Shown in pieces: positions 1 through 64,000 of a DNA stretch of 64,000 nucleotides (position 1 is the first letter of the stretch; each line of letters opens with the position of its first letter). Location: positions 64,001 through 128,000 of the forward strand of contig CAWGRW010000010.1 of the NCBI GenBank assembly GCA_963825135.1. The letters run 5' to 3'. The translations under genes were made by a program, and so were the position numbers. The notes under the pieces are model-generated. The model worked only from the letters and a program-made list of their open reading frames with translations. It searched no databases and was not told the origin of the DNA. Origin of the DNA: an uncultured bacterium. Its GTDB lineage: Bacteria; Desulfobacterota_D; UBA1144; Nemesobacterales; UBA2774.

Positions 1-466
1 CATGCAGGAGATATTCATCAAGATCCACGCCCACCTGCCGCACCTGCGGGAACGGGAGAAACTCTCTTCGTGGATATACCGGATCGCCGAGAACACGCTC
101 AACGATTATTACAGGCGCGGCCGGGGCCGTGAAACGGAGTACGACGAGAATAGAGCCGCCCGCGGCGGACCAGATGAAGAAAACCCGCTCGAAGGCATCG
201 AGGGCTGCATCGAGGCGTTCATCGCCAGGCTGCCGGATAAATACAGGGAGCCGCTGGTGATGAGCGATATAGAGGGTATGAGTCAGAAGGATATAGCTGA
301 AAAGATGGGGATCTCCTACTCGGGCTTGAAATCAAGGGTGCAGAGGGGACGGGAGATGATAAAGGAGATGTTCGTAGAGTGCTGCAGGTTGTCGATCGGG
401 GAGGACGGGAAGCTAACGGGCGAGGTCGGGAAGATGGACGACTGCACATTCTGCGGGAGAAATTAG
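1..466 (+). CDS. sigZ: ECF RNA polymerase sigma factor, SigZ-like (5' truncated by window edge)
   Basis: Region 2 (QEIFIKIH...SWIYRIAENTLNDYYR), region 4 (LPDKYRE...SQKDIAEKMGISYSGLKSRVQRGR) and C-terminal ECC typical of SigZ. Confidence 0.8.
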   Translation, partial: MQEIFIKIHAHLPHLREREKLSSWIYRIAENTLNDYYRRGRGRETEYDENRAARGGPDEENPLEGIEGCIEAFIARLPDKYREPLVMSDIEGMSQKDIAEKMGISYSGLKSRVQRGREMIKEMFVECCRLSIGEDGKLTGEVGKMDDCTFCGRN

Positions 467-642
467 GATACATTCCCTAGCCAGGGGCAGCCCGGTGTTG
501 CAATCTAGTTCCTCGATCAACTTCCTAGAGGGGACGATTGCGTTCAGCTGCACATCTTAATCGGTGCGGAGCTTATAATTACTACGTGATGAGCTGCGAA
601 ATCGAGCCTATCCGACAGTTGGCTTTCCTCAAATCTAAATAG

Positions 643-1060
643 ATGAAACAATAAAGTCTTCGGCATTATATTTTTCGCCGCCCTCGTTTTTTCAGCCTGC
701 GACGGAGGCAACGGGGATAACTGCGTCAGCATCGGAGACGACCCTGATTTTCTCTCAGGCTTCGAAGAATGCCCGACTGACGGGCTTCAGGAGGTCTGCA
801 ATAAATACGACTGCGTTCTATCGATCCCGATCGGCGACCCGCCCCCGCCCGAACAGCTCGTAAGGATAAATCCCCGGAGCTGCGACGCCCTGGATTGCTT
901 CACCATGGTATGCGAGACGAGGAATCCGTTCAGCGGGGAGTTCGTCGGCGACCTCACGTATTCGATCGAGGACGTCTCCTCAGGAAGCGTCTTCTCGGGC
1001 ATCACGCTCGAGGGCGACGTAGCGGGCTTCACCTACACCTGCTCGCCGAAGCTCGACTGA
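643..1060 (+). CDS. Cys-rich lipoprotein (about 138 aa), one extra A just after the start codon; missed by ORF track
   Basis: Removing one A from ATGAAAC gives MNNKVFGIIFFAALVFSA-CDGGNGDNC...YTCSPKLD*, with a lipobox FSAC and GC3-rich codons. Confidence 0.7.
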
Positions 1061-1167
1061 GCCCGGCCCCTCCCCAGCCGTGCGCCGCCGATACTAATCG
1101 CTATTTACAGTTGTATCCGCATTCCGTATGATTCATATAGAGAGAAGCGGTCAGCCGAACCACGTCA

Positions 1168-2476
1168 ATGAGCGGCAATAGGAAATGGATAAAGAGCCTC
1201 AGGCTCGACTTCAGATACGAGAGCTACAATATAGCGCTCGTATCCCAGACCCGTATCGAGATCATCCCCCCGCCATCCGATCCGGTAGATCAGGCGGATG
1301 ATTACAACGGATACTATGTAAAGCTAACCGACGGAGAGGGACGTGTTTTCTACGTCCAGCGGCTGCAGAACCCTTTCCGCACCGAAACCGAGTCGTACGG
1401 CGACGATGCGCCCGGCCCGATCACTTACGAAAGCCTCAAAGACCCGGACCTGACGTTCTCGATCCTGATTCCCGACCCCGGGGCCGTTTTTACCCTCGAA
1501 ATCATAAACAACCCGCTGCTGCCGGAGATGTTTTTTAGAATAGCGAGGCAGTCGTTCGCATTTACGGTCGACCCCGCGGAAGTAATACTGCGGCCGATGG
1601 CAGTCGCCAGGATTGTTGAGAACGGGGCAGTCCTGGGGAAGGAGAAGATCGTCGATCACGGGAAGGACAATGAATGCTGGAATATCTCGATTCTCGCGGA
1701 AGGCTACAAGGCGGAAGAAATCCCTAAATTCGTTTCCGATGCGAATAGCTTCATAAACGTATTTAAGAATTTCGCGCCGTTCAACGAATTCTGGGAGAAG
1801 ACAAACGTATATATTTTAAAAGTCGCGTCCACGGACAGCGGCGCTGACTTGCCGGCTCAATGTCAGGGGGGAAGTCCCCCGGTCGATGTGCGAACTTATT
1901 TTAACGCCAGCTTCTGCGGCGCCGCTCAACCAGAAGCGTCTCCTGGTCGTGGATCAGAGGACGGCGAAAAAGGTTTGGGATATGTGGATTCCGCAGGCGC
2001 ATATCGCGTTTGCCATGGTAAACAGCGCGATCTACGGCGGGTCAGGGGGGAATGTCCCGGTTTTTTCGACCAACTCCCTCTCCGCCCTTATCGGCATTCA
2101 CGAGCTCGGGCATAGCTTATTCAAGCTGGCGGACGAATACGAATCGCCCTATATCAACGATAACCCGGATAACTATCCGAATTTAACCAGTCAGACCGCT
2201 CCGTCGCAAATAAAATGGAAGGACTTGATAGCACCCACGACCCCCGTCCCGACGTCGAGGAACCAATGTCCGGGCGGAAACCCCGTTTCCCACCCCGTAC
2301 CTGAGGGCACAGTGGGGCTTTTCGAGGGAGGGCTTTACAAGTCCTGTAATGTGTTCAGATCCGAGAAGAACTGCCTGATGCGTGATTTCGGGAAGAAGCG
2401 GTTCTGCGCGGTGTGCACAAAAACCATCCGCAATAAGCTTTCGGAGTTATTGCAGATCGACGTGCCTATCGTTTAG
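1168..2476 (+). CDS. M64 (IgA peptidase-like) zinc metallopeptidase, frameshift near 1920
   Basis: ORF 1168 has ILAEGYK...FAPFNE; ORF 1886 continues with YGGSG, HELGHSLFKLADEY, GLFEGG and CLMR...FCAVC. Confidence 0.85.
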
Positions 2477-2624
2477 CTCCGCATCCGCACCCGCCCCGGT
2501 ACTTCCTCTCACCTCCCCCTCCCCCAGCATGTGTCATAGCTATTGTCTGTGGGCCAATCAATCTCTTGCTCTAATGGCATCCGGTGGTTAATATAGGACG
2601 AACCTACGGTTCTAGGTCAACAAA

Positions 2625-2671
2625 GCACCACATATTGACGTCTAACCCTTGACAAACACAAGATGTTGTGG
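2625..2671. promoter_or_regulatory. Tandem NrdR boxes
   Basis: GCACCACATATTGACG (2625) and ACACAAGATGTTGTGG (2656), 31 bp apart, match the acaCwAtATaTwGtgt consensus. Confidence 0.7.
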
Positions 2672-2677
2672 TTTAAT
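2649..2677 (+). promoter_or_regulatory. Sigma70 promoter
   Basis: TTGACA-17 bp-TTTAAT; the second NrdR box fills the spacer. Confidence 0.7.
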
Positions 2678-2862
2678 CGGTAATATGTGATGGGTAAGCC
2701 TATGCGAACCTAAAACTGAAAGAGGGCGTGTTGTCGCACGCCCCCGTTTTGTCCTCACTCCATCTGTTGAGATGGGAAAGGAGTTAGTAGTTTGCGCTCA
2801 TTATAATCTCCATGTTCCCAAATTTCAACAAAACCAAATGGAATTGAGGAAGGAGGCCCATT

Positions 2863-3039
2863 ATGGGCAAAACACTAAAGCCGGGAGAAAAAGCCCCGGC
2901 CTCAGGCCAGTACCGAAACACACGTACTGGCAACGAAGTTACAGTTGTGAGGGGTGAACCTTTACCGCCAACTCCTAGATCCGGTCAAGGTTATACACTT
3001 GTAGACTTGACCAAGCACAAGCCTAGCGGAAGACGGTGA
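2863..3039 (+). CDS. YjzC family small protein (58 aa; below ORF-track cutoff)
   Basis: SD AAGGAGG, then MGKTLKPGEKAPASGQY...VRGEPLPPTP...GYTLVDLTKHK; KPGEKAP-SG-Y and GEPLPPT are the YjzC signature. Confidence 0.85.
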   Translation: MGKTLKPGEKAPASGQYRNTRTGNEVTVVRGEPLPPTPRSGQGYTLVDLTKHKPSGRR

Positions 3040-3046
3040 GGTGTTA

Positions 3047-3085
3047 AAGGGGAGGAAGGGGAAATATAATGCTTATCCTCCCCTT
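3047..3085 (+). terminator. Stem-loop after yjzC-like gene
   Basis: AAGGGGAGGA...TCCTCCCCTT 10-bp inverted repeat. Confidence 0.5.
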
Positions 3086-3160
3086 GAATTCTAATTTATC
3101 ATGTGCAAGAATTACTTAATTATTATAGTTATCTCAGAAACAATGTAGGAGGTTCAGAAA

Positions 3161-3970
3161 ATACAAGCCCCGATTACTAAGTACATCTTCAACTCTATTT
3201 ACATCTGCTTAATATTCTACGGTATTTTATTTGCTATTCCTTGTTACTCAGAATCTGAGTTCACGACGGAAACTTCCTTCTGCTCAATAAATATTTCTTA
3301 CGGTAAATTTTCAGACATTTTAGATGAATTAAGGAGTTTTACAAAAAATGCAAACAAAAATTTCAAGCAATGGAAAGTTACCGAGTATTTAGTGTTAGGA
3401 GATAAAAATGTACGAATTAAAATAGAGAATGAGTTTAATGAATCTGCATTCAACCAAGGTCCGAAAATTGCTAATGACCTTTATTACAAGTATGAAAATT
3501 TTGATGCGCCTATCTCGACCATAGAACTTAGATTAAGTGATTACGTTAGAACCTTAACAATAACGGGTTATGATAAAACACAGGTAAATGCACTTGCATC
3601 ATTAATAAAGGATGAATTCAATCTTGTAGGATGCTCTATCGGTGGTCTTAATCACCGAGCTATTATTTATATTGTACTGGGAGTATCAGCATTGATTGTA
3701 TATTTCTTTACTGTAAAATATTTCGTGACAACTGAAAGAATTGCTTTGTTGCTATATTTCATGTTTGTTCTTTTTTATTTCATTCTTATATATACCTTAC
3801 CTTGGGATTTATGGTTTTCTGGTGCAACAATCCGATCTAGTCCTCTTTCTTTTTTAGATCGCCATGCAGGGTTATTATCGTTACTCGGTATTCTGGTATC
3901 AATTTTATTACCCATATCAGCACATTTTGTAAAAAAAACAATTACGAGAAAATCTTCAGGAAACCTTTAA
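3161..3970 (+). CDS. Low-GC membrane protein (N-terminal hydrophobic segment, three C-terminal TM helices)
   Basis: Frame of ORF 3392 is open back to 3149; AGGAGG sits 8 nt before ATA at 3161; very AT-rich relative to neighbours. Confidence 0.6.
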   Translation: MQAPITKYIFNSIYICLIFYGILFAIPCYSESEFTTETSFCSINISYGKFSDILDELRSFTKNANKNFKQWKVTEYLVLGDKNVRIKIENEFNESAFNQGPKIANDLYYKYENFDAPISTIELRLSDYVRTLTITGYDKTQVNALASLIKDEFNLVGCSIGGLNHRAIIYIVLGVSALIVYFFTVKYFVTTERIALLLYFMFVLFYFILIYTLPWDLWFSGATIRSSPLSFLDRHAGLLSLLGILVSILLPISAHFVKKTITRKSSGNL

Positions 3971-4002
3971 GAACCGATTGTTCTAGATCATCATGCAATA
4001 AA

Positions 4003-4203
4003 CTACTTACCCCTCCCCCAGCATGCGTCGCATATTCCCGCCGTGGGAGAGGTCATCACGAGCCTCCGGCACGGTATCCTGCACGAGGCGCACGGCTGCT
4101 CCCCGTACCTCTCGTCGAAGTGTATCCACATGAGATAGGGCTTCCCCGAGTGGAAGCTCAGTATCAGCTCGTTAAGGCTTGGTACCGGCGACATTACTTC
4201 CAT
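4003..4203 (-). CDS. Small Cys-rich (CxxC...CxxC) phage-like protein
   Basis: Last of four overlapping minus-strand ORFs; SD GGAGGG. Confidence 0.55.
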   Translation of the reverse strand: MEVMSPVPSLNELILSFHSGKPYLMWIHFDERYGEQPCASCRIPCRRLVMTSPTAGICDACWGRGK

Positions 4204-4576
4204 TGCTCCCCTCCTTCTCGGGCTTCTTCCTGTAATACTCCTCCATCTTCTCCATGTGCTTGAGTATCTCGGTCTGTATCTCTATCTGGAGGTAAATCTT
4301 CTCCCCGAGCTCCCGGATGGATTCCTCGAGAGAGCGCCTCACGTACCAGAGCGGTATCCCGTCGGCGTCCGTCTTGTTGTGCCATTCGTGAAGGTCGTCC
4401 ACCTTGTCCTTTATCGCGGACACCGCCCCCCTTACGTCGTTAACGTGCTCGTTCATGATGAGGCTCTGCCCTCCCCCGCCGTTCTTCTTCTTTTCGAGGA
4501 ACCCGAGCACCTCGCGTATGACCATGATAGCGGCGATGAACCCCACGCCCAGCTCTAGAAGCTTTGCATCCATCAT
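4172..4576 (-). CDS. Phage-like membrane-anchored coiled-coil protein (holin-like architecture)
   Basis: One N-terminal TM helix, charged helical C-terminus, ATGA overlap with upstream ORF. Confidence 0.6.
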   Translation of the reverse strand: MMDAKLLELGVGFIAAIMVIREVLGFLEKKKNGGGGQSLIMNEHVNDVRGAVSAIKDKVDDLHEWHNKTDADGIPLWYVRRSLEESIRELGEKIYLQIEIQTEILKHMEKMEEYYRKKPEKEGSNGSNVAGTKP

Positions 4577-5070
4577 TCGGCGCCGTCTCCGTCCGATGCG
4601 GCATCCCCCTCCCCATCCAGCATCAGGCTCCCGCCGCAGGTGAGGAACATTCCGGATTTATGATTCTCATCGAGCTCTCCGGTGTGCATGTAAAGCCAGT
4701 GGTGGACGCACTCGTGCGCGATGACGTCTATCCCCTCGCCCTCGGGCACAATTATCCATCCGCTCCTCCCGGCCCCCGTATCGGGACCGGCCTCGTAGCA
4801 TCCCTTCCTGAGAGTCCCTCCGCACTCGACCGCGTTCCCGCCCCTCATGCCGCGTATCTTCGGCAGCGCGTAATTGTATTCACTCAGTCCCATGCACGCC
4901 TTCGCCAGCATGCATGTTTCGAGGACCTTTTGCGCCGACGGGTACGTGACCGAATCGTTCCCGAGAAGCTCCCCTTCGTAAACGACCTCCGTCGCGGGCG
5001 TCATGCCCTTCCACGCGCACGATGACATAAGCATCAGCAGCGCAACCGTGATATTTCTAATTCCCTTCAT
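4573..5070 (-). CDS. Cys-rich lipoprotein with HExxH zinc-metalloprotease motif
   Basis: Lipobox-like MSSC; IAHECVHHW. Confidence 0.65.
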   Translation of the reverse strand: MKGIRNITVALLMLMSSCAWKGMTPATEVVYEGELLGNDSVTYPSAQKVLETCMLAKACMGLSEYNYALPKIRGMRGGNAVECGGTLRKGCYEAGPDTGAGRSGWIIVPEGEGIDVIAHECVHHWLYMHTGELDENHKSGMFLTCGGSLMLDGEGDAASDGDGAE

Positions 5071-5383
5071 TCCGCGCCTCCTTCCTCACCGGTATCGGGG
5101 TGAAGTCGAGCTTGTCGCTCGTGCCGAAAATCCCCGCGTAGTTGAATGTAGATACGATCGTGTCTATGAACATCGATACGAGGTTCAGGAACTGGAGCTG
5201 TCCCTCCGGGTTCCTGCCGACGAAGTAGTCCTTCGTGTCGAGAATGTTGCCGATGATGTTCATCACCCTCGACTTCCTTATCTCGCCGCGCTTCAACCCC
5301 GTGACGACCTTCTCGACGTCTATGACCGTCTGAATAATTATCGGGATCAGGTCGGGCGTAATCTTCAGCAATTCCTTCCACAT
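5057..5383 (-). CDS. Phage-like hypothetical protein (holin-like)
   Basis: SD GGAGG; amphipathic 108-aa protein at the head of the overlapping four-gene operon. Confidence 0.55.
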   Translation of the reverse strand: MWKELLKITPDLIPIIIQTVIDVEKVVTGLKRGEIRKSRVMNIIGNILDTKDYFVGRNPEGQLQFLNLVSMFIDTIVSTFNYAGIFGTSDKLDFTPIPVRKEARNEGN

Positions 5384-5419
5384 AACTTCCTCCTTCCTCT
5401 AAAATATTTTGTCGTTTTT

Positions 5420-5760
5420 TCTTCCCCTCCTCCTCATTAGAAGGGGGAACAGTTGCAAGCGTAGTGAAACGAAGCGCGGCAATCTCGTCTTTTCTTGCCC
5501 GACATTACAGAATTTGCGTTAAGAAAATCGATTGTACGAGCGTTAAGAATCTTCCGCGGGGTGGGGTGGAATTGGAAGATTTAGCGAGTACATGAGATTT
5601 TTAGCAAATTCTGTAGTCGGAATGATTTTTGCTTCTTTTCATCAAGGAAAAGAAGGATAAATAAAATAGCCTTTCACCTTTCTAGTCTTTTCTTTTCGAA
5701 TGATCACGCTATGTATCTTCATCCAGGAAAAGAAGAAAATGAAAATTGCATTTCTCCTTT
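5420..5760 (+). repeat. Mosaic palindromic repeat array
   Basis: Core hairpin CCGACATTACAGAATTTGC...GCAAATTCTGTAGTCGG at 5499-5620 plus CTTCTTTTCATCAAGGAAAAGAAG tail. Confidence 0.9.
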
Positions 5761-5846
5761 ATTTGTATTTGATAATGCAACCTACGCCGCCATCCCCTCC
5801 CCCTTCTCCTTGATTTTTCCCCATCATTTAATACAATTTGTCCCTC

Positions 5847-6173
5847 ATGAACAAACTGATTCTCGCCCTCTTCTTAATAATGCCCTTCGCGGTCCCCGCA
5901 TTCTCCGAGCCCGCTCCCTACCAGAACGTCTGCGAGGTGAAGGAAATCATCCAATGCAGCTACGTAGGCAAGAAAGCCTATTTGAAATCAGACGAGAACA
6001 AATCCGTCCTGGGAAAGATCATCGCCGTCGTATGGAAGGAAAAAGGCGACCCCGTCGAGGTCAACCCGACCCTCACCTCGACCCAGAGCGGATATTACTA
6101 CGTAATCGCCCCGACCTCTCAGAAGTCCGACCGGATCATCGTCAGCATCAACCGCATCGCCGTCCTCCAGTAA
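5847..6173 (+). CDS. Secreted hypothetical protein
   Basis: Signal peptide MNKLILALFLIMPFAVPAFS. Confidence 0.7.
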   Translation: MNKLILALFLIMPFAVPAFSEPAPYQNVCEVKEIIQCSYVGKKAYLKSDENKSVLGKIIAVVWKEKGDPVEVNPTLTSTQSGYYYVIAPTSQKSDRIIVSINRIAVLQ

Positions 6174-6185
6174 CCACCGCCAATA

Positions 6186-6720
6186 TGTCATTCCCGAATG
6201 CCTTAATCGGGAATCCAGTCTTTAATCTTGTCATTGCGAGCGGAGCTTATGAAGTAAGCGATGCGCGGCAATCTAGTCTTTAGTCTTTTCCTCTCCCGAC
6301 ATTACAGAATTTGCGGTACACAGTGTGTGCGAGTATACGATCCATCTCTACCTCCGCTGCTTAATACCGGAAACGTAGCCCAGCCGTTCGCCCTGAGCGT
6401 GTCGAAGGTCAGAATTAGCGCCCTTCCCCTGAGGGGGGAAGGTACGGATGGGGGTGTTACCTTCAGTTAAATCATTCGAATCACCTTTGTCCTTCCGACA
6501 TTACGACGTTGCGTTAGAAAATCGAGACGAGCGTTAAGAATCTTCCGCCGGGTGGGGCGGAATCGGAAGATTTAGCGAGTACATGAGATTTTTAGCACAA
6601 TTATGTAGTCGGATGATTTTTGCTTCTTTGTCATCAAGGACAAAGAAGATATCAATATTCGTCTTTGCTTTTTCTTTGTCTTTTGAAAGAGTGGACACTC
6701 AAAGCGAGCCCCGGCAATCC
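6186..6720 (+). repeat. Mosaic palindromic repeat array
   Basis: GTCATTCCCG, GTCATTGCG, CCGTTC..GTCGAAG and CCCTTCCCC modules plus a core copy at about 6495-6612. Confidence 0.9.
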
Positions 6721-6740
6721 CATCTGTTATCCTTATACAT

Positions 6741-7310
6741 ATGAAGAAACTCTGCACCGGCTGCCTCTACATCGGCTACGAGGACCGCACCTCACACGGC
6801 AGCGTCAAGACCGAATCCGCCCTCTGGACGGTCGCCTTCGTCCTCGCCTTCGCCGGGGTCTTCGAGAAAGACCTCTGGCTCCCGGCGACTATCGTATTCG
6901 CCGTCGCCTTCTTCTACACGCTCACTCTATTCAGAATAAAGATATGCGTCTGCCCCCGCTGCGGCCGCGACGCCATGATCCCGCTCAATACTCCCAAAGC
7001 GGACGAGATCATCGGGGAAAATCATCTCCCGCTCCCCCGCGAATTCGCCGACCCCGCGCGCACCTTCTGGGGCTTCACGCTGCGCGACGTGCTCCTCATT
7101 CTCACATCCATCCTCGTCGCCATAATCCTCTACAAAGAATTCGCTAATCATTCTTTCCTGACTTTCCCCTGTCCCTTCGAGGCGAACGGGTCCAGAGCAG
7201 AAGTCTGTCATTTCGAATCGTTGCTCGAGGTTACAAAGAAATTTTGCAGTCCAATTAGATTTCAGCCTCAACACGATTTTAGCAAATCTGTGAGGAGGAT
7301 ACGGGTGTGA
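6741..7310 (+). CDS. Membrane protein with split CxxC...CxxC zinc site; true 3' end may lie near 7150
   Basis: CTGC, two TM helices, CPRC, third TM; the tail runs into degenerate repeat DNA. Confidence 0.65.
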   Translation: MKKLCTGCLYIGYEDRTSHGSVKTESALWTVAFVLAFAGVFEKDLWLPATIVFAVAFFYTLTLFRIKICVCPRCGRDAMIPLNTPKADEIIGENHLPLPREFADPARTFWGFTLRDVLLILTSILVAIILYKEFANHSFLTFPCPFEANGSRAEVCHFESLLEVTKKFCSPIRFQPQHDFSKSVRRIRV

Positions 7311-7420
7311 GTTTTGCTCTTATCATCAACTGATCAATCTACTTTCTTTCGATGATTTTTAAAGACACAACTGCGTGTGTTCATCAAGGAAAAGAAGGAT
7401 AAATAAATAGCCTTTTCCTT
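7205..7420 (+). repeat. Degenerate mosaic repeat array
   Basis: Decayed core right half and TTCATCAAGGAAAAGAAGG. Confidence 0.6.
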
Positions 7421-7491
7421 ATATTTCCTTATAACCAGAAGCAGCGCAACGATCCCGCCTTCCTTCCTCTTCAAACATCCATAATTTTCTC

Positions 7492-7521
7492 TTGACTCCC
7501 GTCCCCCGCATGATTTATAAT
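7492..7521 (+). promoter_or_regulatory. Sigma70 promoter
   Basis: TTGACT-18 bp-TATAAT, followed by GGAGGT SD and ATG at 7541. Confidence 0.6.
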
Positions 7522-7676
7522 ATAGTTATTGGAGGTAATCATGGGAAGTGAAAGTGACACTCCACCGGACTACATGGTGAGTAACCTGTGAAGTCCAATA
7601 GCGGTGAGTCGATAAATAACCTCACCACAAAAAATAGCTAATAAAGCTATTGCAGAAAATAAGCATACAAACCAAA

Positions 7677-7705
7677 GGGAGCCCGCTCGGCTCCCTTTTT
7701 TATTT
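7677..7705 (+). terminator. Intrinsic terminator
   Basis: GGGAGCC-cgctc-GGCTCCC followed by TTTTTT. Confidence 0.8.
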
Positions 7706-7944
7706 GTACCCATAATCATTCTGTCATTCCCGACACCGATCGGGAATCTCGCCTTTTCTTTTATTTCCCTCATTAGAAAAAGAAGGCTATGGTGGGTTTT
7801 ATCAACCCGTTCGTCCTGAGCTTGTCGAAGGTTCGAAGGGTACAGCCCGCTCAGGATTACGGAAGTAATCCTAAAACTGCGAACTTTACTACTCAATAAC
7901 CGCTTGGTATCATTAGATATATTGCCAGAAGGAGAAAAAAGGGC

Positions 7945-7979
7945 AAAAAAAAACGGAGAAGATGTTCTCAGTCTCCGTT
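7945..7979 (-). terminator. Intrinsic terminator
   Basis: Minus strand ACGGAGA...TCTCCGT followed by a long T run. Confidence 0.65.
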
Positions 7980-8059
7980 CCTTTGTGCTTACGCTTTAGG
8001 GCGTTGTTCGCCCGCTTATGTATAAACTATACAAATTCTCGGGCCCTGTCAATCACCTT

Positions 8060-9068
8060 TGGTAATGTGCAAGCACATATGGCGGTATTCCCTACAATGG
8101 GGGATATGAGCATATGTATGGCAAAAACGATTAAAGAAGAGCGATTAAGGTGGGTGCTGCCCATTGTTCAAAAAGAGATAAAATTGGTCGAAGCAGCAAG
8201 AGTTTGTCCGTACAGCACACGAAGCCTGGAGCGGTGGGTGGCTGAATACCGGCGGGGTGGAGAAACCGCCTGGAGCCAAAATCAACCGCGCGCAAGACAC
8301 AAGAGAAAGAAACACCAATTCGCATTAAGGAACATATCGTAGAACTGAGGAAACGGACCAAGAAATGCGCCTTGAAGTTGCATTGGCACATGAAGAAGGA
8401 GGGACTGGTTATTCCGCCAAGGACTATTGGTGAAATTTTGAAACGAGAGGGGTTGGTACGAAGATACAGAGTCAAGAGAATTAAATACAAATACATCAAG
8501 GCAGAGAGAAAACCGGGTGAGCTCATCGAGATCGACGTCAAATATGTGCCAGGACCCGTTGAAAACAGGCAGTATTTCCAATACACAGCAATAGATACGG
8601 CTTCCCGGTGGAGATATTTGGCCGTCTATGATGAACAAAACACCTACCACTCCATTTTGTTTCTAGAAGAAGTGGTGAAGCGGTTTCCTCACCCAATTGC
8701 AGCAGTCAAAACTGACAATCATTCAACATTTACTAACTATTACGTCGGCACGAATAAACGGAGCGATCTGACGGTAAAAACGTTACATGCCTTCGATCTT
8801 TTCTGCGCTTCACGCGGAATTATTCATTATCTCATCGATCCCGGTAAGCCGGCGCAGAACGGCACTGTTGAGCGGAGTCATCGGGAAGATGAAGAGAAGT
8901 TTTATCAAGAAAACACGTTCAAGAACTTTGATGATTTGCAAAAGAAGCTGAGACAGTGGAATATGTATTACAATAACCTTGAACACTGTGGATTGAGCGG
9001 TATGACGCCCAACGAATTTCTTGCAGATTACCAACTAACGAATCCGCCATATGTGCCTGCCTAAAACA
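8060..9068 (+). mobile_element. IS481-family insertion sequence (about 1.0 kb)
   Basis: Terminal IRs share GCA(A/G)GCACATATGGCGG, right end ...AAAACA; lower GC than host; encloses an HTH+rve transposase. Confidence 0.85.
8106..9064 (+). CDS. IS481 DDE transposase, one base missing near 8270
   Basis: HTH in ORF 7962; PGELIEIDVK, TAIDTASR, KTDN and PAQNGTVERSHR in ORF 8372; adding one C joins them (GETALEPKS). Confidence 0.9.
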
Positions 9069-9073
9069 CTTTT

Positions 9074-9367
9074 TTATAGTTCTCTTTTTATAGCTCTCTT
9101 AAAAAGTTTCATAGCCCCCATCGTGGTCATTCCCATCAGCTCGCCCATCTCGCCATACGAGCGCTCCACCCCGTCTTCAAACCCGTATCGAAGTTTTATG
9201 GCCGTCCTCTCCTTCGGAGTAAGCGCGGAGAATATTTCCTCCACCCGTGAGTGGCTCACCCTTTCCCTCACCTCCGCCGGCATCAGGTGGATAATATTTA
9301 TAATTCTGTCGTTACTATTCTGCCCCATATTTTGGTCAGGATTAGGACGTTTCATGATGCTTAGCAT
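9074..9367 (-). CDS. Stand-alone sigma-70 region 4 HTH protein
   Basis: LTPKERTAIKLRYGFEDGVERSYGEMGELMG. Confidence 0.75.
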   Translation of the reverse strand: MLSIMKRPNPDQNMGQNSNDRIINIIHLMPAEVRERVSHSRVEEIFSALTPKERTAIKLRYGFEDGVERSYGEMGELMGMTTMGAMKLFKRAIKREL

Positions 9368-9401
9368 TTATTATGATTTATCTGATTCAACCCCCTCCCC
9401 C

Positions 9402-9878
9402 CTACTCCGCCGGCTTCCCCGTCACCGCGAACGACTCCGCGATCACGTTCACTACCGGCCCGTACGTCTCCTTCTTCGCCTCCGGATACTCGATCTCGAG
9501 CGTGTAATACACGTTATTCTTGAGCATCTTCTTTATGTAATACACCTCCCCGTTCCTCACCCCCGAGATCTCGAACCACTGCTCCCCGTATATCACCTTG
9601 AATTTGTCGTCCGGGCTCTGGAGGTTTTCGTACTCGTACTTGAGCGTCGTGTTGTCGACGTTGTTCGACGCCTTCACCCTCATGTCCGCGTCCTGGCTCT
9701 TCGAAAGGAGCGTTATCCCCGACTTGTCGTCGAGCTCGCTTTGAATCGTGAATACGTCCTTCGGATATTTGAGCGTGTACCCGAACCCTATGTTCACGTA
9801 CCTCTCGTACCCCTCGTCCGCGAACGCCCCCAGCCCCACGGCAAGCATCAATACGAGCACGCCTGTGAATTTCCTCAT
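9402..9878 (-). CDS. Secreted protein, PsbP-like fold
   Basis: Start MRKF with signal peptide; YVNIGFGYTLKYP...YTLEIEYP...IAESF; ATGA-coupled to upstream gene. Confidence 0.7.
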   Translation of the reverse strand: MRKFTGVLVLMLAVGLGAFADEGYERYVNIGFGYTLKYPKDVFTIQSELDDKSGITLLSKSQDADMRVKASNNVDNTTLKYEYENLQSPDDKFKVIYGEQWFEISGVRNGEVYYIKKMLKNNVYYTLEIEYPEAKKETYGPVVNVIAESFAVTGKPAE

Positions 9879-10741
9879 CGCACTTTCTCCCTTATTCCTT
9901 TTTCGGGCTCCTCTAACGACCCGTAAAGCACATTTCCATGCCTGTTCTCTATACTCATCATAACATTTATGCTTCCGCCCTTCGCCTTCTCGGCCTCCCT
10001 GATAATGCGGTCTATATCCTCGAGTCCGTCCTTCCTGAAGAGGAGAAAGTCCTGGGTCCTCTTGTAACGGAGGTCCTCGTTCCTCACCCTGAGCGTGAAC
10101 CACTCTACCGGCTTCCCGTTCCAGTTCTGCCTGGACTCCACTATCTCCAGATACCTTATATCGCCGTACTTGATCGTGACCGGCTTTAACGTCAGCCCGG
10201 TGTTATAGACGATCCCCGTCTCCGACACTCCCACGTACATATTGTAGAGCCGGAAATTGAGCGCCGTGCACAGGATTCCGGCCGCGAGCACGACCGGCTT
10301 GAAACGCGGTATGTCTTTATAGAGCGGCCATCCGTCGTATCTCCTCAGGAGGAATTTCCTCACGTCGTCCTCCCCGCGCCTCGCGTAGAGCCAGGAGAAG
10401 AAAAAGAGCATCAGGAACACGGCCATTATCGCCGAAGGAATGACCGGGTACAGGACATAGTCCGAGTACCTGAGCACGTACGTCAGCCCCCGGTCCCCGG
10501 CGACGTCCCGGAGGAGATAGGCCTGGAGGACGCTCAGAAGGACCGCGGCCGTCGTATACGCCGCGAATATATAGAGGTAATGCCTCGCCCTGAATTTATA
10601 CGGGGTCAGCCCGTGCCCGAGCTTCTGTATCTCGCCCTCGACGAAATAGTCCCTCAGGCTTATCGGGAAAAACACCGCGAGCACGATCGACGCGATCAGC
10701 GGAAACCCGACCGCGATATAATCGGTAAAGCCCATGTTCAT
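9875..10741 (-). CDS. Multi-TM membrane protein
   Basis: Four hydrophobic segments and a soluble C-terminal domain. Confidence 0.7.
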   Translation of the reverse strand: MNMGFTDYIAVGFPLIASIVLAVFFPISLRDYFVEGEIQKLGHGLTPYKFRARHYLYIFAAYTTAAVLLSVLQAYLLRDVAGDRGLTYVLRYSDYVLYPVIPSAIMAVFLMLFFFSWLYARRGEDDVRKFLLRRYDGWPLYKDIPRFKPVVLAAGILCTALNFRLYNMYVGVSETGIVYNTGLTLKPVTIKYGDIRYLEIVESRQNWNGKPVEWFTLRVRNEDLRYKRTQDFLLFRKDGLEDIDRIIREAEKAKGGSINVMMSIENRHGNVLYGSLEEPEKGIREKVR

Positions 10742-10889
10742 CAGACTAATATTCCGTCATTAGCCGCCGTTGTCAAAACTTCTTTTTTTGTAATTTTTAT
10801 ATGTATGTGACGGAAATTTCTCCGGTCATTCCATGAAGCGCTGTCCCGCCCCGCCGCCTAAACCGGAACTGCCCAAGCATGCTCTAATA

Positions 10890-12262
10890 TTTTCCCCTCC
10901 CCCTACACAAGGGAGAGGGTGAGGGTGGGGGTTACCACGTTAATCTTATCTTTAACCTTTAATTCCTTCCCCCCTGCGAGGGGGAAGGTTAGGATGGGGG
11001 GCACCTTGGCCAAATAAATCAAAACCGGCTTTGCCTTTCAATTCATTTCGCTCGATCGTGCCTGAACAAAAATAGTGCGAGCGGGGGTGTCATTTCGAGC
11101 TTAAGGCGAGAAATCTATCTTTGCCTTTTCTTCCCCGACATTACAGAATTTGCGTCACATTGTTTCCCTCCCCCTTCCCAAGGGGGAGGGTGTGGGTGGG
11201 GGTTTACCTTATCAGCCGTCAATCCAGAGAGTCTTTCTCTTTCCAAGGTCAGCAGTCCAATTGAAAGATTTTAGCTTAAACATAAGATTTTTAGCGTAAT
11301 TCTGTAGTCGGATTGATTTTTGCTTCTTTTCATCAAGGAAAAGAAGGATAAAAAAATAGCCTTTCACCTTTCTTTGTCTTTCCGAAAGGCCCACGGCAAT
11401 CTCTCCCTCCCCTCCGCCGCGAGAATAATAGAAGCGATACCGAACCCGTTCACCCTGAGCGCACACGAAGTGTGCCGTCGAAGGGCACATTATCCGTCAT
11501 TGCGAGGCTTCGCAGAAGCCGCGGCAATCTCATATTTAAAATTTATTTCCCTCCCCATCACATACCCGAGAGGGGGAGGGTTAAGGGTGGGGGTGTCACC
11601 TTTCATACATTAAATCATGCTTAAGTCTTTCTCTTCCCCGACATTACAGAATTTGCGTCACATTGTTTCCCTCCCCCTTTTCAAAGTGGGAACGGATGCG
11701 AGCGTGCAAGCATTCAGTCGCTCTTCCAACAAAGTCCGTGAGGCATATTAACCCCCCGCTCGACGATGCCTGAGCCAAAATAGTTCGGGTGGGGGTTTAC
11801 CTTATCAGCCTATCAATCCAGAGAGTCTTTCTCTTCCCGACATTACAGAATTTGCGTTAAGAAAATCGATTGTACGAGCGTTAAGAATCTTACGTGGGCA
11901 GGGGTGGGATCGAAAGATTTAGCGAGTACATGAGATTTTTAGCAAATTATGTAGTCGGATGATTTTTGCTTCTTTTCATCAAGGAAAAGAAGGATAAAAA
12001 AACAGCTTTTCACCTTTCTTTTGTCTTCCCGAAAGGCCCGCGGCAATCTCTCCCCCCCTCCGCCGCGAGAATAATAGAAGCGATTCCCTCCCCCGTTCGC
12101 CCCGAGCCTGTCAAAAGGTCGAAGGGTGGACGCGAGTCATTTCGAGCACAGCGCGGCAACCACATATTTAATATTTTTCCCCTCTCCCCTTTTTTGAGGG
12201 CGGGAGAGGGCCAGGGTGAGGGGGTACCATATCGTAGGAGCGGCTTCCAGCCGCGATTCATT
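10890..12262 (+). repeat. Mosaic palindromic repeat array with internal tandem duplication
   Basis: Several CCCTCCCC..GGGTGGGGG modules, core at about 11837-11958, GTAGGAGCGGCTTCCAGCCGCG (GTAG-type REP) near 12234. Confidence 0.9.
11691..11782 (+). mobile_element. About 90-nt nested insert, type C
   Basis: AAC-GGATGC-loop-GCATTC-(A/G)GTCGC plus tail; also at 21612 and as a variant at 16732; empty equivalents near 11167 and 37023. Confidence 0.65.
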
Positions 12263-12320
12263 AAGTTACTTCTGCGGATTTATTTTTAATCCTGTATATC
12301 AAACAATTAACATATAAATT

Positions 12321-12550
12321 GCAATAGCGGCAATAGAAAATCGCATAATCCGGCCGGCTCCCGCCCGTCGTACCCAACGCCTCACACCATGTCTCACACC
12401 ATTACGCAATAGCGGCAATAGAAACGCCGTCTTTCTCCCCACGCCCGAGCAATCCGCATCCAAACCATTCGCAATAGCGGCATTAGTAACGGCCGATCGA
12501 CCCTCACATCGGAGATTGCCCGTCAACGAATCCGCAATAGCGGCATTAAA
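12321..12550 (+). repeat. Four spaced GCAATAGCGGCA(A/T)TA direct repeats
   Basis: Starts at 12321, 12406, 12471 and 12534, with unique intervening sequence. Confidence 0.8.
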
Positions 12551-12556
12551 ATCCCG

Positions 12557-13588
12557 TCACTGCCCGCCGCTTCCGAGAAACTCGGTCACCTGCGCCGGAG
12601 TCACGTCGAGCGTATCCGCGTCGTGCTCCCCGCCCTCGGTTATCGATATCACGTTCGTCACGCCCGCCGCGTCGAGCGCGTCCTCGAGATCGACCGCCTG
12701 CATCCAGGGCACGAAGCAGTCCTTCGTCCCGGCCGCGATAAACACGGGCGGGTCCCCGGCGTCGACGTGCGTAACCGGGCTCGCCTCGTCGAGGTCGTTC
12801 TCATCGCAACCGCTGAGAGGGTCCTGCAGATTGTCAGGCACCGGACATTCGAGGAGCGCCCAGATCGGGAGCGGGTTAAGCTCGATCCCGCAGCTCCCTG
12901 TGAGCAGCACGTCGAGCGCCTCGTCCACGATCGTATCGAAATCATACGGCCCGTAGAAGAGCACCGCCGCGGCGACATCGCTCGAAGCCCCGGGGTTCAC
13001 CGTCCCCTCGAGGTCCGCGACGCCCGACGATAGCGCGATCATCGCCGCCAGGTGAGCTCCCGCCGACTCCCCCGTCACTATTATCGCGTCCGGGTCGACG
13101 CCCAGCTCCTCCGAGTTCAATTTAATCCACCTCACGGCGGACTTCACCTCCCGGATAATCCCCGGCCAGTCCTCCGCCCCCTGCCCGACGAGCCTGTACC
13201 CGACCGATATAAGCTGAAACCCGCCGGCCTCCGCTATGTCAAACGCTATCCCCTCTATGTTCTCCTTCGAATTGATCACCCACCCGCCTCCGTGAAACCA
13301 CACGAGCGCGGGCCTCGGCGCGGATACGCCCTTTATCCTGTACAGGTCGAGCGTCTGTCTCTCCGTCCCTCCCTCCACGTAGAAAAACGTCTCGGGCTCC
13401 GGAGCGAGCGTCCCCCCCGTCTCAATATCTATGCCCGGGCCGCTCCCGTTCCCGCCCCCGCCGCCGGTGCCGCCGCCGGTCCCGCCGCCGTCGCACCCGA
13501 TCGCCGCCGCTGCCGCGCACAATATCAGGAACATCACGAGCGCGCGGATATTGTCGCTCCACTCGTTCTTTTTTTCACGGATATTCAT
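12557..13588 (-). CDS. Alpha/beta hydrolase (HSL-type esterase), probable lipoprotein
   Basis: HGGGW, GESAG, GTKD..VP and GGEH; lipobox-like AIGC followed by a Gly linker. Confidence 0.9.
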   Translation of the reverse strand: MNIREKKNEWSDNIRALVMFLILCAAAAAIGCDGGGTGGGTGGGGGNGSGPGIDIETGGTLAPEPETFFYVEGGTERQTLDLYRIKGVSAPRPALVWFHGGGWVINSKENIEGIAFDIAEAGGFQLISVGYRLVGQGAEDWPGIIREVKSAVRWIKLNSEELGVDPDAIIVTGESAGAHLAAMIALSSGVADLEGTVNPGASSDVAAAVLFYGPYDFDTIVDEALDVLLTGSCGIELNPLPIWALLECPVPDNLQDPLSGCDENDLDEASPVTHVDAGDPPVFIAAGTKDCFVPWMQAVDLEDALDAAGVTNVISITEGGEHDADTLDVTPAQVTEFLGSGGQ

Positions 13589-14173
13589 ATCATCCTCCCT
13601 CGTATCGTGGAGATACCCTCCATACATTATACAGGGTGCTATCGGCGGAAGAAGCTGTTTTTTATAGACGCGTGCGGCTCGACTACAGGCCGCGTTACAT
13701 GCACTTGCAATCCCCCCGCCCGCCCCCTTCCTTTAACAAACCTAAAGTGATTTCTCACCGACCCCGGGACGTGCCTTAAAGTAAAGCGAATACTGTTCAA
13801 GAACTGTCTTTAATGTCCTATCTTAACTATTATATATATTCCGGACAGGCGCTTAGCCCTCATATTTTATATATACTTTATATTACATCATATCCATTCT
13901 AAAACACTTAATAAAACTAACGTAACGATCAAGCCCCTACTCCAGAATTTACTTTAACAGAGGAATCTCTCTCCCGCCCTTTCGGAAATAGGGCGAACCG
14001 TGATTAAGGCGGGTTAGCAGACCCGTTCACGACCCGGATCCCCGGTTAGTCCTCCCCCGCGGAGTGCGTCACCGGACACTCCCGGCATCTTTATGATTAT
14101 TTAAGAATTCAATTGACAGCTTCATCGCTTATCAGATTTCACCAACAATTTTCAGAATTCAACAAGATGCTAC

Positions 14174-14202
14174 TTGACACTGCAGTGTAAGGACGCAATA
14201 AT
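14174..14202 (+). promoter_or_regulatory. Sigma70 promoter
   Basis: TTGACA-17 bp-AATAAT. Confidence 0.6.
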
Positions 14203-14208
14203 TAAAAA

Positions 14209-14506
14209 TATTTTGCCGGGGCGTAAATTTTCATCGATAGCGATTAAGAGAGAGGGTTCGCTGTCATGGAATGATTCGAGAAGAGGATATTCAATACCCG
14301 TACGGAAACCGCTTTTGATCTCTTCATCTTAATTCTCCTTGCTAACGGCAAGCTCGAATCAAGAAGCGTAAGCACATTTCATCATCGTTCTCAGCCGTTG
14401 TGTAACTACCGGACCGAGAGCGAATAAGACCATGGATTTCACGCGCTAGTATTAACTCGCTCCGTCTCCCTCTACCGCCAGAATGGGGGGGACGGGGCGT
14501 TTTTTT
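14209..14506 (+). ncRNA. Candidate structured RNA of about 300 nt
   Basis: Bounded by a promoter and a terminator, no sizeable sense ORF, several stems. Confidence 0.4.
14458..14506 (+). terminator. Intrinsic terminator
   Basis: CGCTCCGTCTCCC...GGGGGACGGGGCG followed by T7; G-U pairs fix the + orientation. Confidence 0.8.
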
Positions 14507-14628
14507 GCCGGACGGGGTTGAGTTCCCCAACTTGAGCCCATTTCCCCGATTTGCCGCCCCCCCTTCCCAACCGCCCCCTTCTTCTGATAGACTATCCTTT
14601 TAGCCAAGAAGTCCCTGGGGTGAACAAT

Positions 14629-15510
14629 ATGATATTGCTGACCGGCGCTACGGGCACGACAGGCCGTAGAGTCGCCAGGCGTTTGACGAAATGGGGTTAC
14701 AGGTTTACAGCAATGGTCCGCGAGCCCGAAAAGGTCTCCGGGTTAAAGTCCTCAAAAGTCGAGCTGATTAAAGGAGATTTCAAAAAGCCTGACTCTCTCA
14801 GGAGAGCGATGGAGGGGATCGAACACGCGTTTCTCCTCCCGCCCAACACCGAGAACCAGTTCAAGCTCGAGAGGAATTTCATCGACGCCGCCAGGGAATC
14901 GGGCGTCAGATACCTCGTCAAGTACTCGGCCATAGGCGCCGATCCCGACTCCCCCGCCCGCCTGCTGAGATGGCACGGCGAGGCGGAAAAGTATCTGGAA
15001 CAATCGGGCCTGCGGTATTCCATCGTCCGCCCGAACATATTCATGCAGAATTTCACGAACCTCTACGCGAGGCTGATAAGGGAGGAAAAGGAGTTCAGGC
15101 TGCCGTTCGGGGACGCGCGGTGCGGATGGGTCGACGTGAGGGACATAGGAAGGCTCATCGCCAGGATGCTGACGGAGAACGGGCACCAGAACAACATACT
15201 CACCGTAACGGGCCCCGAAACACTGAAGTGTAAAGACCTGGCCGAAATCCTCTCCCACGCGGTGGGCAAAAAGATTGAATACGTGGACGTGAAGCCCAGG
15301 GAATTCAAAAAAGAGATGATTGAAACGGGCGTGCCCGAAATTATGGCCGAAGCGGCAACGGAGCTTTTCAAGCTCGTCAGCGACGGTCTCTGTGACGCAG
15401 TCACCGACACCTTCTATGAAATTACAGAGAAGCAGCCCCGCACCTTCGAGGAATTCGTCGACGACAACCTTACCTTCTTCCTCAAGAAGAAAACCAAATC
15501 GAAAAAATAA
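14629..15510 (+). CDS. NmrA-like/atypical SDR NAD(P)-binding protein
   Basis: ILLTGATGTTG, IVRPNIFMQN, VDVRDIG, VTGPE. Confidence 0.9.
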   Translation: MILLTGATGTTGRRVARRLTKWGYRFTAMVREPEKVSGLKSSKVELIKGDFKKPDSLRRAMEGIEHAFLLPPNTENQFKLERNFIDAARESGVRYLVKYSAIGADPDSPARLLRWHGEAEKYLEQSGLRYSIVRPNIFMQNFTNLYARLIREEKEFRLPFGDARCGWVDVRDIGRLIARMLTENGHQNNILTVTGPETLKCKDLAEILSHAVGKKIEYVDVKPREFKKEMIETGVPEIMAEAATELFKLVSDGLCDAVTDTFYEITEKQPRTFEEFVDDNLTFFLKKKTKSKK

Positions 15511-15524
15511 TTTTTACAATTCGC

Positions 15525-15895
15525 GGGAGCGGCTTTCAGCAGCGTCGCACGTAGTGTGCGCATATACGCGTCCTTCGAACCTCCACCGCCCAATCCAGCG
15601 ACCGCCGCACAACCCGTTAGGCGAGCCTGTCAAAGGGTCGAATGGCGCAGTTTTATTCCCTCTCCCTCCACAGGAGGGGAGAGGGCCAGGGTGAGGGTGT
15701 ACCTTAGATAAATAAACAATAAATCCGTTCACCCTGAGCATAGCCTATCCTGAGCGAAGTCGCAGAATATTCCTTGATTCCCCTCTCCCTCCACAGGAGG
15801 GGAGAGGGACAGGGTGAGGGTGTACGACCGGTGGAATTAATTCCCGTTTCGCGCCGTTCACGGAATTTGCGGCGGGCGCACCCCTCCGGCGCCGC
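15525..15895 (+). repeat. Mosaic palindromic repeat array
   Basis: CCCTCTCCC..GGGAGAGGG..GGGTGAGGG twice, plus CCGTTCACCCTGAGC. Confidence 0.8.
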
Positions 15896-15946
15896 GCCAT
15901 AAAAGTCAGTCGGAATTATTACGAAAGACCAGGCGAATGCCCCTTC

Positions 15947-16519
15947 TCAATACCACCAGTACCGCCTTGGATACGGCCCCCAGTAGTATGGCCCGGGGAA
16001 CCGGCATACCCTGTATCCCGTGTACCAGTTATAGTGGCACACGGCCCCGTCAGGCGCGACCCACCAGTCTATGAACACCGATGTGAGCCCGCCTTCGGGC
16101 GGCATCTTCCCGTCGAGCACCTTCACGTCGTACGTAAGGTCGCCCTTCTCGCTCAGGGCCGGGTTGGAAAGCTCGACGACCACGTCCGCATCGGTCATAC
16201 CTTCCCTATCGCCGATTATGGACAGGTTGGCGTTAGGCGGGTCGTTCTTGAAGCTGTCCTTCCCCTCGTCCCACATCTTGAGGAAATGGGTCGTCGGGAA
16301 ATGCCCCGCCATCCTCTCGGGCCTGTCGGCGAAGAACACCATCGAGGGCGATACGTTCTTTAAGGTCAGCTTCCCGTCCTTATACGACATGGACGTCGCC
16401 GTCTGGACGAAAAGGAAGCTGTACGGGGTCTGGCCCGCGTTCCCCTGCTGGGCGAATGACGCCGTAGAGAATACCGTCAACAAAATTACTGCCAGCGAAG
16501 CAATTACCGTTCTTGCCAT
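15947..16519 (-). CDS. Secreted hypothetical protein with Tyr/Trp-rich C-terminal tail
   Basis: Signal peptide; FLFVQTA, FADRPER and DPPNANL conserved-looking motifs. Confidence 0.8.
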   Translation of the reverse strand: MARTVIASLAVILLTVFSTASFAQQGNAGQTPYSFLFVQTATSMSYKDGKLTLKNVSPSMVFFADRPERMAGHFPTTHFLKMWDEGKDSFKNDPPNANLSIIGDREGMTDADVVVELSNPALSEKGDLTYDVKVLDGKMPPEGGLTSVFIDWWVAPDGAVCHYNWYTGYRVCRFPGPYYWGPYPRRYWWY

Positions 16520-16657
16520 ATTACACCTCTCGAAAATGTAATTTCGGATACCGATTTGCCTAATATTACCATCAATCCCGCCGGGTTTATAAACCGAATT
16601 TGTAATCCGGATAATTTTCTTCCGGATCTCCCCCGCTAAACCCGGCGACCAGGCCAA

Positions 16658-17262
16658 ATCCGTTCACCCCGAGCGCACACGTAGCGTGCTGTCGAAGGGT
16701 CTTCTTTAATTTCCCTCCCCCTTAGAGGGGGAACGCTTCGAGCAAGCAAGCAGTCGGTCGCTCTTCCAACAAAGTCCGTGAGGCATATTAACCATCTCCC
16801 GCTTGCGAGCTTGGCGAGATGGTACCTGAGCCACGAAGATAGTTCGAGTGGGGGGTGGTTACGATTACACTTCAACCAATCCAGAGAAGTTCGGCTCTTT
16901 TCTTCCCGACATTACAGAATTTGCGTCAAGAAAATCGATTGTACGAGCGTTAAGAATCTTACGTGGGCCGGGGCGGGATCGGAAGATTTAGCGAGTACAT
17001 GAGATTTTTAGCAAATTATGTAGTCGGATGATTTTTGCTTCTTTTCATCAAGGAAAAGAAGGATAAAAAAAACAGCCTTTCACCATTCTAGTCTTTTCAT
17101 GATCTTTTCATAGACCACTTTAGGTGCACGGTGTTTTCAGAACCCACACTATGTGCGTTCATCAAGGAAAAGAAGGATGAAAAAAACAGCTTTTCACCTT
17201 TCTTTATCTTTCCGAAAGGCCTACGGCAATCTCTCCCTCCCCTCCGCCGCGAGAATAATAGC
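16658..17262 (+). repeat. Mosaic palindromic repeat array
   Basis: Core at about 16906-17027; right end overlaps the MFS gene 3' end. Confidence 0.9.
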
Positions 17263-18460
17263 CGCTAGTATCGCCACCCCCGCAAGCGCGACCAGAGGCA
17301 GCCTGAGCGCGAGCGCCGCAAGGAGCCCCGCCGCTAACCCCGAGAGCGCCTCCGCTCCCACGAGGATCGACTGGTTATTCCCGAGCACGCTCCCCTGCTC
17401 GTCCGCGCTTACCATCAGCGAAAGCATCGACGCGCACGCGGGCAGGGCCACGGCGATCGCGAGGCCGGGCAGGAACAGCGTCGCCCAGAGCGCCCCTTCC
17501 TGCCGGGGCAGCAATATCAGCGGCATTAGTATCCCGAGCAGCGCCGTCGAGTAAATGGTTATCTTCCTCGCAGAGAACCGCGTCGCCAGGTATCCCGTCA
17601 GCCACACATTGGCCAGCACGATTGGCACAGCTACCCACGCGATGAAATCGGACACCCTCCCCACTCCCATATTGTAGCGGTCGACGAGATACATGGGGTA
17701 CGCCCTGAAAAATCCGAATATGGAAAAGTAGATGAGAAAATTCACGAGATATACGGTCCTTATCCGCCCGGCAGCTGAATATCGTAAGCATGTTTGTGAA
17801 CGCTTCGGCGTAATTTGTCTTCGCCCCGGCATCGGGCGTGCGTGTTTCTTCGAATACGTAGTAAGTGAACGCGAGGGCGAATAGCAGGAGTATGAATACC
17901 GCCCAATACGGGGTCGCGTAATCGAACCACGGCATGACCGCCGGGTCCGCGAGCTTCCCTCCGACGAGTGGCCCGGCGACGAATGCGCCGCTCCCGCTCA
18001 GGTACATATATCCGAAAAGCCTGCTCCTGTTCTCCTCGGTACTCACGTCGGCGATCGCGCTCTGGGCCGTCACGATGTCGGCGTCGGCGAGCCCCATTAA
18101 AAGAGAGATACCCATGAGCGCGGGCAGGCAGTTCAACTGAAGCGAAATTGCGAAGAGGGCGTAGCACATCGCGATGACGGCCAGCGAGACGAGGAGCACC
18201 GGCCTTCTTCCGAACCTGTCCGACATCGCGCCCATCACGGGCGAGCCCAGGAACTGCCCCAGCGGATAGAGCGTTAGAAGCACTCCCAGCACGATTGACC
18301 TGTCCGCATCGAACGGCAGCGAGTCGAGTATGCCCCCGCTGTTGTCGAGGATCATGGGCGTCATGATCGCCGTCATCAGGCTGTAGCCTATGAACCCTAT
18401 GAATATTACGAAGTAGAGCGGGAGTATCTGAAGAAAGCCCGATTTCCGGTTGTCTGTCAT
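17221..18460 (-). CDS. MFS drug/H+ antiporter (TetA-like), frameshift near 17775
   Basis: Motif A GAMSDRFGRRPVL, GPLVGG; the C-terminal six TMs are in ORF 17221-17832. Confidence 0.85.
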
Positions 18461-18507
18461 CGCGTTAACCCCGGCCAGCCGCATGAGATTAACCGCCAAA
18501 CGGAATC

Positions 18508-19287
18508 TTGTCATTCCCGGCCGGGCGGGGAAACAAGTATATCGCAGGAGCGGCTTCCAGCCGCGGCACATGCGTAGTAAGGCACAGAACCCGTGCTCGT
18601 GCACATTCCCTCCGAATCTCTTCCGGTCATACCGGCAACGAAGCCAGACCCGTTCGTTCTGAGCTTGTCGAAGAACAATTGCGAGCGAGTGAGCAATTGG
18701 TCGCCCTTGCTAACCTTGTATCGAAGATTATTGAAACGGTCAATGAGCCAATGATATGTCAGCGGCGACACTCCACCCGTTCACCCCGAGCGCGTACGAA
18801 GTGTGCTGTCGAAGGATCTTCCTTAATTCCCTCCCCCTCAATAGGAGGGGGGAGGGTTAGGGTGGGGGTGTACCTAGATATGTAAAACCGTTCGTGCTGA
18901 GCTAGTCGAAGCACGTCACCGACATTACAGAATTTGCGTTAAGAAAATCGATTGTACGAGCGTTAAGAAATCTTAGTGGGCTGGGGTTGAATTGGAAGAT
19001 TTAGCTGAGAACATGAGATTTTTAGCAAATTCTGTAGAGTTCGGACCACATGTGATTTTTGCTTCTTTTCATCAAGGAAAAGAAGGATAAAAAAAACAGC
19101 CTCTCACCTTTCTTTTCTTTTCATTATCTTTTCATAGACCATTTAGGTGCACGGTGTTTTCATTAACCACACTACGTGTGTGGTGTGTGATTTTTGCTTC
19201 TTTGTATCCAGACAAAGAAGAAAATAATATTGTCTTTGTCTTTTCTTTGTCTTTCCGAAAATCGCCACAGAATCGCGGCAATTCCCC
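18508..19287 (+). repeat. Mosaic palindromic repeat array
   Basis: Core at about 18919-19038; array ends at the stop codon of the next gene. Confidence 0.9.
18674..18763 (+). mobile_element. About 90-nt nested insert, type G
   Basis: AAC-AATTGC-gagcgagtga-GCAATT-GGTCGC plus unique tail, placed after GTCGAAG; empty equivalent at 33441-33469. Confidence 0.6.
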
Positions 19288-19560
19288 CTACTCCGCCATC
19301 AAAAACGCCTTTATCCTCTCCTGAGGATCGATGGACAAAACGAGATAGCATAATATAGATACCGCAATCACAATCACGGCCGCGATGACGATCAGGCCGG
19401 CCCTGCTGAAGTTCCTCCTGTTGGGGTCGATCCCCCTGCCGAACGACCAGTATAGCAGGACCGCCACGTTAAGCATCGGCACCAGAGCGACTATTATCGT
19501 TACCATCCAGCCCGGTACCGAAATCGGCTTCATATCCGTGCCGGTCGTCCCTGAATTCAT
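19288..19560 (-). CDS. Small membrane protein
   Basis: ISVPGW...LVPMLNVAVLLYWSF...NRRNFSRA, two to three TM segments. Confidence 0.75.
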   Translation of the reverse strand: MNSGTTGTDMKPISVPGWMVTIIVALVPMLNVAVLLYWSFGRGIDPNRRNFSRAGLIVIAAVIVIAVSILCYLVLSIDPQERIKAFLMAE

Positions 19561-19874
19561 CTTCCTCTCCCGTCATAAAGAAATATTTCAAACCCTAATG
19601 CCCGGCCGCCGGAGGCTTTTCAAGCTCATCAAAACTCCGGTTATCCGCCTCCCTCCCTCAAATCCGGTTCGGTCGTTCCCGGCGGTCTTTACCGGGGATC
19701 CGTTCTCGCGCTTAGCGGCCGCGAGCGCGCCTGAAAATATATACGAACCGTCCCGTCATAAAGTTTTATGTTGCGTTCGCGCCGCCCCGCTCCCCTCTGC
19801 TCTTTTTCATTGTTAACCCTCCCGTTTCATGTTACGTTGAAAGTAGCGTCTGAGAACCAACCGGAGGTCGCGGC

Positions 19875-21380
19875 ATGAAAAATTACTCTTTAATCGCTTT
19901 TGCGGTGTTATCCCTATTGGTTGCGTCATGGGTCGGGGAGTCCCGCTCCGCCGATGAGGAGCTCGACGGGCTCGACGCCTTCGTCGAGCTCGCGATGGAG
20001 CAATACGGCGTCCCCGGCGCGTCCGTGGCGGTCGTAAAAGACGGCGACGTCGTATATCTCAAGGGATTCGGCGTGAGGAAAATCGGCAGTAAAGAGAAAG
20101 TCGACGGCGACTCCGTATTTCAGCTCGCGTCGGTTACGAAGACCTTCACCGCCGCATCGGTCGCCTCGATGGTCGACAGGGGCAAGATGAGCTTCGACGA
20201 GGAGGTCATAAAGATAATCCCCGACTTCGCCCTCATGGAGCCCTACTCCACCCGCTTCACGACCCCGCGGGACCTCCTCGCGCACCGCACCGGACTCCCC
20301 CCGTTCACGGGCGACATATTCGACCACCTCGGTTACTCCCGCGACGAGGTCATCAGGCGCGTCCGTTACTTCACCCCCGCCTGCAGCTTCAGGGAGGACG
20401 CGAACTATTCCAACATCGGCTACTTCCTCGCGGGCGAGACGGCGGCCTATGCCGCCGACTCCTCCTGGGAGGACGTGGTGACGGAGAACATAATAAAGCC
20501 CCTAGGCCTCAAACACACGGGTTTTACGTACGATATAGAAGAAGAGGACAACGTCGCCTACCCGCACGCGGATGTGGACGGAGAGACGAAGGTGATTCCG
20601 TTCAACGAGCAGAGGGTGCTCGCACCGGCGGGCGCGATGACTTCGTCGGCGTCCGACCTGGCCCGGTACCTCATCATGTACCTGGACGAGGGGAAATTCA
20701 GGGGCAAGGAAATACTCAGCGCCGAATCGGTAAAGCAGTTATTCACCCCAGCGATCGTGGACAAACCCTCATTCGCGGAATTGCCCCCTATCTCCGATGA
20801 CAACGGGTTCAGCTACGGCCTCGGATGGGGCATCTACTACTGGCATAACCACAAGATTCTGGAGAAAGGCGGCGCGCTCGACGGATACAGGACCGTGGTC
20901 GTCCTCGTACCGGACATGGAGCTCGGCATAGTGGTGCTTTCGAACATGAACCTCACGGTATTCCCCGAGGCCGTGCGCGCGTTCGTGCTGGAACAATACC
21001 TGGGCGAGGCGGGCTTCGACATGCAGGAAGCCATCATGGAAAGGTCCAAGAAAATAGCGGATATGATTGGCACGGACAGGACCGTCCAGCCTAAAGACCC
21101 GCGCCCGCCGAGCAAGGACCTCGACGCATACACGGGCACCTACGAGAACGACCTCTACGGCCGGTTCACGGTCGAGAAGGACGGCGACGCCCTCAGGATC
21201 GAGGCGGGCCCCGCGAAATACGCCGGCACGCTCACGCACGTCAATTACGATACGTTCTACCTGAGCTGGCCAGTATTCATTTCCGTCCCGGATCAGGTTT
21301 CCTTTATAATTGACGCCGGGGGGAACATTACCGAGTTCATAGACGATTCCCTCGGCAGGTTCAAGAGGGTGAACGAATAA
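19875..21380 (+). CDS. Serine hydrolase, beta-lactamase-related family, with DUF3471-like C-terminal domain
   Basis: Signal peptide, FQLASVTK, LLAHRTGL, YSNIGY, YGLGW, YTGTYENDLYG. Confidence 0.92.
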   Translation: MKNYSLIAFAVLSLLVASWVGESRSADEELDGLDAFVELAMEQYGVPGASVAVVKDGDVVYLKGFGVRKIGSKEKVDGDSVFQLASVTKTFTAASVASMVDRGKMSFDEEVIKIIPDFALMEPYSTRFTTPRDLLAHRTGLPPFTGDIFDHLGYSRDEVIRRVRYFTPACSFREDANYSNIGYFLAGETAAYAADSSWEDVVTENIIKPLGLKHTGFTYDIEEEDNVAYPHADVDGETKVIPFNEQRVLAPAGAMTSSASDLARYLIMYLDEGKFRGKEILSAESVKQLFTPAIVDKPSFAELPPISDDNGFSYGLGWGIYYWHNHKILEKGGALDGYRTVVVLVPDMELGIVVLSNMNLTVFPEAVRAFVLEQYLGEAGFDMQEAIMERSKKIADMIGTDRTVQPKDPRPPSKDLDAYTGTYENDLYGRFTVEKDGDALRIEAGPAKYAGTLTHVNYDTFYLSWPVFISVPDQVSFIIDAGGNITEFIDDSLGRFKRVNE

Positions 21381-21410
21381 CTACCGCCTCGCCTCCGCCC
21401 GGCCTGCCTT

Positions 21411-22130
21411 GTCATTGCAACGGTTCTGATGAATAAGAAGAACCGGTCGCTGCTGGCTGATTGCATTCAAGCTGCTGTGCCATGGGACGAACCTGCCAAA
21501 TAAAAGCTGCGAAGCAGCGCGGCAATCTCGCCTTTTCTTCCCCGACATTACAGAATCTGCGGCGGGTGCTCACCCGCACATTAATTTCCCTCCCCCCTTT
21601 TTTAAAGTGGGAACGGATGCGAGCGTGCAAGCATTCGGTCGCTCTTCCAACAAAGTCCGTGAGGCATATCAACCCCCCGCTCGACGATGCCTGAGCCAAA
21701 ATAGTTAGGATGGGGGTGGTCACCTTACCCCCCAATCAAGCAAGAAAGCCTTTTCTTCCCCGACATTACAGAATTTGCGGCGGGCACACACAATGTGTGT
21801 CTCTACGATTCTTCCGTAACTCCTCTGCTCAACCAGCAACGAAGCCCAACCCGTCCGTGCTGAGCTAGTCGAAGCACGTTACCGACATTACAGAATTTGC
21901 GTCTAGAAAATCGATTGTACGAGCGTTAAAAATCTTCCACGGGCTGGGGTTGAATTGGAAGATTTAGCGAGTACATGAGATTTTTAGCACAATTCTGTAG
22001 TCGGATGATTTTTGCTTCTTTGTATCCAGACAAAGAAGAAAATAGAATTGTCTTTGCTTTTTCTTTGTCTTTTCGAGAACCACACTACGTGTGTGATTTT
22101 TGCTTCTTTTCATCAAGGAAAAGAAGAGGT
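21411..22130 (+). repeat. Mosaic palindromic repeat array
   Basis: Contains inserts A and C, three CCGACATTACAGAAT joints and a core at about 21882-22003. Confidence 0.9.
21419..21508 (+). mobile_element. About 90-nt nested insert, type A
   Basis: AA(C/T)-GGTTCT-loop-AGAACC-GGTCGC plus tail, inside GTCATTGC...GCAATCT; also at 24578, 30322, 57832, 59414 and partially near 44390. Confidence 0.65.
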
Positions 22131-22181
22131 ATTTATCTTTCCTTTTTTTATTGTAATACCGGAAAGCGAATCAGCACCCCG

Positions 22182-22439
22182 TCAAGGCCCTTCGCACGGC
22201 ACGTTTGGCGGCGTGTCGTTACCCATATACGACGCGCACCTCTCGAGGTCGGCGCAGCTTATCTTGTTCTGCTTGCTCGCCGGGTCCATAGCCTCGTACG
22301 CCTCGACGCTCACAGGAATGTTATTGCAAATGCTCATGTCGAACCCGTCGTCCTTCTGCGCGCTCTCGTTCTGACCCGCACACGCGCCGAGCGCGAAAGC
22401 CCCGATCACGAGCGCCTTACATAGATCCTTCTTCGTCAT
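22182..22439 (-). CDS. Small Cys-rich lipoprotein
   Basis: Lipobox LGAC; SD AGGAGG. Confidence 0.75.
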   Translation of the reverse strand: MTKKDLCKALVIGAFALGACAGQNESAQKDDGFDMSICNNIPVSVEAYEAMDPASKQNKISCADLERCASYMGNDTPPNVPCEGP

Positions 22440-22579
22440 GCCAATCGTCCCTCCTGTAAATTATGCTGAAGCCGCAATACATTATACACCCGATAGCGAA
22501 ATAAATTAATCACCCCCCATCACCCCATTGCCATTCCCCCGGCGCCGATTATATTTTTCCGGAGCGGTGGAATACCACA

Positions 22580-22945
22580 ATGACCGATACGAAACACGGC
22601 GCCGGAAGCGAAAATCGCCACGCCGGAGACGTCGATAAATACTACTACTACCTCAACATGATAACGGAGAACGTCCGTAACGGCTATAACCTCATGGTCG
22701 TCAAATACTGCGATCTCTCCCTGCCCCTCATCCCCTCCCTCATCGAACAGACGCTCCGAGATTCGGGCGAATTCGACATCACGAATATCCCCGCGATCGA
22801 GCTCGGGGCGAAGATATGGAGCCATCAGGGGAGGAGAGACAGGATAGACGAGCTCGCGCGGCTCGTCTCCGCCCATCCGGAGCTCGCCCCCTGGCGGATA
22901 CACATCGACCGCGCATACGCCGTACTCAGCGAAGCGGAAAAATAA
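22580..22945 (+). CDS. Hypothetical protein
   Basis: 121-aa ORF with host-like codon usage. Confidence 0.65.
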   Translation: MTDTKHGAGSENRHAGDVDKYYYYLNMITENVRNGYNLMVVKYCDLSLPLIPSLIEQTLRDSGEFDITNIPAIELGAKIWSHQGRRDRIDELARLVSAHPELAPWRIHIDRAYAVLSEAEK

Positions 22946-22979
22946 ACCCCCTGCAACCCGCTCTTTTGTCTTTTTAGCG

Positions 22980-23460
22980 GCACTCCGGAATTTGCGGCGA
23001 GTGAGCACCCGCGGGCATATCATCTCTACCTCCCCCTCAGCTCAATCAACTCTCGTAGCCAAACCCGTTCGTGCTGAGCTAGTCGAAGCACGTTACCGAC
23101 ATTACAGAATTTGCGTTAAGAAAATCGCGTGTTTAAGCGTTAAGAAATCTTTGAGCAGTCCAATTGAAAGATTTTAGCTTAAACACAAGATTTTTAGCGT
23201 AATTCTGTAGTCGGATGATTTTTGCTTCTTTGTATCCAGACAAAGAAGAAAATATATTGTCTTTGCTTTTCATAATCCAAACTACGTGTGTGATTTTTGC
23301 TTCTTTTCATCGAGGAAAAGAAGGATTAAAAAAATCATCCTTTCACCTTTCTTTTCTGTCTTTCCGAAAGATCACATTGCGCTTGCGTCGCAGCTGGCCT
23401 GTCCAAGACTCGATCCTACAAGGGTTTGTCATTTCGAGGTAAAGCCGAGAAATCCATCTT
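22980..23460 (+). repeat. Mosaic palindromic repeat array (covariant core variant)
   Basis: Core at about 23096-23213 with a GTGTTTAAGC/GCTTAAACAC stem. Confidence 0.9.
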
Positions 23461-23567
23461 TTCCCTCTCGACATTCCCAGAATCCTCTGCAATCCCTCCG
23501 CTCTCCCTCCCCACTTTGAATTTCCCTCTCTATCCATTATTCTTTTTAGCTACATCCAGAGGAGCAC

Positions 23568-24389
23568 ATGAGCAGAACATTGATCGGAATCTTCATCGCA
23601 GCGGCGCTGCTGGCGGCGCTGGCGCATCCCCTCCCCGCCCTTTCCCGGGACATGGACGGCTCCATGCTCGCGGAGAGTCCCGCCGGGAAGCCGGCCGATA
23701 ATCCCGCCCCGCCCCCGGGCGCGGCGAAAGAGCTCACCCTCGACGAAATTCTGGCGAAATACTACGGAGCGATAGGCGGGCTCGGGAACTGGGAGTCTCT
23801 CAGCACCCTCGTCATCAAGGGCACGATATTCTCCCAGAACGCGGAGATAACGACGACCGGCGAGTACATGCGCCCCGACAAGTGCAGGGTGTCGTATAAA
23901 ATAGGAGGCAAGCTCGTCGTTCAGTCCTTCAACGGCGAGACCGCCTGGCAGCAGAGCGCCCTATCGAAAAGCGTCGCGCCCGAAACCCTCGACGCCGAGC
24001 GCACTAATTACCTACGCGACAGGTGCGGCATAGAGAGCCCCCTCATCGACTACGCGAAAAAGAACCTCAGGGTTACGCTCGAAGGCAAAGACCTCGTCGA
24101 CGGCAAGGACTCCTACAAAATCAAGGTCACTTACTCTTCGGGAAATTTCCAGTACTACCTGCTCAACGCCTCGTCGTTCCTCCCCGTGAAAACGGTCGGT
24201 TTTTACAACGTAGGCGGAAAGCAAGTCGTCATGATGACCAGGTTCAAGGAATACAAGAGGGTGGGAAGCATCCTCGTCCCGTTTAAGCTCGCGATAGAGA
24301 AAAAAGGGAACGCGCCGCGCGAAGAATACGTCGTCGAATCCGTCACTCCCAACGCCCCCCTCGACCCCGCAATATTCAACATGCCCTGA
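23568..24389 (+). CDS. Secreted LolA-like (outer-membrane lipoprotein-sorting family) protein
   Basis: EILAKYYGAIGG, RPDKCR, FNGETAW, YKIKVT, LVPF, LDPAIF. Confidence 0.75.
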   Translation: MSRTLIGIFIAAALLAALAHPLPALSRDMDGSMLAESPAGKPADNPAPPPGAAKELTLDEILAKYYGAIGGLGNWESLSTLVIKGTIFSQNAEITTTGEYMRPDKCRVSYKIGGKLVVQSFNGETAWQQSALSKSVAPETLDAERTNYLRDRCGIESPLIDYAKKNLRVTLEGKDLVDGKDSYKIKVTYSSGNFQYYLLNASSFLPVKTVGFYNVGGKQVVMMTRFKEYKRVGSILVPFKLAIEKKGNAPREEYVVESVTPNAPLDPAIFNMP

Positions 24390-25130
24390 CGCCCGCACAC
24401 ACGTAGCGTGTTCCACGATCCTTCCGTATGTCTTCCGCCTAACCCGGCGACACGCCGCCCCGTTCACCCCGAGCGCACACGAAGTGTGCTGTCGAATGGT
24501 CTTCCTTAATTCCCTCCCCCTCAACAGGAGGGGGGAGGGTCAAGGGTGGGGGTGCACCTCAATATTTTTGTCATTGCAATGGTTCTGAGGAATAAGAAGA
24601 CCCGTTCGTGCTGGCTGATTGCATTCAAGCTGCCGTGCCGTGGGACGAACCTGCCAAATAAAATGTGTGAGAGCAGCGCGGCAATCTCGTCTTTCTTCCC
24701 GACATTACAGAATCTGCGGCGGGTGAGCACCCGCGGGCATACGATCTCTATTCCCTCCTCTGCCTAATCAACTCCTGAAGCCCAACCCGTTCGTGCTGAG
24801 CTGTCGAAGCACGTTACCGACATTACAGAATTTGCGTAAAGAAAATCGATTGTACGAGCGTTAAAAATCTTACGTGGGCCGGGGCGGGATCGGAAGATTT
24901 AGCGAGTACATGAGATTTTTAGCACAATTATGTAGTCGGATGATTTTTGCTTCTTTTCATCAAGAAAAGAAGGAATAAAAGCCTCACCTTTTCTTTGTCT
25001 TTCCTTTGCTTCTTTTCATGTCCTGAATTCATCAAGGAAAAGAAGGATCAAATCAAATAGCCTTTCACCTTTCTTTGTCTTTCCTCCGTCCGTACGCAAG
25101 GTGTATGGAGAACGCACAGGCCCCGCTTTC
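24390..25130 (+). repeat. Mosaic palindromic repeat array
   Basis: Begins at the stop codon; core at about 24817-24939. Confidence 0.9.
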
Positions 25131-25227
25131 GAAATTCCACAAATCAGATGTATTATTAACCCATACGCCCGGCTCCCGTCCGGCCGCCCTGCACGGGTCG
25201 CTTTCGAACCGGAACCATCGCCCAACA

Positions 25228-25962
25228 ATGAAGAACAAGAGTGAACTCGTCATACCCGTCCTCGTCATCGCCCTGCTCGTCTCGGTAGCCGCGTGGATTC
25301 TATACAGCTATACGGGCGACCTCCGGTTCTACAAGAGACTCCGCGACCGCGGCGTCGAAACGACCGCGCTTGTCAAAATGAAGGCGATAATGAAGGACGG
25401 CGCTCTCGTCAGGGCGAGCGTAACGTCCTCGTCCGACGACCACAGGGTCATGGTATCCGTACGCATGCCCGGCGGGATATCCTCCGTCTGCACGCTCCGG
25501 GTATCGAAGTACACGTACGACGTCATATCCAGGCGCGACATACTGGACATAGCCTACCTCCCGGACGACCCCTCGCAATGCACGCTCCCCGACGGGATTG
25601 AGGTGAACCTCTACCTCCTGGGCTCCCTTCTGGCTGCCGCATTGTTCCTGCTCCTCCTCGCGGCCGGGTTCTCTTACTATGTGTACAGGTCGTTCAGAAA
25701 ACCGCCCCCCGGCAAAGAGACGGCGCTTACGACCGAGCTCGGAATTTCAGGCGGCATGGATTGCCCGGCGTGCGGCGCGCCGATGACCGAAGGCTACATG
25801 CCCACGGTCGGCGGCGTATCCTGGCGGGACAGGGACGATCCCATCGGCATCCCCACGATGTTCACCGGACTCCCCGGCACGACGTACTTTATAAAGCGCC
25901 CGGCCCTCCACGCTTACAGGTGCGAGCCCTGCCGTATAATCACTTTTAAATACGGCGGATAG
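25228..25962 (+). CDS. Membrane protein (DUF3592-like) with C-terminal zinc ribbon
   Basis: TM, RGVETTA...IAYLPDDP, TM, then CPACGAPMTEGY...AYRCEPC. Confidence 0.75.
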   Translation: MKNKSELVIPVLVIALLVSVAAWILYSYTGDLRFYKRLRDRGVETTALVKMKAIMKDGALVRASVTSSSDDHRVMVSVRMPGGISSVCTLRVSKYTYDVISRRDILDIAYLPDDPSQCTLPDGIEVNLYLLGSLLAAALFLLLLAAGFSYYVYRSFRKPPPGKETALTTELGISGGMDCPACGAPMTEGYMPTVGGVSWRDRDDPIGIPTMFTGLPGTTYFIKRPALHAYRCEPCRIITFKYGG

Positions 25963-26125
25963 CCTTCGTATTTCTCAGGTTTTTCATTATGGTCCGCAAA
26001 ACGCGCCGTCGCACGTCCGCCCGGTCTCCGGCCCTCATCGAGAAAGGCCTTTAAATTCCTATTGTAATTCGCGCTTTTTACTATAATCTTCAATAACATA
26101 TCTATACTAATTCAGGAGCGGTCCG

Positions 26126-26989
26126 ATGCGACGGAATCTATGCCTTATATTATTTTCAGCAGCCTTAATAGGATTTTTTGGGGCGGTATCCTGCAGACGC
26201 GCGGATGAAAAAGAGCATGCGAAGAAGGAGGAGCAGAAACAGTCGCCCTCCGAAAAAAACACCCCGGTCGAGCCCCGTCATGAGGCAGCAGCCGTTCCTT
26301 CCGGAACAGACACCGACGTCGACGCGATACTGACGAAATACTTCGAGGCTATCGGAGGCCCCGCAAAGTGGAACGAGGTCAAGACCCTCAAATACACGGG
26401 CAAGATGGACTCGATGGGCAAGCTTTTCCAGATGGCGATAGTTTACAAGCGCCCCGATAAGTGCAGGATAGACTTCAGCCTCGGCCATATCTATTTCATA
26501 CAGTCTTACGACGGCAAGGAGGCCTGGAAGTACAACCCCACCACGGAGGGCAGCAAGCCCGAAGTCCTCGAAGGGGACGACGCGGACGACCTGCTGGAAA
26601 CATGCGACTTCGACGGCCCGCTCGTCGACCCCAAGTCCAAGGGCATAAAGGTCGAGCTTGTAGGAAAGGAGACAATCGAGGGCCGGGAAGCATACAATCT
26701 CAAGGTAACGTTCAAGAGCGGGAACGTCGACAACTACTACCTCGACGCGAAAACATACCTGCCGTTCATGGTAAAAGGGACGACGAAACAGAACGGGAAG
26801 GTGCTCCCTTCAACCACGACCATCGACCAGTACATAGATACCGGCGGCGTGGTCATACCCTATTATTTCAAGTTCGACGCAGAGGGCAGCGAGGGCAGCG
26901 AGGAAATAAAGGTATCAACGGTAGAGCTCAACGCCAAACTCGACGACACTGTCTTCTCATTCCCCCGCCGCGTCGAAGACTCCTACTAG
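26126..26989 (+). CDS. LolA-like lipoprotein, paralogue of 23568-24389
   Basis: Lipobox-like AVSC; ILTKYFEAIGG, RPDKCR, YDGKEAW, YYLDAKTYLP. Confidence 0.75.
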   Translation: MRRNLCLILFSAALIGFFGAVSCRRADEKEHAKKEEQKQSPSEKNTPVEPRHEAAAVPSGTDTDVDAILTKYFEAIGGPAKWNEVKTLKYTGKMDSMGKLFQMAIVYKRPDKCRIDFSLGHIYFIQSYDGKEAWKYNPTTEGSKPEVLEGDDADDLLETCDFDGPLVDPKSKGIKVELVGKETIEGREAYNLKVTFKSGNVDNYYLDAKTYLPFMVKGTTKQNGKVLPSTTTIDQYIDTGGVVIPYYFKFDAEGSEGSEEIKVSTVELNAKLDDTVFSFPRRVEDSY

Positions 26990-27157
26990 GGCGCACGCGC
27001 GCCACGCTGCGTGCGTCATTTCATCGAGGAAGTGAAGAACAAGCTATTCGTCTTGTGTCCTGAATCCTGACACCTCGGAGTGCGCCGATTGCCGCCTCCG
27101 GCCGTATGCGCGCCTGAAACATGAAGGATCACGGCAGGATACGGAGAATGATCCGGA

Positions 27158-27174
27158 CGGCACACGCTTTGCAA
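27158..27174 (+). promoter_or_regulatory. Sigma54 (-24/-12) promoter
   Basis: CGGCAC-acgct-TTGCA, GG-N10-GC, about 50 bp before the CBS gene. Confidence 0.65.
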
Positions 27175-27223
27175 TCAATAGATAGGGCCGGGACGTGTTA
27201 AACTATCATTAGGAGGTACTCAA

Positions 27224-27652
27224 ATGAGCCTGGAAACACTTTGCAGAAGAGAAATAGTATGCGTTGACGTAAAAACCAAAGTACTCGAAGCGACCCAACT
27301 CATGGAAGAGATGAACGTAGGGAGCGTCGTCGTCATTCAGAACGACAGGCCCGTCGGCATAGTCACGGACAGGGACATAGTCCTGAGGGTGATAAACAAG
27401 AAGCTTGACCCCGCCAAATGCCCCATTGGCGACATCATGTCTCTGGATGTCGTAACCTTTAGGCAGAATACCGGCCTCTACGAAGCGCTAGAACAAATAA
27501 AGGAGAGCGGGAACAGCGTGCGCCGATTCCCCATCGTGGACGAGAACGGAGCGATAAAGGGCATCATCACGCTCGACGACGTCATCTATCTGCTCGGAAA
27601 GGAGATGTCCGACGTCGCGGCGATAATCGAGAACGAGCGCCCGAAGCTGTAA
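27224..27652 (+). CDS. Tandem CBS domain protein
   Basis: VGIVTDRDIV, VRRFPIVD, GIITLDDV; SD AGGAGG. Confidence 0.92.
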   Translation: MSLETLCRREIVCVDVKTKVLEATQLMEEMNVGSVVVIQNDRPVGIVTDRDIVLRVINKKLDPAKCPIGDIMSLDVVTFRQNTGLYEALEQIKESGNSVRRFPIVDENGAIKGIITLDDVIYLLGKEMSDVAAIIENERPKL

Positions 27653-27787
27653 AATAACTCTTCACGCCTCCATTCCATAATTCCCGTTCTTTTCCAATCC
27701 GCCCCTCCTCGCTTATCATTCCGTAAGTCTTCTGCCTACCCCGGCAACCGCCGCCTCATCATATGTCCGCGGCGACTCGTCGCCGCG

Positions 27788-28425
27788 CTCACCCCGAGCA
27801 CACACGCACGTAGTGCGTTTCTACGATCCTTCCGTAACTCCTCTGCCATCGCCAGGGAATGAGCCCAACCCGTTCACCCTGCGCGCACACGAAGCGTGCT
27901 GTCGAAGGGTTTCTTCCTTTCAATTTCCCCCTTAGAAAAAGGAGGGCTAGGGAGGATTTAGTTTTACCCCGTTCGTGCTGAGCTTGTCGAAGCACGTTAC
28001 CGACATTACAGAATTTGCGTTAAGAAAATCGATTGTACGAGCGTTAAAAATCTTCCACGGGACGATTCCGAACTAGCGAGGAATCGGACGCCCTCTCCTA
28101 TCCGCACGACGTTAGTTAGCCACGGACATCGCTAAACTATCGCTCCGATGGGGTTGAATTGGAAGATTTAGCGAGTACATGAGATTTTTAGCACAATTCT
28201 GTAGTCGGATGATTTTTGCTTCTTTTCATCAAGGAAAAGAAGGATAAAAAAACGGTCTTTCACCTTTCTTTTCTTTTGTCTTCTCATAATCCACACTTCG
28301 CGTGTTCATCAAGGAAAAGAAAGATTAAAAAAACAGCCTTTCACCTTTCTTTTGTCCTTTCGAAAGATCACATTGCGCTTGCGTCGCGGCTGCAACCCGC
28401 TCCTACAGGGTTTGTCATTGCCAGC
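27788..28425 (+). repeat. Mosaic palindromic repeat array
   Basis: Core with a type B insert at about 28000-28208. Confidence 0.9.
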
Positions 28426-28582
28426 TGTGCGGGAAATTCATCATCCCCTTTTCCCCGTCCTTCAGGCCCAGCCTACCCCCTCCCCTCCCCTCCGGATTGA
28501 CACGGCCCCGCCTTTATGAGACTATCTCTATTCAGGCGCACAATACGTTTTGTGCCTTTATCCGGCAAAGGAGAAAACGCCC

Positions 28583-30013
28583 GTGCTCAAGACCCCCGAG
28601 GAATACGTCGAAAGCCTGAGAGAGCTCGACCCCGTAGTTTACATGAAGGGGAAACGAGTCGAGAGCGTCCCTGACGAGCCCATGCTGGAGCCCGGCATTA
28701 ACGCCGTCTCGGTCACGTACGAATTCGCGCTCCTGCCGGAGTACGCGGACACGATGACGGCCGTCTCTCACGTCACGGGCAGGAAGGTCAACCGACTGCT
28801 TCACATCAACACGTCCCAGAACGACTTGTTGAAAAAGCTCGAGATGGTGAGGCTCCTCTGCCGGGAAACAGGGTGCGCCCAGCGCTACCTCTGCCACGAC
28901 GCGTTAAACGCCCTCTACGAAACGACTCACAACGTCGACCTCAGGTTCGGCACCGACTATCACGTAAAGTTCCTCACGTACCTCGAATACCTGCAGGACG
29001 CGGACCTCACCGCGTGCGTCGCCATGACGGACGCCAAGGGCGACCGCACGAAGCGCCCCCACCAGCAGCACGACCCCGACCTCTACCTCCGCATCGTCGG
29101 GCGCGAAGACGCCGGTATTACCGTGCGGGGCATAAAGGCGATAGTCACGGGCGCCCCCTACACGCACGAAATAATAGTCCTCCCCACGCGCAGCATGACT
29201 GCGGAGGACGAAGACTACGCCCTGTCCTTCGCTATACCCATAGACACCGAAGGGGTAGAGCTCGTCTCCCGGCAGGCCGGAAGGCCCGGAGAGTCGGGCG
29301 CTCCGCTCACCTCCCGGTACGGCCAGGCCACGGCGCAGATTCTGTTCGACGACGTATTCATACCGTGGGACAGGGTATTCCTCGCCGGGGAATGGGAGCT
29401 CGCGGGCTCTCTCACCGAGAGCTTCGCCACGCACCACAGGGTCTCATGCATAGGCGCGAGGGCCGGGCTCGGCGACATGCTCATCGGCGCATCCGCAGCG
29501 CTCGCAGAGGCGAACGGACTCGACCCTCAGAAAACCGGGCACATCAGGGACAAGATATCCGACCTCATAAAATACGTGGAATCGTCCTACGCTTGCGGCG
29601 TTACGGCCGCCGTGTTCGGAAAGGAGACACGCGCGGGCAACTTCATACCCGACCCGGTCTACTCGAATATCGGCAAGCTCCTCCAGGGGGTGCACATATA
29701 CGATATGTTCAGGATAGTGCACGACACGGCGGGCGGCATCTTGGTCGCGTCTCCATACCCCGAGGACATGGAATCCCCCGCGGTGGGAGAACGGCTCACG
29801 CGCTACCTCCAGGGCAGGGAAGACATTCCGGCCGACTACAGGCTCTCCGTAGCGAGGCTCCTTGAGGACATCACCGCGTCATACCAGGGAGGCTGGTATT
29901 CCGTCATCAGCATATCCGGAGGCGGCTCGCCCGAAGCCACGCGCCTCGAGGTCATGCGCAAATACGACATCGACGAGCGCAAATCCCTCGCCGAAAAAAT
30001 CTCCGGCGCCTAG
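28583..30013 (+). CDS. 4-hydroxybutyryl-CoA dehydratase / 4-hydroxyphenylacetate 3-hydroxylase family flavoprotein (divergent)
   Basis: EEYVESLR, AMTDAKGDR..RP..Q.DPDLYLRIV, ILFDDVFIPWDRVF, GGGSP; GTG start after AAGGAG. Confidence 0.85.
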   Translation: MLKTPEEYVESLRELDPVVYMKGKRVESVPDEPMLEPGINAVSVTYEFALLPEYADTMTAVSHVTGRKVNRLLHINTSQNDLLKKLEMVRLLCRETGCAQRYLCHDALNALYETTHNVDLRFGTDYHVKFLTYLEYLQDADLTACVAMTDAKGDRTKRPHQQHDPDLYLRIVGREDAGITVRGIKAIVTGAPYTHEIIVLPTRSMTAEDEDYALSFAIPIDTEGVELVSRQAGRPGESGAPLTSRYGQATAQILFDDVFIPWDRVFLAGEWELAGSLTESFATHHRVSCIGARAGLGDMLIGASAALAEANGLDPQKTGHIRDKISDLIKYVESSYACGVTAAVFGKETRAGNFIPDPVYSNIGKLLQGVHIYDMFRIVHDTAGGILVASPYPEDMESPAVGERLTRYLQGREDIPADYRLSVARLLEDITASYQGGWYSVISISGGGSPEATRLEVMRKYDIDERKSLAEKISGA

Positions 30014-30872
30014 CGCGCACGCACGTAGTGCGTTTCTATGATCCTTCCGAAACTCTTACGCTCAAACCGGCAACCTCGCCCAACCCGTTCGTGCTGAGCT
30101 AGTCGAAGCACGTTACCGACATTACAGAATTTGCGGCACACAATGTGTGCTCATATACGATTCTTCCGTAATTCCTCCGCCATCGCCAGGCAATTAGCCA
30201 AACCCGTTCACCCCGAGCGCACACGAAGTGCGCTGTCGAAGGGTCCTCCTTAATTCCCTCCCCCTCAATAGGAGGGGGGAGGGTCGAGGGTGGGGGTGTA
30301 CCTTAATCATTCTGTCATTGCAATGGTTCTGATGAATAAGAAGAACCGGTCGCTGCTGGCTGATTGCATTCAAGTCGCTATGCCATGGGACGAACCTGCC
30401 AAATAAAATCTGAGAGAGAAGCGCGGCAATCTAGTTTTTTCTTTATCTTCCCCGACATTACAGAATTTGCGTTAAGAAAATCGATTGTACGAGCGTTAAA
30501 AATCTTACGTGGGCTGGGGTTGAATTGGAAGATTTAGCGAGTACATGAGATTTTTAGCAAATTATGTAGTCGGATGATTTTTGCTTTTTTTCATCAAGGA
30601 AAAGAAGGATAAATAAATGGCCTTTCACCTTTCTTTGTCTTTCCTTCGTCCGTACGCAATGTGTATGGAGAACGCACAGGCTCCGATTGGGGCGGAATCG
30701 GAAGATTTAGCGAGTACGTGAGATTTTTAGCAAATTCTGTAGAGTCCTTTCGGAAACCACACTATGTGTGTGATTTTTGCTTCTTTTCATCAAGGAAAAG
30801 AAGGATAAAAAAACAGCTTTTCACCTTTCTTTTGTCTTTCCCGAAAGCCTTTATCGGGAATCCAGCCTTTAA
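30014..30872 (+). repeat. Mosaic palindromic repeat array
   Basis: Begins at the stop codon; insert A; core at about 30452-30573. Confidence 0.9.
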
Positions 30873-30953
30873 TCTTGTTCTTGGATTTATACTACTGGGC
30901 GGATTACGGGAATGTAAATCGAGAACCGCGGATATCACACCCTTGGCAATTCT

Positions 30954-31838
30954 TCAGAACGGAAACCCGAAGTTCACCGAGAAGGCCTTCAAGTCCCCGA
31001 ACCTGTACCCGACCCCGATCCTCGGGGCAGCCATTATCCAGAGCTTCTTGGGCGTCACCAAACCCACGGTCGCCGCGATTTCGAACTGGTTCTCCACCTT
31101 GAGCGGAGGCTTGAAGGCCCTGTCGAAAGTCGTATCGGGTATGAAGTAATACCAGTTGAAGTAAACGCTCATGTCGGGCTCGTAGCCCTTATATGTAAAC
31201 CCGAGCGGGTGCTTCACGTCTATACCGTTCTCGAGGAGGCCGAATGACTGCTCGGAGCTCTTATGGAAGTTCGTATTCCCCGCCCACGAGATCCTGTTCC
31301 CGAGGCTGAACGTGAACTTATCCCAGAACATCTGATACAGGCTCCCCAGCCCCACCGCGTACACGAGCACGAACGAATCGTCCACACTTAGCCCGTCAGG
31401 GGTCGAGCTGTCGTAAACCTGCCACGCGAGTCCGGCGTTTATGAAAGGCTTGATATGCCAATGACGGACAGGCTCCCACTGGAGCTCCAAACCGGGGATC
31501 ACGCTCATCATGTCCTGGTCCACCTTGATCCTCGCGCCGTCGGGTACGGTCTCCCTGTACCTGAACCTTCCGTAGAATACCGGAGTATCGAGCACGAGCT
31601 TGAGCTTCTCGCTCCCGAGAAAATCGTTAAAGGTATATGAGATAGGAAGGCTGTACACATCCACGCTGAGCCCGCCCACGTTATACGAGCCGAACCCCAG
31701 CTGGAAGGCGTAGATGAAATTGACCTCGACGTTCCCTTTCTTGTCCTTCGCGGACGATACGGCTGCGAGCGGCAGGAGAATAATCAGCGCGAGGACCGGG
31801 ATCAGCGCATGCTTCAGTCGAGAATTCATCTGGGACAA
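30954..31838 (-). CDS. Putative outer-membrane beta-barrel protein
   Basis: Signal peptide, alternating amphipathic strands, terminal Phe (VNFGFPF). Confidence 0.7.
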   Translation of the reverse strand: MSQMNSRLKHALIPVLALIILLPLAAVSSAKDKKGNVEVNFIYAFQLGFGSYNVGGLSVDVYSLPISYTFNDFLGSEKLKLVLDTPVFYGRFRYRETVPDGARIKVDQDMMSVIPGLELQWEPVRHWHIKPFINAGLAWQVYDSSTPDGLSVDDSFVLVYAVGLGSLYQMFWDKFTFSLGNRISWAGNTNFHKSSEQSFGLLENGIDVKHPLGFTYKGYEPDMSVYFNWYYFIPDTTFDRAFKPPLKVENQFEIAATVGLVTPKKLWIMAAPRIGVGYRFGDLKAFSVNFGFPF

Positions 31839-31908
31839 ATTAAATACCTATTTTAACTATTTATCAAGACCGGCTAACAAATAATTCACATGCCGTCTCC
31901 CGCCCGCC

Positions 31909-33057
31909 TCACAACAAACCGGTCAGAAGCCCTATGGCTCCGCCCGCGAGCATCAGCCATGTCGGATTCACCCGGAGGAAAAAGAGCGCCCCGGCCGCGG
32001 AGACGCCGATCAGTATCGTCAGCGGGTCGACGAACGACGCCCTGGCGAGATCGACGGCCACGCCGGCCATGAGTCCGAGCGAAGAAGCGTTCACGCCGTC
32101 GAGGGCCGCGCCCGCCCAGGCCGAGCGCCTCAGCTTCGGTATAAGAGGGTTGCTCGCGGCGACGAATATGAAGGACGGCAGAAATATGCCGAGCGTGGCG
32201 AGCGCCGCTCCCGGGACGCCTCCCAGCAGATACCCGATCGCCGTCGCCGTCGTGAACCACGGCCCGGGAGTCACCTGCCCTATCGCCACGACGTCGAGGA
32301 GCTGCTGGTGGGTAAGCCAGCCCCGGTGCACGACGAAATCGGAATTGAGAAAGGCGAGCAGCACGTAGCCGCTCCCGAAAAGCACCGAGCCGATCTTGAG
32401 GAAAATCAGGAATATCGACGCGAGCGCCGCCACCTTGGCCTCCGCTGCCGCCGTGTCAAGCCCAATGAGCGGGACTATAAACGCCGTCAGGTTCCCTCCG
32501 CTGAGCTTCCCTGCGTTCTTCCATAGCATTACGGCAAGTCCCCCGCCGAAGAGGAGCGCGATCTCGTTCACGCCTAACATGTATGCGGCGGCGACCGCTA
32601 TCCCGGTCAATATCGGGACGGGCTCCCTGACGGCCTTCCGTCCGAGAAACACAAGGGCCTGCAGTATCACGGCGATTATCACGGGCTTAATGCCGTAGAA
32701 TAAATGGCCCCCCTCGGGCGTCGAGCCGTACCGGACGTAGACCCACGTGAGCGCCGTAACGATAACGGCTGCGGGGATTATGAAACACGCCCCCGCGGTG
32801 ATGAGCCCTCTCCACCCGGCGCGCAGGTATCCGATATGTATGGCGACCTCTGTAGAGTTCGGGCCCGGTATCAGGTTCACGGCCCCTATGAGGTCGAGGA
32901 AGGACTTATCGTCGAGCCACTTCTTCCTGCGCACGGTCTCGTCGTGCATTATCGCGATCTGCGGAGCGGGCCCTCCGAACGCGGTAGCCCCGAGCCTCAG
33001 GAACAACAGCGCCAGCTCCTTCAATCTGCCCTGTAATTCTTTCTCCGGAACGCTCAT
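31909..33057 (-). CDS. chrA: Chromate efflux transporter
   Basis: FLRLGATAFGGP, IPGPNSTE, FLKIGSVLFGSGY, GQVTPGP. Confidence 0.93.
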   Translation of the reverse strand: MSVPEKELQGRLKELALLFLRLGATAFGGPAPQIAIMHDETVRRKKWLDDKSFLDLIGAVNLIPGPNSTEVAIHIGYLRAGWRGLITAGACFIIPAAVIVTALTWVYVRYGSTPEGGHLFYGIKPVIIAVILQALVFLGRKAVREPVPILTGIAVAAAYMLGVNEIALLFGGGLAVMLWKNAGKLSGGNLTAFIVPLIGLDTAAAEAKVAALASIFLIFLKIGSVLFGSGYVLLAFLNSDFVVHRGWLTHQQLLDVVAIGQVTPGPWFTTATAIGYLLGGVPGAALATLGIFLPSFIFVAASNPLIPKLRRSAWAGAALDGVNASSLGLMAGVAVDLARASFVDPLTILIGVSAAGALFFLRVNPTWLMLAGGAIGLLTGLL

Positions 33058-33164
33058 AACGTCTCACGAAAGCCCGTAGACTTAAGGAGTCATTATATCC
33101 GATGAATTTAAATATTCGATTTCTATTCGCGCCCGTAAAAACCGACCGCGTTATAGCAACCGAA

Positions 33165-33925
33165 ACGAACGAAAGCGAGCGCGGCAATTCCGTCTTCTCC
33201 CTCCCGTCATTCCCGAATGCCTTTATCGGGAATCCACACACGCACGTAGTGCGTTTCTACGATTCCTCCGAACCTTCTCATCACATACCAACGAATGAAG
33301 CCAAACCCGTTCGTGCTGAGCTGGTCGAGGCACGTTACCGACATTACCGAATTTGCGGCACACACGCACATAGTGCGTTTCTATGATCCTTCCGTGACTC
33401 CTCTGCTCAACCAACAAGCGAAGCCCAACCCGTTCACCCTGAGCTAGTCGAAGGGTGTCACTCCACCCGCGGGCATACGATCACTCACATCCCCCTCAGC
33501 TCAATCCAACCCGTTCACCCTGAGCTTGTCGACGGGTCTTCCTTAATTCCCTCCCCCCTTTTCAAAGTGGGGGAGGGTTAGGGTGGGGGTGTACCTAGAT
33601 ATGTAAACCCGTTCGTGCTGAGATAGTCGAAGCACGTTACCGACATTACAGAATTTGCGTGAAGAAAATCGATTGTACGAGCGTTAAAAATCTTCCACGG
33701 GCTGGGGTTGAATTGGAAGATTTAGCGAGTACATGAGATTTTTAGCACAATTCTGTAGTCGGATGATTTTTGCTTCTTTTCATCAAGGAAAAGAAGGATC
33801 AATCAAATAGCCTTTCACCTTTCTTTGTCTTTTCTTTTCGAATGATCACGCTTCGTGTGTTAATCGTGTGTCTTTTCCTTGTCTTTCCGTAAGCGGGAAG
33901 TCCGGGCGCAAACCTCAAATCCCTT
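33165..33925 (+). repeat. Mosaic palindromic repeat array
   Basis: Core at about 33640-33762. Confidence 0.9.
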
Positions 33926-34003
33926 GCCTGGACTCTCCCCCGGGAAAGAAACGGCATCGAGACACGCGCGCCGAATTATGCTAATCTATATACCGAGTCT
34001 GAA

Positions 34004-34201
34004 ATGAGCGAAAAAAAGGAAATCCCGGCAGCCGCCGAAGCCAAAACCCCGGATCACTGCCCTGAAGAGTGCATTATCGGGCTCGACGAATGCGCCGAAT
34101 GCGGGGCATGCGGACACTGCACGGACGGGGCGCGGCTCGACGAAGACGACCTCCCCCCTCACTGGCAGAGGTTCATCGAAAAGAGTAAAAAATCACCCTG
34201 A
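34004..34201 (+). CDS. Small Cys-rich protein, ferredoxin-like motif
   Basis: CPEECI...ECAECGACGHC. Confidence 0.55.
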   Translation: MSEKKEIPAAAEAKTPDHCPEECIIGLDECAECGACGHCTDGARLDEDDLPPHWQRFIEKSKKSP

Positions 34202-34510
34202 GACAGAGCCCTACCCCGTGCGCGGCCGGCGGCCGGACGCACCTATCCCTCAGGCGGATTTTCGGCATATCTCCGCCCGGCAGCTCATTCTGGTAATGCC
34301 GGCGCACCGCTTCCGGCAGTACCGGTGTGATATCCAGCTTGTCAAAACATTACGAGATCGGCAGAGGGCGTATTATAGAGTGTCAGTCAGTACGGGTTAG
34401 TAGTAATAACCGCAAGTAATCAGCATGAGTTCGAGTATCAATTCCGCGCGCTGCAAAAGTGAATAATGATAGTTACTGTTCCAGATTGTAATGACAAACT
34501 AACCTGAATA

Positions 34511-34834
34511 TCAGACCTCCGCTTTCAAACTCTTGAGGATCACGCGTTCCTGTCTCGCCCTTGCCTCGAAATCCTGAAGCGGGGTTACCTCCCACTCCAG
34601 CACTCCCCATATCGGGAGAGCCCTCAGCATCCGGTCAAGATCGTCGTGCGAGTCGGCTTCCGCGACAAACACGAAAGCGCGGTCGCCCACGGGGAGACCT
34701 CCTACTATAGTCCCCTCGTCCTCAAGCTCCTTAAGCTCGTCGAAAGCGGGTATTACAACAGATTCAAGGACTTCGACCTCTTCCTCGGGCGAAAAATACC
34801 CGGGACCCTCGGTCCCCATTACAAGATACTTCAT
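34511..34834 (-). CDS. Muconolactone delta-isomerase-like (dimeric alpha/beta barrel) protein
   Basis: FVAEADSHDDLDRMLRALPIW..LEWEVTPL; SD AGGAGG. Confidence 0.7.
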   Translation of the reverse strand: MKYLVMGTEGPGYFSPEEEVEVLESVVIPAFDELKELEDEGTIVGGLPVGDRAFVFVAEADSHDDLDRMLRALPIWGVLEWEVTPLQDFEARARQERVILKSLKAEV

Positions 34835-35050
34835 ATATCCCCTCCTTGCTCGTTAAAGCATAAAAAACAACTGATCATTAATAGAAATGAATATCCATCA
34901 ATACTATACCGGATAAATTGCCGGCAGTAAGAGATTTAACGGTATGGAGCGTTCCCCGGCTGGCATTGGTACCACAACAGTCCTGAAAGACTCCGCTTTT
35001 CACGGACCGAGATTTTCATTTCCGGAAGGCCATATCGGCCTGGTTATAAA

Positions 35051-35134
35051 GGTGCCGACCGGACAGCTAAGCCCGGTCAGCACCGGATGCCGCAATTAGG
35101 GTTGCCCATACCCTGTTTGTTGTTTCCGTGCGGC
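35051..35134. promoter_or_regulatory. Conserved 24-nt motif plus hairpin, copy 1 (candidate leader/sRNA)
   Basis: ATTAGGGTTGCCCATACCCTGTTT at 35095-35118, identical to 38749-38772. Confidence 0.5.
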
Positions 35135-35244
35135 AAAAATTGTATTTAATTTTCCTCCGCATCCGCCTGTGCATATGATAACACTTTTCATCGTTCGAAT
35201 CTCCCCCCTCGCAAATTCTATGTATCTAAGAGTTTCGCTGAGCG

Positions 35245-35965
35245 GACGAGGTGGAATTGAAAGATTTTAGCTTAAACATAAGATTTTTAGCATAATTCTG
35301 TAGAGTCTTTTCGGAAACCACACTGCGTGTGTTCATCAAGGAAAAGAAAATATTATCTTTGTCTTCTCCTTTGCTTTGTCATTCCCGACACCGATCGGGA
35401 ATCCAGTCTTTAATCTCTTATTGCAAGTCTTCGCAAAAGCCGCGGCAATCTCGTCTTTATCTTTATTCCCTCCTTTCGTAAAGGAGGGTTAGGGTGGATT
35501 TTACATTATGTCATTTCGAGCAGCGCGAGAAATCTATTGTCGTCATTGCGAGCGAAGCGAAGCAATCTCGCCTTTTCTTTCCCGACATTACAGAATTTGC
35601 GTATAGAAAATCGATTGTACGAGCGTTAAAAATCTTACGCGGGACGAATGCAAGCGAGCGCGCATTCGGACGCCCTCTCCTATCCGCACGACGTTAGTTA
35701 GCCACGGACATTGCTAAACTATCGCTCCGATGGGGTTGAATTGGAAGATTTAGCGAGTACATGAGATTTTTAGCACAATTCTGTAGAATCTTTTCGGAAA
35801 ACACACTACGTGTGTGATTTTTGCTTATTTTCATCAAGGAAAAGAAGGATAAAAAAATAGCCTTTCACCTTTCTTTGTCTTTTCATTATCTTTTCATAGA
35901 CCACTTTAGGTGCACGGTGTTTTCATAATCCACACTGCGTGTGTTCATCAAGGAAAAGAAGGAAG
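35245..35965 (+). repeat. Mosaic palindromic repeat array
   Basis: Core with a type B insert at about 35582-35787. Confidence 0.9.
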
Positions 35966-36046
35966 TATAGTTGCCTTTTCTTGGTCTTTATCTTTTCATT
36001 TCTATTCAGAAAGGCTCGCAGCACTACGTTAGGGGTGGTCCCGCGG

Positions 36047-36496
36047 TTACACGGGTCTCAGCTTCTCTCTTATTTTCTCAAGGGATATGCGATAATGCTC
36101 TCCGTACTGCCTGTACTTACCGTCCTTGAACAGCTCGTGCGCCCTGAGCGTTATCTGGCGCTTCGTGTCGTCGGCGAAGGTATCCAGGTTAAGCCCTGAA
36201 AGGAATACTGCGGAATAGCAGGAGATGTTGTCCTGCCCCCTCACGAATATGTCGGCGAGCATCCTCGACGACCCCGGCGTGTCCGATTCCCCGAGCACAT
36301 AGACGCAGGCCTCCTGCCATATGTGCGTCCTGCTCCCGAACATCTTCTTCAGCGAGTGCCAGTCGAGGTCGGAAAACCCCGCGAGGATAACCTCGCCCTC
36401 ACGGTAATCCCGCTCGTACCAGTTCTCGCCCGGATGTATGTTGCCGTTAGCCGTGTGCTCCTTCAAGTGTCTGTCGAAAAGTTCAGTTCCGTCCAC
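36047..36496 (-). CDS. Hypothetical helical protein
   Basis: 149-aa ORF, SD GAGG, host-like codons. Confidence 0.65.
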   Translation of the reverse strand: MDGTELFDRHLKEHTANGNIHPGENWYERDYREGEVILAGFSDLDWHSLKKMFGSRTHIWQEACVYVLGESDTPGSSRMLADIFVRGQDNISCYSAVFLSGLNLDTFADDTKRQITLRAHELFKDGKYRQYGEHYRISLEKIREKLRPV

Positions 36497-36851
36497 GTTT
36501 TATTAGTTCCCCTCTCGCGTGTGCGGCTTTGCTCAGCCCGCACTGAAGATAACAGGCTTTATTTTACACAATTTAAATTTTCAGGCTAATCGCCCGCACA
36601 CGCATACAGAGTGTTCCACGGTCCTGCCGGTCTTTTTCCGCTTCATCCGGCAATTTGCCCATCCCGTTCACCCTTAGCGCACACGAAGTGTGCTGTCGAA
36701 GGATGCGAAATTATTTCCCTCCCCCTCAATAGGAGGGGGGAGGGTTAGGGTGGGGGTGTACCTTAATCATTCTGTCATTGCGAGCGTAACGAATGAGTGT
36801 GAGAGAAGCGCGGCAATCTCGTCTTTATCTTTATTCCCTCCTTTCGTAAAG

Positions 36852-36943
36852 AACGAATGCGAATAAACAAGCATTTGGACGCCCTATCCCAAAGAGCAAC
36901 TAAGGAAATACGCTTCCAGCTCAATGTTGCCATACTCCAAACA
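36852..36943 (+). mobile_element. About 90-nt nested insert, type F
   Basis: AAC-GAATGC-loop-GCATTT-GGACGC plus tail, after CCTTTCGTAAAG; empty site with the same upstream context at about 35442-35500; noisy relative at 53274. Confidence 0.6.
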
Positions 36944-37481
36944 GGTTAGGGAGGATTTAGTTTTTTCTTTACGTTTCCCGACAATACACAATTTGCGGCG
37001 GGTGAGCACCCGCACATTAATTTCCCTCCCCCCTTTTCAAAGTGGGGGAGGGTTCGGGTGGGGGGTTTACATTACACTCCAATTAAGCAAGAAAGCCTTT
37101 TCTTTCCCGACATTACAGAATTTGCGTGAAGAAAATCGATTGTACGAGCGTTAAGAATCTTACGTGGGCCGGGGTGGGATCGGAAGATTTAGCGAGTACA
37201 TGAGATTTTTAGCACAATTATGTAGTCGGATGATTTTTGCTTCTTTTCATCAAGGAAAAGAAGGATACAAAAACATCCTTTCACCTTATCTGTGTCTTTG
37301 CTTTTCGAAAGATCACGCTTCGTGTGTGTCGCGGCTGGTAGCCGCTCCTACAACTATGAGTGTCATTGCGAGCGGTGCTTATGAAGTAAGCGCAGCGCGG
37401 CAATCTCGTATTTTCTTTCCCGACATTACGGAATTTGCGTTAAGAAAATCGATTGTACGAGCGTTAAAAATCTTACGCGGG

Positions 37482-37569
37482 AACGAATGCAAGCGAGCGA
37501 GCATTCGGACACCCTCTCCTATCCGCACGACGTTAGTTAGCCACGGACATCGCTAAGCTATTGCTCCGA
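37482..37569 (+). mobile_element. About 90-nt nested insert, type B (in core hairpin loop)
   Basis: Also at 28061, 35643, 44667 and 54049; stem GAATGC/GCATTC covaries to GATTCC/GGAATC at 28061. Confidence 0.65.
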
Positions 37570-37838
37570 TGGGGTGGGATCGGAAGATTTAGCGAGTACG
37601 TGAGATTTTTAGCAAATTCTGTAGTCGGATGATTTTTGCTTCTTTTCATCAAGGAAAAGAAGGATAAAAAAAACATTCTTTCGCCTTTCTTTGCCCATTC
37701 GAAAGATCACACTACGTGTGTCTTTTCCTTGTCTTTCCGTAAGCAGGAAGTCCAGGCGCAATCACCAAACCCAAGGCACACCCCCCATCTCCTCTTCCCC
37801 CTCATCACAGAATTTCGGTCAATAAGCCTGTCGTCCCC

Positions 37839-38474
37839 CTAATCCTTATACTTCACCCCGCACCCGTATGGCTTCGTCTCGGGCGTGACGACAGGCTTCC
37901 CGGCGAGCGCTTCGGTGAGCGCGAGATCGATGTAGTTCGTCGCCTTCGCTATGTCCGTGACGTCCGTCGAATTGATGCTGTCGGCGGCGCCCGTATAAAT
38001 AATATTGCCGTCCGCGCCGACGATGAAGATGTCGGGCGTAGTCTTCGCGCCGTAGAGCTTCCCTATCTCCCCGGACGGGTCGAGCACGATGTACGCAGCC
38101 GACGTGCCGTACGCCTCGGCCTCTTTCCTCGACATCGCGGCGTCCCTGTAGGATTCATTTCCTTCGTTCGTCGAGTTTATCGAGATCCATACGACCCCCT
38201 CTTCCGTGTACTTCCTCTGCAGGTCCTGCATCTTATCGCTCTTGTAGTGCTTCTCGGTGAACGGGCATCCGTGGTTGAACCATTCGAGCACCACGACCTT
38301 ACCCTTGAAGTCCGACAGCCTGGCCGTCGTACCCTCGATGTCCGTGAACGCGAACCCCGGCGCGGGCTTTCCCGGCAGGACCTCGGCCGCGCTCGCTCCC
38401 GCGAGAGCCCACATCAGCAAAAACCCCGCGCCAAGTATAAGCAGCGCTCCAGGTATAATTGTGTTTCGCCTCAT
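37839..38474 (-). CDS. Secreted redoxin (AhpC/TSA thioredoxin-fold) protein
   Basis: LSDFKGKVVVLEWFNHGCPF, YGAKTTP, PYGCGVKY. Confidence 0.9.
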   Translation of the reverse strand: MRRNTIIPGALLILGAGFLLMWALAGASAAEVLPGKPAPGFAFTDIEGTTARLSDFKGKVVVLEWFNHGCPFTEKHYKSDKMQDLQRKYTEEGVVWISINSTNEGNESYRDAAMSRKEAEAYGTSAAYIVLDPSGEIGKLYGAKTTPDIFIVGADGNIIYTGAADSINSTDVTDIAKATNYIDLALTEALAGKPVVTPETKPYGCGVKYKD

Positions 38475-38706
38475 CTTTTCCGCTCCATTCCTGATTTGAT
38501 GAGGGGAAATTATAACCGATGTATCTGCATTATCGCCCGTGGACGCCCTGCCGGGAATCCGCCCCGCGCCGGCATAAATTTCCCGGATTCACTTACCCAA
38601 ACGGTGCCATGTAATACTATATATTAATTAGTATTCATAAATACTAATTGACTCTTATCTTCTATACTGTACAATGTCGTTATATGCAGGGTATCATAAT
38701 TCCCGG

Positions 38707-38772
38707 TTACATCCCGCCAAGTCCCCCTCTTTAGCTCGGGATGTAATGATTAGGGTTGCCCATACCCTGTTT
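38707..38772. promoter_or_regulatory. Conserved 24-nt motif plus hairpin, copy 2 (candidate leader/sRNA)
   Basis: TTACATCCC/GGGATGTAA stem adjacent to the identical 24-mer. Confidence 0.5.
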
Positions 38773-39162
38773 ACGATGTCTTTCAGGAGCGCACAGGGCG
38801 GAGGACTTCCGCTCTGCGCCCGCTCCCACGGGCTCAAGTAATACCTGAATCGGGGATCCGATCAGCCCTCCGACGCTGACTTTTTACGATTTTGATGATA
38901 ACCGCGGCCCCGCCCGTACTTTTCTTGAAACTTCTTTAAATAAATGCGCCCGCCCCCCTGATATGCTTGGCTTATTTAAGCCCGCAGCGTCTGTCAGGCG
39001 TCATTTTATGTATATAAAGACTTCTCGCCCGTCGCCTGCGTCTATGCCTAAACTTACCCCCTCGAAATTATGTCCCGTTCAGGTATCCTCATATACTCTG
39101 AAAAAAGGGCGGATAATACCTTATCCCGCTCTCTAAATATATTTCGGAAAGGAGCTAAGATA

Positions 39163-40359
39163 ATGGGTTTCGACGATTCGATCGGCAAGCTGAGCAGATA
39201 CTCCAATGACAAACACCCGGTCACCACACTCTACCTCAGGCTGAACCCTCACGACAGGGAAAACTTCGGCTACAAAATAACGCTCAAGAACCTGGCAAAG
39301 GAGCTCAGGGAGAATATGGGGAAAAGGGGGATTTCGAAGGAAGCCCTCGATTCGGTTGAATCGGACATCTCGAAGATCCAGAGCTACATCGACAACGCGG
39401 ACGGCCTCACCGAGTGCCGTGGCATAGCCGTCTTTTCATGCTCCGGAGACGGTTTCTGGGAGGCGCTAAAACTCCCCGCGCTCTACAAGAACCAGCTGCT
39501 CATAGACCGCACCCCAGCGACGGGTCAGCTTTATAAAGTCGCCGACGATTACAGGCACATCGTCACCGTGCTCATAGACAGGAAGAAGGCGCGCATATTC
39601 GGCATCGGCCTCGACGGCACGCACGAGGTCCTCGATTATTTCTACCCGGCCGCCGAACGCTCGACCAAGTTCCATAACCCGGAAGGCAAGTACACCAAGA
39701 AATCGATGCCGGCTTCGGACGCGAGGAGCCTCTCGCAGGGGTTCGGCGAGTTCAAGTTCAACAGGATGATAGAGAACGAAATACACCAGCACTTCAAGTA
39801 CGTCGCGCAGATGCTCAGGGATTACTACCGCAAGGAGAATTTCCGCTGGCTCATTCTCGGCGGGACCGACGAGAATATCGCGGAATTCGCGCACCATCTC
39901 CCGACGGAAATGACGGAGAGGCTCGCGGGCACGGTAACTCTGGACCTCGAAAGGATAAGGCCCTCGATAGTTACGGGAGCGTCCCTCGATACGCTCGATA
40001 AAACGAGGGCCGGGAAGCAGCAGAAGCTGCTTCAGGAATTCGCGGATAAGCTCCCGGTGGGCTACGCGGTCGACGGCCTCAAGTCCACGCTCGACGCGAT
40101 CAGAAACAGTCAGGTGAGGGTGCTCTTCGTCGAAGACGGCTTCACGCATCCGGGCTTCGTCTGCCCCGATTCGGGGGAATACCTCACGGACGGCGCGGGG
40201 AAATGCCCCGGCGGCGGCGACCCGGTCCCCGTGAACGACCTCGTCGAGTGCGCTGTCGATGAAGCGTTCGGCCAGGGCGCGGAGGTCGAGATAATTCAGG
40301 ACGAGCCCTACAAGAAGCTCATCCACGGCGCGGGTGCGATCCTCCGCTTCAAGCTCTGA
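39163..40359 (+). CDS. Bacterial archaeo-eukaryotic release factor (aeRF1/baeRF)-like protein
   Basis: PVTTLYL, GIAVFSCS, VLIDRKKARIF, LILGG, C-terminal L7Ae-like domain ending GAILRF. Confidence 0.8.
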   Translation: MGFDDSIGKLSRYSNDKHPVTTLYLRLNPHDRENFGYKITLKNLAKELRENMGKRGISKEALDSVESDISKIQSYIDNADGLTECRGIAVFSCSGDGFWEALKLPALYKNQLLIDRTPATGQLYKVADDYRHIVTVLIDRKKARIFGIGLDGTHEVLDYFYPAAERSTKFHNPEGKYTKKSMPASDARSLSQGFGEFKFNRMIENEIHQHFKYVAQMLRDYYRKENFRWLILGGTDENIAEFAHHLPTEMTERLAGTVTLDLERIRPSIVTGASLDTLDKTRAGKQQKLLQEFADKLPVGYAVDGLKSTLDAIRNSQVRVLFVEDGFTHPGFVCPDSGEYLTDGAGKCPGGGDPVPVNDLVECAVDEAFGQGAEVEIIQDEPYKKLIHGAGAILRFKL

Positions 40360-41100
40360 CGCGCACGCATAATGCGTTTTTGCGATTTCTGCCATACTCC
40401 TCAGACCTCCCGAGAGATCATACATTCCCGGCTCTAGGAGTGGCCTCCAACCGTCATATATCTTTAAGCAGTCATTGCGAGGCTTCGCAGAAGCCGCGGC
40501 GGGTGAGCACCCGCGGGCATACGATCTCTAACATCCCCCTCAGCTCAACCCAGTCCGCTCACCCCGTACTCTTAATTCCTTCCCCCTGGAGGGGGAACTG
40601 CTTCGAGCAAGCGAGAAGTAGGACGCCCTGACCCTTTAGCCACTTGGGTAACTGTGACCATGCTCTCCGATTTGTCGAGCATGTGGTGAGGATGGGGGTG
40701 TCGCCTTTCACTCATTCAATCATCCGGTAAGTTTTTCTCTTCCCGACATTACAGAATTTGCGTTAAGAAAATCGATTGTACGAGCGTTAAGAATCTTACG
40801 TGGGGTGGGGTGGAATTGGAAGATTTAGCGAGTACATGAGATTTTTAGCAAATTATGTAGTCGGAATGATTTTTGCTTCTTTTCATCGAGGAAAAGAAGG
40901 ATTAAAAAACAGCCTTTCACCTTTCTTTTATCTTTTCGAAAGACCACACTACGTGTGTGATTTTTGCTTCTTTGTATCCAGACAAAGAAGGAAATAATAT
41001 TGTCTTAGCCATTTCCTTATCTTTGTCTTTTCTTTCCGAAAAATCACATTATGCGTGTGTCGCGGCTGGCGGACTTGATCCGGGAACTCTCTCCTACAAA
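40360..41100 (+). repeat. Mosaic palindromic repeat array
   Basis: Begins at the stop codon; core at about 40743-40864. Confidence 0.9.
40596..40684 (+). mobile_element. About 90-nt nested insert, type E
   Basis: AAC-TGCTTC-gagcaagcga-GAAGTA-GGACGC plus unique tail; empty equivalent at about 10965-11000. Confidence 0.6.
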
Positions 41101-41137
41101 TTTAGGAGCGTCATCCCTGCGCCGCCGGGAAAACCCC

Positions 41138-41677
41138 TCACAGCCAGTCAGACTGGCGGCTCGTCTTCTTTTTCTTCTTCTTCCCCTTCTGCTTATACCT
41201 CTCCTGCGCCTCTTTTATGGTCTGGAGCGCGGCCTCCTTGTTCCTCCACCCCTCGACGTGCACGTTCTTCTTCTCGAGCGTCTTGTAGGAGGCGAAGAAG
41301 TGCTCTATCTCCCGGAGCAGATGAGGCGGTATCTCGGTCAGCTTCTCGATGTGGCTCCAGTGCGGGTCGTCCACCGGCACGCAGAGTATCTTCTCGTCGG
41401 GCCCCTTCTCGTCCCCCATCATGAACATCCCTATGGGCTTCGACAATATTATGCACCCCGGGAACGTGGGCTCCCAGAGCAGCACGAGCGCGTCGAGCGG
41501 GTCGCCGTCCCCCCCGAGTGTGTCCTCTATGAACCCGTAATCACTCGGATAATGTACCGAAGCGTAGAGCAGGCGGTCGAACTTTATCCGCTTTTTTACC
41601 TTGTCGTACTCGTACTTGTTCCTCGACCCCTTGGTTATTTCCACCATGACTATTACTGTCTCGTTGTCCTTATCCAT
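41138..41677 (-). CDS. ppa: Inorganic pyrophosphatase (family I)
   Basis: VEITKGSRNKYEYD, YPSDYGFI, DGDPLDAL, DEKILCV, HFFASYK. Confidence 0.96.
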   Translation of the reverse strand: MDKDNETVIVMVEITKGSRNKYEYDKVKKRIKFDRLLYASVHYPSDYGFIEDTLGGDGDPLDALVLLWEPTFPGCIILSKPIGMFMMGDEKGPDEKILCVPVDDPHWSHIEKLTEIPPHLLREIEHFFASYKTLEKKNVHVEGWRNKEAALQTIKEAQERYKQKGKKKKKKTSRQSDWL

Positions 41678-41807
41678 GCCCGGCTCCCTTCACCTTGGGT
41701 TTTTATATTTGGAACATTATACAACGGTTTCAGGCAGGTGCGAAAAGACACATAGTGTCATTCCGCGATTCCACCGGCAATTCTCAACTTAATCCGGCGA
41801 CTCGCCA

Positions 41808-42515
41808 ATCCCGTTCACCCCGAGCGCACACGAAGTGTGCAGTCGAAGGGTGCGAAATTATTTCCCTCCCCCTCAATAGGAGGGGGAACGGTTGCAAGCA
41901 AGCGCGCAACTGGTCACTCTCTCAGCGAAGTCACCGAAGTACATTAACTTCCGGCTTTACGCTGCCTAAACCAAAACAGCAAGGGTGGGGGTGTACCTAG
42001 ATATGTAAACCCGTTCGTGCTGAGCTAGTCGAAGCACGTTACCGACATTACAGAATTTGCGGCGGGTGAGCACCCGCAGGCATGTGATCTCAACCATTCT
42101 TCCGCTCGACTACGGTCTGGTCAACTTCGAACAAGCGGGAGAGCACCAATCATTCTGATCACTCCTGAGCCGTCGAAGGGTGATTATTCCCGACATTACA
42201 GAATTTGCGTGAAGAAAATCGATTGTACGAGCGTTAAAAATCTTACGCGGGCTGGGGTGGAATTGGAAGATTTAGCGAGTACATGAGATTTTTAGCACAA
42301 TTCTGTAGTCGGATGATTTTTGCTTCTTTTCATCAAGGAAAAGAAGGATAAATAAAACAGCCTTTCACCGTTCTAGTCTTTTCATTATCTTTTCATAGAC
42401 CACTTTAGGCGCACGGTGTTTTCATAACCCACACTACGTGTGTTCATCAAGGAAAAGAAGGATAAAAAAAACAGCCTTTCACCTTTCTTGTCTTTCTCTT
42501 TACCTTTCCGAAATA
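41808..42515 (+). repeat. Mosaic palindromic repeat array
   Basis: Core at about 42190-42311. Confidence 0.9.
41887..41980 (+). mobile_element. About 90-nt nested insert, type D
   Basis: AAC-(G/A)GTTGC-aagcaagcgc-GCAACT-GGTCAC plus tail; also at 44061, truncated at 5448; empty sites at e.g. 36716 and 62455. Confidence 0.65.
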
Positions 42516-42547
42516 CACGCAGCGGTGCGGAAATTACATCTTCCCCC

Positions 42548-43612
42548 TCATATCCACTTCTTCCTCCTGAAATAATAGACCATCCCGAGCGCGATAATCA
42601 GCATCAGAGCAATCACCCCCGGGTATGCCAGGTGGTGGTGGAGCTCGGGCATGTTCTCGAAGTTCATCCCGTAAACTCCCGCTACGAACGTGATCGGAAT
42701 AAATATCGAAGCCATCACGGTGAGCACCTTCATCACCTCGTTCATCCGGTTGCTCGAGAGCGACAGATACGTCTCCAGCATCCCCGTTATCATCTCCCTG
42801 TACGAATCGGTAGTGTCCATTATCTGCATCGCGTGGTCGTAGAGGTCGCGTATGTATAGCTTCGTGTTGCGGTCGATCAGCGGCGACTCCGAGATCTGGA
42901 ATTTATGGACTAGCTCCCGGAGCGGGAACGTATATTTCCTCAGAAGCACGAGCTCCCTCTTGAGTCCGTAAATGTCCCGGAGCGTCTCCGCGCTCGGGTC
43001 TTCGAGCAGCTCGTCTTCTATCTGCTCTATAAGCTCGCCTATTTCCTCGAGCGCGATGAAATAATTATCGACGACGGCGTCCGTAAGCGTATATGCGAGA
43101 TAATCGGCTCCGGCTTTTCGTATCCGCCCCTTCCCCGACCTTATCCTCTCGCGGATCGTCTCGAACACGTCCCCGTCCCCTTCCTGGAAGGATATGACGG
43201 TATTTTTACACAGGAGCATGCTCACCTGCTCGGCGTCTATCCTGCCCGTCTCCTTATCCACGAGGATCATCTTGAGGATGATAAAGATATAGTCCACGTA
43301 ATCGTCGAGCTCGGGGCGCTTATCCGTGTCGAGTATGTCTTCGAGCACCAGCGAATGTATGCCGAAGTGCTCCCCTATCCTGCCGATTATCGCCGTATCG
43401 TGGATTCCGTTCACGTTGATCCAGGTGACGGTCTGCCTGTCGGCGTATTCGAGGCACTCGTCCACGCTCCCGTATTCCCTCTCGAGGAACATCTCCTGGT
43501 CGTAGTCCATGACCGTAAGCCTGACCCTATCGACCTTCCTCTCGCCGACGTGTATGAGGGTGCCCGGATGGAGGCCCTGTTTCATCGCCGCTTTTTTCTT
43601 TGGTTCCGACAT
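42548..43612 (-). CDS. corA: Magnesium/cobalt transporter CorA
   Basis: GLHPGTLIHVG, LEDI, MNEVMKVLT, YGMNFENMPEL. Confidence 0.96.
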   Translation of the reverse strand: MSEPKKKAAMKQGLHPGTLIHVGERKVDRVRLTVMDYDQEMFLEREYGSVDECLEYADRQTVTWINVNGIHDTAIIGRIGEHFGIHSLVLEDILDTDKRPELDDYVDYIFIILKMILVDKETGRIDAEQVSMLLCKNTVISFQEGDGDVFETIRERIRSGKGRIRKAGADYLAYTLTDAVVDNYFIALEEIGELIEQIEDELLEDPSAETLRDIYGLKRELVLLRKYTFPLRELVHKFQISESPLIDRNTKLYIRDLYDHAMQIMDTTDSYREMITGMLETYLSLSSNRMNEVMKVLTVMASIFIPITFVAGVYGMNFENMPELHHHLAYPGVIALMLIIALGMVYYFRRKKWI

Positions 43613-43784
43613 ATAGTTTCCGGCCCCGCCTGTGTCGAGCGCAGGGGCCGCTCCACGGGGATTAGTTTATTCGCAACCGCGTCCCCGGACAAGTCCCAGA
43701 TACGGCCTTCACGTTCTCATGTCTGATACGCTCTTTCCGGCGTTATGGATACAATGCCGGAAACCGCTCCCGCTATCACGAGCG

Positions 43785-44965
43785 TCGTTGCGAGGTCCCT
43801 GCGGAACCGCGCCAATCTCGTCTTTCCTTCCCGACATTACAGAATTTGCGGCGGGTGAGCACCCGCGGGCATACGATCTCTAGCATCTCCAATCCTGTCA
43901 TTTCGAGCAGCGCGAGAAATCTATCTTTCCCTTTTAATTTCCCCCTTAGAAAAAGGGGGACTAAGGGGGATTTAGTCGTTAAACCGTTCACCCTGGGCGC
44001 ACACGAAGTGTGCTGTCGAAGGGTGCTTCCTTTAATTCCCTCCCCCTCAATAGGAGGGGGAACAGTTGCAAGCAAGCGCGCAACTGGTCACTCTCTCAGC
44101 GAAGTCACCGAAGTACATTAACTTCCGGCTTTACGCTGCCTAAACCAAAACAGCACGGGTGGGGGTGTACATCAATCTTTTTGTCATTGTGAGCGTAACG
44201 AACGAATGCGAGAGAAGCGAGGCAATCTCGTCTTTTCCTTCCCGACATTACAGAATTTGCGTTAAGAAAATCGATTGTACGAGCGTTAAGAATCTTTGGG
44301 CAGTCGAATCGGAAGATTTAGCGAGTACATGAGATTTTTAGCACAATTCTGTAGTCGGATGATTTTTGCTTCTTTTCATCAAGGAAAAGAAGAATAAGAA
44401 GAACCGTCCTCTGGCAGATTGCATTCAAGCTGCTGTGCATGGGACGAACCTCCAAATAAAATCCGCAAAGAAGCGAAGCAATCTCGCCTTTCCTTCCCGA
44501 CATTACAGAATTTGCGGCGGTCACCACAACGCGGGCATATCATCTGCGAGACTTCGCGCAACCAGCGCGGCCCAACCCGTCCGTCTGAGCTGTCGATGCT
44601 CATTCCCGACATTACAGAATTTGCGTATAGAAAATCGATTGTACGAGCGTTAAAAATCTTACGCGGAACGAATGCAAGCGAGCGCGCATTCGGACGCCCT
44701 CTCCTATCCGCACGACGTTAGTTAGCCACGGACATCACTAAACCATTGCTCCGATGGGGTGGAATCGGAAGATTTAGCGAGTACATGAGATTTTTAGCAC
44801 AATTATGTAGTCGGATGATTTTTGCTTCTTTTCATCAAGGAAAAGAAGGATAAAAAAAATATCCTTTCACCTTTCTAGTCTTTTCATTATCTTTTCATAG
44901 ACCACTTTAGGTGTACGGTGTTTTCACAAACCACACTACGTGTGTTCACCAAGGAAAAGAAGAAG
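43785..44965 (+). repeat. Mosaic palindromic repeat array
   Basis: Cores near 44242 and 44606; inserts D, partial A and B. Confidence 0.9.
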
Positions 44966-45039
44966 ATATATCATGCCTGTCCTTTGCCTTTGTCTTGTCC
45001 TTCCGAAGGAGCCGGCTCCGGCGATCGGGACCCCCCTCC

Positions 45040-46134
45040 TCACGTGTGCAAAAGCCCCAGTATCCCCGCCCCCAGCACAGGGGAGCAGGACGCGTGCTTC
45101 ATTACCATGTGACAGAGGCGCGGGCGGAAAAGCACCTTCCTCAGCATCTCCGCCGTCAGGAGCCGCGTCCTGTTGAGGCTCCTCTTGAGGTCGTAAGTCC
45201 GTCGCTCCCTCCCGAGCTCCAGGTTCTCTCCGATATACCTCCCGCCTTGTAGCGCGAGGCTGATGCCCAGGCCCGTGAACGGGTCTACAATCCCCGACGC
45301 GTCCCCGATGTTCCACACCCCGGGGAACGACCCCCTCCGCCTCGCGAAAATGCCCCCCATCGCCTCCCACTTGCCTACGGGCGCGGCCGACGACAATTTC
45401 TCGCGCACCGGATGGGAGACGGGCAATACGCCCTTCAGTATATCGAGCGGGTGTCCGTCCATTAGCGACGCCTGGTCCTTCCGTATCTGAAACGCCAGAT
45501 TGACGACGCCGTCCTCGATATCGACGAGCCCGCCGTATCCGCCGTCGTAAAAAAAGATCTCGGCGGCGTCACCGCAGGAGATACCCCTCAGGTGTATCTT
45601 GAACGCGTAGATGAACTCCCTGCACTTTTTATCCTTGTATCCGATCCCCTTCAGTCCGGACGCGTTTATCACCGCCTTTGACCGGAACGTCTCCCTCTTC
45701 TCCGATTCGTTGTACGCTCCTTCGACGCGGAATAGTCCCGTTTTCGGCTCTCTCTCGATATTATCGACTCTAAACCCCTCCACCCCGAGAGCCCCCTCGC
45801 CCCGCGCCTCCCCGAAGAGCGCCGTGTCGAGCACCTCCCTGCTCATGGCGACCCCGTATTCCTCACCGGGGAATCCGAGTTCCATATGCGCCCCGCCGGG
45901 CGAGTAGAAGATTATCCTCCTCACCCTGTTCGCTCCGGCGGCCTCTATCTTCTCGAGCACGCCCAGCCGCCCGAGCTCCTTCACGCCGAGAGGGGCCACC
46001 ATCTCCCCGCATACCTTGCTCCTGGGCATGAACCTCTTCTCGAGCACGGTCACGCCGAACCCGCGCCTCCTGAATGAAATCGCGCTTGCCGAGCCGCCCG
46101 GCCCGGCCCCTATAACGATTACATCGGTTTTCAT
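45040..46134 (-). CDS. FAD-dependent oxidoreductase (geranylgeranyl reductase-like)
   Basis: VIGAGPGG, PRSKVCGE, IGDASGIVDPFTGLGI. Confidence 0.88.
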   Translation of the reverse strand: MKTDVIVIGAGPGGSASAISFRRRGFGVTVLEKRFMPRSKVCGEMVAPLGVKELGRLGVLEKIEAAGANRVRRIIFYSPGGAHMELGFPGEEYGVAMSREVLDTALFGEARGEGALGVEGFRVDNIEREPKTGLFRVEGAYNESEKRETFRSKAVINASGLKGIGYKDKKCREFIYAFKIHLRGISCGDAAEIFFYDGGYGGLVDIEDGVVNLAFQIRKDQASLMDGHPLDILKGVLPVSHPVREKLSSAAPVGKWEAMGGIFARRRGSFPGVWNIGDASGIVDPFTGLGISLALQGGRYIGENLELGRERRTYDLKRSLNRTRLLTAEMLRKVLFRPRLCHMVMKHASCSPVLGAGILGLLHT

Positions 46135-46193
46135 GTTTGACCTCGTCGGAGTTTGATTTTGTGGGTTGTATTGTTTCAGGGCTCCGGGACCGG

Positions 46194-46895
46194 CTACTGC
46201 ACGGGAGCGCCCTGCTTCAGGTCTTCGTACAGGTCGAATTTCACGTCGACTATATTATCGACCTTGATCATCGCCATGAGAGGCTCGGGCTTGACGCCGT
46301 ACTCGCTCATGTCGAGGTTGTCGTATTCCCCCGTGAGGTGCAGAAACCCGTCCTTTACGTCCGTATCGACTGTAACCACGACGGGCTTCGTAACGTTATG
46401 GATGGTGAGGTCCCCCTTGAGCAGATAGATTCGTTTCGAGGGTTGGGAGGGATCGGCCGTATCGGCTTCCTCAGGCAGTATCTGCGTCATCCTGAACGTA
46501 ATGTCCGGGTATTTGCCGGATTCGAGGTTCAGGTGGATGTTCTTCGACAGATCGCTCTTTTCCGAGCCGAGCGCGATGCCCTTGAGGGAATCCACGGGCA
46601 CGGTTATCTCCGCCCCGGCCGTCGTCCGGGGGTCTCCGAAGTTCACCCTCGTAAATCCCGAGGGCTCGTGAGACACGCCGTGGAAGTGGTGCATGAGCGA
46701 GGTCCCTATGAACTCCACCGTGCTCTTGCCCCCGACCACCTCGAATTCCATAACCGAGCCGCTACCGAATATATCGGGCGTGAGGCTGCCCTTCCGGGCG
46801 TCCGTCTCTTCGGGCGCGGGGACGGCGGCGCGCGGTATAAAAGCCACGAGCAATGCCGCCGACAAAATAACTGCTGCGTATGATTTTCTTCTCAT
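46194..46895 (-). CDS. YceI family lipid/polyisoprenoid-binding protein
   Basis: Signal peptide, KYPDITF, GDLTIHNVTKPV, YGVKP. Confidence 0.88.
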   Translation of the reverse strand: MRRKSYAAVILSAALLVAFIPRAAVPAPEETDARKGSLTPDIFGSGSVMEFEVVGGKSTVEFIGTSLMHHFHGVSHEPSGFTRVNFGDPRTTAGAEITVPVDSLKGIALGSEKSDLSKNIHLNLESGKYPDITFRMTQILPEEADTADPSQPSKRIYLLKGDLTIHNVTKPVVVTVDTDVKDGFLHLTGEYDNLDMSEYGVKPEPLMAMIKVDNIVDVKFDLYEDLKQGAPVQ

Positions 46896-46956
46896 GATAT
46901 CCTCTCTGTTCAGTATCTGTTTTCAGTAATCGTCGGCCGCGCCGGCGGCCCCCGGC

Positions 46957-48360
46957 TCACATGCTCATCGCGCGCCTTGCCATTAGGAGCGCTTCCGTCC
47001 AGAACGAAGCCTTCGTGTGGACGGTCTCGAGCACGTCCTTAACGCCCGCGACGAACTGCTCGATCTCCTGGTCGTTTACGACGAGCGGCGGGGCCACCTT
47101 CAGCACCATGTGGTTGTTGCCGCAGATCTGGGTAAGGATGTTCTTCTCCCTGAAGAGGCGCATTACGACGATCATGCCGAACATTCCCGGGTGTATCTTC
47201 CTGAACATCTCGTGCGGGATTTTGAGTCTCAGGCGCTTGGGCTCGGCGAACTCGATCCCGTTTAAGAGCCCGAGGCCGTTTATGCCGCGCACCATCTCGT
47301 AATCCCACGATACCTCTTCGAGCTTCTTCCTCAGGTACTCCCCGAGCACGAGCGCCCGCCCGCCGAGCCTCTCGTCCCTCATGACGTCGAGGGTCGCGAG
47401 CCCCGCCCGCATGGCGAGGTTGTTCTCCCCGAACGTCGAGGCGTGGACGAATGCGCGCGCGACCGAGCTGAAGACGGACCGGCTGATCTCGTCCGTCATC
47501 AGCACCGCGCCGCACGGGACGAACCCGCCGCTGAGCGCCTTGGCCAGCACGACCATGTCCGGGTCGAGCCCCCAGTGCTGGGCCGCGAGGAAAGGCCCTG
47601 TTCTGTAAATTCCAGTCTGCACCTCGTCGAGCACGAAGAGCGTCCCGTACTTCCGGCACAGGGTTTGGGCGTCCTTCAGATACCCGTCCGGGGGGACGCG
47701 GATGCCCGCCTCCGCCTGCACGGGCTCTACTATGAACGCAGCGAAACGTTTGCTCCTGAGCTTATCCTCGAGCGCTTCGAGGTCGAGGAACGGCACTCCC
47801 TCCGTATCCGGCAGGAGCGGCCCGAACCCTTTCGTCCAGTACTCGCCGTCCATGAGCGACAGAGCGCCGCAGGTAAGCCCGTGGAACGCCCCCTCGCAGT
47901 AGAGAATGCCCGGCCTGTTCGTATGGGCGCGGGAGAACTTTATGACCGTCTCCACTCCCTCGCTCCCCGAGCTCGTGAAGAACACCTTGTTGAGCCGCCC
48001 GCCCGCGAGCGCGCACAGGCGCGAGGCCAGCTCCGCGGCGAGGCCGGGCACGTGGCTCTGGAGCATGGTCGCTCCCCCCCGCGCGAGCTCGTCGGCCAGC
48101 GCCTCTATGATGCGGGGATGGTTGTGTCCCGCGTTATAGACGCAGTAGCCCGACAGGAAGTCGATTATCCTCCTGCCGTCCCTCGTCAGGAGCTCCGCCC
48201 CCCGGCAGGATTCGTAACTCACGTTCATACCGAGTGTGTTGTAGAGCTTCACCCACTGCGGGTTAACGTGTCTTGAATATAGTACGTCCGTGCTTTCTCC
48301 CGAGGGGGCGTCGTTATAGCCCTCCTCCGCTACCGTAAGGCCCGCGCTGTTGATGCTCAT
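46957..48360 (-). CDS. Class III PLP aminotransferase (ArgD/HpnO-like)
   Basis: DFLSGYC, SSGSEGVE, FHGLT, LDEVQTG, LAKALSGG. Confidence 0.9.
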   Translation of the reverse strand: MSINSAGLTVAEEGYNDAPSGESTDVLYSRHVNPQWVKLYNTLGMNVSYESCRGAELLTRDGRRIIDFLSGYCVYNAGHNHPRIIEALADELARGGATMLQSHVPGLAAELASRLCALAGGRLNKVFFTSSGSEGVETVIKFSRAHTNRPGILYCEGAFHGLTCGALSLMDGEYWTKGFGPLLPDTEGVPFLDLEALEDKLRSKRFAAFIVEPVQAEAGIRVPPDGYLKDAQTLCRKYGTLFVLDEVQTGIYRTGPFLAAQHWGLDPDMVVLAKALSGGFVPCGAVLMTDEISRSVFSSVARAFVHASTFGENNLAMRAGLATLDVMRDERLGGRALVLGEYLRKKLEEVSWDYEMVRGINGLGLLNGIEFAEPKRLRLKIPHEMFRKIHPGMFGMIVVMRLFREKNILTQICGNNHMVLKVAPPLVVNDQEIEQFVAGVKDVLETVHTKASFWTEALLMARRAMSM

Positions 48361-48378
48361 GATCCGTCTCCTTGTCGA

Positions 48379-49458
48379 TTATTTCCATTTTGTGATTACA
48401 GTATCGAGCCCGAACCCCGGTCCCACGGCCCCCACCAGCTGATACGAGCCGCTCTTCTTCGCTTCACCGCGCATATACGAGTCGATGATAAAATATATCG
48501 TCGCCGACGAGAGGTTCCCGTAGTCCCTCAGGACGGAGGCGCTGTCCGCGAGTTTCCCCGCGTCTATACCGCACCCCTTTTCTATGGACTTCAGAATGCG
48601 CGCCCCGCCCGGGTGGAACAGCCACGCGTCTATGTCGCCCGTCTCCAGGCCGGCAGCCGCCAGCACCGACTCCGCCTGCGGGCCTATGTTGTTCTCGATG
48701 AACTTCGAGATCCGCGGGGACAGGAATATGTGGAACCCGGTCTTCTCGACGTCGTATCCCATGAATTCGATAGTCCCCGGAAAGAACCTGCTCTCCGTCC
48801 TTACGATGTGAAGCCCTCCCTCGTCCCGGCTCCCCTCGACTATCGCCGCCGCGGCCCCGTCTCCGAATATCGCGGTCGAAATTATGTGGTCCGTGCTCTT
48901 GTCGGTGGGCTGCATGTTGAGCGTGCACAGCTCGACCGTGAGGATGAGCACCTTCGCCTCCGGATACGCGCGGATGTAATCGCCCGCCATTATCAGCGCG
49001 CTCACTCCGGCCGCGCACCCGAGCTCCGTCACAGGGAGCCTCCTGACGTTGTTCTTGAAAGGGAAGCGGTTCATGAGGTACGCGTCGAGCGCGGGTATCA
49101 TGAAGCCCGTGCACGAGACGGTGATGAACAGGTCTATTTCGTAGGACTTGATCCCGGTCTCCTCGAACACGCCCTTGAGCGCTTTTTCCCCGAGGACCCT
49201 GGCGTGCTTGCTGTAGAGGGCGTTTCGCTCCGGGAAGTCCTTCTCCCTGAGCATCTCCTCGACGGGGATGACGCTGTACCGCTTGCTTACGCCCGCGTTC
49301 TGAAAAACCTGGACCGTCCTCGCGACCGAAAGCTCCGGAGCGCCGCCCGAGGACAGCCATGTCTTGGCCGCCTCTATAGCGAAGTCCTGCCCGAAGCCGT
49401 AAGACGGCACTACTGTGGATATGCCCGCGATCCTCGGCTGTGTAGTCGAATCGTTCAT
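48379..49458 (-). CDS. Type III polyketide synthase
   Basis: Catalytic triad ELGCAAG / HPGG / YGNLSS, plus SCTG and VELCT. Confidence 0.93.
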   Translation of the reverse strand: MNDSTTQPRIAGISTVVPSYGFGQDFAIEAAKTWLSSGGAPELSVARTVQVFQNAGVSKRYSVIPVEEMLREKDFPERNALYSKHARVLGEKALKGVFEETGIKSYEIDLFITVSCTGFMIPALDAYLMNRFPFKNNVRRLPVTELGCAAGVSALIMAGDYIRAYPEAKVLILTVELCTLNMQPTDKSTDHIISTAIFGDGAAAAIVEGSRDEGGLHIVRTESRFFPGTIEFMGYDVEKTGFHIFLSPRISKFIENNIGPQAESVLAAAGLETGDIDAWLFHPGGARILKSIEKGCGIDAGKLADSASVLRDYGNLSSATIYFIIDSYMRGEAKKSGSYQLVGAVGPGFGLDTVITKWK

Positions 49459-49803
49459 GTATGTGTCCCTCGGTTGATTGATTGTGATCGGATGGCCGGC
49501 GTGCGGTATTTCGTTGCCGAAGACTGATGAGGTTGTATTATCTGCCTGTCTCAAGTTAAGCCCGCTACTTAATTATGCCTAACAATATAAAGTAAACAGC
49601 TTAATTTGTCGAGGGTTAATTTTTAGGATCGGATTATCCGCAAATCAGGATAGCGCAGAAGCCGCTGAATTCTGTAACGCAGCGCGTCATGCGTGCCGGT
49701 GAACTGCCTGTGGTCATTGAGGAATTATTATGCGGGAAAAGGTCCCCGGCCGGGAACGGTCTTGCGGGCAAAACGGAACATACATATGTGTAATTTCCGA
49801 TCA

Positions 49804-49821
49804 TAAGTAAGTGCTTACTTA
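49804..49821. promoter_or_regulatory. Palindromic operator, TetR-like
   Basis: TAAGTAAG-TG-CTTACTTA perfect inverted repeat upstream of the PKS operon. Confidence 0.55.
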
Positions 49822-49933
49822 CTCTAGCATATAAAATTCGACTTACAACAATTATTTTCAGCTGACAATATTTTCCATTTATTTAAGTGAAACTATGTAT
49901 GTGAACATATATATATAGTGCTGCACCGAATCC

Positions 49934-50790
49934 GCGGCACACACACGCACGTAGTGCGTTTCTACGATTCCATCAGACTTCCTTAGCTCAACCCGGCAAT
50001 CATAGCGTTTTCGTACTTCAGCGGCGACACGCCGCCCCCTTCACCCTGAGCGCACACGAAGTGTGCTGTCGAAGGGCGCATTATCCGTCATTTCGAGCTG
50101 AAGGCGAGAAATCTATCTTTTACCTTTGCTTTTGTTTTTCCCCGACATTACAGAATTTGCGTCAAGAAAATCGATTGTACGAGCGTTAAGAATCTTACGT
50201 GGGATGGGGTGGGATCGGAAGATTTAGCGAGTACATGAGATTTTTAGCAAATTATGTAGTCGGATGATTTTTGCTTCTTTTCATCAAGGAAAAGAAGATA
50301 ATAAAACAACCTTTACCGTCTTTGCTTTTTCTGTGTCTTTTCGAAAGTTCACAGCAGAACCGTGTGTCTCTACCGATTCTTCCGTGACTCCTCAGCTCAA
50401 CCAACAAGCGAAGCCAAACCCGTTCGTGCTGAGCTAGTCGAAGCACGTTACCGACATTACAGAATTTGCGTATAGAAAATCGATTGTACGAGCGTTAAGA
50501 ATCTTACGTGGGCTGGGGTGGAATCGGAAGATTTAGCGAGTACATGAGATTTTTAGCAAATTATGTAGTCGGATGATTTTTGCTTCTTTTCATCAAGGAA
50601 AAGAAGGATAAATAAAACAGCCTATCACCTTTCTTTGTCTTTTCAGTGTCTTTTCGAGAACCACACTACGTGTGTTCATCAAGGAAAAGAAGGATAAAAA
50701 AATATCCTTTCACCTTTCTTTGTCATTTCGAAAAATCACATTACGTTTGTGTCGCGGCTGGAAGCCGCTCCTACAGGGTTTGTCATCGCC
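49934..50790 (+). repeat. Mosaic palindromic repeat array
   Basis: Cores near 50142 and 50451. Confidence 0.9.
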
Positions 50791-51002
50791 AGCTGCATAG
50801 CAGTCCGGCAATTCCGCCATCTCCTCCCCCCCTCCCCTCCCCGCAAAATTCCCGCTTCCGCTTCCCCTTTTTTATGTCATACTATCTGCGAGAGAGAAGT
50901 TCCCGACAGGCAATCATCCGCAGATATCGTCAGGCGCTTCGCCTGACCGACCGGAATTCGAAATATCGTATAGTAATCGCGACACGCGCACAGGAGCGTT
51001 TT

Positions 51003-51911
51003 ATGAAAATAGTCGTACTATCGAGAAACCAGAAGCTATATTCCACGCGCCGTCTGGTCGAGGCCGCGGAGAAGTCGGGGCATGAGGTCGAAGTAATCGA
51101 CTTCCTTAAATGCTACATGGTCGTAAAGAGGGGTAACCCGGAGATCTACTACGACGGTAAGAAGCTCAAGAAAGTCGACGCCGTCATCCCGCGCGTGGGC
51201 GCGTCCCACACGTTTTACGGCACGGCTGTGGTGCGGCAGTTCGAGATGATGCACGTCTTCTCCGTAAACGAATCGCAGGCGATAGCGCGGTCCCGCGACA
51301 AGCTCCGGAGCATGCAGATACTCGCCCGCGCGGGTATAGGCATGCCCGTCACCGCGTTCGCCTCGGACCCCACGGACATCAACCACCTCATTGAGCTCGT
51401 CGGCGGCGCGCCCGTCGTCATAAAGCTCCTCCACGGCACGCAGGGCATCGGGGTCGTGCTCGCCGAGACGAAGAAGGCGGCGAAGTCGGTCATGGAGGCC
51501 TTCTACGGCGTCAAGGCGAACATGCTCATTCAGGAATTCATCAAGGAATCCAAGGGCTCGGACGTGAGGGCGTTCATCGTCGGCGGAGAGGTCATAGGCG
51601 CGATGAGGCGTCAGGGCCCCGAGGGCGAGTTCCGCTCGAACATACACAGGGGCGGGACGGCGAAGAATATCAAGCTCACCCGCCAGGAGCTGCGGACGGC
51701 GGTGAACGCGGCCAGGCTCCTCGGTCTCAACGTCGCGGGCGTGGACATGCTCCAGTCCTCGAAGGGCCCCATGGTGCTCGAGGTGAACTCCTCCCCGGGC
51801 CTCGAAGGCATCGAGGCCGCGACCGGCGTTGACGTGGCTACGAGGATCATTAAATTCATAGAAGAAAACGCGCACGACCGCAGCATGAGGCGGGACCGCA
51901 TAAAGGCGTAG
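51003..51911 (+). CDS. rimK: RimK family ATP-grasp glutamate ligase
   Basis: [57 protein letters not shown]. Confidence 0.95.
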
Positions 51912-52856
51912 ATGAAAAAGGCGATAAGAATAAACGGCAGGGTGATCCCGAGGGGCGGCAGGGAGGTCTTCGGCATGGAGATAGAATCCGGCGCGAGAGC
52001 CGGAGCGCTCAGCCTGCCCGTATGCGTATTCCGGGGCGAGGAAGACGGCCCCGTGCTTCTCGTCACCGCCGGGCTCCACGGGGACGAGCTCAACGGTATA
52101 GAGGCGCTCAGGCGCATGATCTCGGACGGCTCGATCGAGCCCGACGCCGGCGCCGTAATCGCCCTGCCGATAGCAAACGTCTGGGGCTTTCTCAACTCCT
52201 CGCGCTTTCTCCCTGACGGCAAAGACCTCAACAGGGGCTTCCCCGGCTCGGTCCCGGGCTCGCTGTCGCAGAATATCGCGGGGGCGATAATGCGCCGCGT
52301 CCTCCCCCTGGCCGACTGCGGGCTAGACCTCCACTCGGGGGGCGAGAGCGAGAACTACCCGCACATACGGTGCGACACCTCCCACCCCGGCAACATGGAG
52401 CTCGCCCGCGCGTTCTCCCCTCCCTTCATTCTCAACTCTCCTCTCAGGGATGGCACTTTCAGGAAGGCCGCGTGGCAATCAGGCAAAAACGTGCTCGTCT
52501 ACGAGGGCGGAGAATCCCGGAGGCTCTCCGAGTTCGCCGTCTCCGAGTGCGTGAACGGCATACTCAGGATAATGGATCACCTCCGCATGACCGGCTCCGG
52601 CGCGCCCGAGAGGAACGAGACCAGAGTGATAGAGAAAAGCGCGTGGGTCAGGGCGAAACACAGGGGCGCATACTCCCCACGTCTTTCGTGCGGCGCGCGG
52701 GTAAGCAGGGGAGACATACTCGCCGACATAACCGGAGCGGACGGCGCGGGGCCTTCAGGCATAGCCGCGAAGGCAAGCGGATACGCCCTCTCGGTCAGGC
52801 CCGCGCAGGATATATGCAAAGACGATTTCCTCATCCACCTCGGCACACACGCATAG
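51912..52856 (+). CDS. Succinylglutamate desuccinylase/aspartoacylase family protein
   Basis: HGDELNG, DLNRGFPG, DLHSG, YEGGE; starts immediately after rimK. Confidence 0.9.
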   Translation: MKKAIRINGRVIPRGGREVFGMEIESGARAGALSLPVCVFRGEEDGPVLLVTAGLHGDELNGIEALRRMISDGSIEPDAGAVIALPIANVWGFLNSSRFLPDGKDLNRGFPGSVPGSLSQNIAGAIMRRVLPLADCGLDLHSGGESENYPHIRCDTSHPGNMELARAFSPPFILNSPLRDGTFRKAAWQSGKNVLVYEGGESRRLSEFAVSECVNGILRIMDHLRMTGSGAPERNETRVIEKSAWVRAKHRGAYSPRLSCGARVSRGDILADITGADGAGPSGIAAKASGYALSVRPAQDICKDDFLIHLGTHA

Positions 52857-54420
52857 TGCGGCACACAATGTGTGCTCATATATGATCCTTCCGAAACTCT
52901 TACGCTCAAACCAGCAACGTAGCCAAACCCGTTCGTGCTGAGCTTGTCGAAGCACGTACACACATATTGCGGCACACAATGTGTGCTTTACGATCCTTCC
53001 GAAACTCCTACGCTCAAACCAGCGACATAGCCAAACCCGTTCGTGCCGAGCTTGTCGAAGCACGTTACCGACATTACAGAATTTGCGGCGGGTGAGCACC
53101 CGCGGGCATACGATCTCAAACATCTCCTTTCCTGTCATTTCGAACGCAGTTCAGCGTGCGCGCAACTGGTGACGTTGTTGATTGCAAGTAACTCTAATTG
53201 ACACCGTACACGATCTGCACAATCCAAAACGAGAAATCTGTCTTTGCCTTTGGTATTAATTCCCTCCTTAAAAAACGATCGAACGGGCGAGCATTCGGAC
53301 CTATCTCAAAGAGCACAGAAGTAACTTACCTTCCAGCTCCATCCTTCTGAAGTCGTTAGGGGGATTAGCTTTACCCCGTTCGTGCTGAGCTTGTCGAAGC
53401 ACGTACACACATATTGCGGCACACAATGTGTGCTTTACGATCCTTCCGAAACTCCTACGCTCAAACCAGCGACATAGCCAAACCCGTTCGTGCTGAGCTT
53501 GTCGAAGCACGTTACCGACATTACAGAATCCGCGGCGGGTGAGCACCCGCGGGCATACGATCTCAAACATCTCCTTTCCTGTCATTTCGAACGCATGTTG
53601 CAGCGTGCGCGCAACTGGTCGACGTTGGTTGATTGCAAGTAACTCTAATTGACACCGTACACGATCTGCACAATCCAAACGAGAAATCTGTCTTTTGCCT
53701 TTGGTATTAATTCCCTCCTTAGAAAAAGGAGGGCTAGGGAGGATTTAGCTTTACCCCGTTCGTGCTGAGCTTGTCGAAGCACGTTACCGACATTACAGAA
53801 TTTGCGGCGGATGAGCACCCGCGGGCATACGATCTCGAGCATCTCCTTTCCTGTCATTTCGAACGCACGGGAGAAATCTGTCTTTTGCCTTTCCGACATT
53901 ACAGAATTTGCGTTTAGAAAATGGATTGTACGAGCGTTAAGAATCTTACGCCGTTCGAGCGAATGCAAGTCGAAGTACTGTTACCGAGCGTTGCGAGAAT
54001 TAGCGTCGAATCGCGCCGATTGTACGAGCGTTAAGAATACTTCATGGAAACCGAATGCAAGCGAGCGCGCATTCGGACACCCTCTCCTATCCGCACGACG
54101 TTAGTTAGCCACGGACATCGCTAAACTATTGCTCCGATGGGGCGGAATTGGAAGATTTAGCGAGTACATGAGATTTTTAGCACAATTCTGTAGTCGGATG
54201 ATTTTTGCTTCTTTTCATCAAGGAAAAGAAGGATAAAAAAACAGCCTCTCACCGTCTTCTAGTCTTTTCATCTGATCTTTTCATAGACCACTTCACTAGC
54301 GTGCACGGTGTGCTTTCATAATCCAACACTATGCGTGTTCATCGAGGAAAAGAAGAGAGCAATCTCGCCTTTAATTGTTTCCTTTGTCTTGCCTTTTCGG
54401 AAGACCACACTATGTGTGCC
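52843..54420 (+). repeat. Mosaic repeat array with about 400-bp tandem units (noisy sequence)
   Basis: Units start near 52928, 53376 and 53755. Confidence 0.85.
53143..53229 (+). mobile_element. About 90-nt nested insert, type H
   Basis: Inside GTCATTTCG...GAGAAATCT; second copy at 53590; empty site at 53853-53880. Confidence 0.5.
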
Positions 54421-54724
54421 CTTCCATGCCGGTTAAACCCGGACTCCCCCCCAACCTTCCCCTCCCGCCAAACCCCCCGCCAAATCCGGCTTACCCCCCT
54501 GTCCGGCCGGGCCTACCTGTCAGAAGCCCTGTAAAATCCGGCATCCCCGGCCCGCTTACTTTAACTTTAAAGCACAACCCGCTCAAAAAGCTAGACCGGA
54601 AAATTTTAAAGCGCAACTTGTCCGTCCGAGGGCGGTTTCCCGTCAGTTTCGACACTACAGGGTTTTACAGGAAATTTACCAAAGTGCCCGTTTTACGGGC
54701 TTTTGGGCGCGGGAAGGCCGCTAT

Positions 54725-55510
54725 TTACTTGTTCCCGTCGTCCTTGGTCTCGGGGAAGAGATCCCCTTTTATAAGATTAATACCGTCCTGAAGGTATCTT
54801 ATCTCCTTCATGGTTATGGAAGTGGGTATCTGGATGGTAGCCACCTCACCGCTCCCCAGGGTCAGGTCGAGCCTCCTGAACGACCCCGTGGAGGCCGTGC
54901 CGCTCTGCTCATGGATCATCACGTCTATAATTTCGGAGCCGGTATCCTCACCGTACATGACGTTGTCCGGTAAAATTTTAGCGAAATTGATGGTCGATTT
55001 CAGGTTATTGATAAACGTCCTGGCCCCGTTTTTGGTAAATCTCGTGTTGGCGAAGCTGTTCTGCCAGATGAGGTCCCTTTCGAGCACGTCGTTGTTCGGA
55101 AGCCCCTTTGACTTATAGTGCTGCCACACCTCGTTGAAGAGCTTGGGCTCGAGCGCGGCCGCCCGGAGCAGCTTCACATTGTCGGGGGCCTTCTCCAGGA
55201 TCCTGTACCCCCTGTCCGACACGGCTACCCGCCTGTTCTCGCCCTTTCCCGTGGACTCTAACACACCGTAGTAGGTTAAAGCCGCAATAAGCTGTCTGAC
55301 ATAGCTATTATATTTGGGCAGGCCCCACCTGGCTATAAGCAGGTTTACGGGGATAGGCGCCCTTTTATCGACCGAATAAATCCTCTCCGTAAGCTCGAGA
55401 GCTTTCTCCAGGTCTATGCATGGAAAGTTAGGACTCCTTTTCTTGCTCTTCCCGCTCGAGATTCCTTCAGCCGGCGCCTTGTATTTTGATTCGGGATTTT
55501 TGTCGATCAT
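54725..55510 (-). CDS. Hypothetical protein, probable winged-helix DNA-binding
   Basis: RSPNFPCIDLEKAL...IAALTYYGVLE...VSDRG pattern. Confidence 0.6.
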   Translation of the reverse strand: MIDKNPESKYKAPAEGISSGKSKKRSPNFPCIDLEKALELTERIYSVDKRAPIPVNLLIARWGLPKYNSYVRQLIAALTYYGVLESTGKGENRRVAVSDRGYRILEKAPDNVKLLRAAALEPKLFNEVWQHYKSKGLPNNDVLERDLIWQNSFANTRFTKNGARTFINNLKSTINFAKILPDNVMYGEDTGSEIIDVMIHEQSGTASTGSFRRLDLTLGSGEVATIQIPTSITMKEIRYLQDGINLIKGDLFPETKDDGNK

Positions 55511-55581
55511 AAAGCCGGTTCTCCGGTTTAAAAATAGTGCTCCGATAAATATAATCTATCTGCCGTTGAAATCAAGCAACC

Positions 55582-55645
55582 CTGACAGAAAAATTAACAG
55601 GTAAATACTGTTGACAGAAATCTGTTAGTATTGTATTATGTCAGT
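55582..55645 (+). promoter_or_regulatory. Sigma70 promoter with repeated T(G/A)ACAG operator half-sites
   Basis: TTGACA(55611)-17 bp-TATTAT; TGACAGAAATCTGTTA and AACAG-N7-CTGTT palindromes. Confidence 0.6.
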
Positions 55646-55850
55646 AATTACGCAGAAAGGGAGGATTGAATAGATGAGAAAATAGACCCCCGTCATACAA
55701 GTGCAATATGGTTGTCGTTGCATGACGGGCTATTTTACAGCAGCGGAGGTTATAGTCGGCCCGATATAACATTCCAGCTGCGAGACGACCGAGTTAGTAA
55801 GTCTATTGTCTTATATCTGTAAAAATCCACTTTAAACAGGAGATCAGTAA

Positions 55851-56108
55851 ATGGCTACAAAAAAACCAGCTAAGAAGGCAGTAAAGAAAGCGGCTAAGAA
55901 GCCTGCGAAGAAGACTTCGAAGTCGAAGTCAGTACGTCACTCGGTAGCTTTTATGGCGACAGCGAAGAAAGCGGCGCCGAAGAAGAAGGCAGCTCCGAAG
56001 AAGAAGGCGGCACCTAAGAAGGCTGCTCCTAGGAAAGCTGCGCCGAAGAAGAAAGCAGCGGCAAAGAAGGCCGCTCCGAAGAAGAAAGCAGCAGCTAAAA
56101 AGAAGTAA
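55851..56108 (+). CDS. Histone H1-like Lys/Ala/Pro-rich nucleoid protein
   Basis: Repeated KKAAPK units; SD AGGAG; own terminator. Confidence 0.85.
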   Translation: MATKKPAKKAVKKAAKKPAKKTSKSKSVRHSVAFMATAKKAAPKKKAAPKKKAAPKKAAPRKAAPKKKAAAKKAAPKKKAAAKKK

Positions 56109-56117
56109 GATTTGAAC

Positions 56118-56151
56118 AAAAGGGGCGTGATCCTTCACGCCCCTTTATTTT
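56118..56151 (+). terminator. Intrinsic terminator, probably bidirectional
   Basis: AAAAGGGGCGTGA-tcct-TCACGCCCCTTTATTTT. Confidence 0.85.
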
Positions 56152-56206
56152 CCAACGATTAAAACATCTAGTGCGATTTAGTCCCCGAACGGGCCCGGGC
56201 GACTCT

Positions 56207-56755
56207 TCAGCGGTGTAATTTAGAATACTCCTCGATCCTCTTTATCTGCGCCGGCGTAGGGCGTATGAACGGGCGCACCCTGCGAATCTTCTTCCACGCG
56301 TCCTCGGGCGAGTTCCCCCTGCTCACCAGGTAAGCGGCCGCCATCGCGGCGCTCCTCCCGATACCCTCCCAGCAGTGCACGTACACCTTGCCGCCGCCGT
56401 CAATCTCACCCGTAATGAATTCGACTCCTTTCGCGAGGTCCCTGAGCGTGGGAGCGCCGTGGTCGTCGGTCGGGAGTCTCAGGTACTTGAGCTCATGGAT
56501 TTTCGCGAGCTTGGGGTAGTCGTATTCGCTCCGCATATTCACGACGGCGGTGATGCCGTGCGTCCTCATCGTCTTCATCCCCGCCCCCCTCGGCTGCCCG
56601 CCGATCCATAGCTCCCCGGTAACCCTGCAGAACCTCGTGAGCGGCCCGCCCGTCACGTACCTCGTGAGCTTGTCGTACGCGGCGAGGATACCTTTCTTCG
56701 CGCCCTGGTATTTGAAATGGAGATAGAGTCTCCTCATTTCGGTAAAAAAGCTCAT
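56207..56755 (-). CDS. Dual-specificity (Cys-based) phosphatase
   Basis: LPTDDHGAP, VYVHCWEGIGRS, IRRVRPFI. Confidence 0.9.
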   Translation of the reverse strand: MSFFTEMRRLYLHFKYQGAKKGILAAYDKLTRYVTGGPLTRFCRVTGELWIGGQPRGAGMKTMRTHGITAVVNMRSEYDYPKLAKIHELKYLRLPTDDHGAPTLRDLAKGVEFITGEIDGGGKVYVHCWEGIGRSAAMAAAYLVSRGNSPEDAWKKIRRVRPFIRPTPAQIKRIEEYSKLHR

Positions 56756-56765
56756 CCCGCCTCCA

Positions 56766-57707
56766 TTATACGTCCTTTCGGGCCGGGGCCGCAACGAGCA
56801 GCGCCTTGGGCTCGAGCGTGACCGTAAGAGGGAAGCCCGAGTCTATCGGCTCGCCGTCGCAGGCGGCTATCTGCGGCGGATGCGGCTTTACCGACACCAC
56901 CCGCGCCGTGCACGTGTACAGGGTGAAATGCCTCCTCTCCCCCCACTCCTTCTTTCCGGAAAAAACGCTCAGGAGCGCGTGATAGGCGAGAGAGCCCACG
57001 GCGCGGAGAGTCGCCTGCTCCAGGACGATCACGTTCAGATATCCGTCGGAGGGATCTATCTCGGGCATGAGCTTCACGCCCGGCACCCCGAGGTTCCCGG
57101 AGTTGCATACGACGCACGTAACGCCCTTCACCCATTTCTTGCGTCCGTCTATCTCGAGTTCGTAGAGGATCGGGTTCGCCCGGCGGCCCCGGTCAAATGC
57201 CGTCCACAGGTAAGCCAGCGCGCCGAGCCTGTTCTTGAGCGCGGGGTCCGTCTCGACCGTCATCGAGGCCTCGAGCCCTATTCCTACGCGCAGCAGAAAA
57301 TGCCTCCCGCCGACAGACCCCACGTCTACGCGCCTCACTTCGCAGTCTTCCCCGAGCAGGAGGTCGAGCGCGGCCCCGCTGTCGTAAGGCACGCCGAGCT
57401 CGGCCGCGAAGACGTTCGCCGTCCCCTCGGGTATCACGCCGAGCGCCACGCCCGTCCCGATCAGTCCCTCGGCCGTGCCGAGCACGGTCCCGTCCCCCCC
57501 GGCCGCGATTACGAGGTCGGCCCCTTCCTCGACGGCTCTCCGCGCGAGTACTCCGGGCCCGAGGTCGGGCTCGGTGAGAACGATCTTGAAGGCGGCGTCG
57601 GAGGCCTCGAGCTTCGACCTGATCATATCGACATCCACCGGAGACCGCCCCGACACCGGGTTTATGATGACGTGTATATTCCTGAATCTCATATTGCCGC
57701 GACTCAT
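56766..57707 (-). CDS. Diacylglycerol/lipid kinase, YegS/DgkB family
   Basis: IINPVSG, AAGGDGT, IPEGTANVFA, DGE. Confidence 0.92.
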   Translation of the reverse strand: MSRGNMRFRNIHVIINPVSGRSPVDVDMIRSKLEASDAAFKIVLTEPDLGPGVLARRAVEEGADLVIAAGGDGTVLGTAEGLIGTGVALGVIPEGTANVFAAELGVPYDSGAALDLLLGEDCEVRRVDVGSVGGRHFLLRVGIGLEASMTVETDPALKNRLGALAYLWTAFDRGRRANPILYELEIDGRKKWVKGVTCVVCNSGNLGVPGVKLMPEIDPSDGYLNVIVLEQATLRAVGSLAYHALLSVFSGKKEWGERRHFTLYTCTARVVSVKPHPPQIAACDGEPIDSGFPLTVTLEPKALLVAAPARKDV

Positions 57708-57774
57708 TTTTTATCCCCCCCGCTCAAGCTAATAATTTAACCGCTACCCGTTGACCCTTTATAATTATTTTACT

Positions 57775-58606
57775 TCCCCATATTAATGGGAGGGTCCGGG
57801 TGGAGGTCTACCTCATTATTTTTGTCATTGCAACGGTTCTGATGAATAAGAAGAACCGGTCGCTGCTGGCTGATTGCATTCAAGCTGCTGTGCCATGGGA
57901 CGAACCCGCCAAATATAATCCGCGAAGCAGCGCGGCAATCTCGTCTTTTGCAATTAATTCCCTCCCCCTCAATAGGAGGGGGGAGGGTCAAGGGTGGGGG
58001 GTTTACATTACAATCCAATCAACCAAGAAAGTCTTCTCTTCCCGACATTACAGAATTTGCGTCAAGAAAATCGATTGTACGAGCGTTAAGAATCTTACGT
58101 GGGCTGGGGTTGAATTGGAAGATTTAGCGAGTACATGAGATTTTTAGCAAATTCTGTAGTCGGATGATTTTTGCTTCTTTTCATCAAGGAAAAGAAGGAT
58201 AAATAAAACAGCTTTTCACCTTTCTTTGTTTTTTCTTTTCGAAAGTTCACACAACGTGTGTCTCTACGACTCTTCCGTGACTCCTCAGCTCAACCAACAA
58301 GCGAAGCCAAACCCGTTCGTGCTGAGCTAGTCGAAGCACGTTACCGACATTACAGAATTTGCGTCAAGAAAATCGATTGTGCGAGCGTTAAGAATCTTAC
58401 GTGGGCTGGGGTTGAATTGGAAGATTTAGCGAGTACATGAGATTTTTAGCAAATTATGTAGTCGGATGATTTTTGCTTCTTTTCATCAAGGAAAAGAAGG
58501 ATACAAAAAACATCCTCTCACCTTTCTAGTCTTTTCATAAAACACACAATGTGTGCTTCTTTTTTGCTTTATCTCACCAAGCACAATGAAACACATCGCG
58601 GCAATC
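57775..58606 (+). repeat. Mosaic palindromic repeat array
   Basis: Insert A; cores near 58042 and 58344; ends at the next stop codon. Confidence 0.9.
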
Positions 58607-59317
58607 CTATTCCTCCTCCCTCCCCTTTCCCCAATCACTCTGCCAATACTCGTACGTGTCCGCGTCCATTATAGTGAGCCTCCCGTAGGTCCCCGCGCCT
58701 GTGTCGAGGTTCCAGAGGTTGGCCCTCCTCACGGGCTTTCCGTCCGGGTACTCGCGCAGAGTCTTCGTGTGCCCTATGAACACGTCCCTGTAGGGGAACC
58801 TGAGCCCTCCGATCTCGTAGATCGGCGCGAGTATTGCGTACGTCTTTCTGTCCGAGTAATAAACGTCCGGGTCGGGCTGCTTGTAAAGCGGGTAATCCCA
58901 GTCAAGGCCCGCGTGCACGTAGAGCCTCGCCGCTTCGTCCACGTGATAGAGGACGCACTTTTTCGAGGCGAATTCGAGGTGGCTTTTCATGCGCCGGCGG
59001 TCGCTCTTGGTCTGCCCGCCGCCGTATGAATACATTATCGTAACAAGCTCCTCGAATTTCCAATCGCCGAGCGTCCGCTTCCCCCTCCACTCTCCCCGGA
59101 GCCAGGACAGCGCGAGCGCGTCGTGGTTCCCGAGACACCAGACGAGGTCCCTCACCTTCATCAGCTCCTCCACGCACTCGGCCGAATAGGGATGGCCGTT
59201 GTACACGTCGCCCAAGGTTATGAGCCTGTCCTTCTCCGGGTCGAAGCCCGAGCGCTTGAACACCTGCCTGAGCGCGCTCAGGTTCCCGTGTATGTCCCCT
59301 ATGACCAGCGTACGCAT
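58607..59317 (-). CDS. Metallophosphoesterase (PPP/ApaH-like)
   Basis: GDIHG, LGD, GNHD, HAG, GHT, LDTG. Confidence 0.92.
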   Translation of the reverse strand: MRTLVIGDIHGNLSALRQVFKRSGFDPEKDRLITLGDVYNGHPYSAECVEELMKVRDLVWCLGNHDALALSWLRGEWRGKRTLGDWKFEELVTIMYSYGGGQTKSDRRRMKSHLEFASKKCVLYHVDEAARLYVHAGLDWDYPLYKQPDPDVYYSDRKTYAILAPIYEIGGLRFPYRDVFIGHTKTLREYPDGKPVRRANLWNLDTGAGTYGRLTIMDADTYEYWQSDWGKGREEE

Positions 59318-59405
59318 CCAAGCAGTATTCTCGTTCCCGCCGCCGTTTTCAACCCGGAACTTTTTCTTCCGTATTTACTATTCGCATCCCATCGCTAATA
59401 TTTTT

Positions 59406-60270
59406 GTCATTGCAATGGTTCCGATGAATAAGAAGAACCGGCCGCTGCCGGCTGATTGCATTCAAGCTGCCGTGCCATGGGACGAACCTGCCAAATAAAA
59501 TCTGTGAGAGCAGCGCGGCAATCTCGCCTGTTCCTTTAATTCCCTCCCCCCTCCATAAGGGGGGAGGGTGCGGGTGGGGGGTTTACCTTAATATGCCTGT
59601 CAGCCTTTTCTTCCCCGACATTACAGAATTTGCGGCGCACACGCACATAGTGCGTTTCTATGATTCTTCCGTAACTCCTACGCTCAAACCAGCGACGTAG
59701 CCCAATCCGTTCGCCCCGAGCGCACACGAAGTGTGCCGTCGAAGGGTCTCTTCCCTTCAATTTCCCCCTTAGAAAAAGGGGGATTAAGGGGGATTTAGTC
59801 TTTTCTTTTTCCCCGACATTACAAAATTTGCGGCGGGTGCTCACCCGCACATTAATTCCCCTCTCCCTTGAGGGGAGAGGGTGAAGGGTGAGGGTGTACC
59901 TTATCACTACTATCAATCTAGAAGTCTTTTCTTCCCGACATTACAGAATTTGCGTTAAGAAAATCGATTGTACGAGCGTTAAAAATCTTCCACGGGGTGG
60001 GGTAGAATTGGAAGATTTAGCGAGTACATGAGATTTTTAGCAAATTATGTAGTCGGATGATTTTTGCTTCTTTTCATCAAGGAAAAGAAGGAATTAAATT
60101 AGCCTTTGTCTTGTCCTTCCTTAGTTTTGTCTTTCCGAAAGATCACACTACGTGTGTTCATCAAGGAAAAGAAGGATTAAAAAAATATCCTTTCACCTTT
60201 CTTGTCTTTTCATTACCTTTTCATAGACCATTTAGGCGCACGGTGTTTTATAAACTACACTACGTGTGTG
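59406..60270 (+). repeat. Mosaic palindromic repeat array
   Basis: Insert A; core at about 59935-60056. Confidence 0.9.
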
Positions 60271-60373
60271 CCTTTTCTCAGTCTCTTTCTCGGCGTCAGC
60301 CAATCCCGGGATCCCTTCTCCCCCGCAACAAATTCCCCTCAAAAAGAGTTAATATATCCCGAGGAGGCATCAC

Positions 60374-60607
60374 ATGAAGACAGACACATATACGAAAATC
60401 ATTCTCACGGTAATAGCGGTCGCGCTCTGGGGCATATTCCTGAGCCCCTACTTCCGCGCGAACGATTCGGCGGCGACGACCGGGATCATCGACGTCAATC
60501 TGAAGCAGATCGACGGCTCGAGCATAAACAAAGTTCTCGACGTGAACATAGAAGAGGTGAACGGAAGCTCCGTTTACAACTCGCTGCCCGTCGAAATCAA
60601 GCAGTGA
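60374..60607 (+). CDS. Small membrane-anchored protein with duplicated DVN(L/I)xx(I/V)(D/N)GSS motif
   Basis: SD GGAGG; DTYTKIILTVIAVAL TM segment. Confidence 0.75.
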   Translation: MKTDTYTKIILTVIAVALWGIFLSPYFRANDSAATTGIIDVNLKQIDGSSINKVLDVNIEEVNGSSVYNSLPVEIKQ

Positions 60608-60687
60608 GCTAACTCGTTACCCGCTCCGGCGGCATTGAATAGACGCCTCGTATATCGTATAATTGTGGCACTGTAAGGTCTTGGAGG

Positions 60688-61470
60688 ATGTCCGAAATGC
60701 CGCATATACGTGGATTGGCAATCTTTTTTATAACGCTGCTGTCCATATCAGCCGTCGCGGTATTGATAAGCGCGGATACCTCTCAGGCCGTGGTCACCTT
60801 CACATCTAACCGCTCGCAGTTCTTCAACGACAACCCCGGACTTCTCTTGCAGACATTCGAAAGCGGCAACGTCGCGCAGGGAGAGATCGTGGGTTGCAAC
60901 ACCCCTGTGGACAGCAATTCAAACGACGATTGTTTTTCTCCCGGAGACATACTGCCGGGAATAGCGTTCAACACTGACCCCGACTTCGGTGGTACTATCC
61001 TTTCCGGGCCGTTCCTTTTTTCGAACCTGAATCCCGAGAAAGTCCTATTGCCCGACGGCTCCCTCCAGAAGAGCGTGATAACGTTTCCCGGGAATAGTGT
61101 AAATGCCGCGGGTCTCGAGCTGGGCTGCCTGTTCGATCAGGGTTTCGGACTTCCATGCACCGGACAGACCATGCTCGTTCAGGTTTTCGGAGCGGGAAAT
61201 GCCCTGCTGGGCGAAACCATAGTCCCGGTTGACAGCACATTCGACACGTTTGTCGGGATCACCTCCGATGCGCTTATCGAAAGGATTACATTTATAGACG
61301 CTGACCTCATTACACAGTTGAGCTTCAACGCCGTCGAGAAGGTGTATTTCCCGAACGTTAACATTCAGCGAGTCCCCGCGCTCTCCCAACTGGGCACGGC
61401 CGCACTCGTGCTCATCCTCGCCGCCGCCGCCTTCATCAGGCTCCGCCGCAAGACCGTGCTCCGCTACTGA
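60688..61470 (+). CDS. IPTL-CTERM sorted surface protein
   Basis: Signal peptide; C-terminal VPALSQLG + TM + RLRRK. Confidence 0.8.
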   Translation: MSEMPHIRGLAIFFITLLSISAVAVLISADTSQAVVTFTSNRSQFFNDNPGLLLQTFESGNVAQGEIVGCNTPVDSNSNDDCFSPGDILPGIAFNTDPDFGGTILSGPFLFSNLNPEKVLLPDGSLQKSVITFPGNSVNAAGLELGCLFDQGFGLPCTGQTMLVQVFGAGNALLGETIVPVDSTFDTFVGITSDALIERITFIDADLITQLSFNAVEKVYFPNVNIQRVPALSQLGTAALVLILAAAAFIRLRRKTVLRY

Positions 61471-61572
61471 CCCTTGTGCGTCTCCTTCACCACTAAACAT
61501 CCCTGTCCTCCCCTTCCCCTCCTCGTGCACCGGCGGTATCATTACTGAAAATCCGCACGGAGGCTGCGCGCA

Positions 61573-62304
61573 ATGCCGGGATTCCATCACCCGCTCAAGA
61601 ACGGACACACGCACGAAGAGATAACGGAGATATTCCGCCGCCACTGGGACGTATACAGAAAAGTGCTCGAGCACGACTACATGTCCCACAAAGCCGTGTA
61701 CGGAAGATTGCGCGACATACTCAACACCGAAATCGGCCCCTCGTTCTCGTTCGCCGACCTCGCCTGCGGCGACGCGTACTGGTCCTCGCGCTGCCTCTCG
61801 GAAACGGAAATCGGCGAATACACGGGCATAGACCTCTCCGAATGGGCGCTCGAGCTCGCGAAGAAGGAGCTCGAAAGGATTCCCGTTGAACCCAATCTCG
61901 TCACAGGCAACTTCGAGGAGTTCGATAAATATATGGACTCTCCGCCCGACGTCGTGTGGGTGGGGCTCTCGGTCCATCACCTGGTGACGGACGAGAAAGG
62001 CAGGTTTATGAAAAAGGTACGGGGCACGCTCCCGAAAGACGGCGTGTTCATGATATACGAGCCTACGCTCACCGAGGGCGAAGACAGGACGGCGTACTTC
62101 GATAGATTCAGCGAAGTGGTCAGGCGCACCTGGACCGGACTCACCCCCGAGGAGCTCGACATAGTTTTCGACCACGTGAAAAAATCTGATTTGCCGGAGC
62201 AGCCCTCCGACTGGATAAGTCTCGGCAGACAGGCGGGATTCAGCACCGCGGAGGAGGTCTACACGGACCCGAGCGGCCTCTACACCGTATTCAAATACGA
62301 GTAG
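61573..62304 (+). CDS. Class I SAM-dependent methyltransferase
   Basis: DLACGD, YTGIDLS, LSVHHL. Confidence 0.9.
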   Translation: MPGFHHPLKNGHTHEEITEIFRRHWDVYRKVLEHDYMSHKAVYGRLRDILNTEIGPSFSFADLACGDAYWSSRCLSETEIGEYTGIDLSEWALELAKKELERIPVEPNLVTGNFEEFDKYMDSPPDVVWVGLSVHHLVTDEKGRFMKKVRGTLPKDGVFMIYEPTLTEGEDRTAYFDRFSEVVRRTWTGLTPEELDIVFDHVKKSDLPEQPSDWISLGRQAGFSTAEEVYTDPSGLYTVFKYE

Positions 62305-62800
62305 CGCGCACACGCACGTAGTGCGTTTCTACGATTCCATCAGACTTCCTTAGCTCAACCCGGCAATCATGGCGTTTTCGTACTTCAGCGGCGATACGCC
62401 GCCCCCTTCACCCTGAGCGCACACGAAGCGCGCCGTCGAAGGGTCTTCCTTAATTTCCCTCCCCCTCAATAGGAGGGGGGAGGGTTAGGGTGGGGGTGTA
62501 CCTAGATATGTAAACCCGTTCGTGCTGAGCCAGTCGAAGCACGTTACCGACATTACAGAATTTGCGTTAAGAAAATCGATTGTTCAAGCGTAAAGAAATC
62601 TTGTGGGGCGGAGTCCAATTGAAAGATTTTAGCTTAAGACATAAGATTTTTAGCGTAATTCTGTAGTCGGATGATTTTTGCTTCTTTTCATCAAGGAAAA
62701 GAAGGATAAATAAAACAGCCTTTCACCTTTCTAGTCTTTTCATGATCTTTTCATAGACCATCTAGATGCACGGTGTTTTCATATTCCACTCTATGTGTGT
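62305..62800 (+). repeat. Mosaic palindromic repeat array
   Basis: Begins at the stop codon; variant core at about 62547-62670. Confidence 0.9.
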
Positions 62801-62993
62801 CTTTCCGTATGCGCCAAACCCCGGCCCCATACTCGATATGCCGCTAACTCGCACCAATAACTCACATTTGTGCCAACTCCGCCCCCTCCCCCCAATCCCC
62901 GCATAACAATTTTTTTGAATCCGTTTACAATTTTCGGCCGTATTATCGTTACAGATATTGACAAAAATCGTAAAGGGGTATTTGTTTAGGGTT

Positions 62994-63266
62994 ATGAAGA
63001 TATTGCTTGTTTTGTTAATTGCCGGACTGTTTTGGGCGCCTGTGTGGTCTTCCGGTACGGAACATGAGGAAAACGTCATAGTCTATTCGACGTACCCGAA
63101 CAACTACATCTCCTACATCTACGTCCTGCAGACCGAAGGTAAGGGATCGGCGTCAGGTCCCGGGGTGAACATAGCGTATCTAAAGCCCCCCGTCTTTTCG
63201 AACCAGCTCTACGTCAGCAGGAACTACAGAAACATCCTCTGCACGAAATACACGATCTGCAATTAA
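62994..63266 (+). CDS. Small secreted hypothetical protein
   Basis: Signal peptide MKILLVLLIAGLFWAPVWS. Confidence 0.55.
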   Translation: MKILLVLLIAGLFWAPVWSSGTEHEENVIVYSTYPNNYISYIYVLQTEGKGSASGPGVNIAYLKPPVFSNQLYVSRNYRNILCTKYTICN

Positions 63267-63365
63267 ATCCCGCACAGCCGCTTCCCGGATAATCTATCGG
63301 GACGGAACACTGCCGGCATTACGCCATTATTTTTAGGACTCGCGATGCACGGCCGGAAGCGGATA

Positions 63366-63803
63366 TTATTTGCAGTCCCCGATCCGTTTCCCTTCGGCCT
63401 TGTTTATGATGGTCACAGGTTTCCCTTCGAACTGCCCGTTCAGCACAATGTTCCAGCTGATCGCCATTCCGTTCGAGCTGTACTCCGCCTTGCCAGTCAG
63501 CGGAGGCATGCGGTCCCCGCCCGTGCAGTTGATGTTGAATCTTACGGTATTCCCGACCTTCTTCACGTCGCTGGCCGTGCAGCCCGCGTTTGCCGGGAGT
63601 GCGCTAACGGGATTGAACACTTTATCTGTTATGCACTTCTCTTCGTTGTTGACGATGGCGTTCGGGTCATCGTTGGAGCTGGTTTCCCTCTTGATCTGGT
63701 AATTCCCCGGGGTCACGTTGAGCACTGCGTCCTCAGCCCGCGCGCCGGCGAAGGCCATAACCGCAAAAGAAAAAACAAACAGGTACTTAAAAGCGATTCT
63801 CAT
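63366..63803 (-). CDS. DUF3617-like secreted protein
   Basis: Signal peptide, PGNYQI, CIT, C...C, terminal GKRIGDC. Confidence 0.8.
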   Translation of the reverse strand: MRIAFKYLFVFSFAVMAFAGARAEDAVLNVTPGNYQIKRETSSNDDPNAIVNNEEKCITDKVFNPVSALPANAGCTASDVKKVGNTVRFNINCTGGDRMPPLTGKAEYSSNGMAISWNIVLNGQFEGKPVTIINKAEGKRIGDCK

Positions 63804-63895
63804 TTAAGAACTTCCTCCGTTATATGCTTTATTGAAGATGTAGAATTATAGTTTACTCCCGCCCCGAGTTCAATGTTAATATTCCCGCAGCCGGG

Positions 63896-64000
63896 TCACT
63901 TAAAGAGGCTCTCGTAGTCCTCCTCTTCCGAAGCCCCGTCTCCGGCGGCCTCGGTAAGCCCCACCCTGAACGGTATCGCCTTCAGCGACAGCGCCTTCCT
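63896..64000 (-). CDS. 3' end of a CDS running off the window
   Basis: Open frame ...KAIPFRVGLTEA...DYESLFK*. Confidence 0.55.
   Translation of the reverse strand, partial: RKALSLKAIPFRVGLTEAAGDGASEEEDYESLFK

Follow-up and report, generated by a model that had tools for sequence, protein, structure and literature searches.

Neisserial dRS3 elements are repeats of roughly 20 nt that lie in inverted orientation on either side of variable units; they are not known to have a replication polarity. REP sequences (REP, BIME and REPIN arrangements) typically form inverted doublets and have RAYT transposases of the Y1 HUH type. Insertion sequences of the IS200/IS605 family have been found to place the left end on the 3' side of a defined tetra- or pentanucleotide and to target the lagging-strand template, according to the portion of PMC5027513 drawn on here. 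Integrons have the integrase IntI and attC sites with the triplet AAC/GTT. The sites measure 57–141 bp and have unpaired features (PMC5371416, in the part used here), and clusters of attC sites without an integrase, termed CALIN, are known with up to 114 sites (PMC4889954, likewise in part).

In this study we analysed a window, a stretch of 64,000 nucleotides on contig C10 of an uncultured member of Candidatus Dadabacteria (genome G000, 94% complete). Its repeat arrays consist of non-coding units chained head to tail, and the repeat family is restricted to one Candidatus Dadabacteria lineage. The dRS3 mosaics resemble them in having a ~20-nt joint between variable short intergenic units near accessory genes, but are without a long covarying hairpin. 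REP mosaics are likewise intergenic assemblies of short GC-rich hairpins in loose order, lineage-specific, vertically persistent and non-autonomous, the hairpin having a conserved single-stranded leader; unlike REPs, the main unit here is far larger (~170 nt), with covarying stems and an orientation following replication. With attC arrays and CALIN, compared here by their described features, the units share bulged ~120-nt hairpins with a variable apex, presented by one strand, the folded one, which separate accessory segments, are alike within a genome and fold on the leading-strand template; the array is also very large with a sharp start. IS200/IS605 elements and PATEs are similar in their strand- and orientation-specific insertion beside a short sequence without further target duplication, in hairpins near both ends and in a fork-tied orientation (PMC5027513, same portion).

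Extent and architecture of the units

The polar region extends from window position ~5470 to the end of contig C10, over at least 155 kb. No unit was present in C10:1–69 kb, and the first core unit of the window (5495..5665) marks the left boundary. The window part of the region (5470..62800, + strand) comprises 32 repeat blocks between accessory genes on both strands. In a motif-free blastn comparison of the window with C10, using HSPs of ≤1500 bp, 13,768 bases or 24.0% of 5420–62800 had at least five other copies in C10, distributed over those 32 blocks, each ≥100 bp long. Since 47% of this interval also lies outside ORFs of ≥150 aa, the sequence-only reading that repeats occupy over a quarter of the window was about right. 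An assembly artefact is unlikely as the source of the arrays, because these arrays recur, with unchanged polarity, at syntenic positions in independently assembled relatives.

Each unit opens with an invariant 19-nt joint, U5 (CGACATTACAGAATTTGCG), found in 43 copies in the window, all on the + strand (for example at 58043..58061), with varying left and right partners. The joint is followed by one of at least four bodies, the main one combining a hairpin of ~122 nt with a short tail hairpin. At the 43 joints, left partners fell into two classes and right partners into four, the latter being core (24), G8-type (12), CACAC-hairpin type (5) and CCCTCCCC-type (2); short bodies without a partner arm follow 19 joints. 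The reference core unit (58038..58207, + strand) consists of the joint, the ~122-nt hairpin, the linker ATGATTTTTGC and a tail hairpin with a 9-bp stem. The core hairpin is imperfect (CCGAC...GTCGG), bulges on one arm and has a variable apex that accommodates inserts of ~90 nt.

Further core units were located by profile on the + strand at 6492..6658, 11833..12001 (within the array at 10.9–12.3 kb), 16902..17070 (in a spacer ~2.9 kb longer in G009 and G003), 18915..19093, 21878..22050, 24813..24980, 30447..30619, 33636..33804, 37102..37273, 40739..40909, 42187..42355, 44237..44398, 50138..50306, 50447..50615, 58340..58509 and 59931..60101. Two + strand units have a variant apex (23092..23258 and 62543..62713), and loop inserts were present in + strand units at 27996..28253 (~90 nt, in the apical loop), 35577..35857, 37415..37672 and 44602..44857. 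The longest joint-plus-body chain of the window (52857..54355, + strand) starts with CACAC-hairpin/D2 units, continues with units composed of joint, G8 and GTCATTTCG, and then has a core unit with a loop insert (53889–54240, + strand, by profile). Such head-to-tail chaining through a shared joint is a feature of these units that the portion of PMC5027513 drawn on here does not describe for IS200/IS605.

The pairing of the core hairpin is maintained by compensatory changes. Of 1423 cells 94.6% pair, and in a comparison of five genera 22 of the 34 pairs had changed on both sides, compared with 12.6 ± 1.6 in a shuffle control (none of 500 reached 22) and 5–10 when the partners were slid. As G.U/U.G cells numbered 65 and A.C/C.A cells 14, the + strand is the better folder; one G.U pair is retained in 34 of 42 sequences. 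The loop and linker sequences that stay invariant across the five genera are GCGTTAAGAAAAT (two copies in the 5' arm), TTTAGC (two in the 3' arm) and GTGATTTTTGC. The triplet that is conserved reads GAC/GTC, or GGC/GCC in the more distant G036.

Covarying stems, conserved loops and a retained G.U pair are what a functional RNA usually shows, and the unit might act in + strand transcripts, for example as a small RNA or by affecting their processing or stability. We consider this highly improbable. Conservation starts exactly at CCGAC, next to two unrelated left partners and with no conserved promoter upstream, and the tail hairpin has no U-run terminator 3' of its stem. No Rfam family matched the window at gathering score, the best weak match reaching 20 bits. 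Unit orientation is independent of the neighbouring genes, divergent spacers being no poorer in units, and an RNA function would leave unexplained both the co-orientation over 155 kb and the flip at the skew switch described below.

The main rival to the reading that we favour is an integron-like cassette platform with a non-canonical site, which we regard as unlikely. In it, the core unit would correspond to an attC site. Viewed on the − strand each cassette would consist of gene(s) followed by the hairpin, and crossover would take place at the hairpin's 3' base (..CTGTAAT|GTCGG); the + strand would act as the folding 'bottom' strand, and a recombinase other than IntI would add and remove cassettes. 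Consistent with this, the sites are co-oriented on one strand within a single region with a sharp start, the bulged hairpin falls within the length range of attC sites and has their unpaired features (PMC5371416, part used here), and the putative crossover coincides with the hairpin base. Within a genome the units closely resemble each other, the segments between them (0.3 to about 11 kb) vary among species beside the boundary, and the cargo consists of accessory genes, many of which belong to no known family. The folding strand lies on the leading-strand template, as for 25 of 30 sedentary chromosomal integrons in the source excerpt used, and CALIN provide a precedent for clusters without integrase (PMC4889954, in part). 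However, the triplet is not AAC/GTT, each unit adds to an attC-like hairpin a conserved linker and a tail hairpin, genes lie on both strands (66 + and 60 −) with no co-orientation, the many joints with short armless non-coding bodies are not predicted by attC × attC exchange, and gene order is conserved across species. An integron integrase was not found in G000, where the best TIGR02249 matches (88 bits at most, against a cut-off of 265) are Xer-like genes far from the array. None was found at E ≤ 1e-30 in 33 family genomes either, which is weak evidence as 14 control genomes were also silent. Neither end of the region was found to have a recombinase.

Orientation and replication

In the comparison of the window with C10, 4529 of 4541 HSPs were on the same strand, whereas REPs are typically inverted doublets; with 99.7% direct matches and only 12 on the opposite strand, reverse-complement copies are far from equally frequent. 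Matches to the core-unit profile were on the + strand in 37 of 37 cases in the window and in 78 of 78 in C10:66–224 kb. Exact counts in the window were 21 + and 0 − for the 24-nt tail CTTCTTTTCATCAAGGAAAAGAAG, and likewise no − copy was found for GGGTGGGGG (15 +), GTCATTTCG (11 +), GTCATTGCG (6 +), GTCATTCCCG (5 +), CCCCCTTAGAAAAAGG (3 +) or CACGTAGTGCG (5 +), the last being, like GCGGGTGAGCACCCGC and CACACTACGTGTG, self-complementary, so that both strands match at one site and orientation cannot be read from it. When mismatches were tolerated, the +/− counts in the window were 41/0 for U5, 37/0 for the tail, 39/1 for D2, 18/0 for E3, 13/2 for B5, 12/0 for C6 and 6/0 for A7. Units were present in 12 of 33 ++, 10 of 23 convergent, 8 of 27 −− and 11 of 21 divergent spacers. 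The named modules were found at the coordinates given in the sequence-only reading and, by the exact, mismatch-tolerant and motif-free counts, lie nearly all on the + strand; that reading had placed every module on the + strand whatever the arrangement of the flanking genes. Its loose order, with small modules leftward and core and tail at the right end, was also confirmed. Its statement that inverted partners are missing holds inside the arrays, but the 3' arm of the core hairpin is itself an inverted copy of the joint, and the GTCATT-type module forms inverted doublets outside the polar region.

Unit orientation appears to depend on the direction in which the DNA is replicated and not on neighbouring genes. 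In G011 four − units lie on the positive-skew side (2.2248–2.2510 Mb) and 15 + units on the negative-skew one (2.330–2.479 Mb); the flip coincides with the skew switch at 2.25–2.28 Mb, which the arrays flank closely. The rule that the sense strand is the C-rich strand fits 19 of 20 matches in this genome, where array-free skew samples were +0.095 and +0.182 on one side vs −0.138 and −0.143 on the other. The large arrays of G000 are all located in the negative-GC-skew replichore and read +, one-sidedly and several hundred kb from the skew switch; five exceptional HSPs read − in negative-skew DNA. The opposite replichore of G000 holds no units, hence no flip is observable there. G014 has eight − units within 1.64–2.23 Mb, where five of five skew samples were ≥0, and the rule mostly fits in G014 and G013. 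In G036 five of 12 loci fit, six break the rule and one is near zero. The sense-strand non-ORF skew is −0.078 in the arrays vs −0.020 to −0.035 elsewhere on the replichore, and because the arrays themselves are C-rich on the sense strand, an argument from local skew is partly circular. The replication-strand link suggested earlier is supported by the flip in G011 and the single replichore in G000, while G036 does not fit. As its composition is that of the lagging strand, the best-folding strand is the leading-strand template.

The mirrored orientation across the switch in G011, with arrays closely flanking it, would also be expected of a polar chromosomal function selected in the host. The units would then bind a protein, their orientation mattering to terminus-side replication or segregation, and be Ter- or KOPS-like but much larger and structured, or organise a terminus-side domain. 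The invariant loops and linker in five genera, which fit two predicted tandem protein-binding sites, are in line with such a function, as are the persistence of the family in 20 of 24 family genomes and a conservation exceeding that of the flanking genes (unit copies of G009 are 92–99% identical to the G000 unit, orthologous flanks 85–90%). Nevertheless we find it quite improbable. Copy number and position vary strongly at orthologous spacers of sister species, four family genomes, including the closed G015, gave no unit match, the large arrays of G000 lie on one side only and far from its switch, and the skew rule fails in G036. Moreover, we know of no function that requires about 100 elements of 170 nt.

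Turnover in related genomes and a possible route of insertion

Comparison of orthologous spacers, which the sequence-only reading had proposed, showed that module sets, copy number and position vary between sister species across a syntenic polar region. The spacer at C9:2.4556 Mb measures 85 nt in G005, a single joint-like anchor there directly adjoining the convergent gene, and 461 nt in G000, where the extra DNA starts immediately behind CCGAC, its last letters are CGAC, and the anchor is retained; G008, G007, G004 and G003 have differing module sets there. The same kind of turnover was observed at a second orthologous locus, and some orthologous spacers are empty. Gene order is kept between species that are 75–88% identical, which argues for slow dynamics and against the reading that we favour.

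The arrays might also have grown without any transposition, by tandem duplication in place together with unequal crossing-over and gene conversion among the direct repeats, the single orientation persisting through selection against inversions within a replichore. This would fit the concentration of units in one region, their homogenisation within a genome, the paralogous genes of the region (Peptidase_S13, collagen/DUF7151, IPTL-CTERM and LexA-like) and the array-length indels that separate near-identical alternative contigs; no clean joint-to-joint boundaries were found in three such indels, which speaks against the reading that we favour. We judge it very unlikely, as solo units in the same orientation occupy unrelated spacers 100–400 kb away (C9:194, 228, 411 and 425 kb, and 2.46–2.71 Mb), one solo-unit spacer has no insert in G005, the boundary falling precisely at the joint, and species differ in the modules found at the same spacer.

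A candidate mobilising enzyme for the units was not found, which counts against insertion. G000 gave no match to Y1_Tnp, RVT_1, IS110 (Transposase_20) or TnpB, so neither the RAYT/Y1 genes of REPs nor the TnpA of IS200/IS605 was detected. Only 5 of 32 family genomes have Y1 genes, none of the 15 Y1 loci examined was directly beside a unit, and no protein family recurs beside units in G036, G011, G013 or G014. Among the genes earlier proposed to be flanked by modules, Y1, IS110 and reverse transcriptase were not found in G000 and DUF559 is a single gene inside the array, while only a GIY-YIG gene is bracketed. This nuclease gene, of 98 residues, has inverted copies of one small module on both sides. 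RNA-mediated propagation received no support, the RVT_1 match being absent from a genome that is 94% complete.

As a plausible but tentative reading, we propose that the units are non-autonomous repeats of an undescribed kind, which insert at the joint via single-stranded DNA and whose orientation is determined by replication. The closer identity of unit copies than of their flanking genes, given above for G009, also counts in favour of this reading. New material would enter within CGAC|ATT of the joint, in one orientation only, and leave a joint on each side. Because of this one-way entry, together with the orientation that follows replication, strand-specific single-stranded insertion appears the most likely route. 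The units would be inserted by an enzyme acting in trans, whose logic would most likely be akin to that of IS200/IS605-derived elements, REPs with RAYT transposases and integron attC sites. IS608 uses the lagging-strand template, whereas the better-folding strand of the units is placed on the leading-strand template, which speaks against the proposal. The data show the polarity, the chaining of units, the covariation, the turnover at orthologous spacers and the flip at a skew switch; we infer a single-stranded intermediate, such an enzyme and present-day mobility. Once placed, the ~100 direct repeats, which are roughly 95% identical, would cause intervening gene segments to be gained and lost.

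Polarity and extent of the arrays

The genome under study (G000; 3.13 Mb, 17 contigs, 94% complete), in which the window corresponds to C10:64001-128000, was searched with the asymmetric modules named in the sequence-only reading. Exact and mismatch-tolerant counts recovered each of them in the window, nearly all on the + strand as described there. The 24-nt tail gave 21 + and 0 - copies in the exact count. With mismatches tolerated, the counts (+/-) were 41/0 for the joint U5, 37/0 for the tail, 39/1 for D2, 18/0 for E3, 13/2 for B5, 12/0 for C6 and 6/0 for A7; self-complementary modules hit both strands at one site and are uninformative on orientation. The polarity also held when reverse-complement copies were looked for by a motif-free blastn comparison of the window with its contig, C10, in which 4529 matches lay on the same strand and 12 on the opposite one. 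The arrays had been judged to take up over a quarter of their span, in line with our value: 24.0% of window positions 5420-62800, in 32 blocks, has at least five other copies on C10. ORFs of 150 aa or longer leave 47% of the same span uncovered.

A core unit of 203 nt used as query gave 167 matches genome-wide, 96 + and 0 - on C10 and 30 + and 5 - on contig C9, and every small contig was uniform. No core unit was detected in C10:1-69 kb in this search. The first unit lies at window position 5495, and from there the array continues to the contig end at 224 kb. Beyond this polar region a few solo units were found (C9:194, 228, 411 and 425 kb, and 2.46-2.71 Mb), with no core units between 0.43 and 2.45 Mb in G000. 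Small modules are few there and occur in both orientations. Inverted partners, thought to be missing, are rare within the arrays (12 of 4541 matches opposite), and inverted GTCATTTCG doublets exist only beyond the polar region.

The small contigs C1, C2, C6, C11, C13 and C14, and also C3, C7, C12 and C16, duplicate parts of C10 or C9, mostly of the array region, as alternative versions with 92-98% identity; most of the differences are indels within the arrays. One small contig joins C10 near 189 kb to C9:1-14 kb, and C9:1-12.5 kb appears to represent C10:189.5-224 kb in another version. Because of these alternative and linking contigs we consider the polar region to be polymorphic in the sampled population and to extend into C9 to approx. 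86 kb, for which we infer the order of C10 and C9. The region measures at least 155 kb, and approx. 225 kb provided that our reading of the alternative contigs is right.

The cargo genes of the arrays are accessory or of unknown family. Repeated cargo families were observed at C10:188-224 kb, C9:1-20 kb and on C13, comprising Peptidase_S13, collagen-repeat/DUF7151 proteins, small IPTL-CTERM proteins, LexA-like S24 peptidases and lactonase-type propellers. An IS3-family element, with an HTH_28 ORF and an rve integrase-core ORF, lies in the array at window 7962-9064; the relative G009 is without it, with window positions 7847-8068 directly joined to 9097-9314.

Anatomy of the core unit and conservation of its fold

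The 19-nt joint CGACATTACAGAATTTGCG occurs in 43 copies in the window, all on the + strand, and links variable neighbours. Two partners occur on its left, a T/C-rich end (..TCTTTTCTTCC) and the D2 hairpin (..GTCGAAGCACGTTAC). To the right follow the core (n = 24), GCGGGTGAGCACCCGC-type bodies (n = 12), CACAC-hairpin bodies ending in D2 (n = 5) or CCCTCCCC-type bodies (n = 2). The core unit is composed, in this order, of the joint, an imperfect hairpin of approx. 122 nt, the linker ATGATTTTTGC and a tail hairpin with a 9-bp stem. The approx. 122-nt hairpin is closed by CCGAC/GTCGG, and the joint recurs in inverted form as its 3' arm; bulges are found chiefly in the 5' arm, an internal loop of 2-3 nt lies above a basal helix of 4-5 bp, and the apex is variable. 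The same apical-loop insert of approx. 90 nt (..CCGCACGACGTTAGTTAGCCACGGACATCGCTAA..) is carried by five core units of the window (27996-28253, 35577-35857, 37415-37672, 44602-44857 and 53889-54240) and is present too in copies from the relatives G009, G004 and G003. The loose fixed order described earlier was recovered, with core and tail at the right end of an array irrespective of the orientation of the next gene. Between C10:66 and 224 kb units were found in 12/33 spacers of ++ type, 10/23 convergent, 8/27 -- and 11/21 divergent ones.

Conservation was assessed in an alignment of 42 copies from five genera, taken from G000, the relatives G007, G013, G014 and G011, and the more distant G036. 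Standard pairs made up 94.6% of 1423 cells. Changes on both sides were seen at 22 of 34 pairs, compared with 12.6 +/- 1.6 in column shuffles, and the observed value was reached in none of 500 shuffles; when the partners were slid by 1-3 columns, just 5-10 pairs showed such changes. We concluded that the structure of the core unit is under selection. The basal helix reads CCGAC/GTCGG in four genera and GGC/GCC in G036, and the tail hairpin also covaries, with a compensated one-base insertion in G011. A peptide reading of linker and tail, with starts ATG, GTG and TTG, was ruled out, as the G011 copies shift the frame yet keep the hairpin.

Several unpaired stretches are near-invariant, namely two copies of GCGTTAAGAAAAT in the 5' arm, two of TTTAGC in the 3' arm, the G-rich apex with its terminal GGAATT, and GTGATTTTTGC. 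In the same alignment G.U/U.G cells (65, of which 34 at one fixed pair) outnumber A.C/C.A cells (14), and we therefore take the + strand to be the better folder. A role of the unit as RNA is a rival reading that we hold unlikely. At gathering threshold Rfam gave no match in the 64-kb window, the best weak match over two units scoring 20.3 bits against a threshold of 70; Rfam does not hold the attC covariance model of IntegronFinder.

Orientation to replication and turnover at the joint

The unit was present in 25 of 41 genomes searched including G000, and, excluding G000, in 9/9 genomes of the genus and 20/24 of the family; the closed genome G015 is one of those without it. A link of orientation to the replication strand had been proposed, and mapping against GC skew upheld it for G000, G011, G014 and mostly G013, and not for G036. 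The skew of G000 in 50-kb steps is negative from C9:1 to approx. 1.25 Mb, positive to approx. 2.3 Mb and weakly negative thereafter. Every large array reads + in negative-skew DNA, the array region itself having a skew of -0.07. Two points limit this argument: the sense strand of the arrays is itself rich in C (non-ORF skew -0.078, compared with -0.020 to -0.035 in the rest of the replichore), and G000 is without units on the opposite replichore.

The nearly closed genome G011, sampled in 20-kb stretches, has positive skew at 1.12-2.25 Mb (9 of 10 samples) and negative skew from 2.28 Mb round to 1.0 Mb (11 of 11). Four of its units read - at 2.2248-2.2510 Mb and 15 read + at 2.330-2.479 Mb, with one misfit at 569 kb, and array-free samples on either side are consistent with the skew switch. 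In the closed genome G014 eight - units lie at 1.64-2.23 Mb, where 5/5 samples were at or above zero; one + unit at 2.50 Mb lies in weakly negative skew and two matches in near-zero skew. For G036, which belongs to another family, five units fit the rule, six do not and one is near zero. The better-folding strand has the composition of the lagging strand and would therefore be the leading-strand template. A polar function for the host is a rival reading that we likewise hold unlikely.

The dif-like motif CCGATAAGATATATTATGTAAACT was set aside as a marker of the terminus, as it lies 150-250 kb from the skew switches in G000, G011 and G014 and the units of G011 flip elsewhere. It came from a relaxed search with a proteobacterial dif consensus. 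In G000 it is found at C9:2448794 (minus strand), the only other copy being C4:152 on an alternative contig; G011, G014, G013 and G007 have one match each and G003 two, the second weaker with 2 mismatches. The resemblance of GCGTTAAGAA to one arm of the motif is about what chance would give, by our own estimate.

Comparison of orthologous spacers showed that the gene order of window 9.4-21 kb is kept in G009 and G003 (82-88% and 75-84% nucleotide identity, respectively) and that spacer lengths differ. Both relatives have approx. 2.9 kb extra between window positions 16601 and 17234, and directly past the left boundary they carry 15-18 kb absent from G000. Polarity relative to the shared genes is the same in the relatives as in G000. 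Unit copies of G009 are 92-99% identical to the G000 unit, compared with 85-90% for orthologous flanks.

One site was clearly resolved into an empty and a filled state. In G005 the spacer orthologous to G000:C9:2.4556 Mb is 85 nt long and contains, besides a GTCATTGCG module, a single joint-like anchor (CCGAC|ATTCACAGAATCGGCG) abutting the 3' end of the convergent gene. The G000 spacer measures 461 nt; its extra DNA begins directly after CCGAC, comprises ATTACAGAATTTGCG, core, tail and a D2 module, and ends in ..CTCGAC, followed by the same anchor. At this spot G008, G007, G004 and G003 have different module sets and retain the anchor, and a second locus shows similar one-strand turnover of modules among seven species. 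Three indels between near-identical alternative contigs have boundaries that are not clean joint-to-joint, and the joint as insertion point thus rests on one clear case and the chain architecture. Pure duplication is a further rival reading of the arrays that we hold unlikely.

Just left of the array boundary, window 4005-4605 is 93-94% identical in G009 and G004, the adjacent DNA being 79-88% identical. It takes in the 3'-terminal region of a minus-strand operon of three genes that has no Pfam match; one ORF of the operon is lipoprotein-like and carries an HExxH motif.

Candidate enzymes and comparison with known systems

A search for RAYT/Y1, reverse transcriptase and IS110 genes flanked by modules had been suggested. 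In G000, Y1_Tnp (PF01797), RVT_1, IS110 (Transposase_20) and TnpB all gave 0 matches. The best match to the integron integrase model TIGR02249 scored 88 bits (cut-off 265) and fell on Xer-like genes of C9, and none of 33 family genomes matched at E<=1e-30, the control genomes being silent too. Tyrosine recombinases of G000 are confined to C9 and lie far away from the arrays. When 48, 150 and 74 ORFs (the region, its ends and the small contigs) were scanned with Pfam, one IS3-family transposase was the sole recombinase found. Y1 genes are present in 67/101 genomes of the order and in 5/32 of the family, and no unit lay directly beside the Y1 gene in 15 Y1 loci from relatives. No recurrent protein emerged when the 124 ORFs lying up to 1 kb from units in G036, G011, G013 and G014 were clustered.

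GIY-YIG and DUF559 genes flanked by modules had also been suggested. Bracketing was found for the GIY-YIG gene; for DUF559 there is one gene in an array, with a module directly upstream. The GIY-YIG nuclease gene (98 residues, C9:191931-192224, L245:6931-7224), the sole PF01541 match in G000, is bracketed by inverted GTCATTTCG..GAAATCT doublets (L245:6783-6870 and 7234-7315). Homologues occur in 38/101 genomes of the order in 1-6 copies. In all eight loci read, from eight genomes, modules of this type lie within 700 nt of the gene, and in seven they stand on both sides in opposite orientations; at the G010 locus both are on one side. This module is a component of the arrays, which may therefore include a module with its own mobilising nuclease. 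Among the literature matches listed, none linked GIY-YIG with REPIN or RAYT, the lone co-occurrence of 'REPIN' being an unrelated restriction-enzyme paper. The single-copy DUF559 (Vsr-like endonuclease) gene lies within the polar array at G000:C10:214720-215034 (L024:6699-7079), directly downstream of a CCCTCC..GGAGGG..GGATTT module.

In IMG/VR contigs labelled viral (L339-L351) the 32-nt linker plus tail was found at seven loci on four contigs and the joint at six loci; these loci may be chromosomal fragments of this lineage.

The attC sites of integrons are described in PMC5371416 as imperfect hairpins, 57-141 nt long, that have extrahelical bases, a spacer left unpaired and a terminal structure that varies. 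The unit hairpin of approx. 122 nt, with its bulges, internal loop and variable apex, agrees with this description. In contrast, attC has the conserved triplet AAC/GTT at its cleavage site, where the basal helix of the unit is CCGAC/GTCGG, or GGC/GCC in G036; no IntI was found in G000, although CALINs lack IntI by definition; and cassette ORFs are mostly co-oriented with their sites, whereas C10:66-224 kb has 66 + and 60 - ORFs. An integron-like platform is the main rival reading, which we hold less likely than the one favoured below. It is unlikely in our estimate that the elements form a new class of replication-oriented gene-cassette platform, a functional integron analogue of independent origin in Dadabacteria with a recombinase neither IntI nor Y1 transposase. 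On such a platform the terminus-side region would collect accessory gene segments between folded-strand sites of approx. 170 nt, and the sites would be joined via the 19-nt core.

REPINs are inverted doublets and single-copy RAYT (Y1) genes are flanked by their repeats, unlike the arrays, where 12 of 4541 matches are opposite and PF01797 has no match in the genome. IS200/IS605 elements, according to PMC5027513, insert with their left end 3' of a specific tetra- or pentanucleotide and use the lagging-strand template for this. The one clean empty and filled site has an insert that starts after CCGAC and ends in CGAC, with the three other indels unclean, and orientation follows skew in G000, G011, G014 and G013, with the better folder as leading-strand template. 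Literature searches gave no work on genomic repeats of Dadabacteria and nothing relevant on intergenic mosaic elements among the matches listed.

Taken together, the chaining of units through one joint, their uniform orientation, the covariation of hairpins that have conserved single-stranded leaders, the exact boundary at the joint and the link to replication suggest that insertion is strand-specific and proceeds through single-stranded DNA. Since IntI, AAC/GTT, a Y1 gene and inverted doublets are lacking, the elements are kept apart from members of the integron, REP/RAYT and IS200/IS605 groups. We file them as working like systems of these types, through an enzyme not found here. The association of the GIY-YIG gene with its module is a separate lead; its repeat type was likened in the sequence-only reading to repeats of other phyla.

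Bacterial intergenic repeats are usually short, occur as inverted pairs and are indifferent to replication. In this genome about a quarter of a large accessory region consists of a structured element of 170 nt with its companion modules, one-way over more than 150 kb and with one invariant joint; pairing is kept across genera by compensatory change, and orientation is mirrored at the skew switch in a relative. The enzyme, if found, would define either a new system of mobility through single-stranded DNA or a platform that resembles the integron but stands apart from the known integrase family; should there be no enzyme, a polar function of the chromosome would be a candidate role for the elements. 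In either case the arrays mark out hypervariable DNA at which assemblies of these uncultured genomes break, and their direct repeats are a ready route to gene gain and loss.

Follow-up and report, generated by a model that had tools for sequence, protein, structure and literature searches.

A family of short inserts with a covarying hairpin head, a candidate mobile mini-element of Dadabacteria

Examination of a 64,000-nt stretch of DNA from an uncultured bacterium (GCA_963825135.1 CAWGRW010000010.1:64001-128000, hereafter the window) revealed 21 short inserts that, with a probability we place at about one half, represent copies of a lineage-specific, non-coding mobile mini-element of approximately 85-95 nt. 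The constant part of the element is its 5′ head, which comprises AA, a 7-bp stem, a purine-rich loop of 10-11 nt and GWCGC, and any stem sequence is tolerated provided that the arms pair. Copies lie within other hairpins or next to them, where both position and orientation are fixed. The best reading of these features is that of an undescribed, non-autonomous mini-element dependent on a single-strand hairpin.

When the covariance model R1 was run over the window with filters off, the + strand gave 21 matches, whose E values span 4e-16 to 2.4e-3; at E ≤ 1 the − strand gave none. Each of the 21 copies listed in an earlier note on this DNA was thereby recovered, at or within about 20 nt of where that note had placed it. 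A strict pattern scan for AAC, GAC or AAT, a perfect 6-bp stem, a 9-12-nt loop and GGWCRC gave 14 matches on the + strand and none of that form on the − strand. The head is laid out as had been described, with AA-C, a 6-bp arm, a loop of 10-11 nt, the second arm and G-GWCGC; a further pair, formed between the C of AAC and the initial G of GGWCGC, brings the stem to 7 bp. The stems quoted as examples (GGATGC/GCATTC, AATTGC/GCAATT, TGCTTC/GAAGTA, GGTTGC/GCAACT, GATTCC/GGAATC and GGTTCT/AGAACC) are correct, and the covariation claimed for them is borne out by 79 model-found copies drawn from the window, the loci of 11 relatives and four phage-like records, in which 98.5% of 547 stem cells are paired, compared with 11-58% in slid controls. 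Cells in which both sides have changed number 114, against 35 ± 7 in shuffled alignments, and none of 500 shuffles reached 114. Among 107 copies on two large contigs, the stems contain 689 Watson-Crick pairs and 16 mismatches other than G·T or A·C; the preponderance of G·T over A·C (38 versus 6, in copies that are not independent and were detected by a model trained on stems containing G·U) suggests that one particular strand folds. The head also links the tail types that follow it, so that the family withstands the refuting check proposed in the earlier note: a model built from 17 window copies alone found 23 of 23 loci whose tails are absent from the window, including units of tRNA-Arg and tRNA-Glu arrays.

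The copies, all on the + strand, can be arranged by tail type (A-H) and by the module with which they are associated. Type A copies lie in the REP-like P1 hairpin (GTCATTGC...GCGGCAATCTC) at 21419..21513 (R1 score 62.9 bits; 39 nt after a beta-lactamase-family gene), 30322..30416 (57.2 bits), 57832..57926 (59.7 bits) and 59414..59508 (38.6 bits), with a degenerate copy at 24578..24671 (23.3 bits, E 9.8e-4). Type H occupies a P1-like module (GTCATTTCG) at 53590..53686 (33.9 bits) and, in degenerate form, at 53143..53235 (21.9 bits at 53164-53235). The P2 hairpin module (CCCTCCCCC...GGGTGGGGG) holds type C copies at 11691..11786 (58.7 bits, E 2.5e-13) and 21612..21707 (66.9 bits), a type C variant at 16732..16825 (28.2 bits, E 4.5e-5) in which another small palindrome replaces part of the tail, type D copies at 41887..41982 (68.7 bits) and 44061..44156 (69 bits), and the type E copy at 40596..40690 (36.8 bits). 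Type B tails are found in the P3 module (AATCTT..GGAAGATT) at 28061..28154 (46.2 bits), 35643..35736 (43 bits), 37482..37575 (48 bits), 44667..44760 (48.3 bits) and 54050..54143 (35.2 bits). Type F resides in the P4 hairpin (ATTCCCTCC...GGGAGGATTTAG) at 36852..36947 (64.3 bits) and as a degenerate copy at 53274..53364 (24.4 bits), and type G follows ...GAGCTTGTCGAAG of the P5 module at 18674..18768 (51.1 bits). An example of an empty P3 module, recognised from its sequence, is present at 11868..11945 on the + strand, with approximately 21 nt between its conserved arms.

Behind each head stands a partly conserved tail. The proposal that at least eight of these tails are mutually unrelated does not stand, since comparison with shuffles gives z > 3 for five of the 28 tail pairs (C-D 7.9, D-F 5.3, A-H 3.7, B-G 3.3 and C-F 3.2); judged by these scores, tails C, D and F are homologous, as are tails A and H. 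Many tails share NNNTGGYTGATTGCAA after GGWCGC, and likewise CCAAAAYA near the 3′ end. Confinement of each tail type to one module holds within the window and fails elsewhere in the genome, where one tail type has either a P1 or a P2 left flank (contig C10, 133671 versus 209292), and in phage, where one tail subfamily occupies three module types. Tail types in the host genome mostly keep to one module type.

Among 94 copies, 39 clusters of heads and 60 of tails can be distinguished, with a single head cluster joined to 10 different tails and chimera breakpoints located at GGWCGC. Within the window, copy 28061 is such a mosaic, its type B tail following a head (GATTCC/GGAATC) that belongs to a different subfamily. 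The border between head and GGWCGC may thus be a preferred cross-over point at which heads and tails reassort. No headless tail family was found; 17 tail matches lacking a model match represent degenerate or truncated heads, nested hosts, and copies among unscored candidates. Neither among 45 aligned cluster representatives nor in folds of 36 is the 5′ head related to the 3′ ends, and those 36 folds contain no conserved second hairpin at the right end. The reported absence of terminal inverted repeats is therefore general, with the exception of type E (40596), whose tail contains a second, inverted head-like hairpin with a match at 40682 on the − strand.

The description of the family as non-coding, structure-defined and non-autonomous is likewise supported, since the element has no coding capacity and no long copy bearing an ORF was found in the genome. 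All but two of 90 strict heads in the genome are followed by ordinary short tails, those two being chance matches by eye, and longer fillings of host modules appear by eye to be nested multiples. The window gives no Rfam match at gathering scores, and at E ≤ 1 a set of 20 element loci matches only neighbouring tRNAs, apart from two 19-bit chance matches, consistent with the view that this is no catalogued Rfam family.

Most host modules are empty and a minority are filled, with the insert at one fixed site. The spacing between module arms is correspondingly bimodal genome-wide: 30 P1 copies have fewer than 30 nt between arms and 20 have 70-119 nt, and short-spaced copies outnumber long-spaced ones by 62 to 16 for P2 and by 26 to 7 for P4. 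For P3, 68 empty and 14 filled copies were counted genome-wide; the filled copies represent 12 flank haplotypes, six of them having a haplotype that also occurs among the empty copies, and the same P3 site has been taken by two different inserts. REP-like modules take the insert in their loop or on their 3′ shoulder. Other sites are the head loop of a further copy, tRNA genes at their 3′ end, and the last codons of IPTL-CTERM genes, where seven copies occur at the stop codon of paralogues and a close paralogue is empty. Consistent with the earlier note, there is no general target duplication, 104 of 136 copies being without a flanking direct repeat of at least 6 nt, and long flanking repeats are confined to tRNA arrays and one other site. 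Target loss is small, as had also been reported, with 0 to about 7 nt replaced, an estimate made partly by reading nested copies. No conserved 4-5-nt target is present at the left end, where the flanks include GGGGG, GCGG, AAAG, CCCC, TTGC, GAGG and GAAG, among others. On reading the sequences, the 3′ end proves rich in A, with short runs of matching sequence where it joins the target.

Strain-variant contigs that are approximately 95% identical in unique DNA carry different elements at the same intergenic place. Indels of at least 60 nt between these contigs include no clean gain or loss of a single element, and the sole pair of filled and empty sequences is approximately 82% identical, so that its members may be paralogues. 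Circles, excision products and fresh insertions were not observed. Public read sets provide only short contigs that are broken at repeats, and they include no RNA run. Many other palindromic modules, strung together, make up the intergenic regions, and these modules also differ from one strain contig to another.

The element is abundant and restricted in its phylogenetic range. At least 138 copies are present in this genome, with 150 of 598 candidates scored. Of 32 genomes sampled from one Dadabacteria family (f1), 27 carry it, including all seven of genus g4, as does the single genome of a second family (f3); it is absent from 27 genomes of six sister families of the same order. Four phage-like records with terminase and tail-tube genes contain 7, 12, 6 and 6 copies (31 in total). 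On the 2.79-Mb contig, tandem arrays stand directly behind tRNA-Arg(ACG), tRNA-Glu(UUC), tRNA-Arg(CCU) and tRNA-Arg(UCU), and the last 9-15 nt of each unit repeat the 3′ end of the tRNA; tRNA-linked arrays are located at 86 kb, 331 kb, 368 kb and 2203 kb of contig C9.

That all copies share one orientation is true of the window (21 of 21), mostly true of its contig (37 on the + strand versus 7 on the −), and untrue of the 2.79-Mb contig (32 versus 33). Orientation is uniform at five syntenic loci of relatives (27 of 27) and within each phage record (31 of 31). In the window, the five syntenic loci and the phage records, the AAC strand is the C-rich strand, whereas orientation on the 2.79-Mb contig has no link to GC skew, with 32 copies consistent and 33 not, 12 of the latter residing in tRNA arrays.

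Compensatory change and an excess of G·U are the behaviour of an RNA stem, and might be expected if the inserts were a functional structured RNA or a protein-binding DNA motif (a small RNA, a processing or stabilising element, or a nucleoid or topoisomerase site) kept by selection rather than by mobility. Such an explanation would also accord with persistence across a whole bacterial family and with the resemblance of the arrays behind tRNA genes to the tRNA-linked repeats of E. coli. It is nonetheless quite unlikely, in that orientation is independent of neighbouring genes (the 21 window copies are all on the + strand, although the genes around them lie on both strands), copies are antisense to tRNAs and phage structural genes yet sense in IPTL-CTERM genes, most module copies are without the element, the element interrupts other repeats, its own copies and coding ends, and Rfam offers no match. 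Alternatively, the inserts could be MITE-like derivatives moved by a Y1 HUH enzyme of the IS200/IS605 or RAYT type, an IS91 Y2 enzyme, an IS110 transposase or a reverse transcriptase, encoded elsewhere or unassembled. A hairpin end, fixed orientation, and the lack of inverted ends and of duplication fit this proposal in part, as does an A-rich 3′ end that meets the target at short matching runs, and multi-copy genes are often missing from metagenome-assembled genomes. Insertion into palindromes is also described for IS621 and IS1397 in works cited in PMC2817692. However, none of these enzyme classes, which the earlier note had put forward, tracks the element. The genome searched, which is 94% complete, has no Y1 HUH (PF01797, RAYT-type), IS110 DEDD transposase (PF01548), reverse transcriptase (PF00078) or IS91 Y2 HUH (PF04986). 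Counts among the f1 genomes are low (Y1 5/32, IS110 6/32, reverse transcriptase 8/32, and Y2 0/21, the last from a search of unproven sensitivity, as control genomes also gave 0) against 27/32 for the element, and in g4 the element is universal whereas Y1 (0/7), IS110 (1/7) and reverse transcriptase (0/7) are not. Conversely, Y1 is found in 22 of 28 genomes of the order's other families, only one of which has the element. Neither a conserved 4-5-nt left target nor a conserved right-end hairpin is present, and mobilisation by one of these enzymes is already largely disfavoured; we regard it as improbable.

A more substantial challenge comes from the possibility that the unit does not transpose at all, and is instead a building block of an intergenic palindrome mosaic of the BIME or neisserial type, spreading between copies of one host module either through conversion that depends on homology or through annealing of single strands at the fork, reaching new contexts only by rare illegitimate recombination, with the hairpin serving as a recombination hot spot. 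The usual restriction of tail types to a single module type in the host genome, a recurrent insertion site with neither duplication nor inverted ends, and the lack of a transposase that tracks the element would all be accounted for, as would chimeras in which the left and right flanks come from different modules and the break lies at the head. Intergenic chains of other palindromic modules vary between strain contigs as well, and annealing of lagging-strand-like single strands would be expected to produce a strand bias. What this explanation leaves unaccounted for is the compensatory upkeep of a 7-bp stem, with G·T on one strand only, across subfamilies, genera and phages, together with entry into at least seven unrelated contexts, including tRNA ends and coding 3′ ends, and the presence of one phage tail subfamily in three module types. 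We consider it possible but doubtful.

If the inserts are copies of a mobile mini-element, the head would be recognised as a folded single strand, namely the AAC strand, by analogy with integron attC sites and the ends of IS200/IS605 elements. Insertion is probably coupled to replication, which would give a regional strand bias. The enzyme would act in trans and lie outside the classical families tested, being either a conserved host function or an unrecognised protein. Several observations count against the mobile reading. Small target deletions of variable size are not typical of conservative recombinases or of HUH transposases, indels of at least 60 nt between the strain-variant contigs include no clean gain or loss of one element, orientation on the 2.79-Mb contig is unlinked to GC skew, and homology-driven spread would also produce the mostly constant pairing of tail and module in the host genome.

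We tentatively raise the further possibility that the family represents a new class of bacterial mobile DNA, approximately 90 nt in length, whose sole defining feature is a folded single-strand hairpin flanked by short conserved sequences. Such an element would invade hairpin loops (of REP-like repeats, of its own head, and at tRNA ends) as well as the genomes of its host's phages, and its movement would depend not on any known transposase family but on a conserved host enzyme or an unrecognised protein. Were this so, it would also explain the origin of tRNA-linked repeat arrays, a question that to our knowledge has been open since the 1970s. Arrays linked to tRNAs, inserts nested in REP-like palindromes and phage-borne repeats are usually treated apart, and here they form one family with one structural signature. 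The absence of the usual enzyme families alongside the element implies either that an unknown enzyme exists or that its movement relies on a housekeeping function. A large share of the intergenic DNA in this uncultured lineage is taken up by the family, which breaks assemblies, so that the small contigs of this genome represent strain variants of regions rich in repeats. This matters for the binning and annotation of these genomes.

Several known systems share individual features with the element. It is not a classical MITE, having neither terminal inverted repeats nor a short target-site duplication of fixed length, and it is not an IS200/IS605-derived PATE, given that it has no hairpins at both ends, no conserved 5′ target and no accompanying Y1 gene. 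The gene searches likewise gave no support to an IS110-type (bridge-RNA) element, an IS91-type rolling-circle element or an RT-mobilised, SINE-like retro-element. Like REP/REPIN sequences and BIME mosaics, it is short, abundant, intergenic, hairpin-forming and vertically persistent in its lineage, and its host modules are themselves REP-like palindromes chained into mosaics. It differs in possessing one hairpin with a long asymmetric tail and a stem whose sequence is free to vary; a REP/REPIN-RAYT system was rejected because the genome has no RAYT gene and, type E excepted, there is no symmetric doublet of inverted hairpins. The resemblance to integron attC sites extends to a structure-defined site with a covarying stem, conserved unpaired flanks and apparent folding of one strand, to a unit that starts at AAC, and to arrays at a fixed entry point with a strand bias. 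Unlike attC, the element has no GTT core opposite AAC and no cassette ORF, and target nucleotides are lost; moreover, no integron integrase scores above the NCBIfam cut-off in this genome, where the top-scoring recombinases, XerD (386.7 bits) and XerC (336 bits), reach 159.7 and 142.2 bits, respectively, with the integron-integrase model TIGR02249 (cut-off 265). IS621, IS1397 and ISKpn1 are autonomous, transposase-encoding elements of 1.3-1.5 kb. According to works cited in PMC2817692, IS621 (of the IS110 family) and IS1397/ISKpn1 insert into REP-like palindromes with site and orientation specificity, much as the present element inserts in oriented fashion at the loop or a fixed site of such palindromes. 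In contrast to these, it has no ORF, and a DEDD domain is found in only 6 of 32 f1 genomes.

Parallels in arrangement and in behaviour are offered by two further groups of repeats. The E. coli tyrT/tyrV loci contain 178-bp tRNA-linked repeats, and one E. coli tRNA-linked repeat yields an RNA. The arrays described here similarly consist of tandem units that stand behind a tRNA and end in a copy of its 3′ end, a comparison that does not apply to the 21 window copies because contig C10 has no tRNA gene. The element differs from tRNA-linked repeats in being dispersed (at least 138 copies), nested in palindromes and in itself, carried by phages, and built around a covarying hairpin. The small dispersed repeats (SDR) of Nostocaceae, reportedly described by Elhai and colleagues in 2008, are said to be 21-27 nt long, limited to cyanobacteria and non-coding, to share a hairpin with compensatory changes, and to insert into other repeats and into themselves. 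We know of no enzyme that has been assigned to them. They are cited in PMC5861425. The likeness of the element to SDRs is one of behaviour only, namely a structure with compensatory changes and nesting in repeats and in itself; at approximately 85-95 nt, it instead combines a constant head with divergent tails, resides in Dadabacteria and phages, and stacks behind tRNAs.

A pattern scan of the window for strict heads (AAC, GAC or AAT, then a mismatch-free stem of 6 bp around a loop of 9-12 nt, then GGWCRC) returned 14 on the forward strand and none of such form on the reverse strand. A covariance model (R1), constructed from 39 genome-wide representatives over 95 positions, with the head stem as its sole structure and run unfiltered, found 21 matches in the window, all on the forward strand, and none on the reverse strand at E ≤ 1; every match coincides with one of the 21 copies listed in the earlier note. 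The stem comprises 7 bp, with the C of the opening AAC pairing with the first G in GGWCGC. The initial alignment had been pre-selected for perfect pairing, which renders its 100% pairing circular, and covariation was therefore counted on 79 model-found copies from the window, from loci in 11 related genomes and from four phage-like records. Pairing holds in 98.5% of 547 cells among these copies, both-side changes are seen at five of the seven stem pairs, and 114 cells are doubly changed, as compared with 35 ± 7 in shuffles (0/500 shuffles reach 114), while slid-register controls yield 11-58% pairing.

Across the two large contigs, the stem pairs of 107 copies were scored: 689 are Watson-Crick, 38 are G·T, 6 are A·C and 16 are mismatches of other kinds. 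Because G·T on the strand that reads AAC (the AAC strand) is A·C on the opposite one, the 38:6 ratio suggests that what is maintained is the ability of the AAC strand to fold. The ratio is indicative of a single-stranded form of the head, not proof of it, since the copies are non-independent and the model was trained on stems containing G·U. RNAalifold analysis of 44 representatives recovered the head stem only, with no second conserved structure in the tail on either strand, and single-strand DNA folds of 36 representatives likewise agree on the head only.

Intergenic DNA, in window 21381-22140 as in most other intergenic stretches, consists of chained short palindromic modules. Inserts reside in at least five module families, at a single fixed point and in a single orientation, and the arm-to-arm spacing in each module is bimodal. 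The P1 family (GTCATTGC...GCGGCAATCT) has 30 copies spaced by less than 30 nt and 20 at 70-119 nt; the corresponding counts are 62 and 16 for P2 (TTCCCTCCCCC...GGGTGGGGGTG) and 26 and 7 for P4 (ATTCCCTCC...GGGAGGATTTAG). In P3 (...AATCTT...GAAGATTTAGCGAG), 68 copies are spaced by less than 30 nt and 14 are filled in all, with lengths of 88, 107-109 and 203. These 14 filled copies represent 12 flank haplotypes, and six of them carry a haplotype found also among the 68 empty copies. The P3 site is occupied by two different inserts, and insertion there replaces the three central nucleotides of the empty form. Variant arms of P1 covary (ATTGCG/CGGCAAT, ATTCCCGA/TCGGGAAT, ATCCTGAA/TTCAGGAT and ATTTCGA/CGAGAAAT), and the insert lies inside the loop in every case. 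The intergenic chains also include the long P3 palindrome and at least six further families of short palindromic modules, CCCGACATTACAGAATTTGCG and GTGCTGAGCTTGTCGAAGCAC among them, and some of these differ between strain contigs (C11 versus C10, C13 versus C9) by clean indels of 76 nt and 83 nt.

Three further contexts were recognized by eye. In nested copies, the element occupies the loop of another copy's head: the 5′ junction follows either position 4 or position 8 of that loop, and the host 3′ arm retains its last 4-6 nt. In seven IPTL-CTERM paralogues, the element overlaps the last codons (...IPTLSEWGMIAAAAGLMLVGVFFAVRKR), and a related copy that is approximately 82% identical has no insert at the corresponding place. 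The IPTL-CTERM genes of the source genome are located on the 224-kb contig (C10) at 147.6-148.7 kb, where three are in tandem, and on the 2.79-Mb contig (C9) at 13.7 kb, 664-667 kb and 2208 kb; the C-terminal sorting signal of the seven paralogues reads IPTLSEWGMI...GVFFAVRKR, and the element copy alters the residues past the basic anchor. Finally, tandem arrays lie directly behind tRNA-Arg(ACG), tRNA-Glu(UUC), tRNA-Arg(CCU) and tRNA-Arg(UCU), with units antisense to the tRNA, each closed by 9-15 nt that repeat the 3′ end of the tRNA. Apart from these arrays and a single further site, no target duplication was found, in keeping with what had been proposed from the sequence alone. At C9 2201986-2205250, broken tyrosine-integrase frames occur upstream of tRNA-Arg(UCU), and a second copy of the 3′ end of this tRNA is found 1.8 kb downstream, accompanied by the same pair of nested elements; the region looks like a small decayed island with the element as its boundary.

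The tails had been described as mutually unrelated, a view that requires revision, as five of the 28 pairs among the eight window types score above z = 3 relative to shuffles (C-D 7.9, D-F 5.3, A-H 3.7, B-G 3.3 and C-F 3.2). Genome-wide, many tails carry NNNTGGYTGATTGCAA right after GGWCGC and CCAAAAYA near the 3′ end. The proposal that the head links the tail types was borne out: a model trained on only 17 window copies (R2) detects 23/23 same-genome loci holding other tail types, and it also detects copies in relatives and phages, on the expected strand every time. When heads were clustered by single linkage at no more than two mismatches, the 94 copies with a parseable head on the two large contigs formed 39 clusters by head and 60 by tail. 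Ten copies that make up one head cluster bear 10 different tails across P1, P2, P4 and tRNA contexts, and identical 26-nt heads are found on non-alignable tails. Chimeras are also present. At C10 133671, a P2 left flank and a type-C head are connected through a GGTCGC joint to another tail and a P1 right flank, and at window 28061 a type-B tail follows a head that belongs to the second of the two P3 inserts. A search for headless tails as a family found none. The type E tail (window 40596-40690) harbors a further head-like hairpin in inverted orientation (reverse strand, CAC-ATGCTC-loop-GAGCAT-GGTCAC); this type, with two more copies on C10 and C13, is the sole REPIN-like doublet in the element family.

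In the source genome, R1 identifies at least 138 copies, with 150 of 598 candidates scored, and the density on the 224-kb contig is approximately ten times that on the main contig. Among 60 sampled relatives, in which copy counts are lower bounds (at most 69 candidates scored per genome, a limit that many of them reach), the element is present in 27/32 genomes of the same Dadabacteria family (9/9, 7/7, 1/1, 3/3 and 7/10 in genera g1, g4, g5, g6 and g2, respectively), in the one genome of a second family of the order, and in 0/27 across six further families. Most records returned by a motif scan of species-representative genomes are MAGs titled Candidatus Dadabacteria or Thermodesulfobacteriota, and single matches in other taxa are probably due to chance. 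Four IMG/VR records (G061-G064) hold 7, 12, 6 and 6 copies; two of the four have terminase genes, one of these also having tail-tube genes, and no integrase was found in these records, which are 17-39% complete. Copies in the phage records occupy the same kinds of host modules as genome copies, and these phage-like contigs bear host palindromic modules besides the element. One phage copy has a P1 flank on its left and a P2 flank on its right. One phage tail subfamily (...ATCYAGTACCGCTCGAAAGT...) resides in P1-like, P2-like and P4-like modules, so that the earlier claim that each tail type is confined to one module holds within the window but not generally; this argues that the unit itself moves among module types.

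The single orientation previously noted applies to all 21 window copies; it does not extend to the 2.79-Mb contig, on which orientation shows no association with GC skew. At five syntenic loci in same-genus genomes, 27/27 copies are co-oriented with those of the window, and orientation is uniform within each phage record (31/31), with copies antisense to the terminase or tail genes in the two records that have them. The C-rich strand coincides with the AAC strand in the window, the relatives' loci and the phage records, where GC skew is -0.03 to -0.21, ±0.10-0.12 and ±0.16-0.25, respectively; strand asymmetry in the phage-like contigs is very strong. Since genes flanking the window copies lie on either strand, orientation is not set by transcription. 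On the 2.79-Mb contig, 32 copies are consistent with replication direction and 33 are inconsistent, 12 of the latter being in tRNA arrays. We therefore interpret the bias as regional and possibly linked to replication, an interpretation that is not proven.

The source genome (3.13 Mb) is assembled in 17 contigs, and the window covers positions 64001-128000 of C10. Of the 15 small contigs (C1-C8 and C11-C17), all but C5, which has no match of at least 600 nt, are variants, mostly 93-98% identical, of repeat-rich stretches in the two large contigs. This near-identity indicates strain variants inside one metagenome-assembled genome. The contig breaks are caused by repeats, and contigs from four runs of public DNA reads on window 11000-30900 are short pieces ending at repeats and joints between repeat copies, and they provided no usable evidence on filled versus empty sites. 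Strain-variant contigs that are approximately 95% identical in unique DNA carry differing modules and elements in the same intergenic stretch, and among the indels of at least 60 nt found between them, none cleanly adds or removes one unit. At an orthologous place just after a beta-lactamase-family gene, each of three species has an insert within a P1-type module; the three differ in arms, heads and tails, and one contains a nested second copy. Elsewhere in the window (1168-2476), two overlapping frames, 1168-2115 and 1886-2476, each match Peptidase_M64, an arrangement that could stem from a frameshift in the gene or from an error in sequencing.

Taken together, we assign a probability of about 0.5 to a mechanism in which the element is a mini-insert whose head is recognized as a folded single strand by a trans-acting enzyme. 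The targets too would be recognized as folded hairpins, insertion would be linked to one of the two strands being single-stranded, and the GGWCGC border would serve as a cross-over point. We count as established the strand-asymmetric conserved hairpin head, the element's precise and oriented presence or absence within other hairpins without inverted ends or duplication, the small target losses, the tRNA-end arrays, the phage spread, the reassortment at the head border and the absence of a classical transposase. The main competing explanation, that the element lacks a dedicated enzyme and spreads chiefly through the homology that repeated host modules share, would account for the pairing of tail types with particular module types, but it leaves unexplained both the conserved covarying stem and the many unrelated contexts, and we consider it unlikely. 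That the element is a host RNA or DNA motif seems improbable; Rfam yielded no match for the family.

We regard it as equally improbable that a classical Y1, Y2, IS110 or reverse transcriptase partner moves the element. The enzyme classes suggested in the earlier note (Y1-HUH, IS110-DEDD, reverse-transcriptase and IS91-Y2 domains) are all absent from the source genome, which is 94% complete. Within the element-bearing Dadabacteria family, Y1 HUH domains occur in 5/32 genomes, IS110 DEDD domains in 6/32, reverse transcriptases in 8/32 and IS91 Y2 domains in 0/21; in genus g4, where 7/7 genomes have the element, the respective counts are 0/7, 1/7, 0/7 and 0/3 searched. Y1 is commoner outside the family, in 22/28 genomes of the order's other families, only 1/28 of which has the element. 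The tyrosine recombinases of the source genome, namely XerD, XerC, tRNA-adjacent phage-type integrases and a third, divergent Xer-like protein, all stay below the integron-integrase cut-off. This third protein (C9 698153-699007, 285 aa) is single-copy, falls under every NCBIfam cut-off and is present in 28/32 genomes of the family. It also occurs in 5/6 genomes of another family of the order (element 0/6) and in four element-free genomes of the same family (G011, G022, G024 and G026), and its occurrence without the element leaves its candidacy unsupported. Window 8372-9064 encodes a 230-aa fragment of an rve-type (DDE) integrase core, unrelated to the element and probably IS remains.

It is possible, although less likely than not, that the element constitutes a mobile-DNA class of its own, served by an enzyme that is either new or derived from the host. 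We did not find the family described in the literature on small dispersed repeats (including SDR5 and HIP1), Dadabacteria repeats, tRNA-linked repeats, REPIN/RAYT, IS1397 and PATE. We class the element with small structured non-autonomous repeats. Its behavior is similar to that of REP/REPIN sequences, Elhai's small dispersed repeats, attC sites and REP-targeting IS elements, whereas the features that define each of these systems are mostly absent from it. The element also behaves like tRNA-linked repeats, whose membership features it exhibits in its tRNA arrays only.
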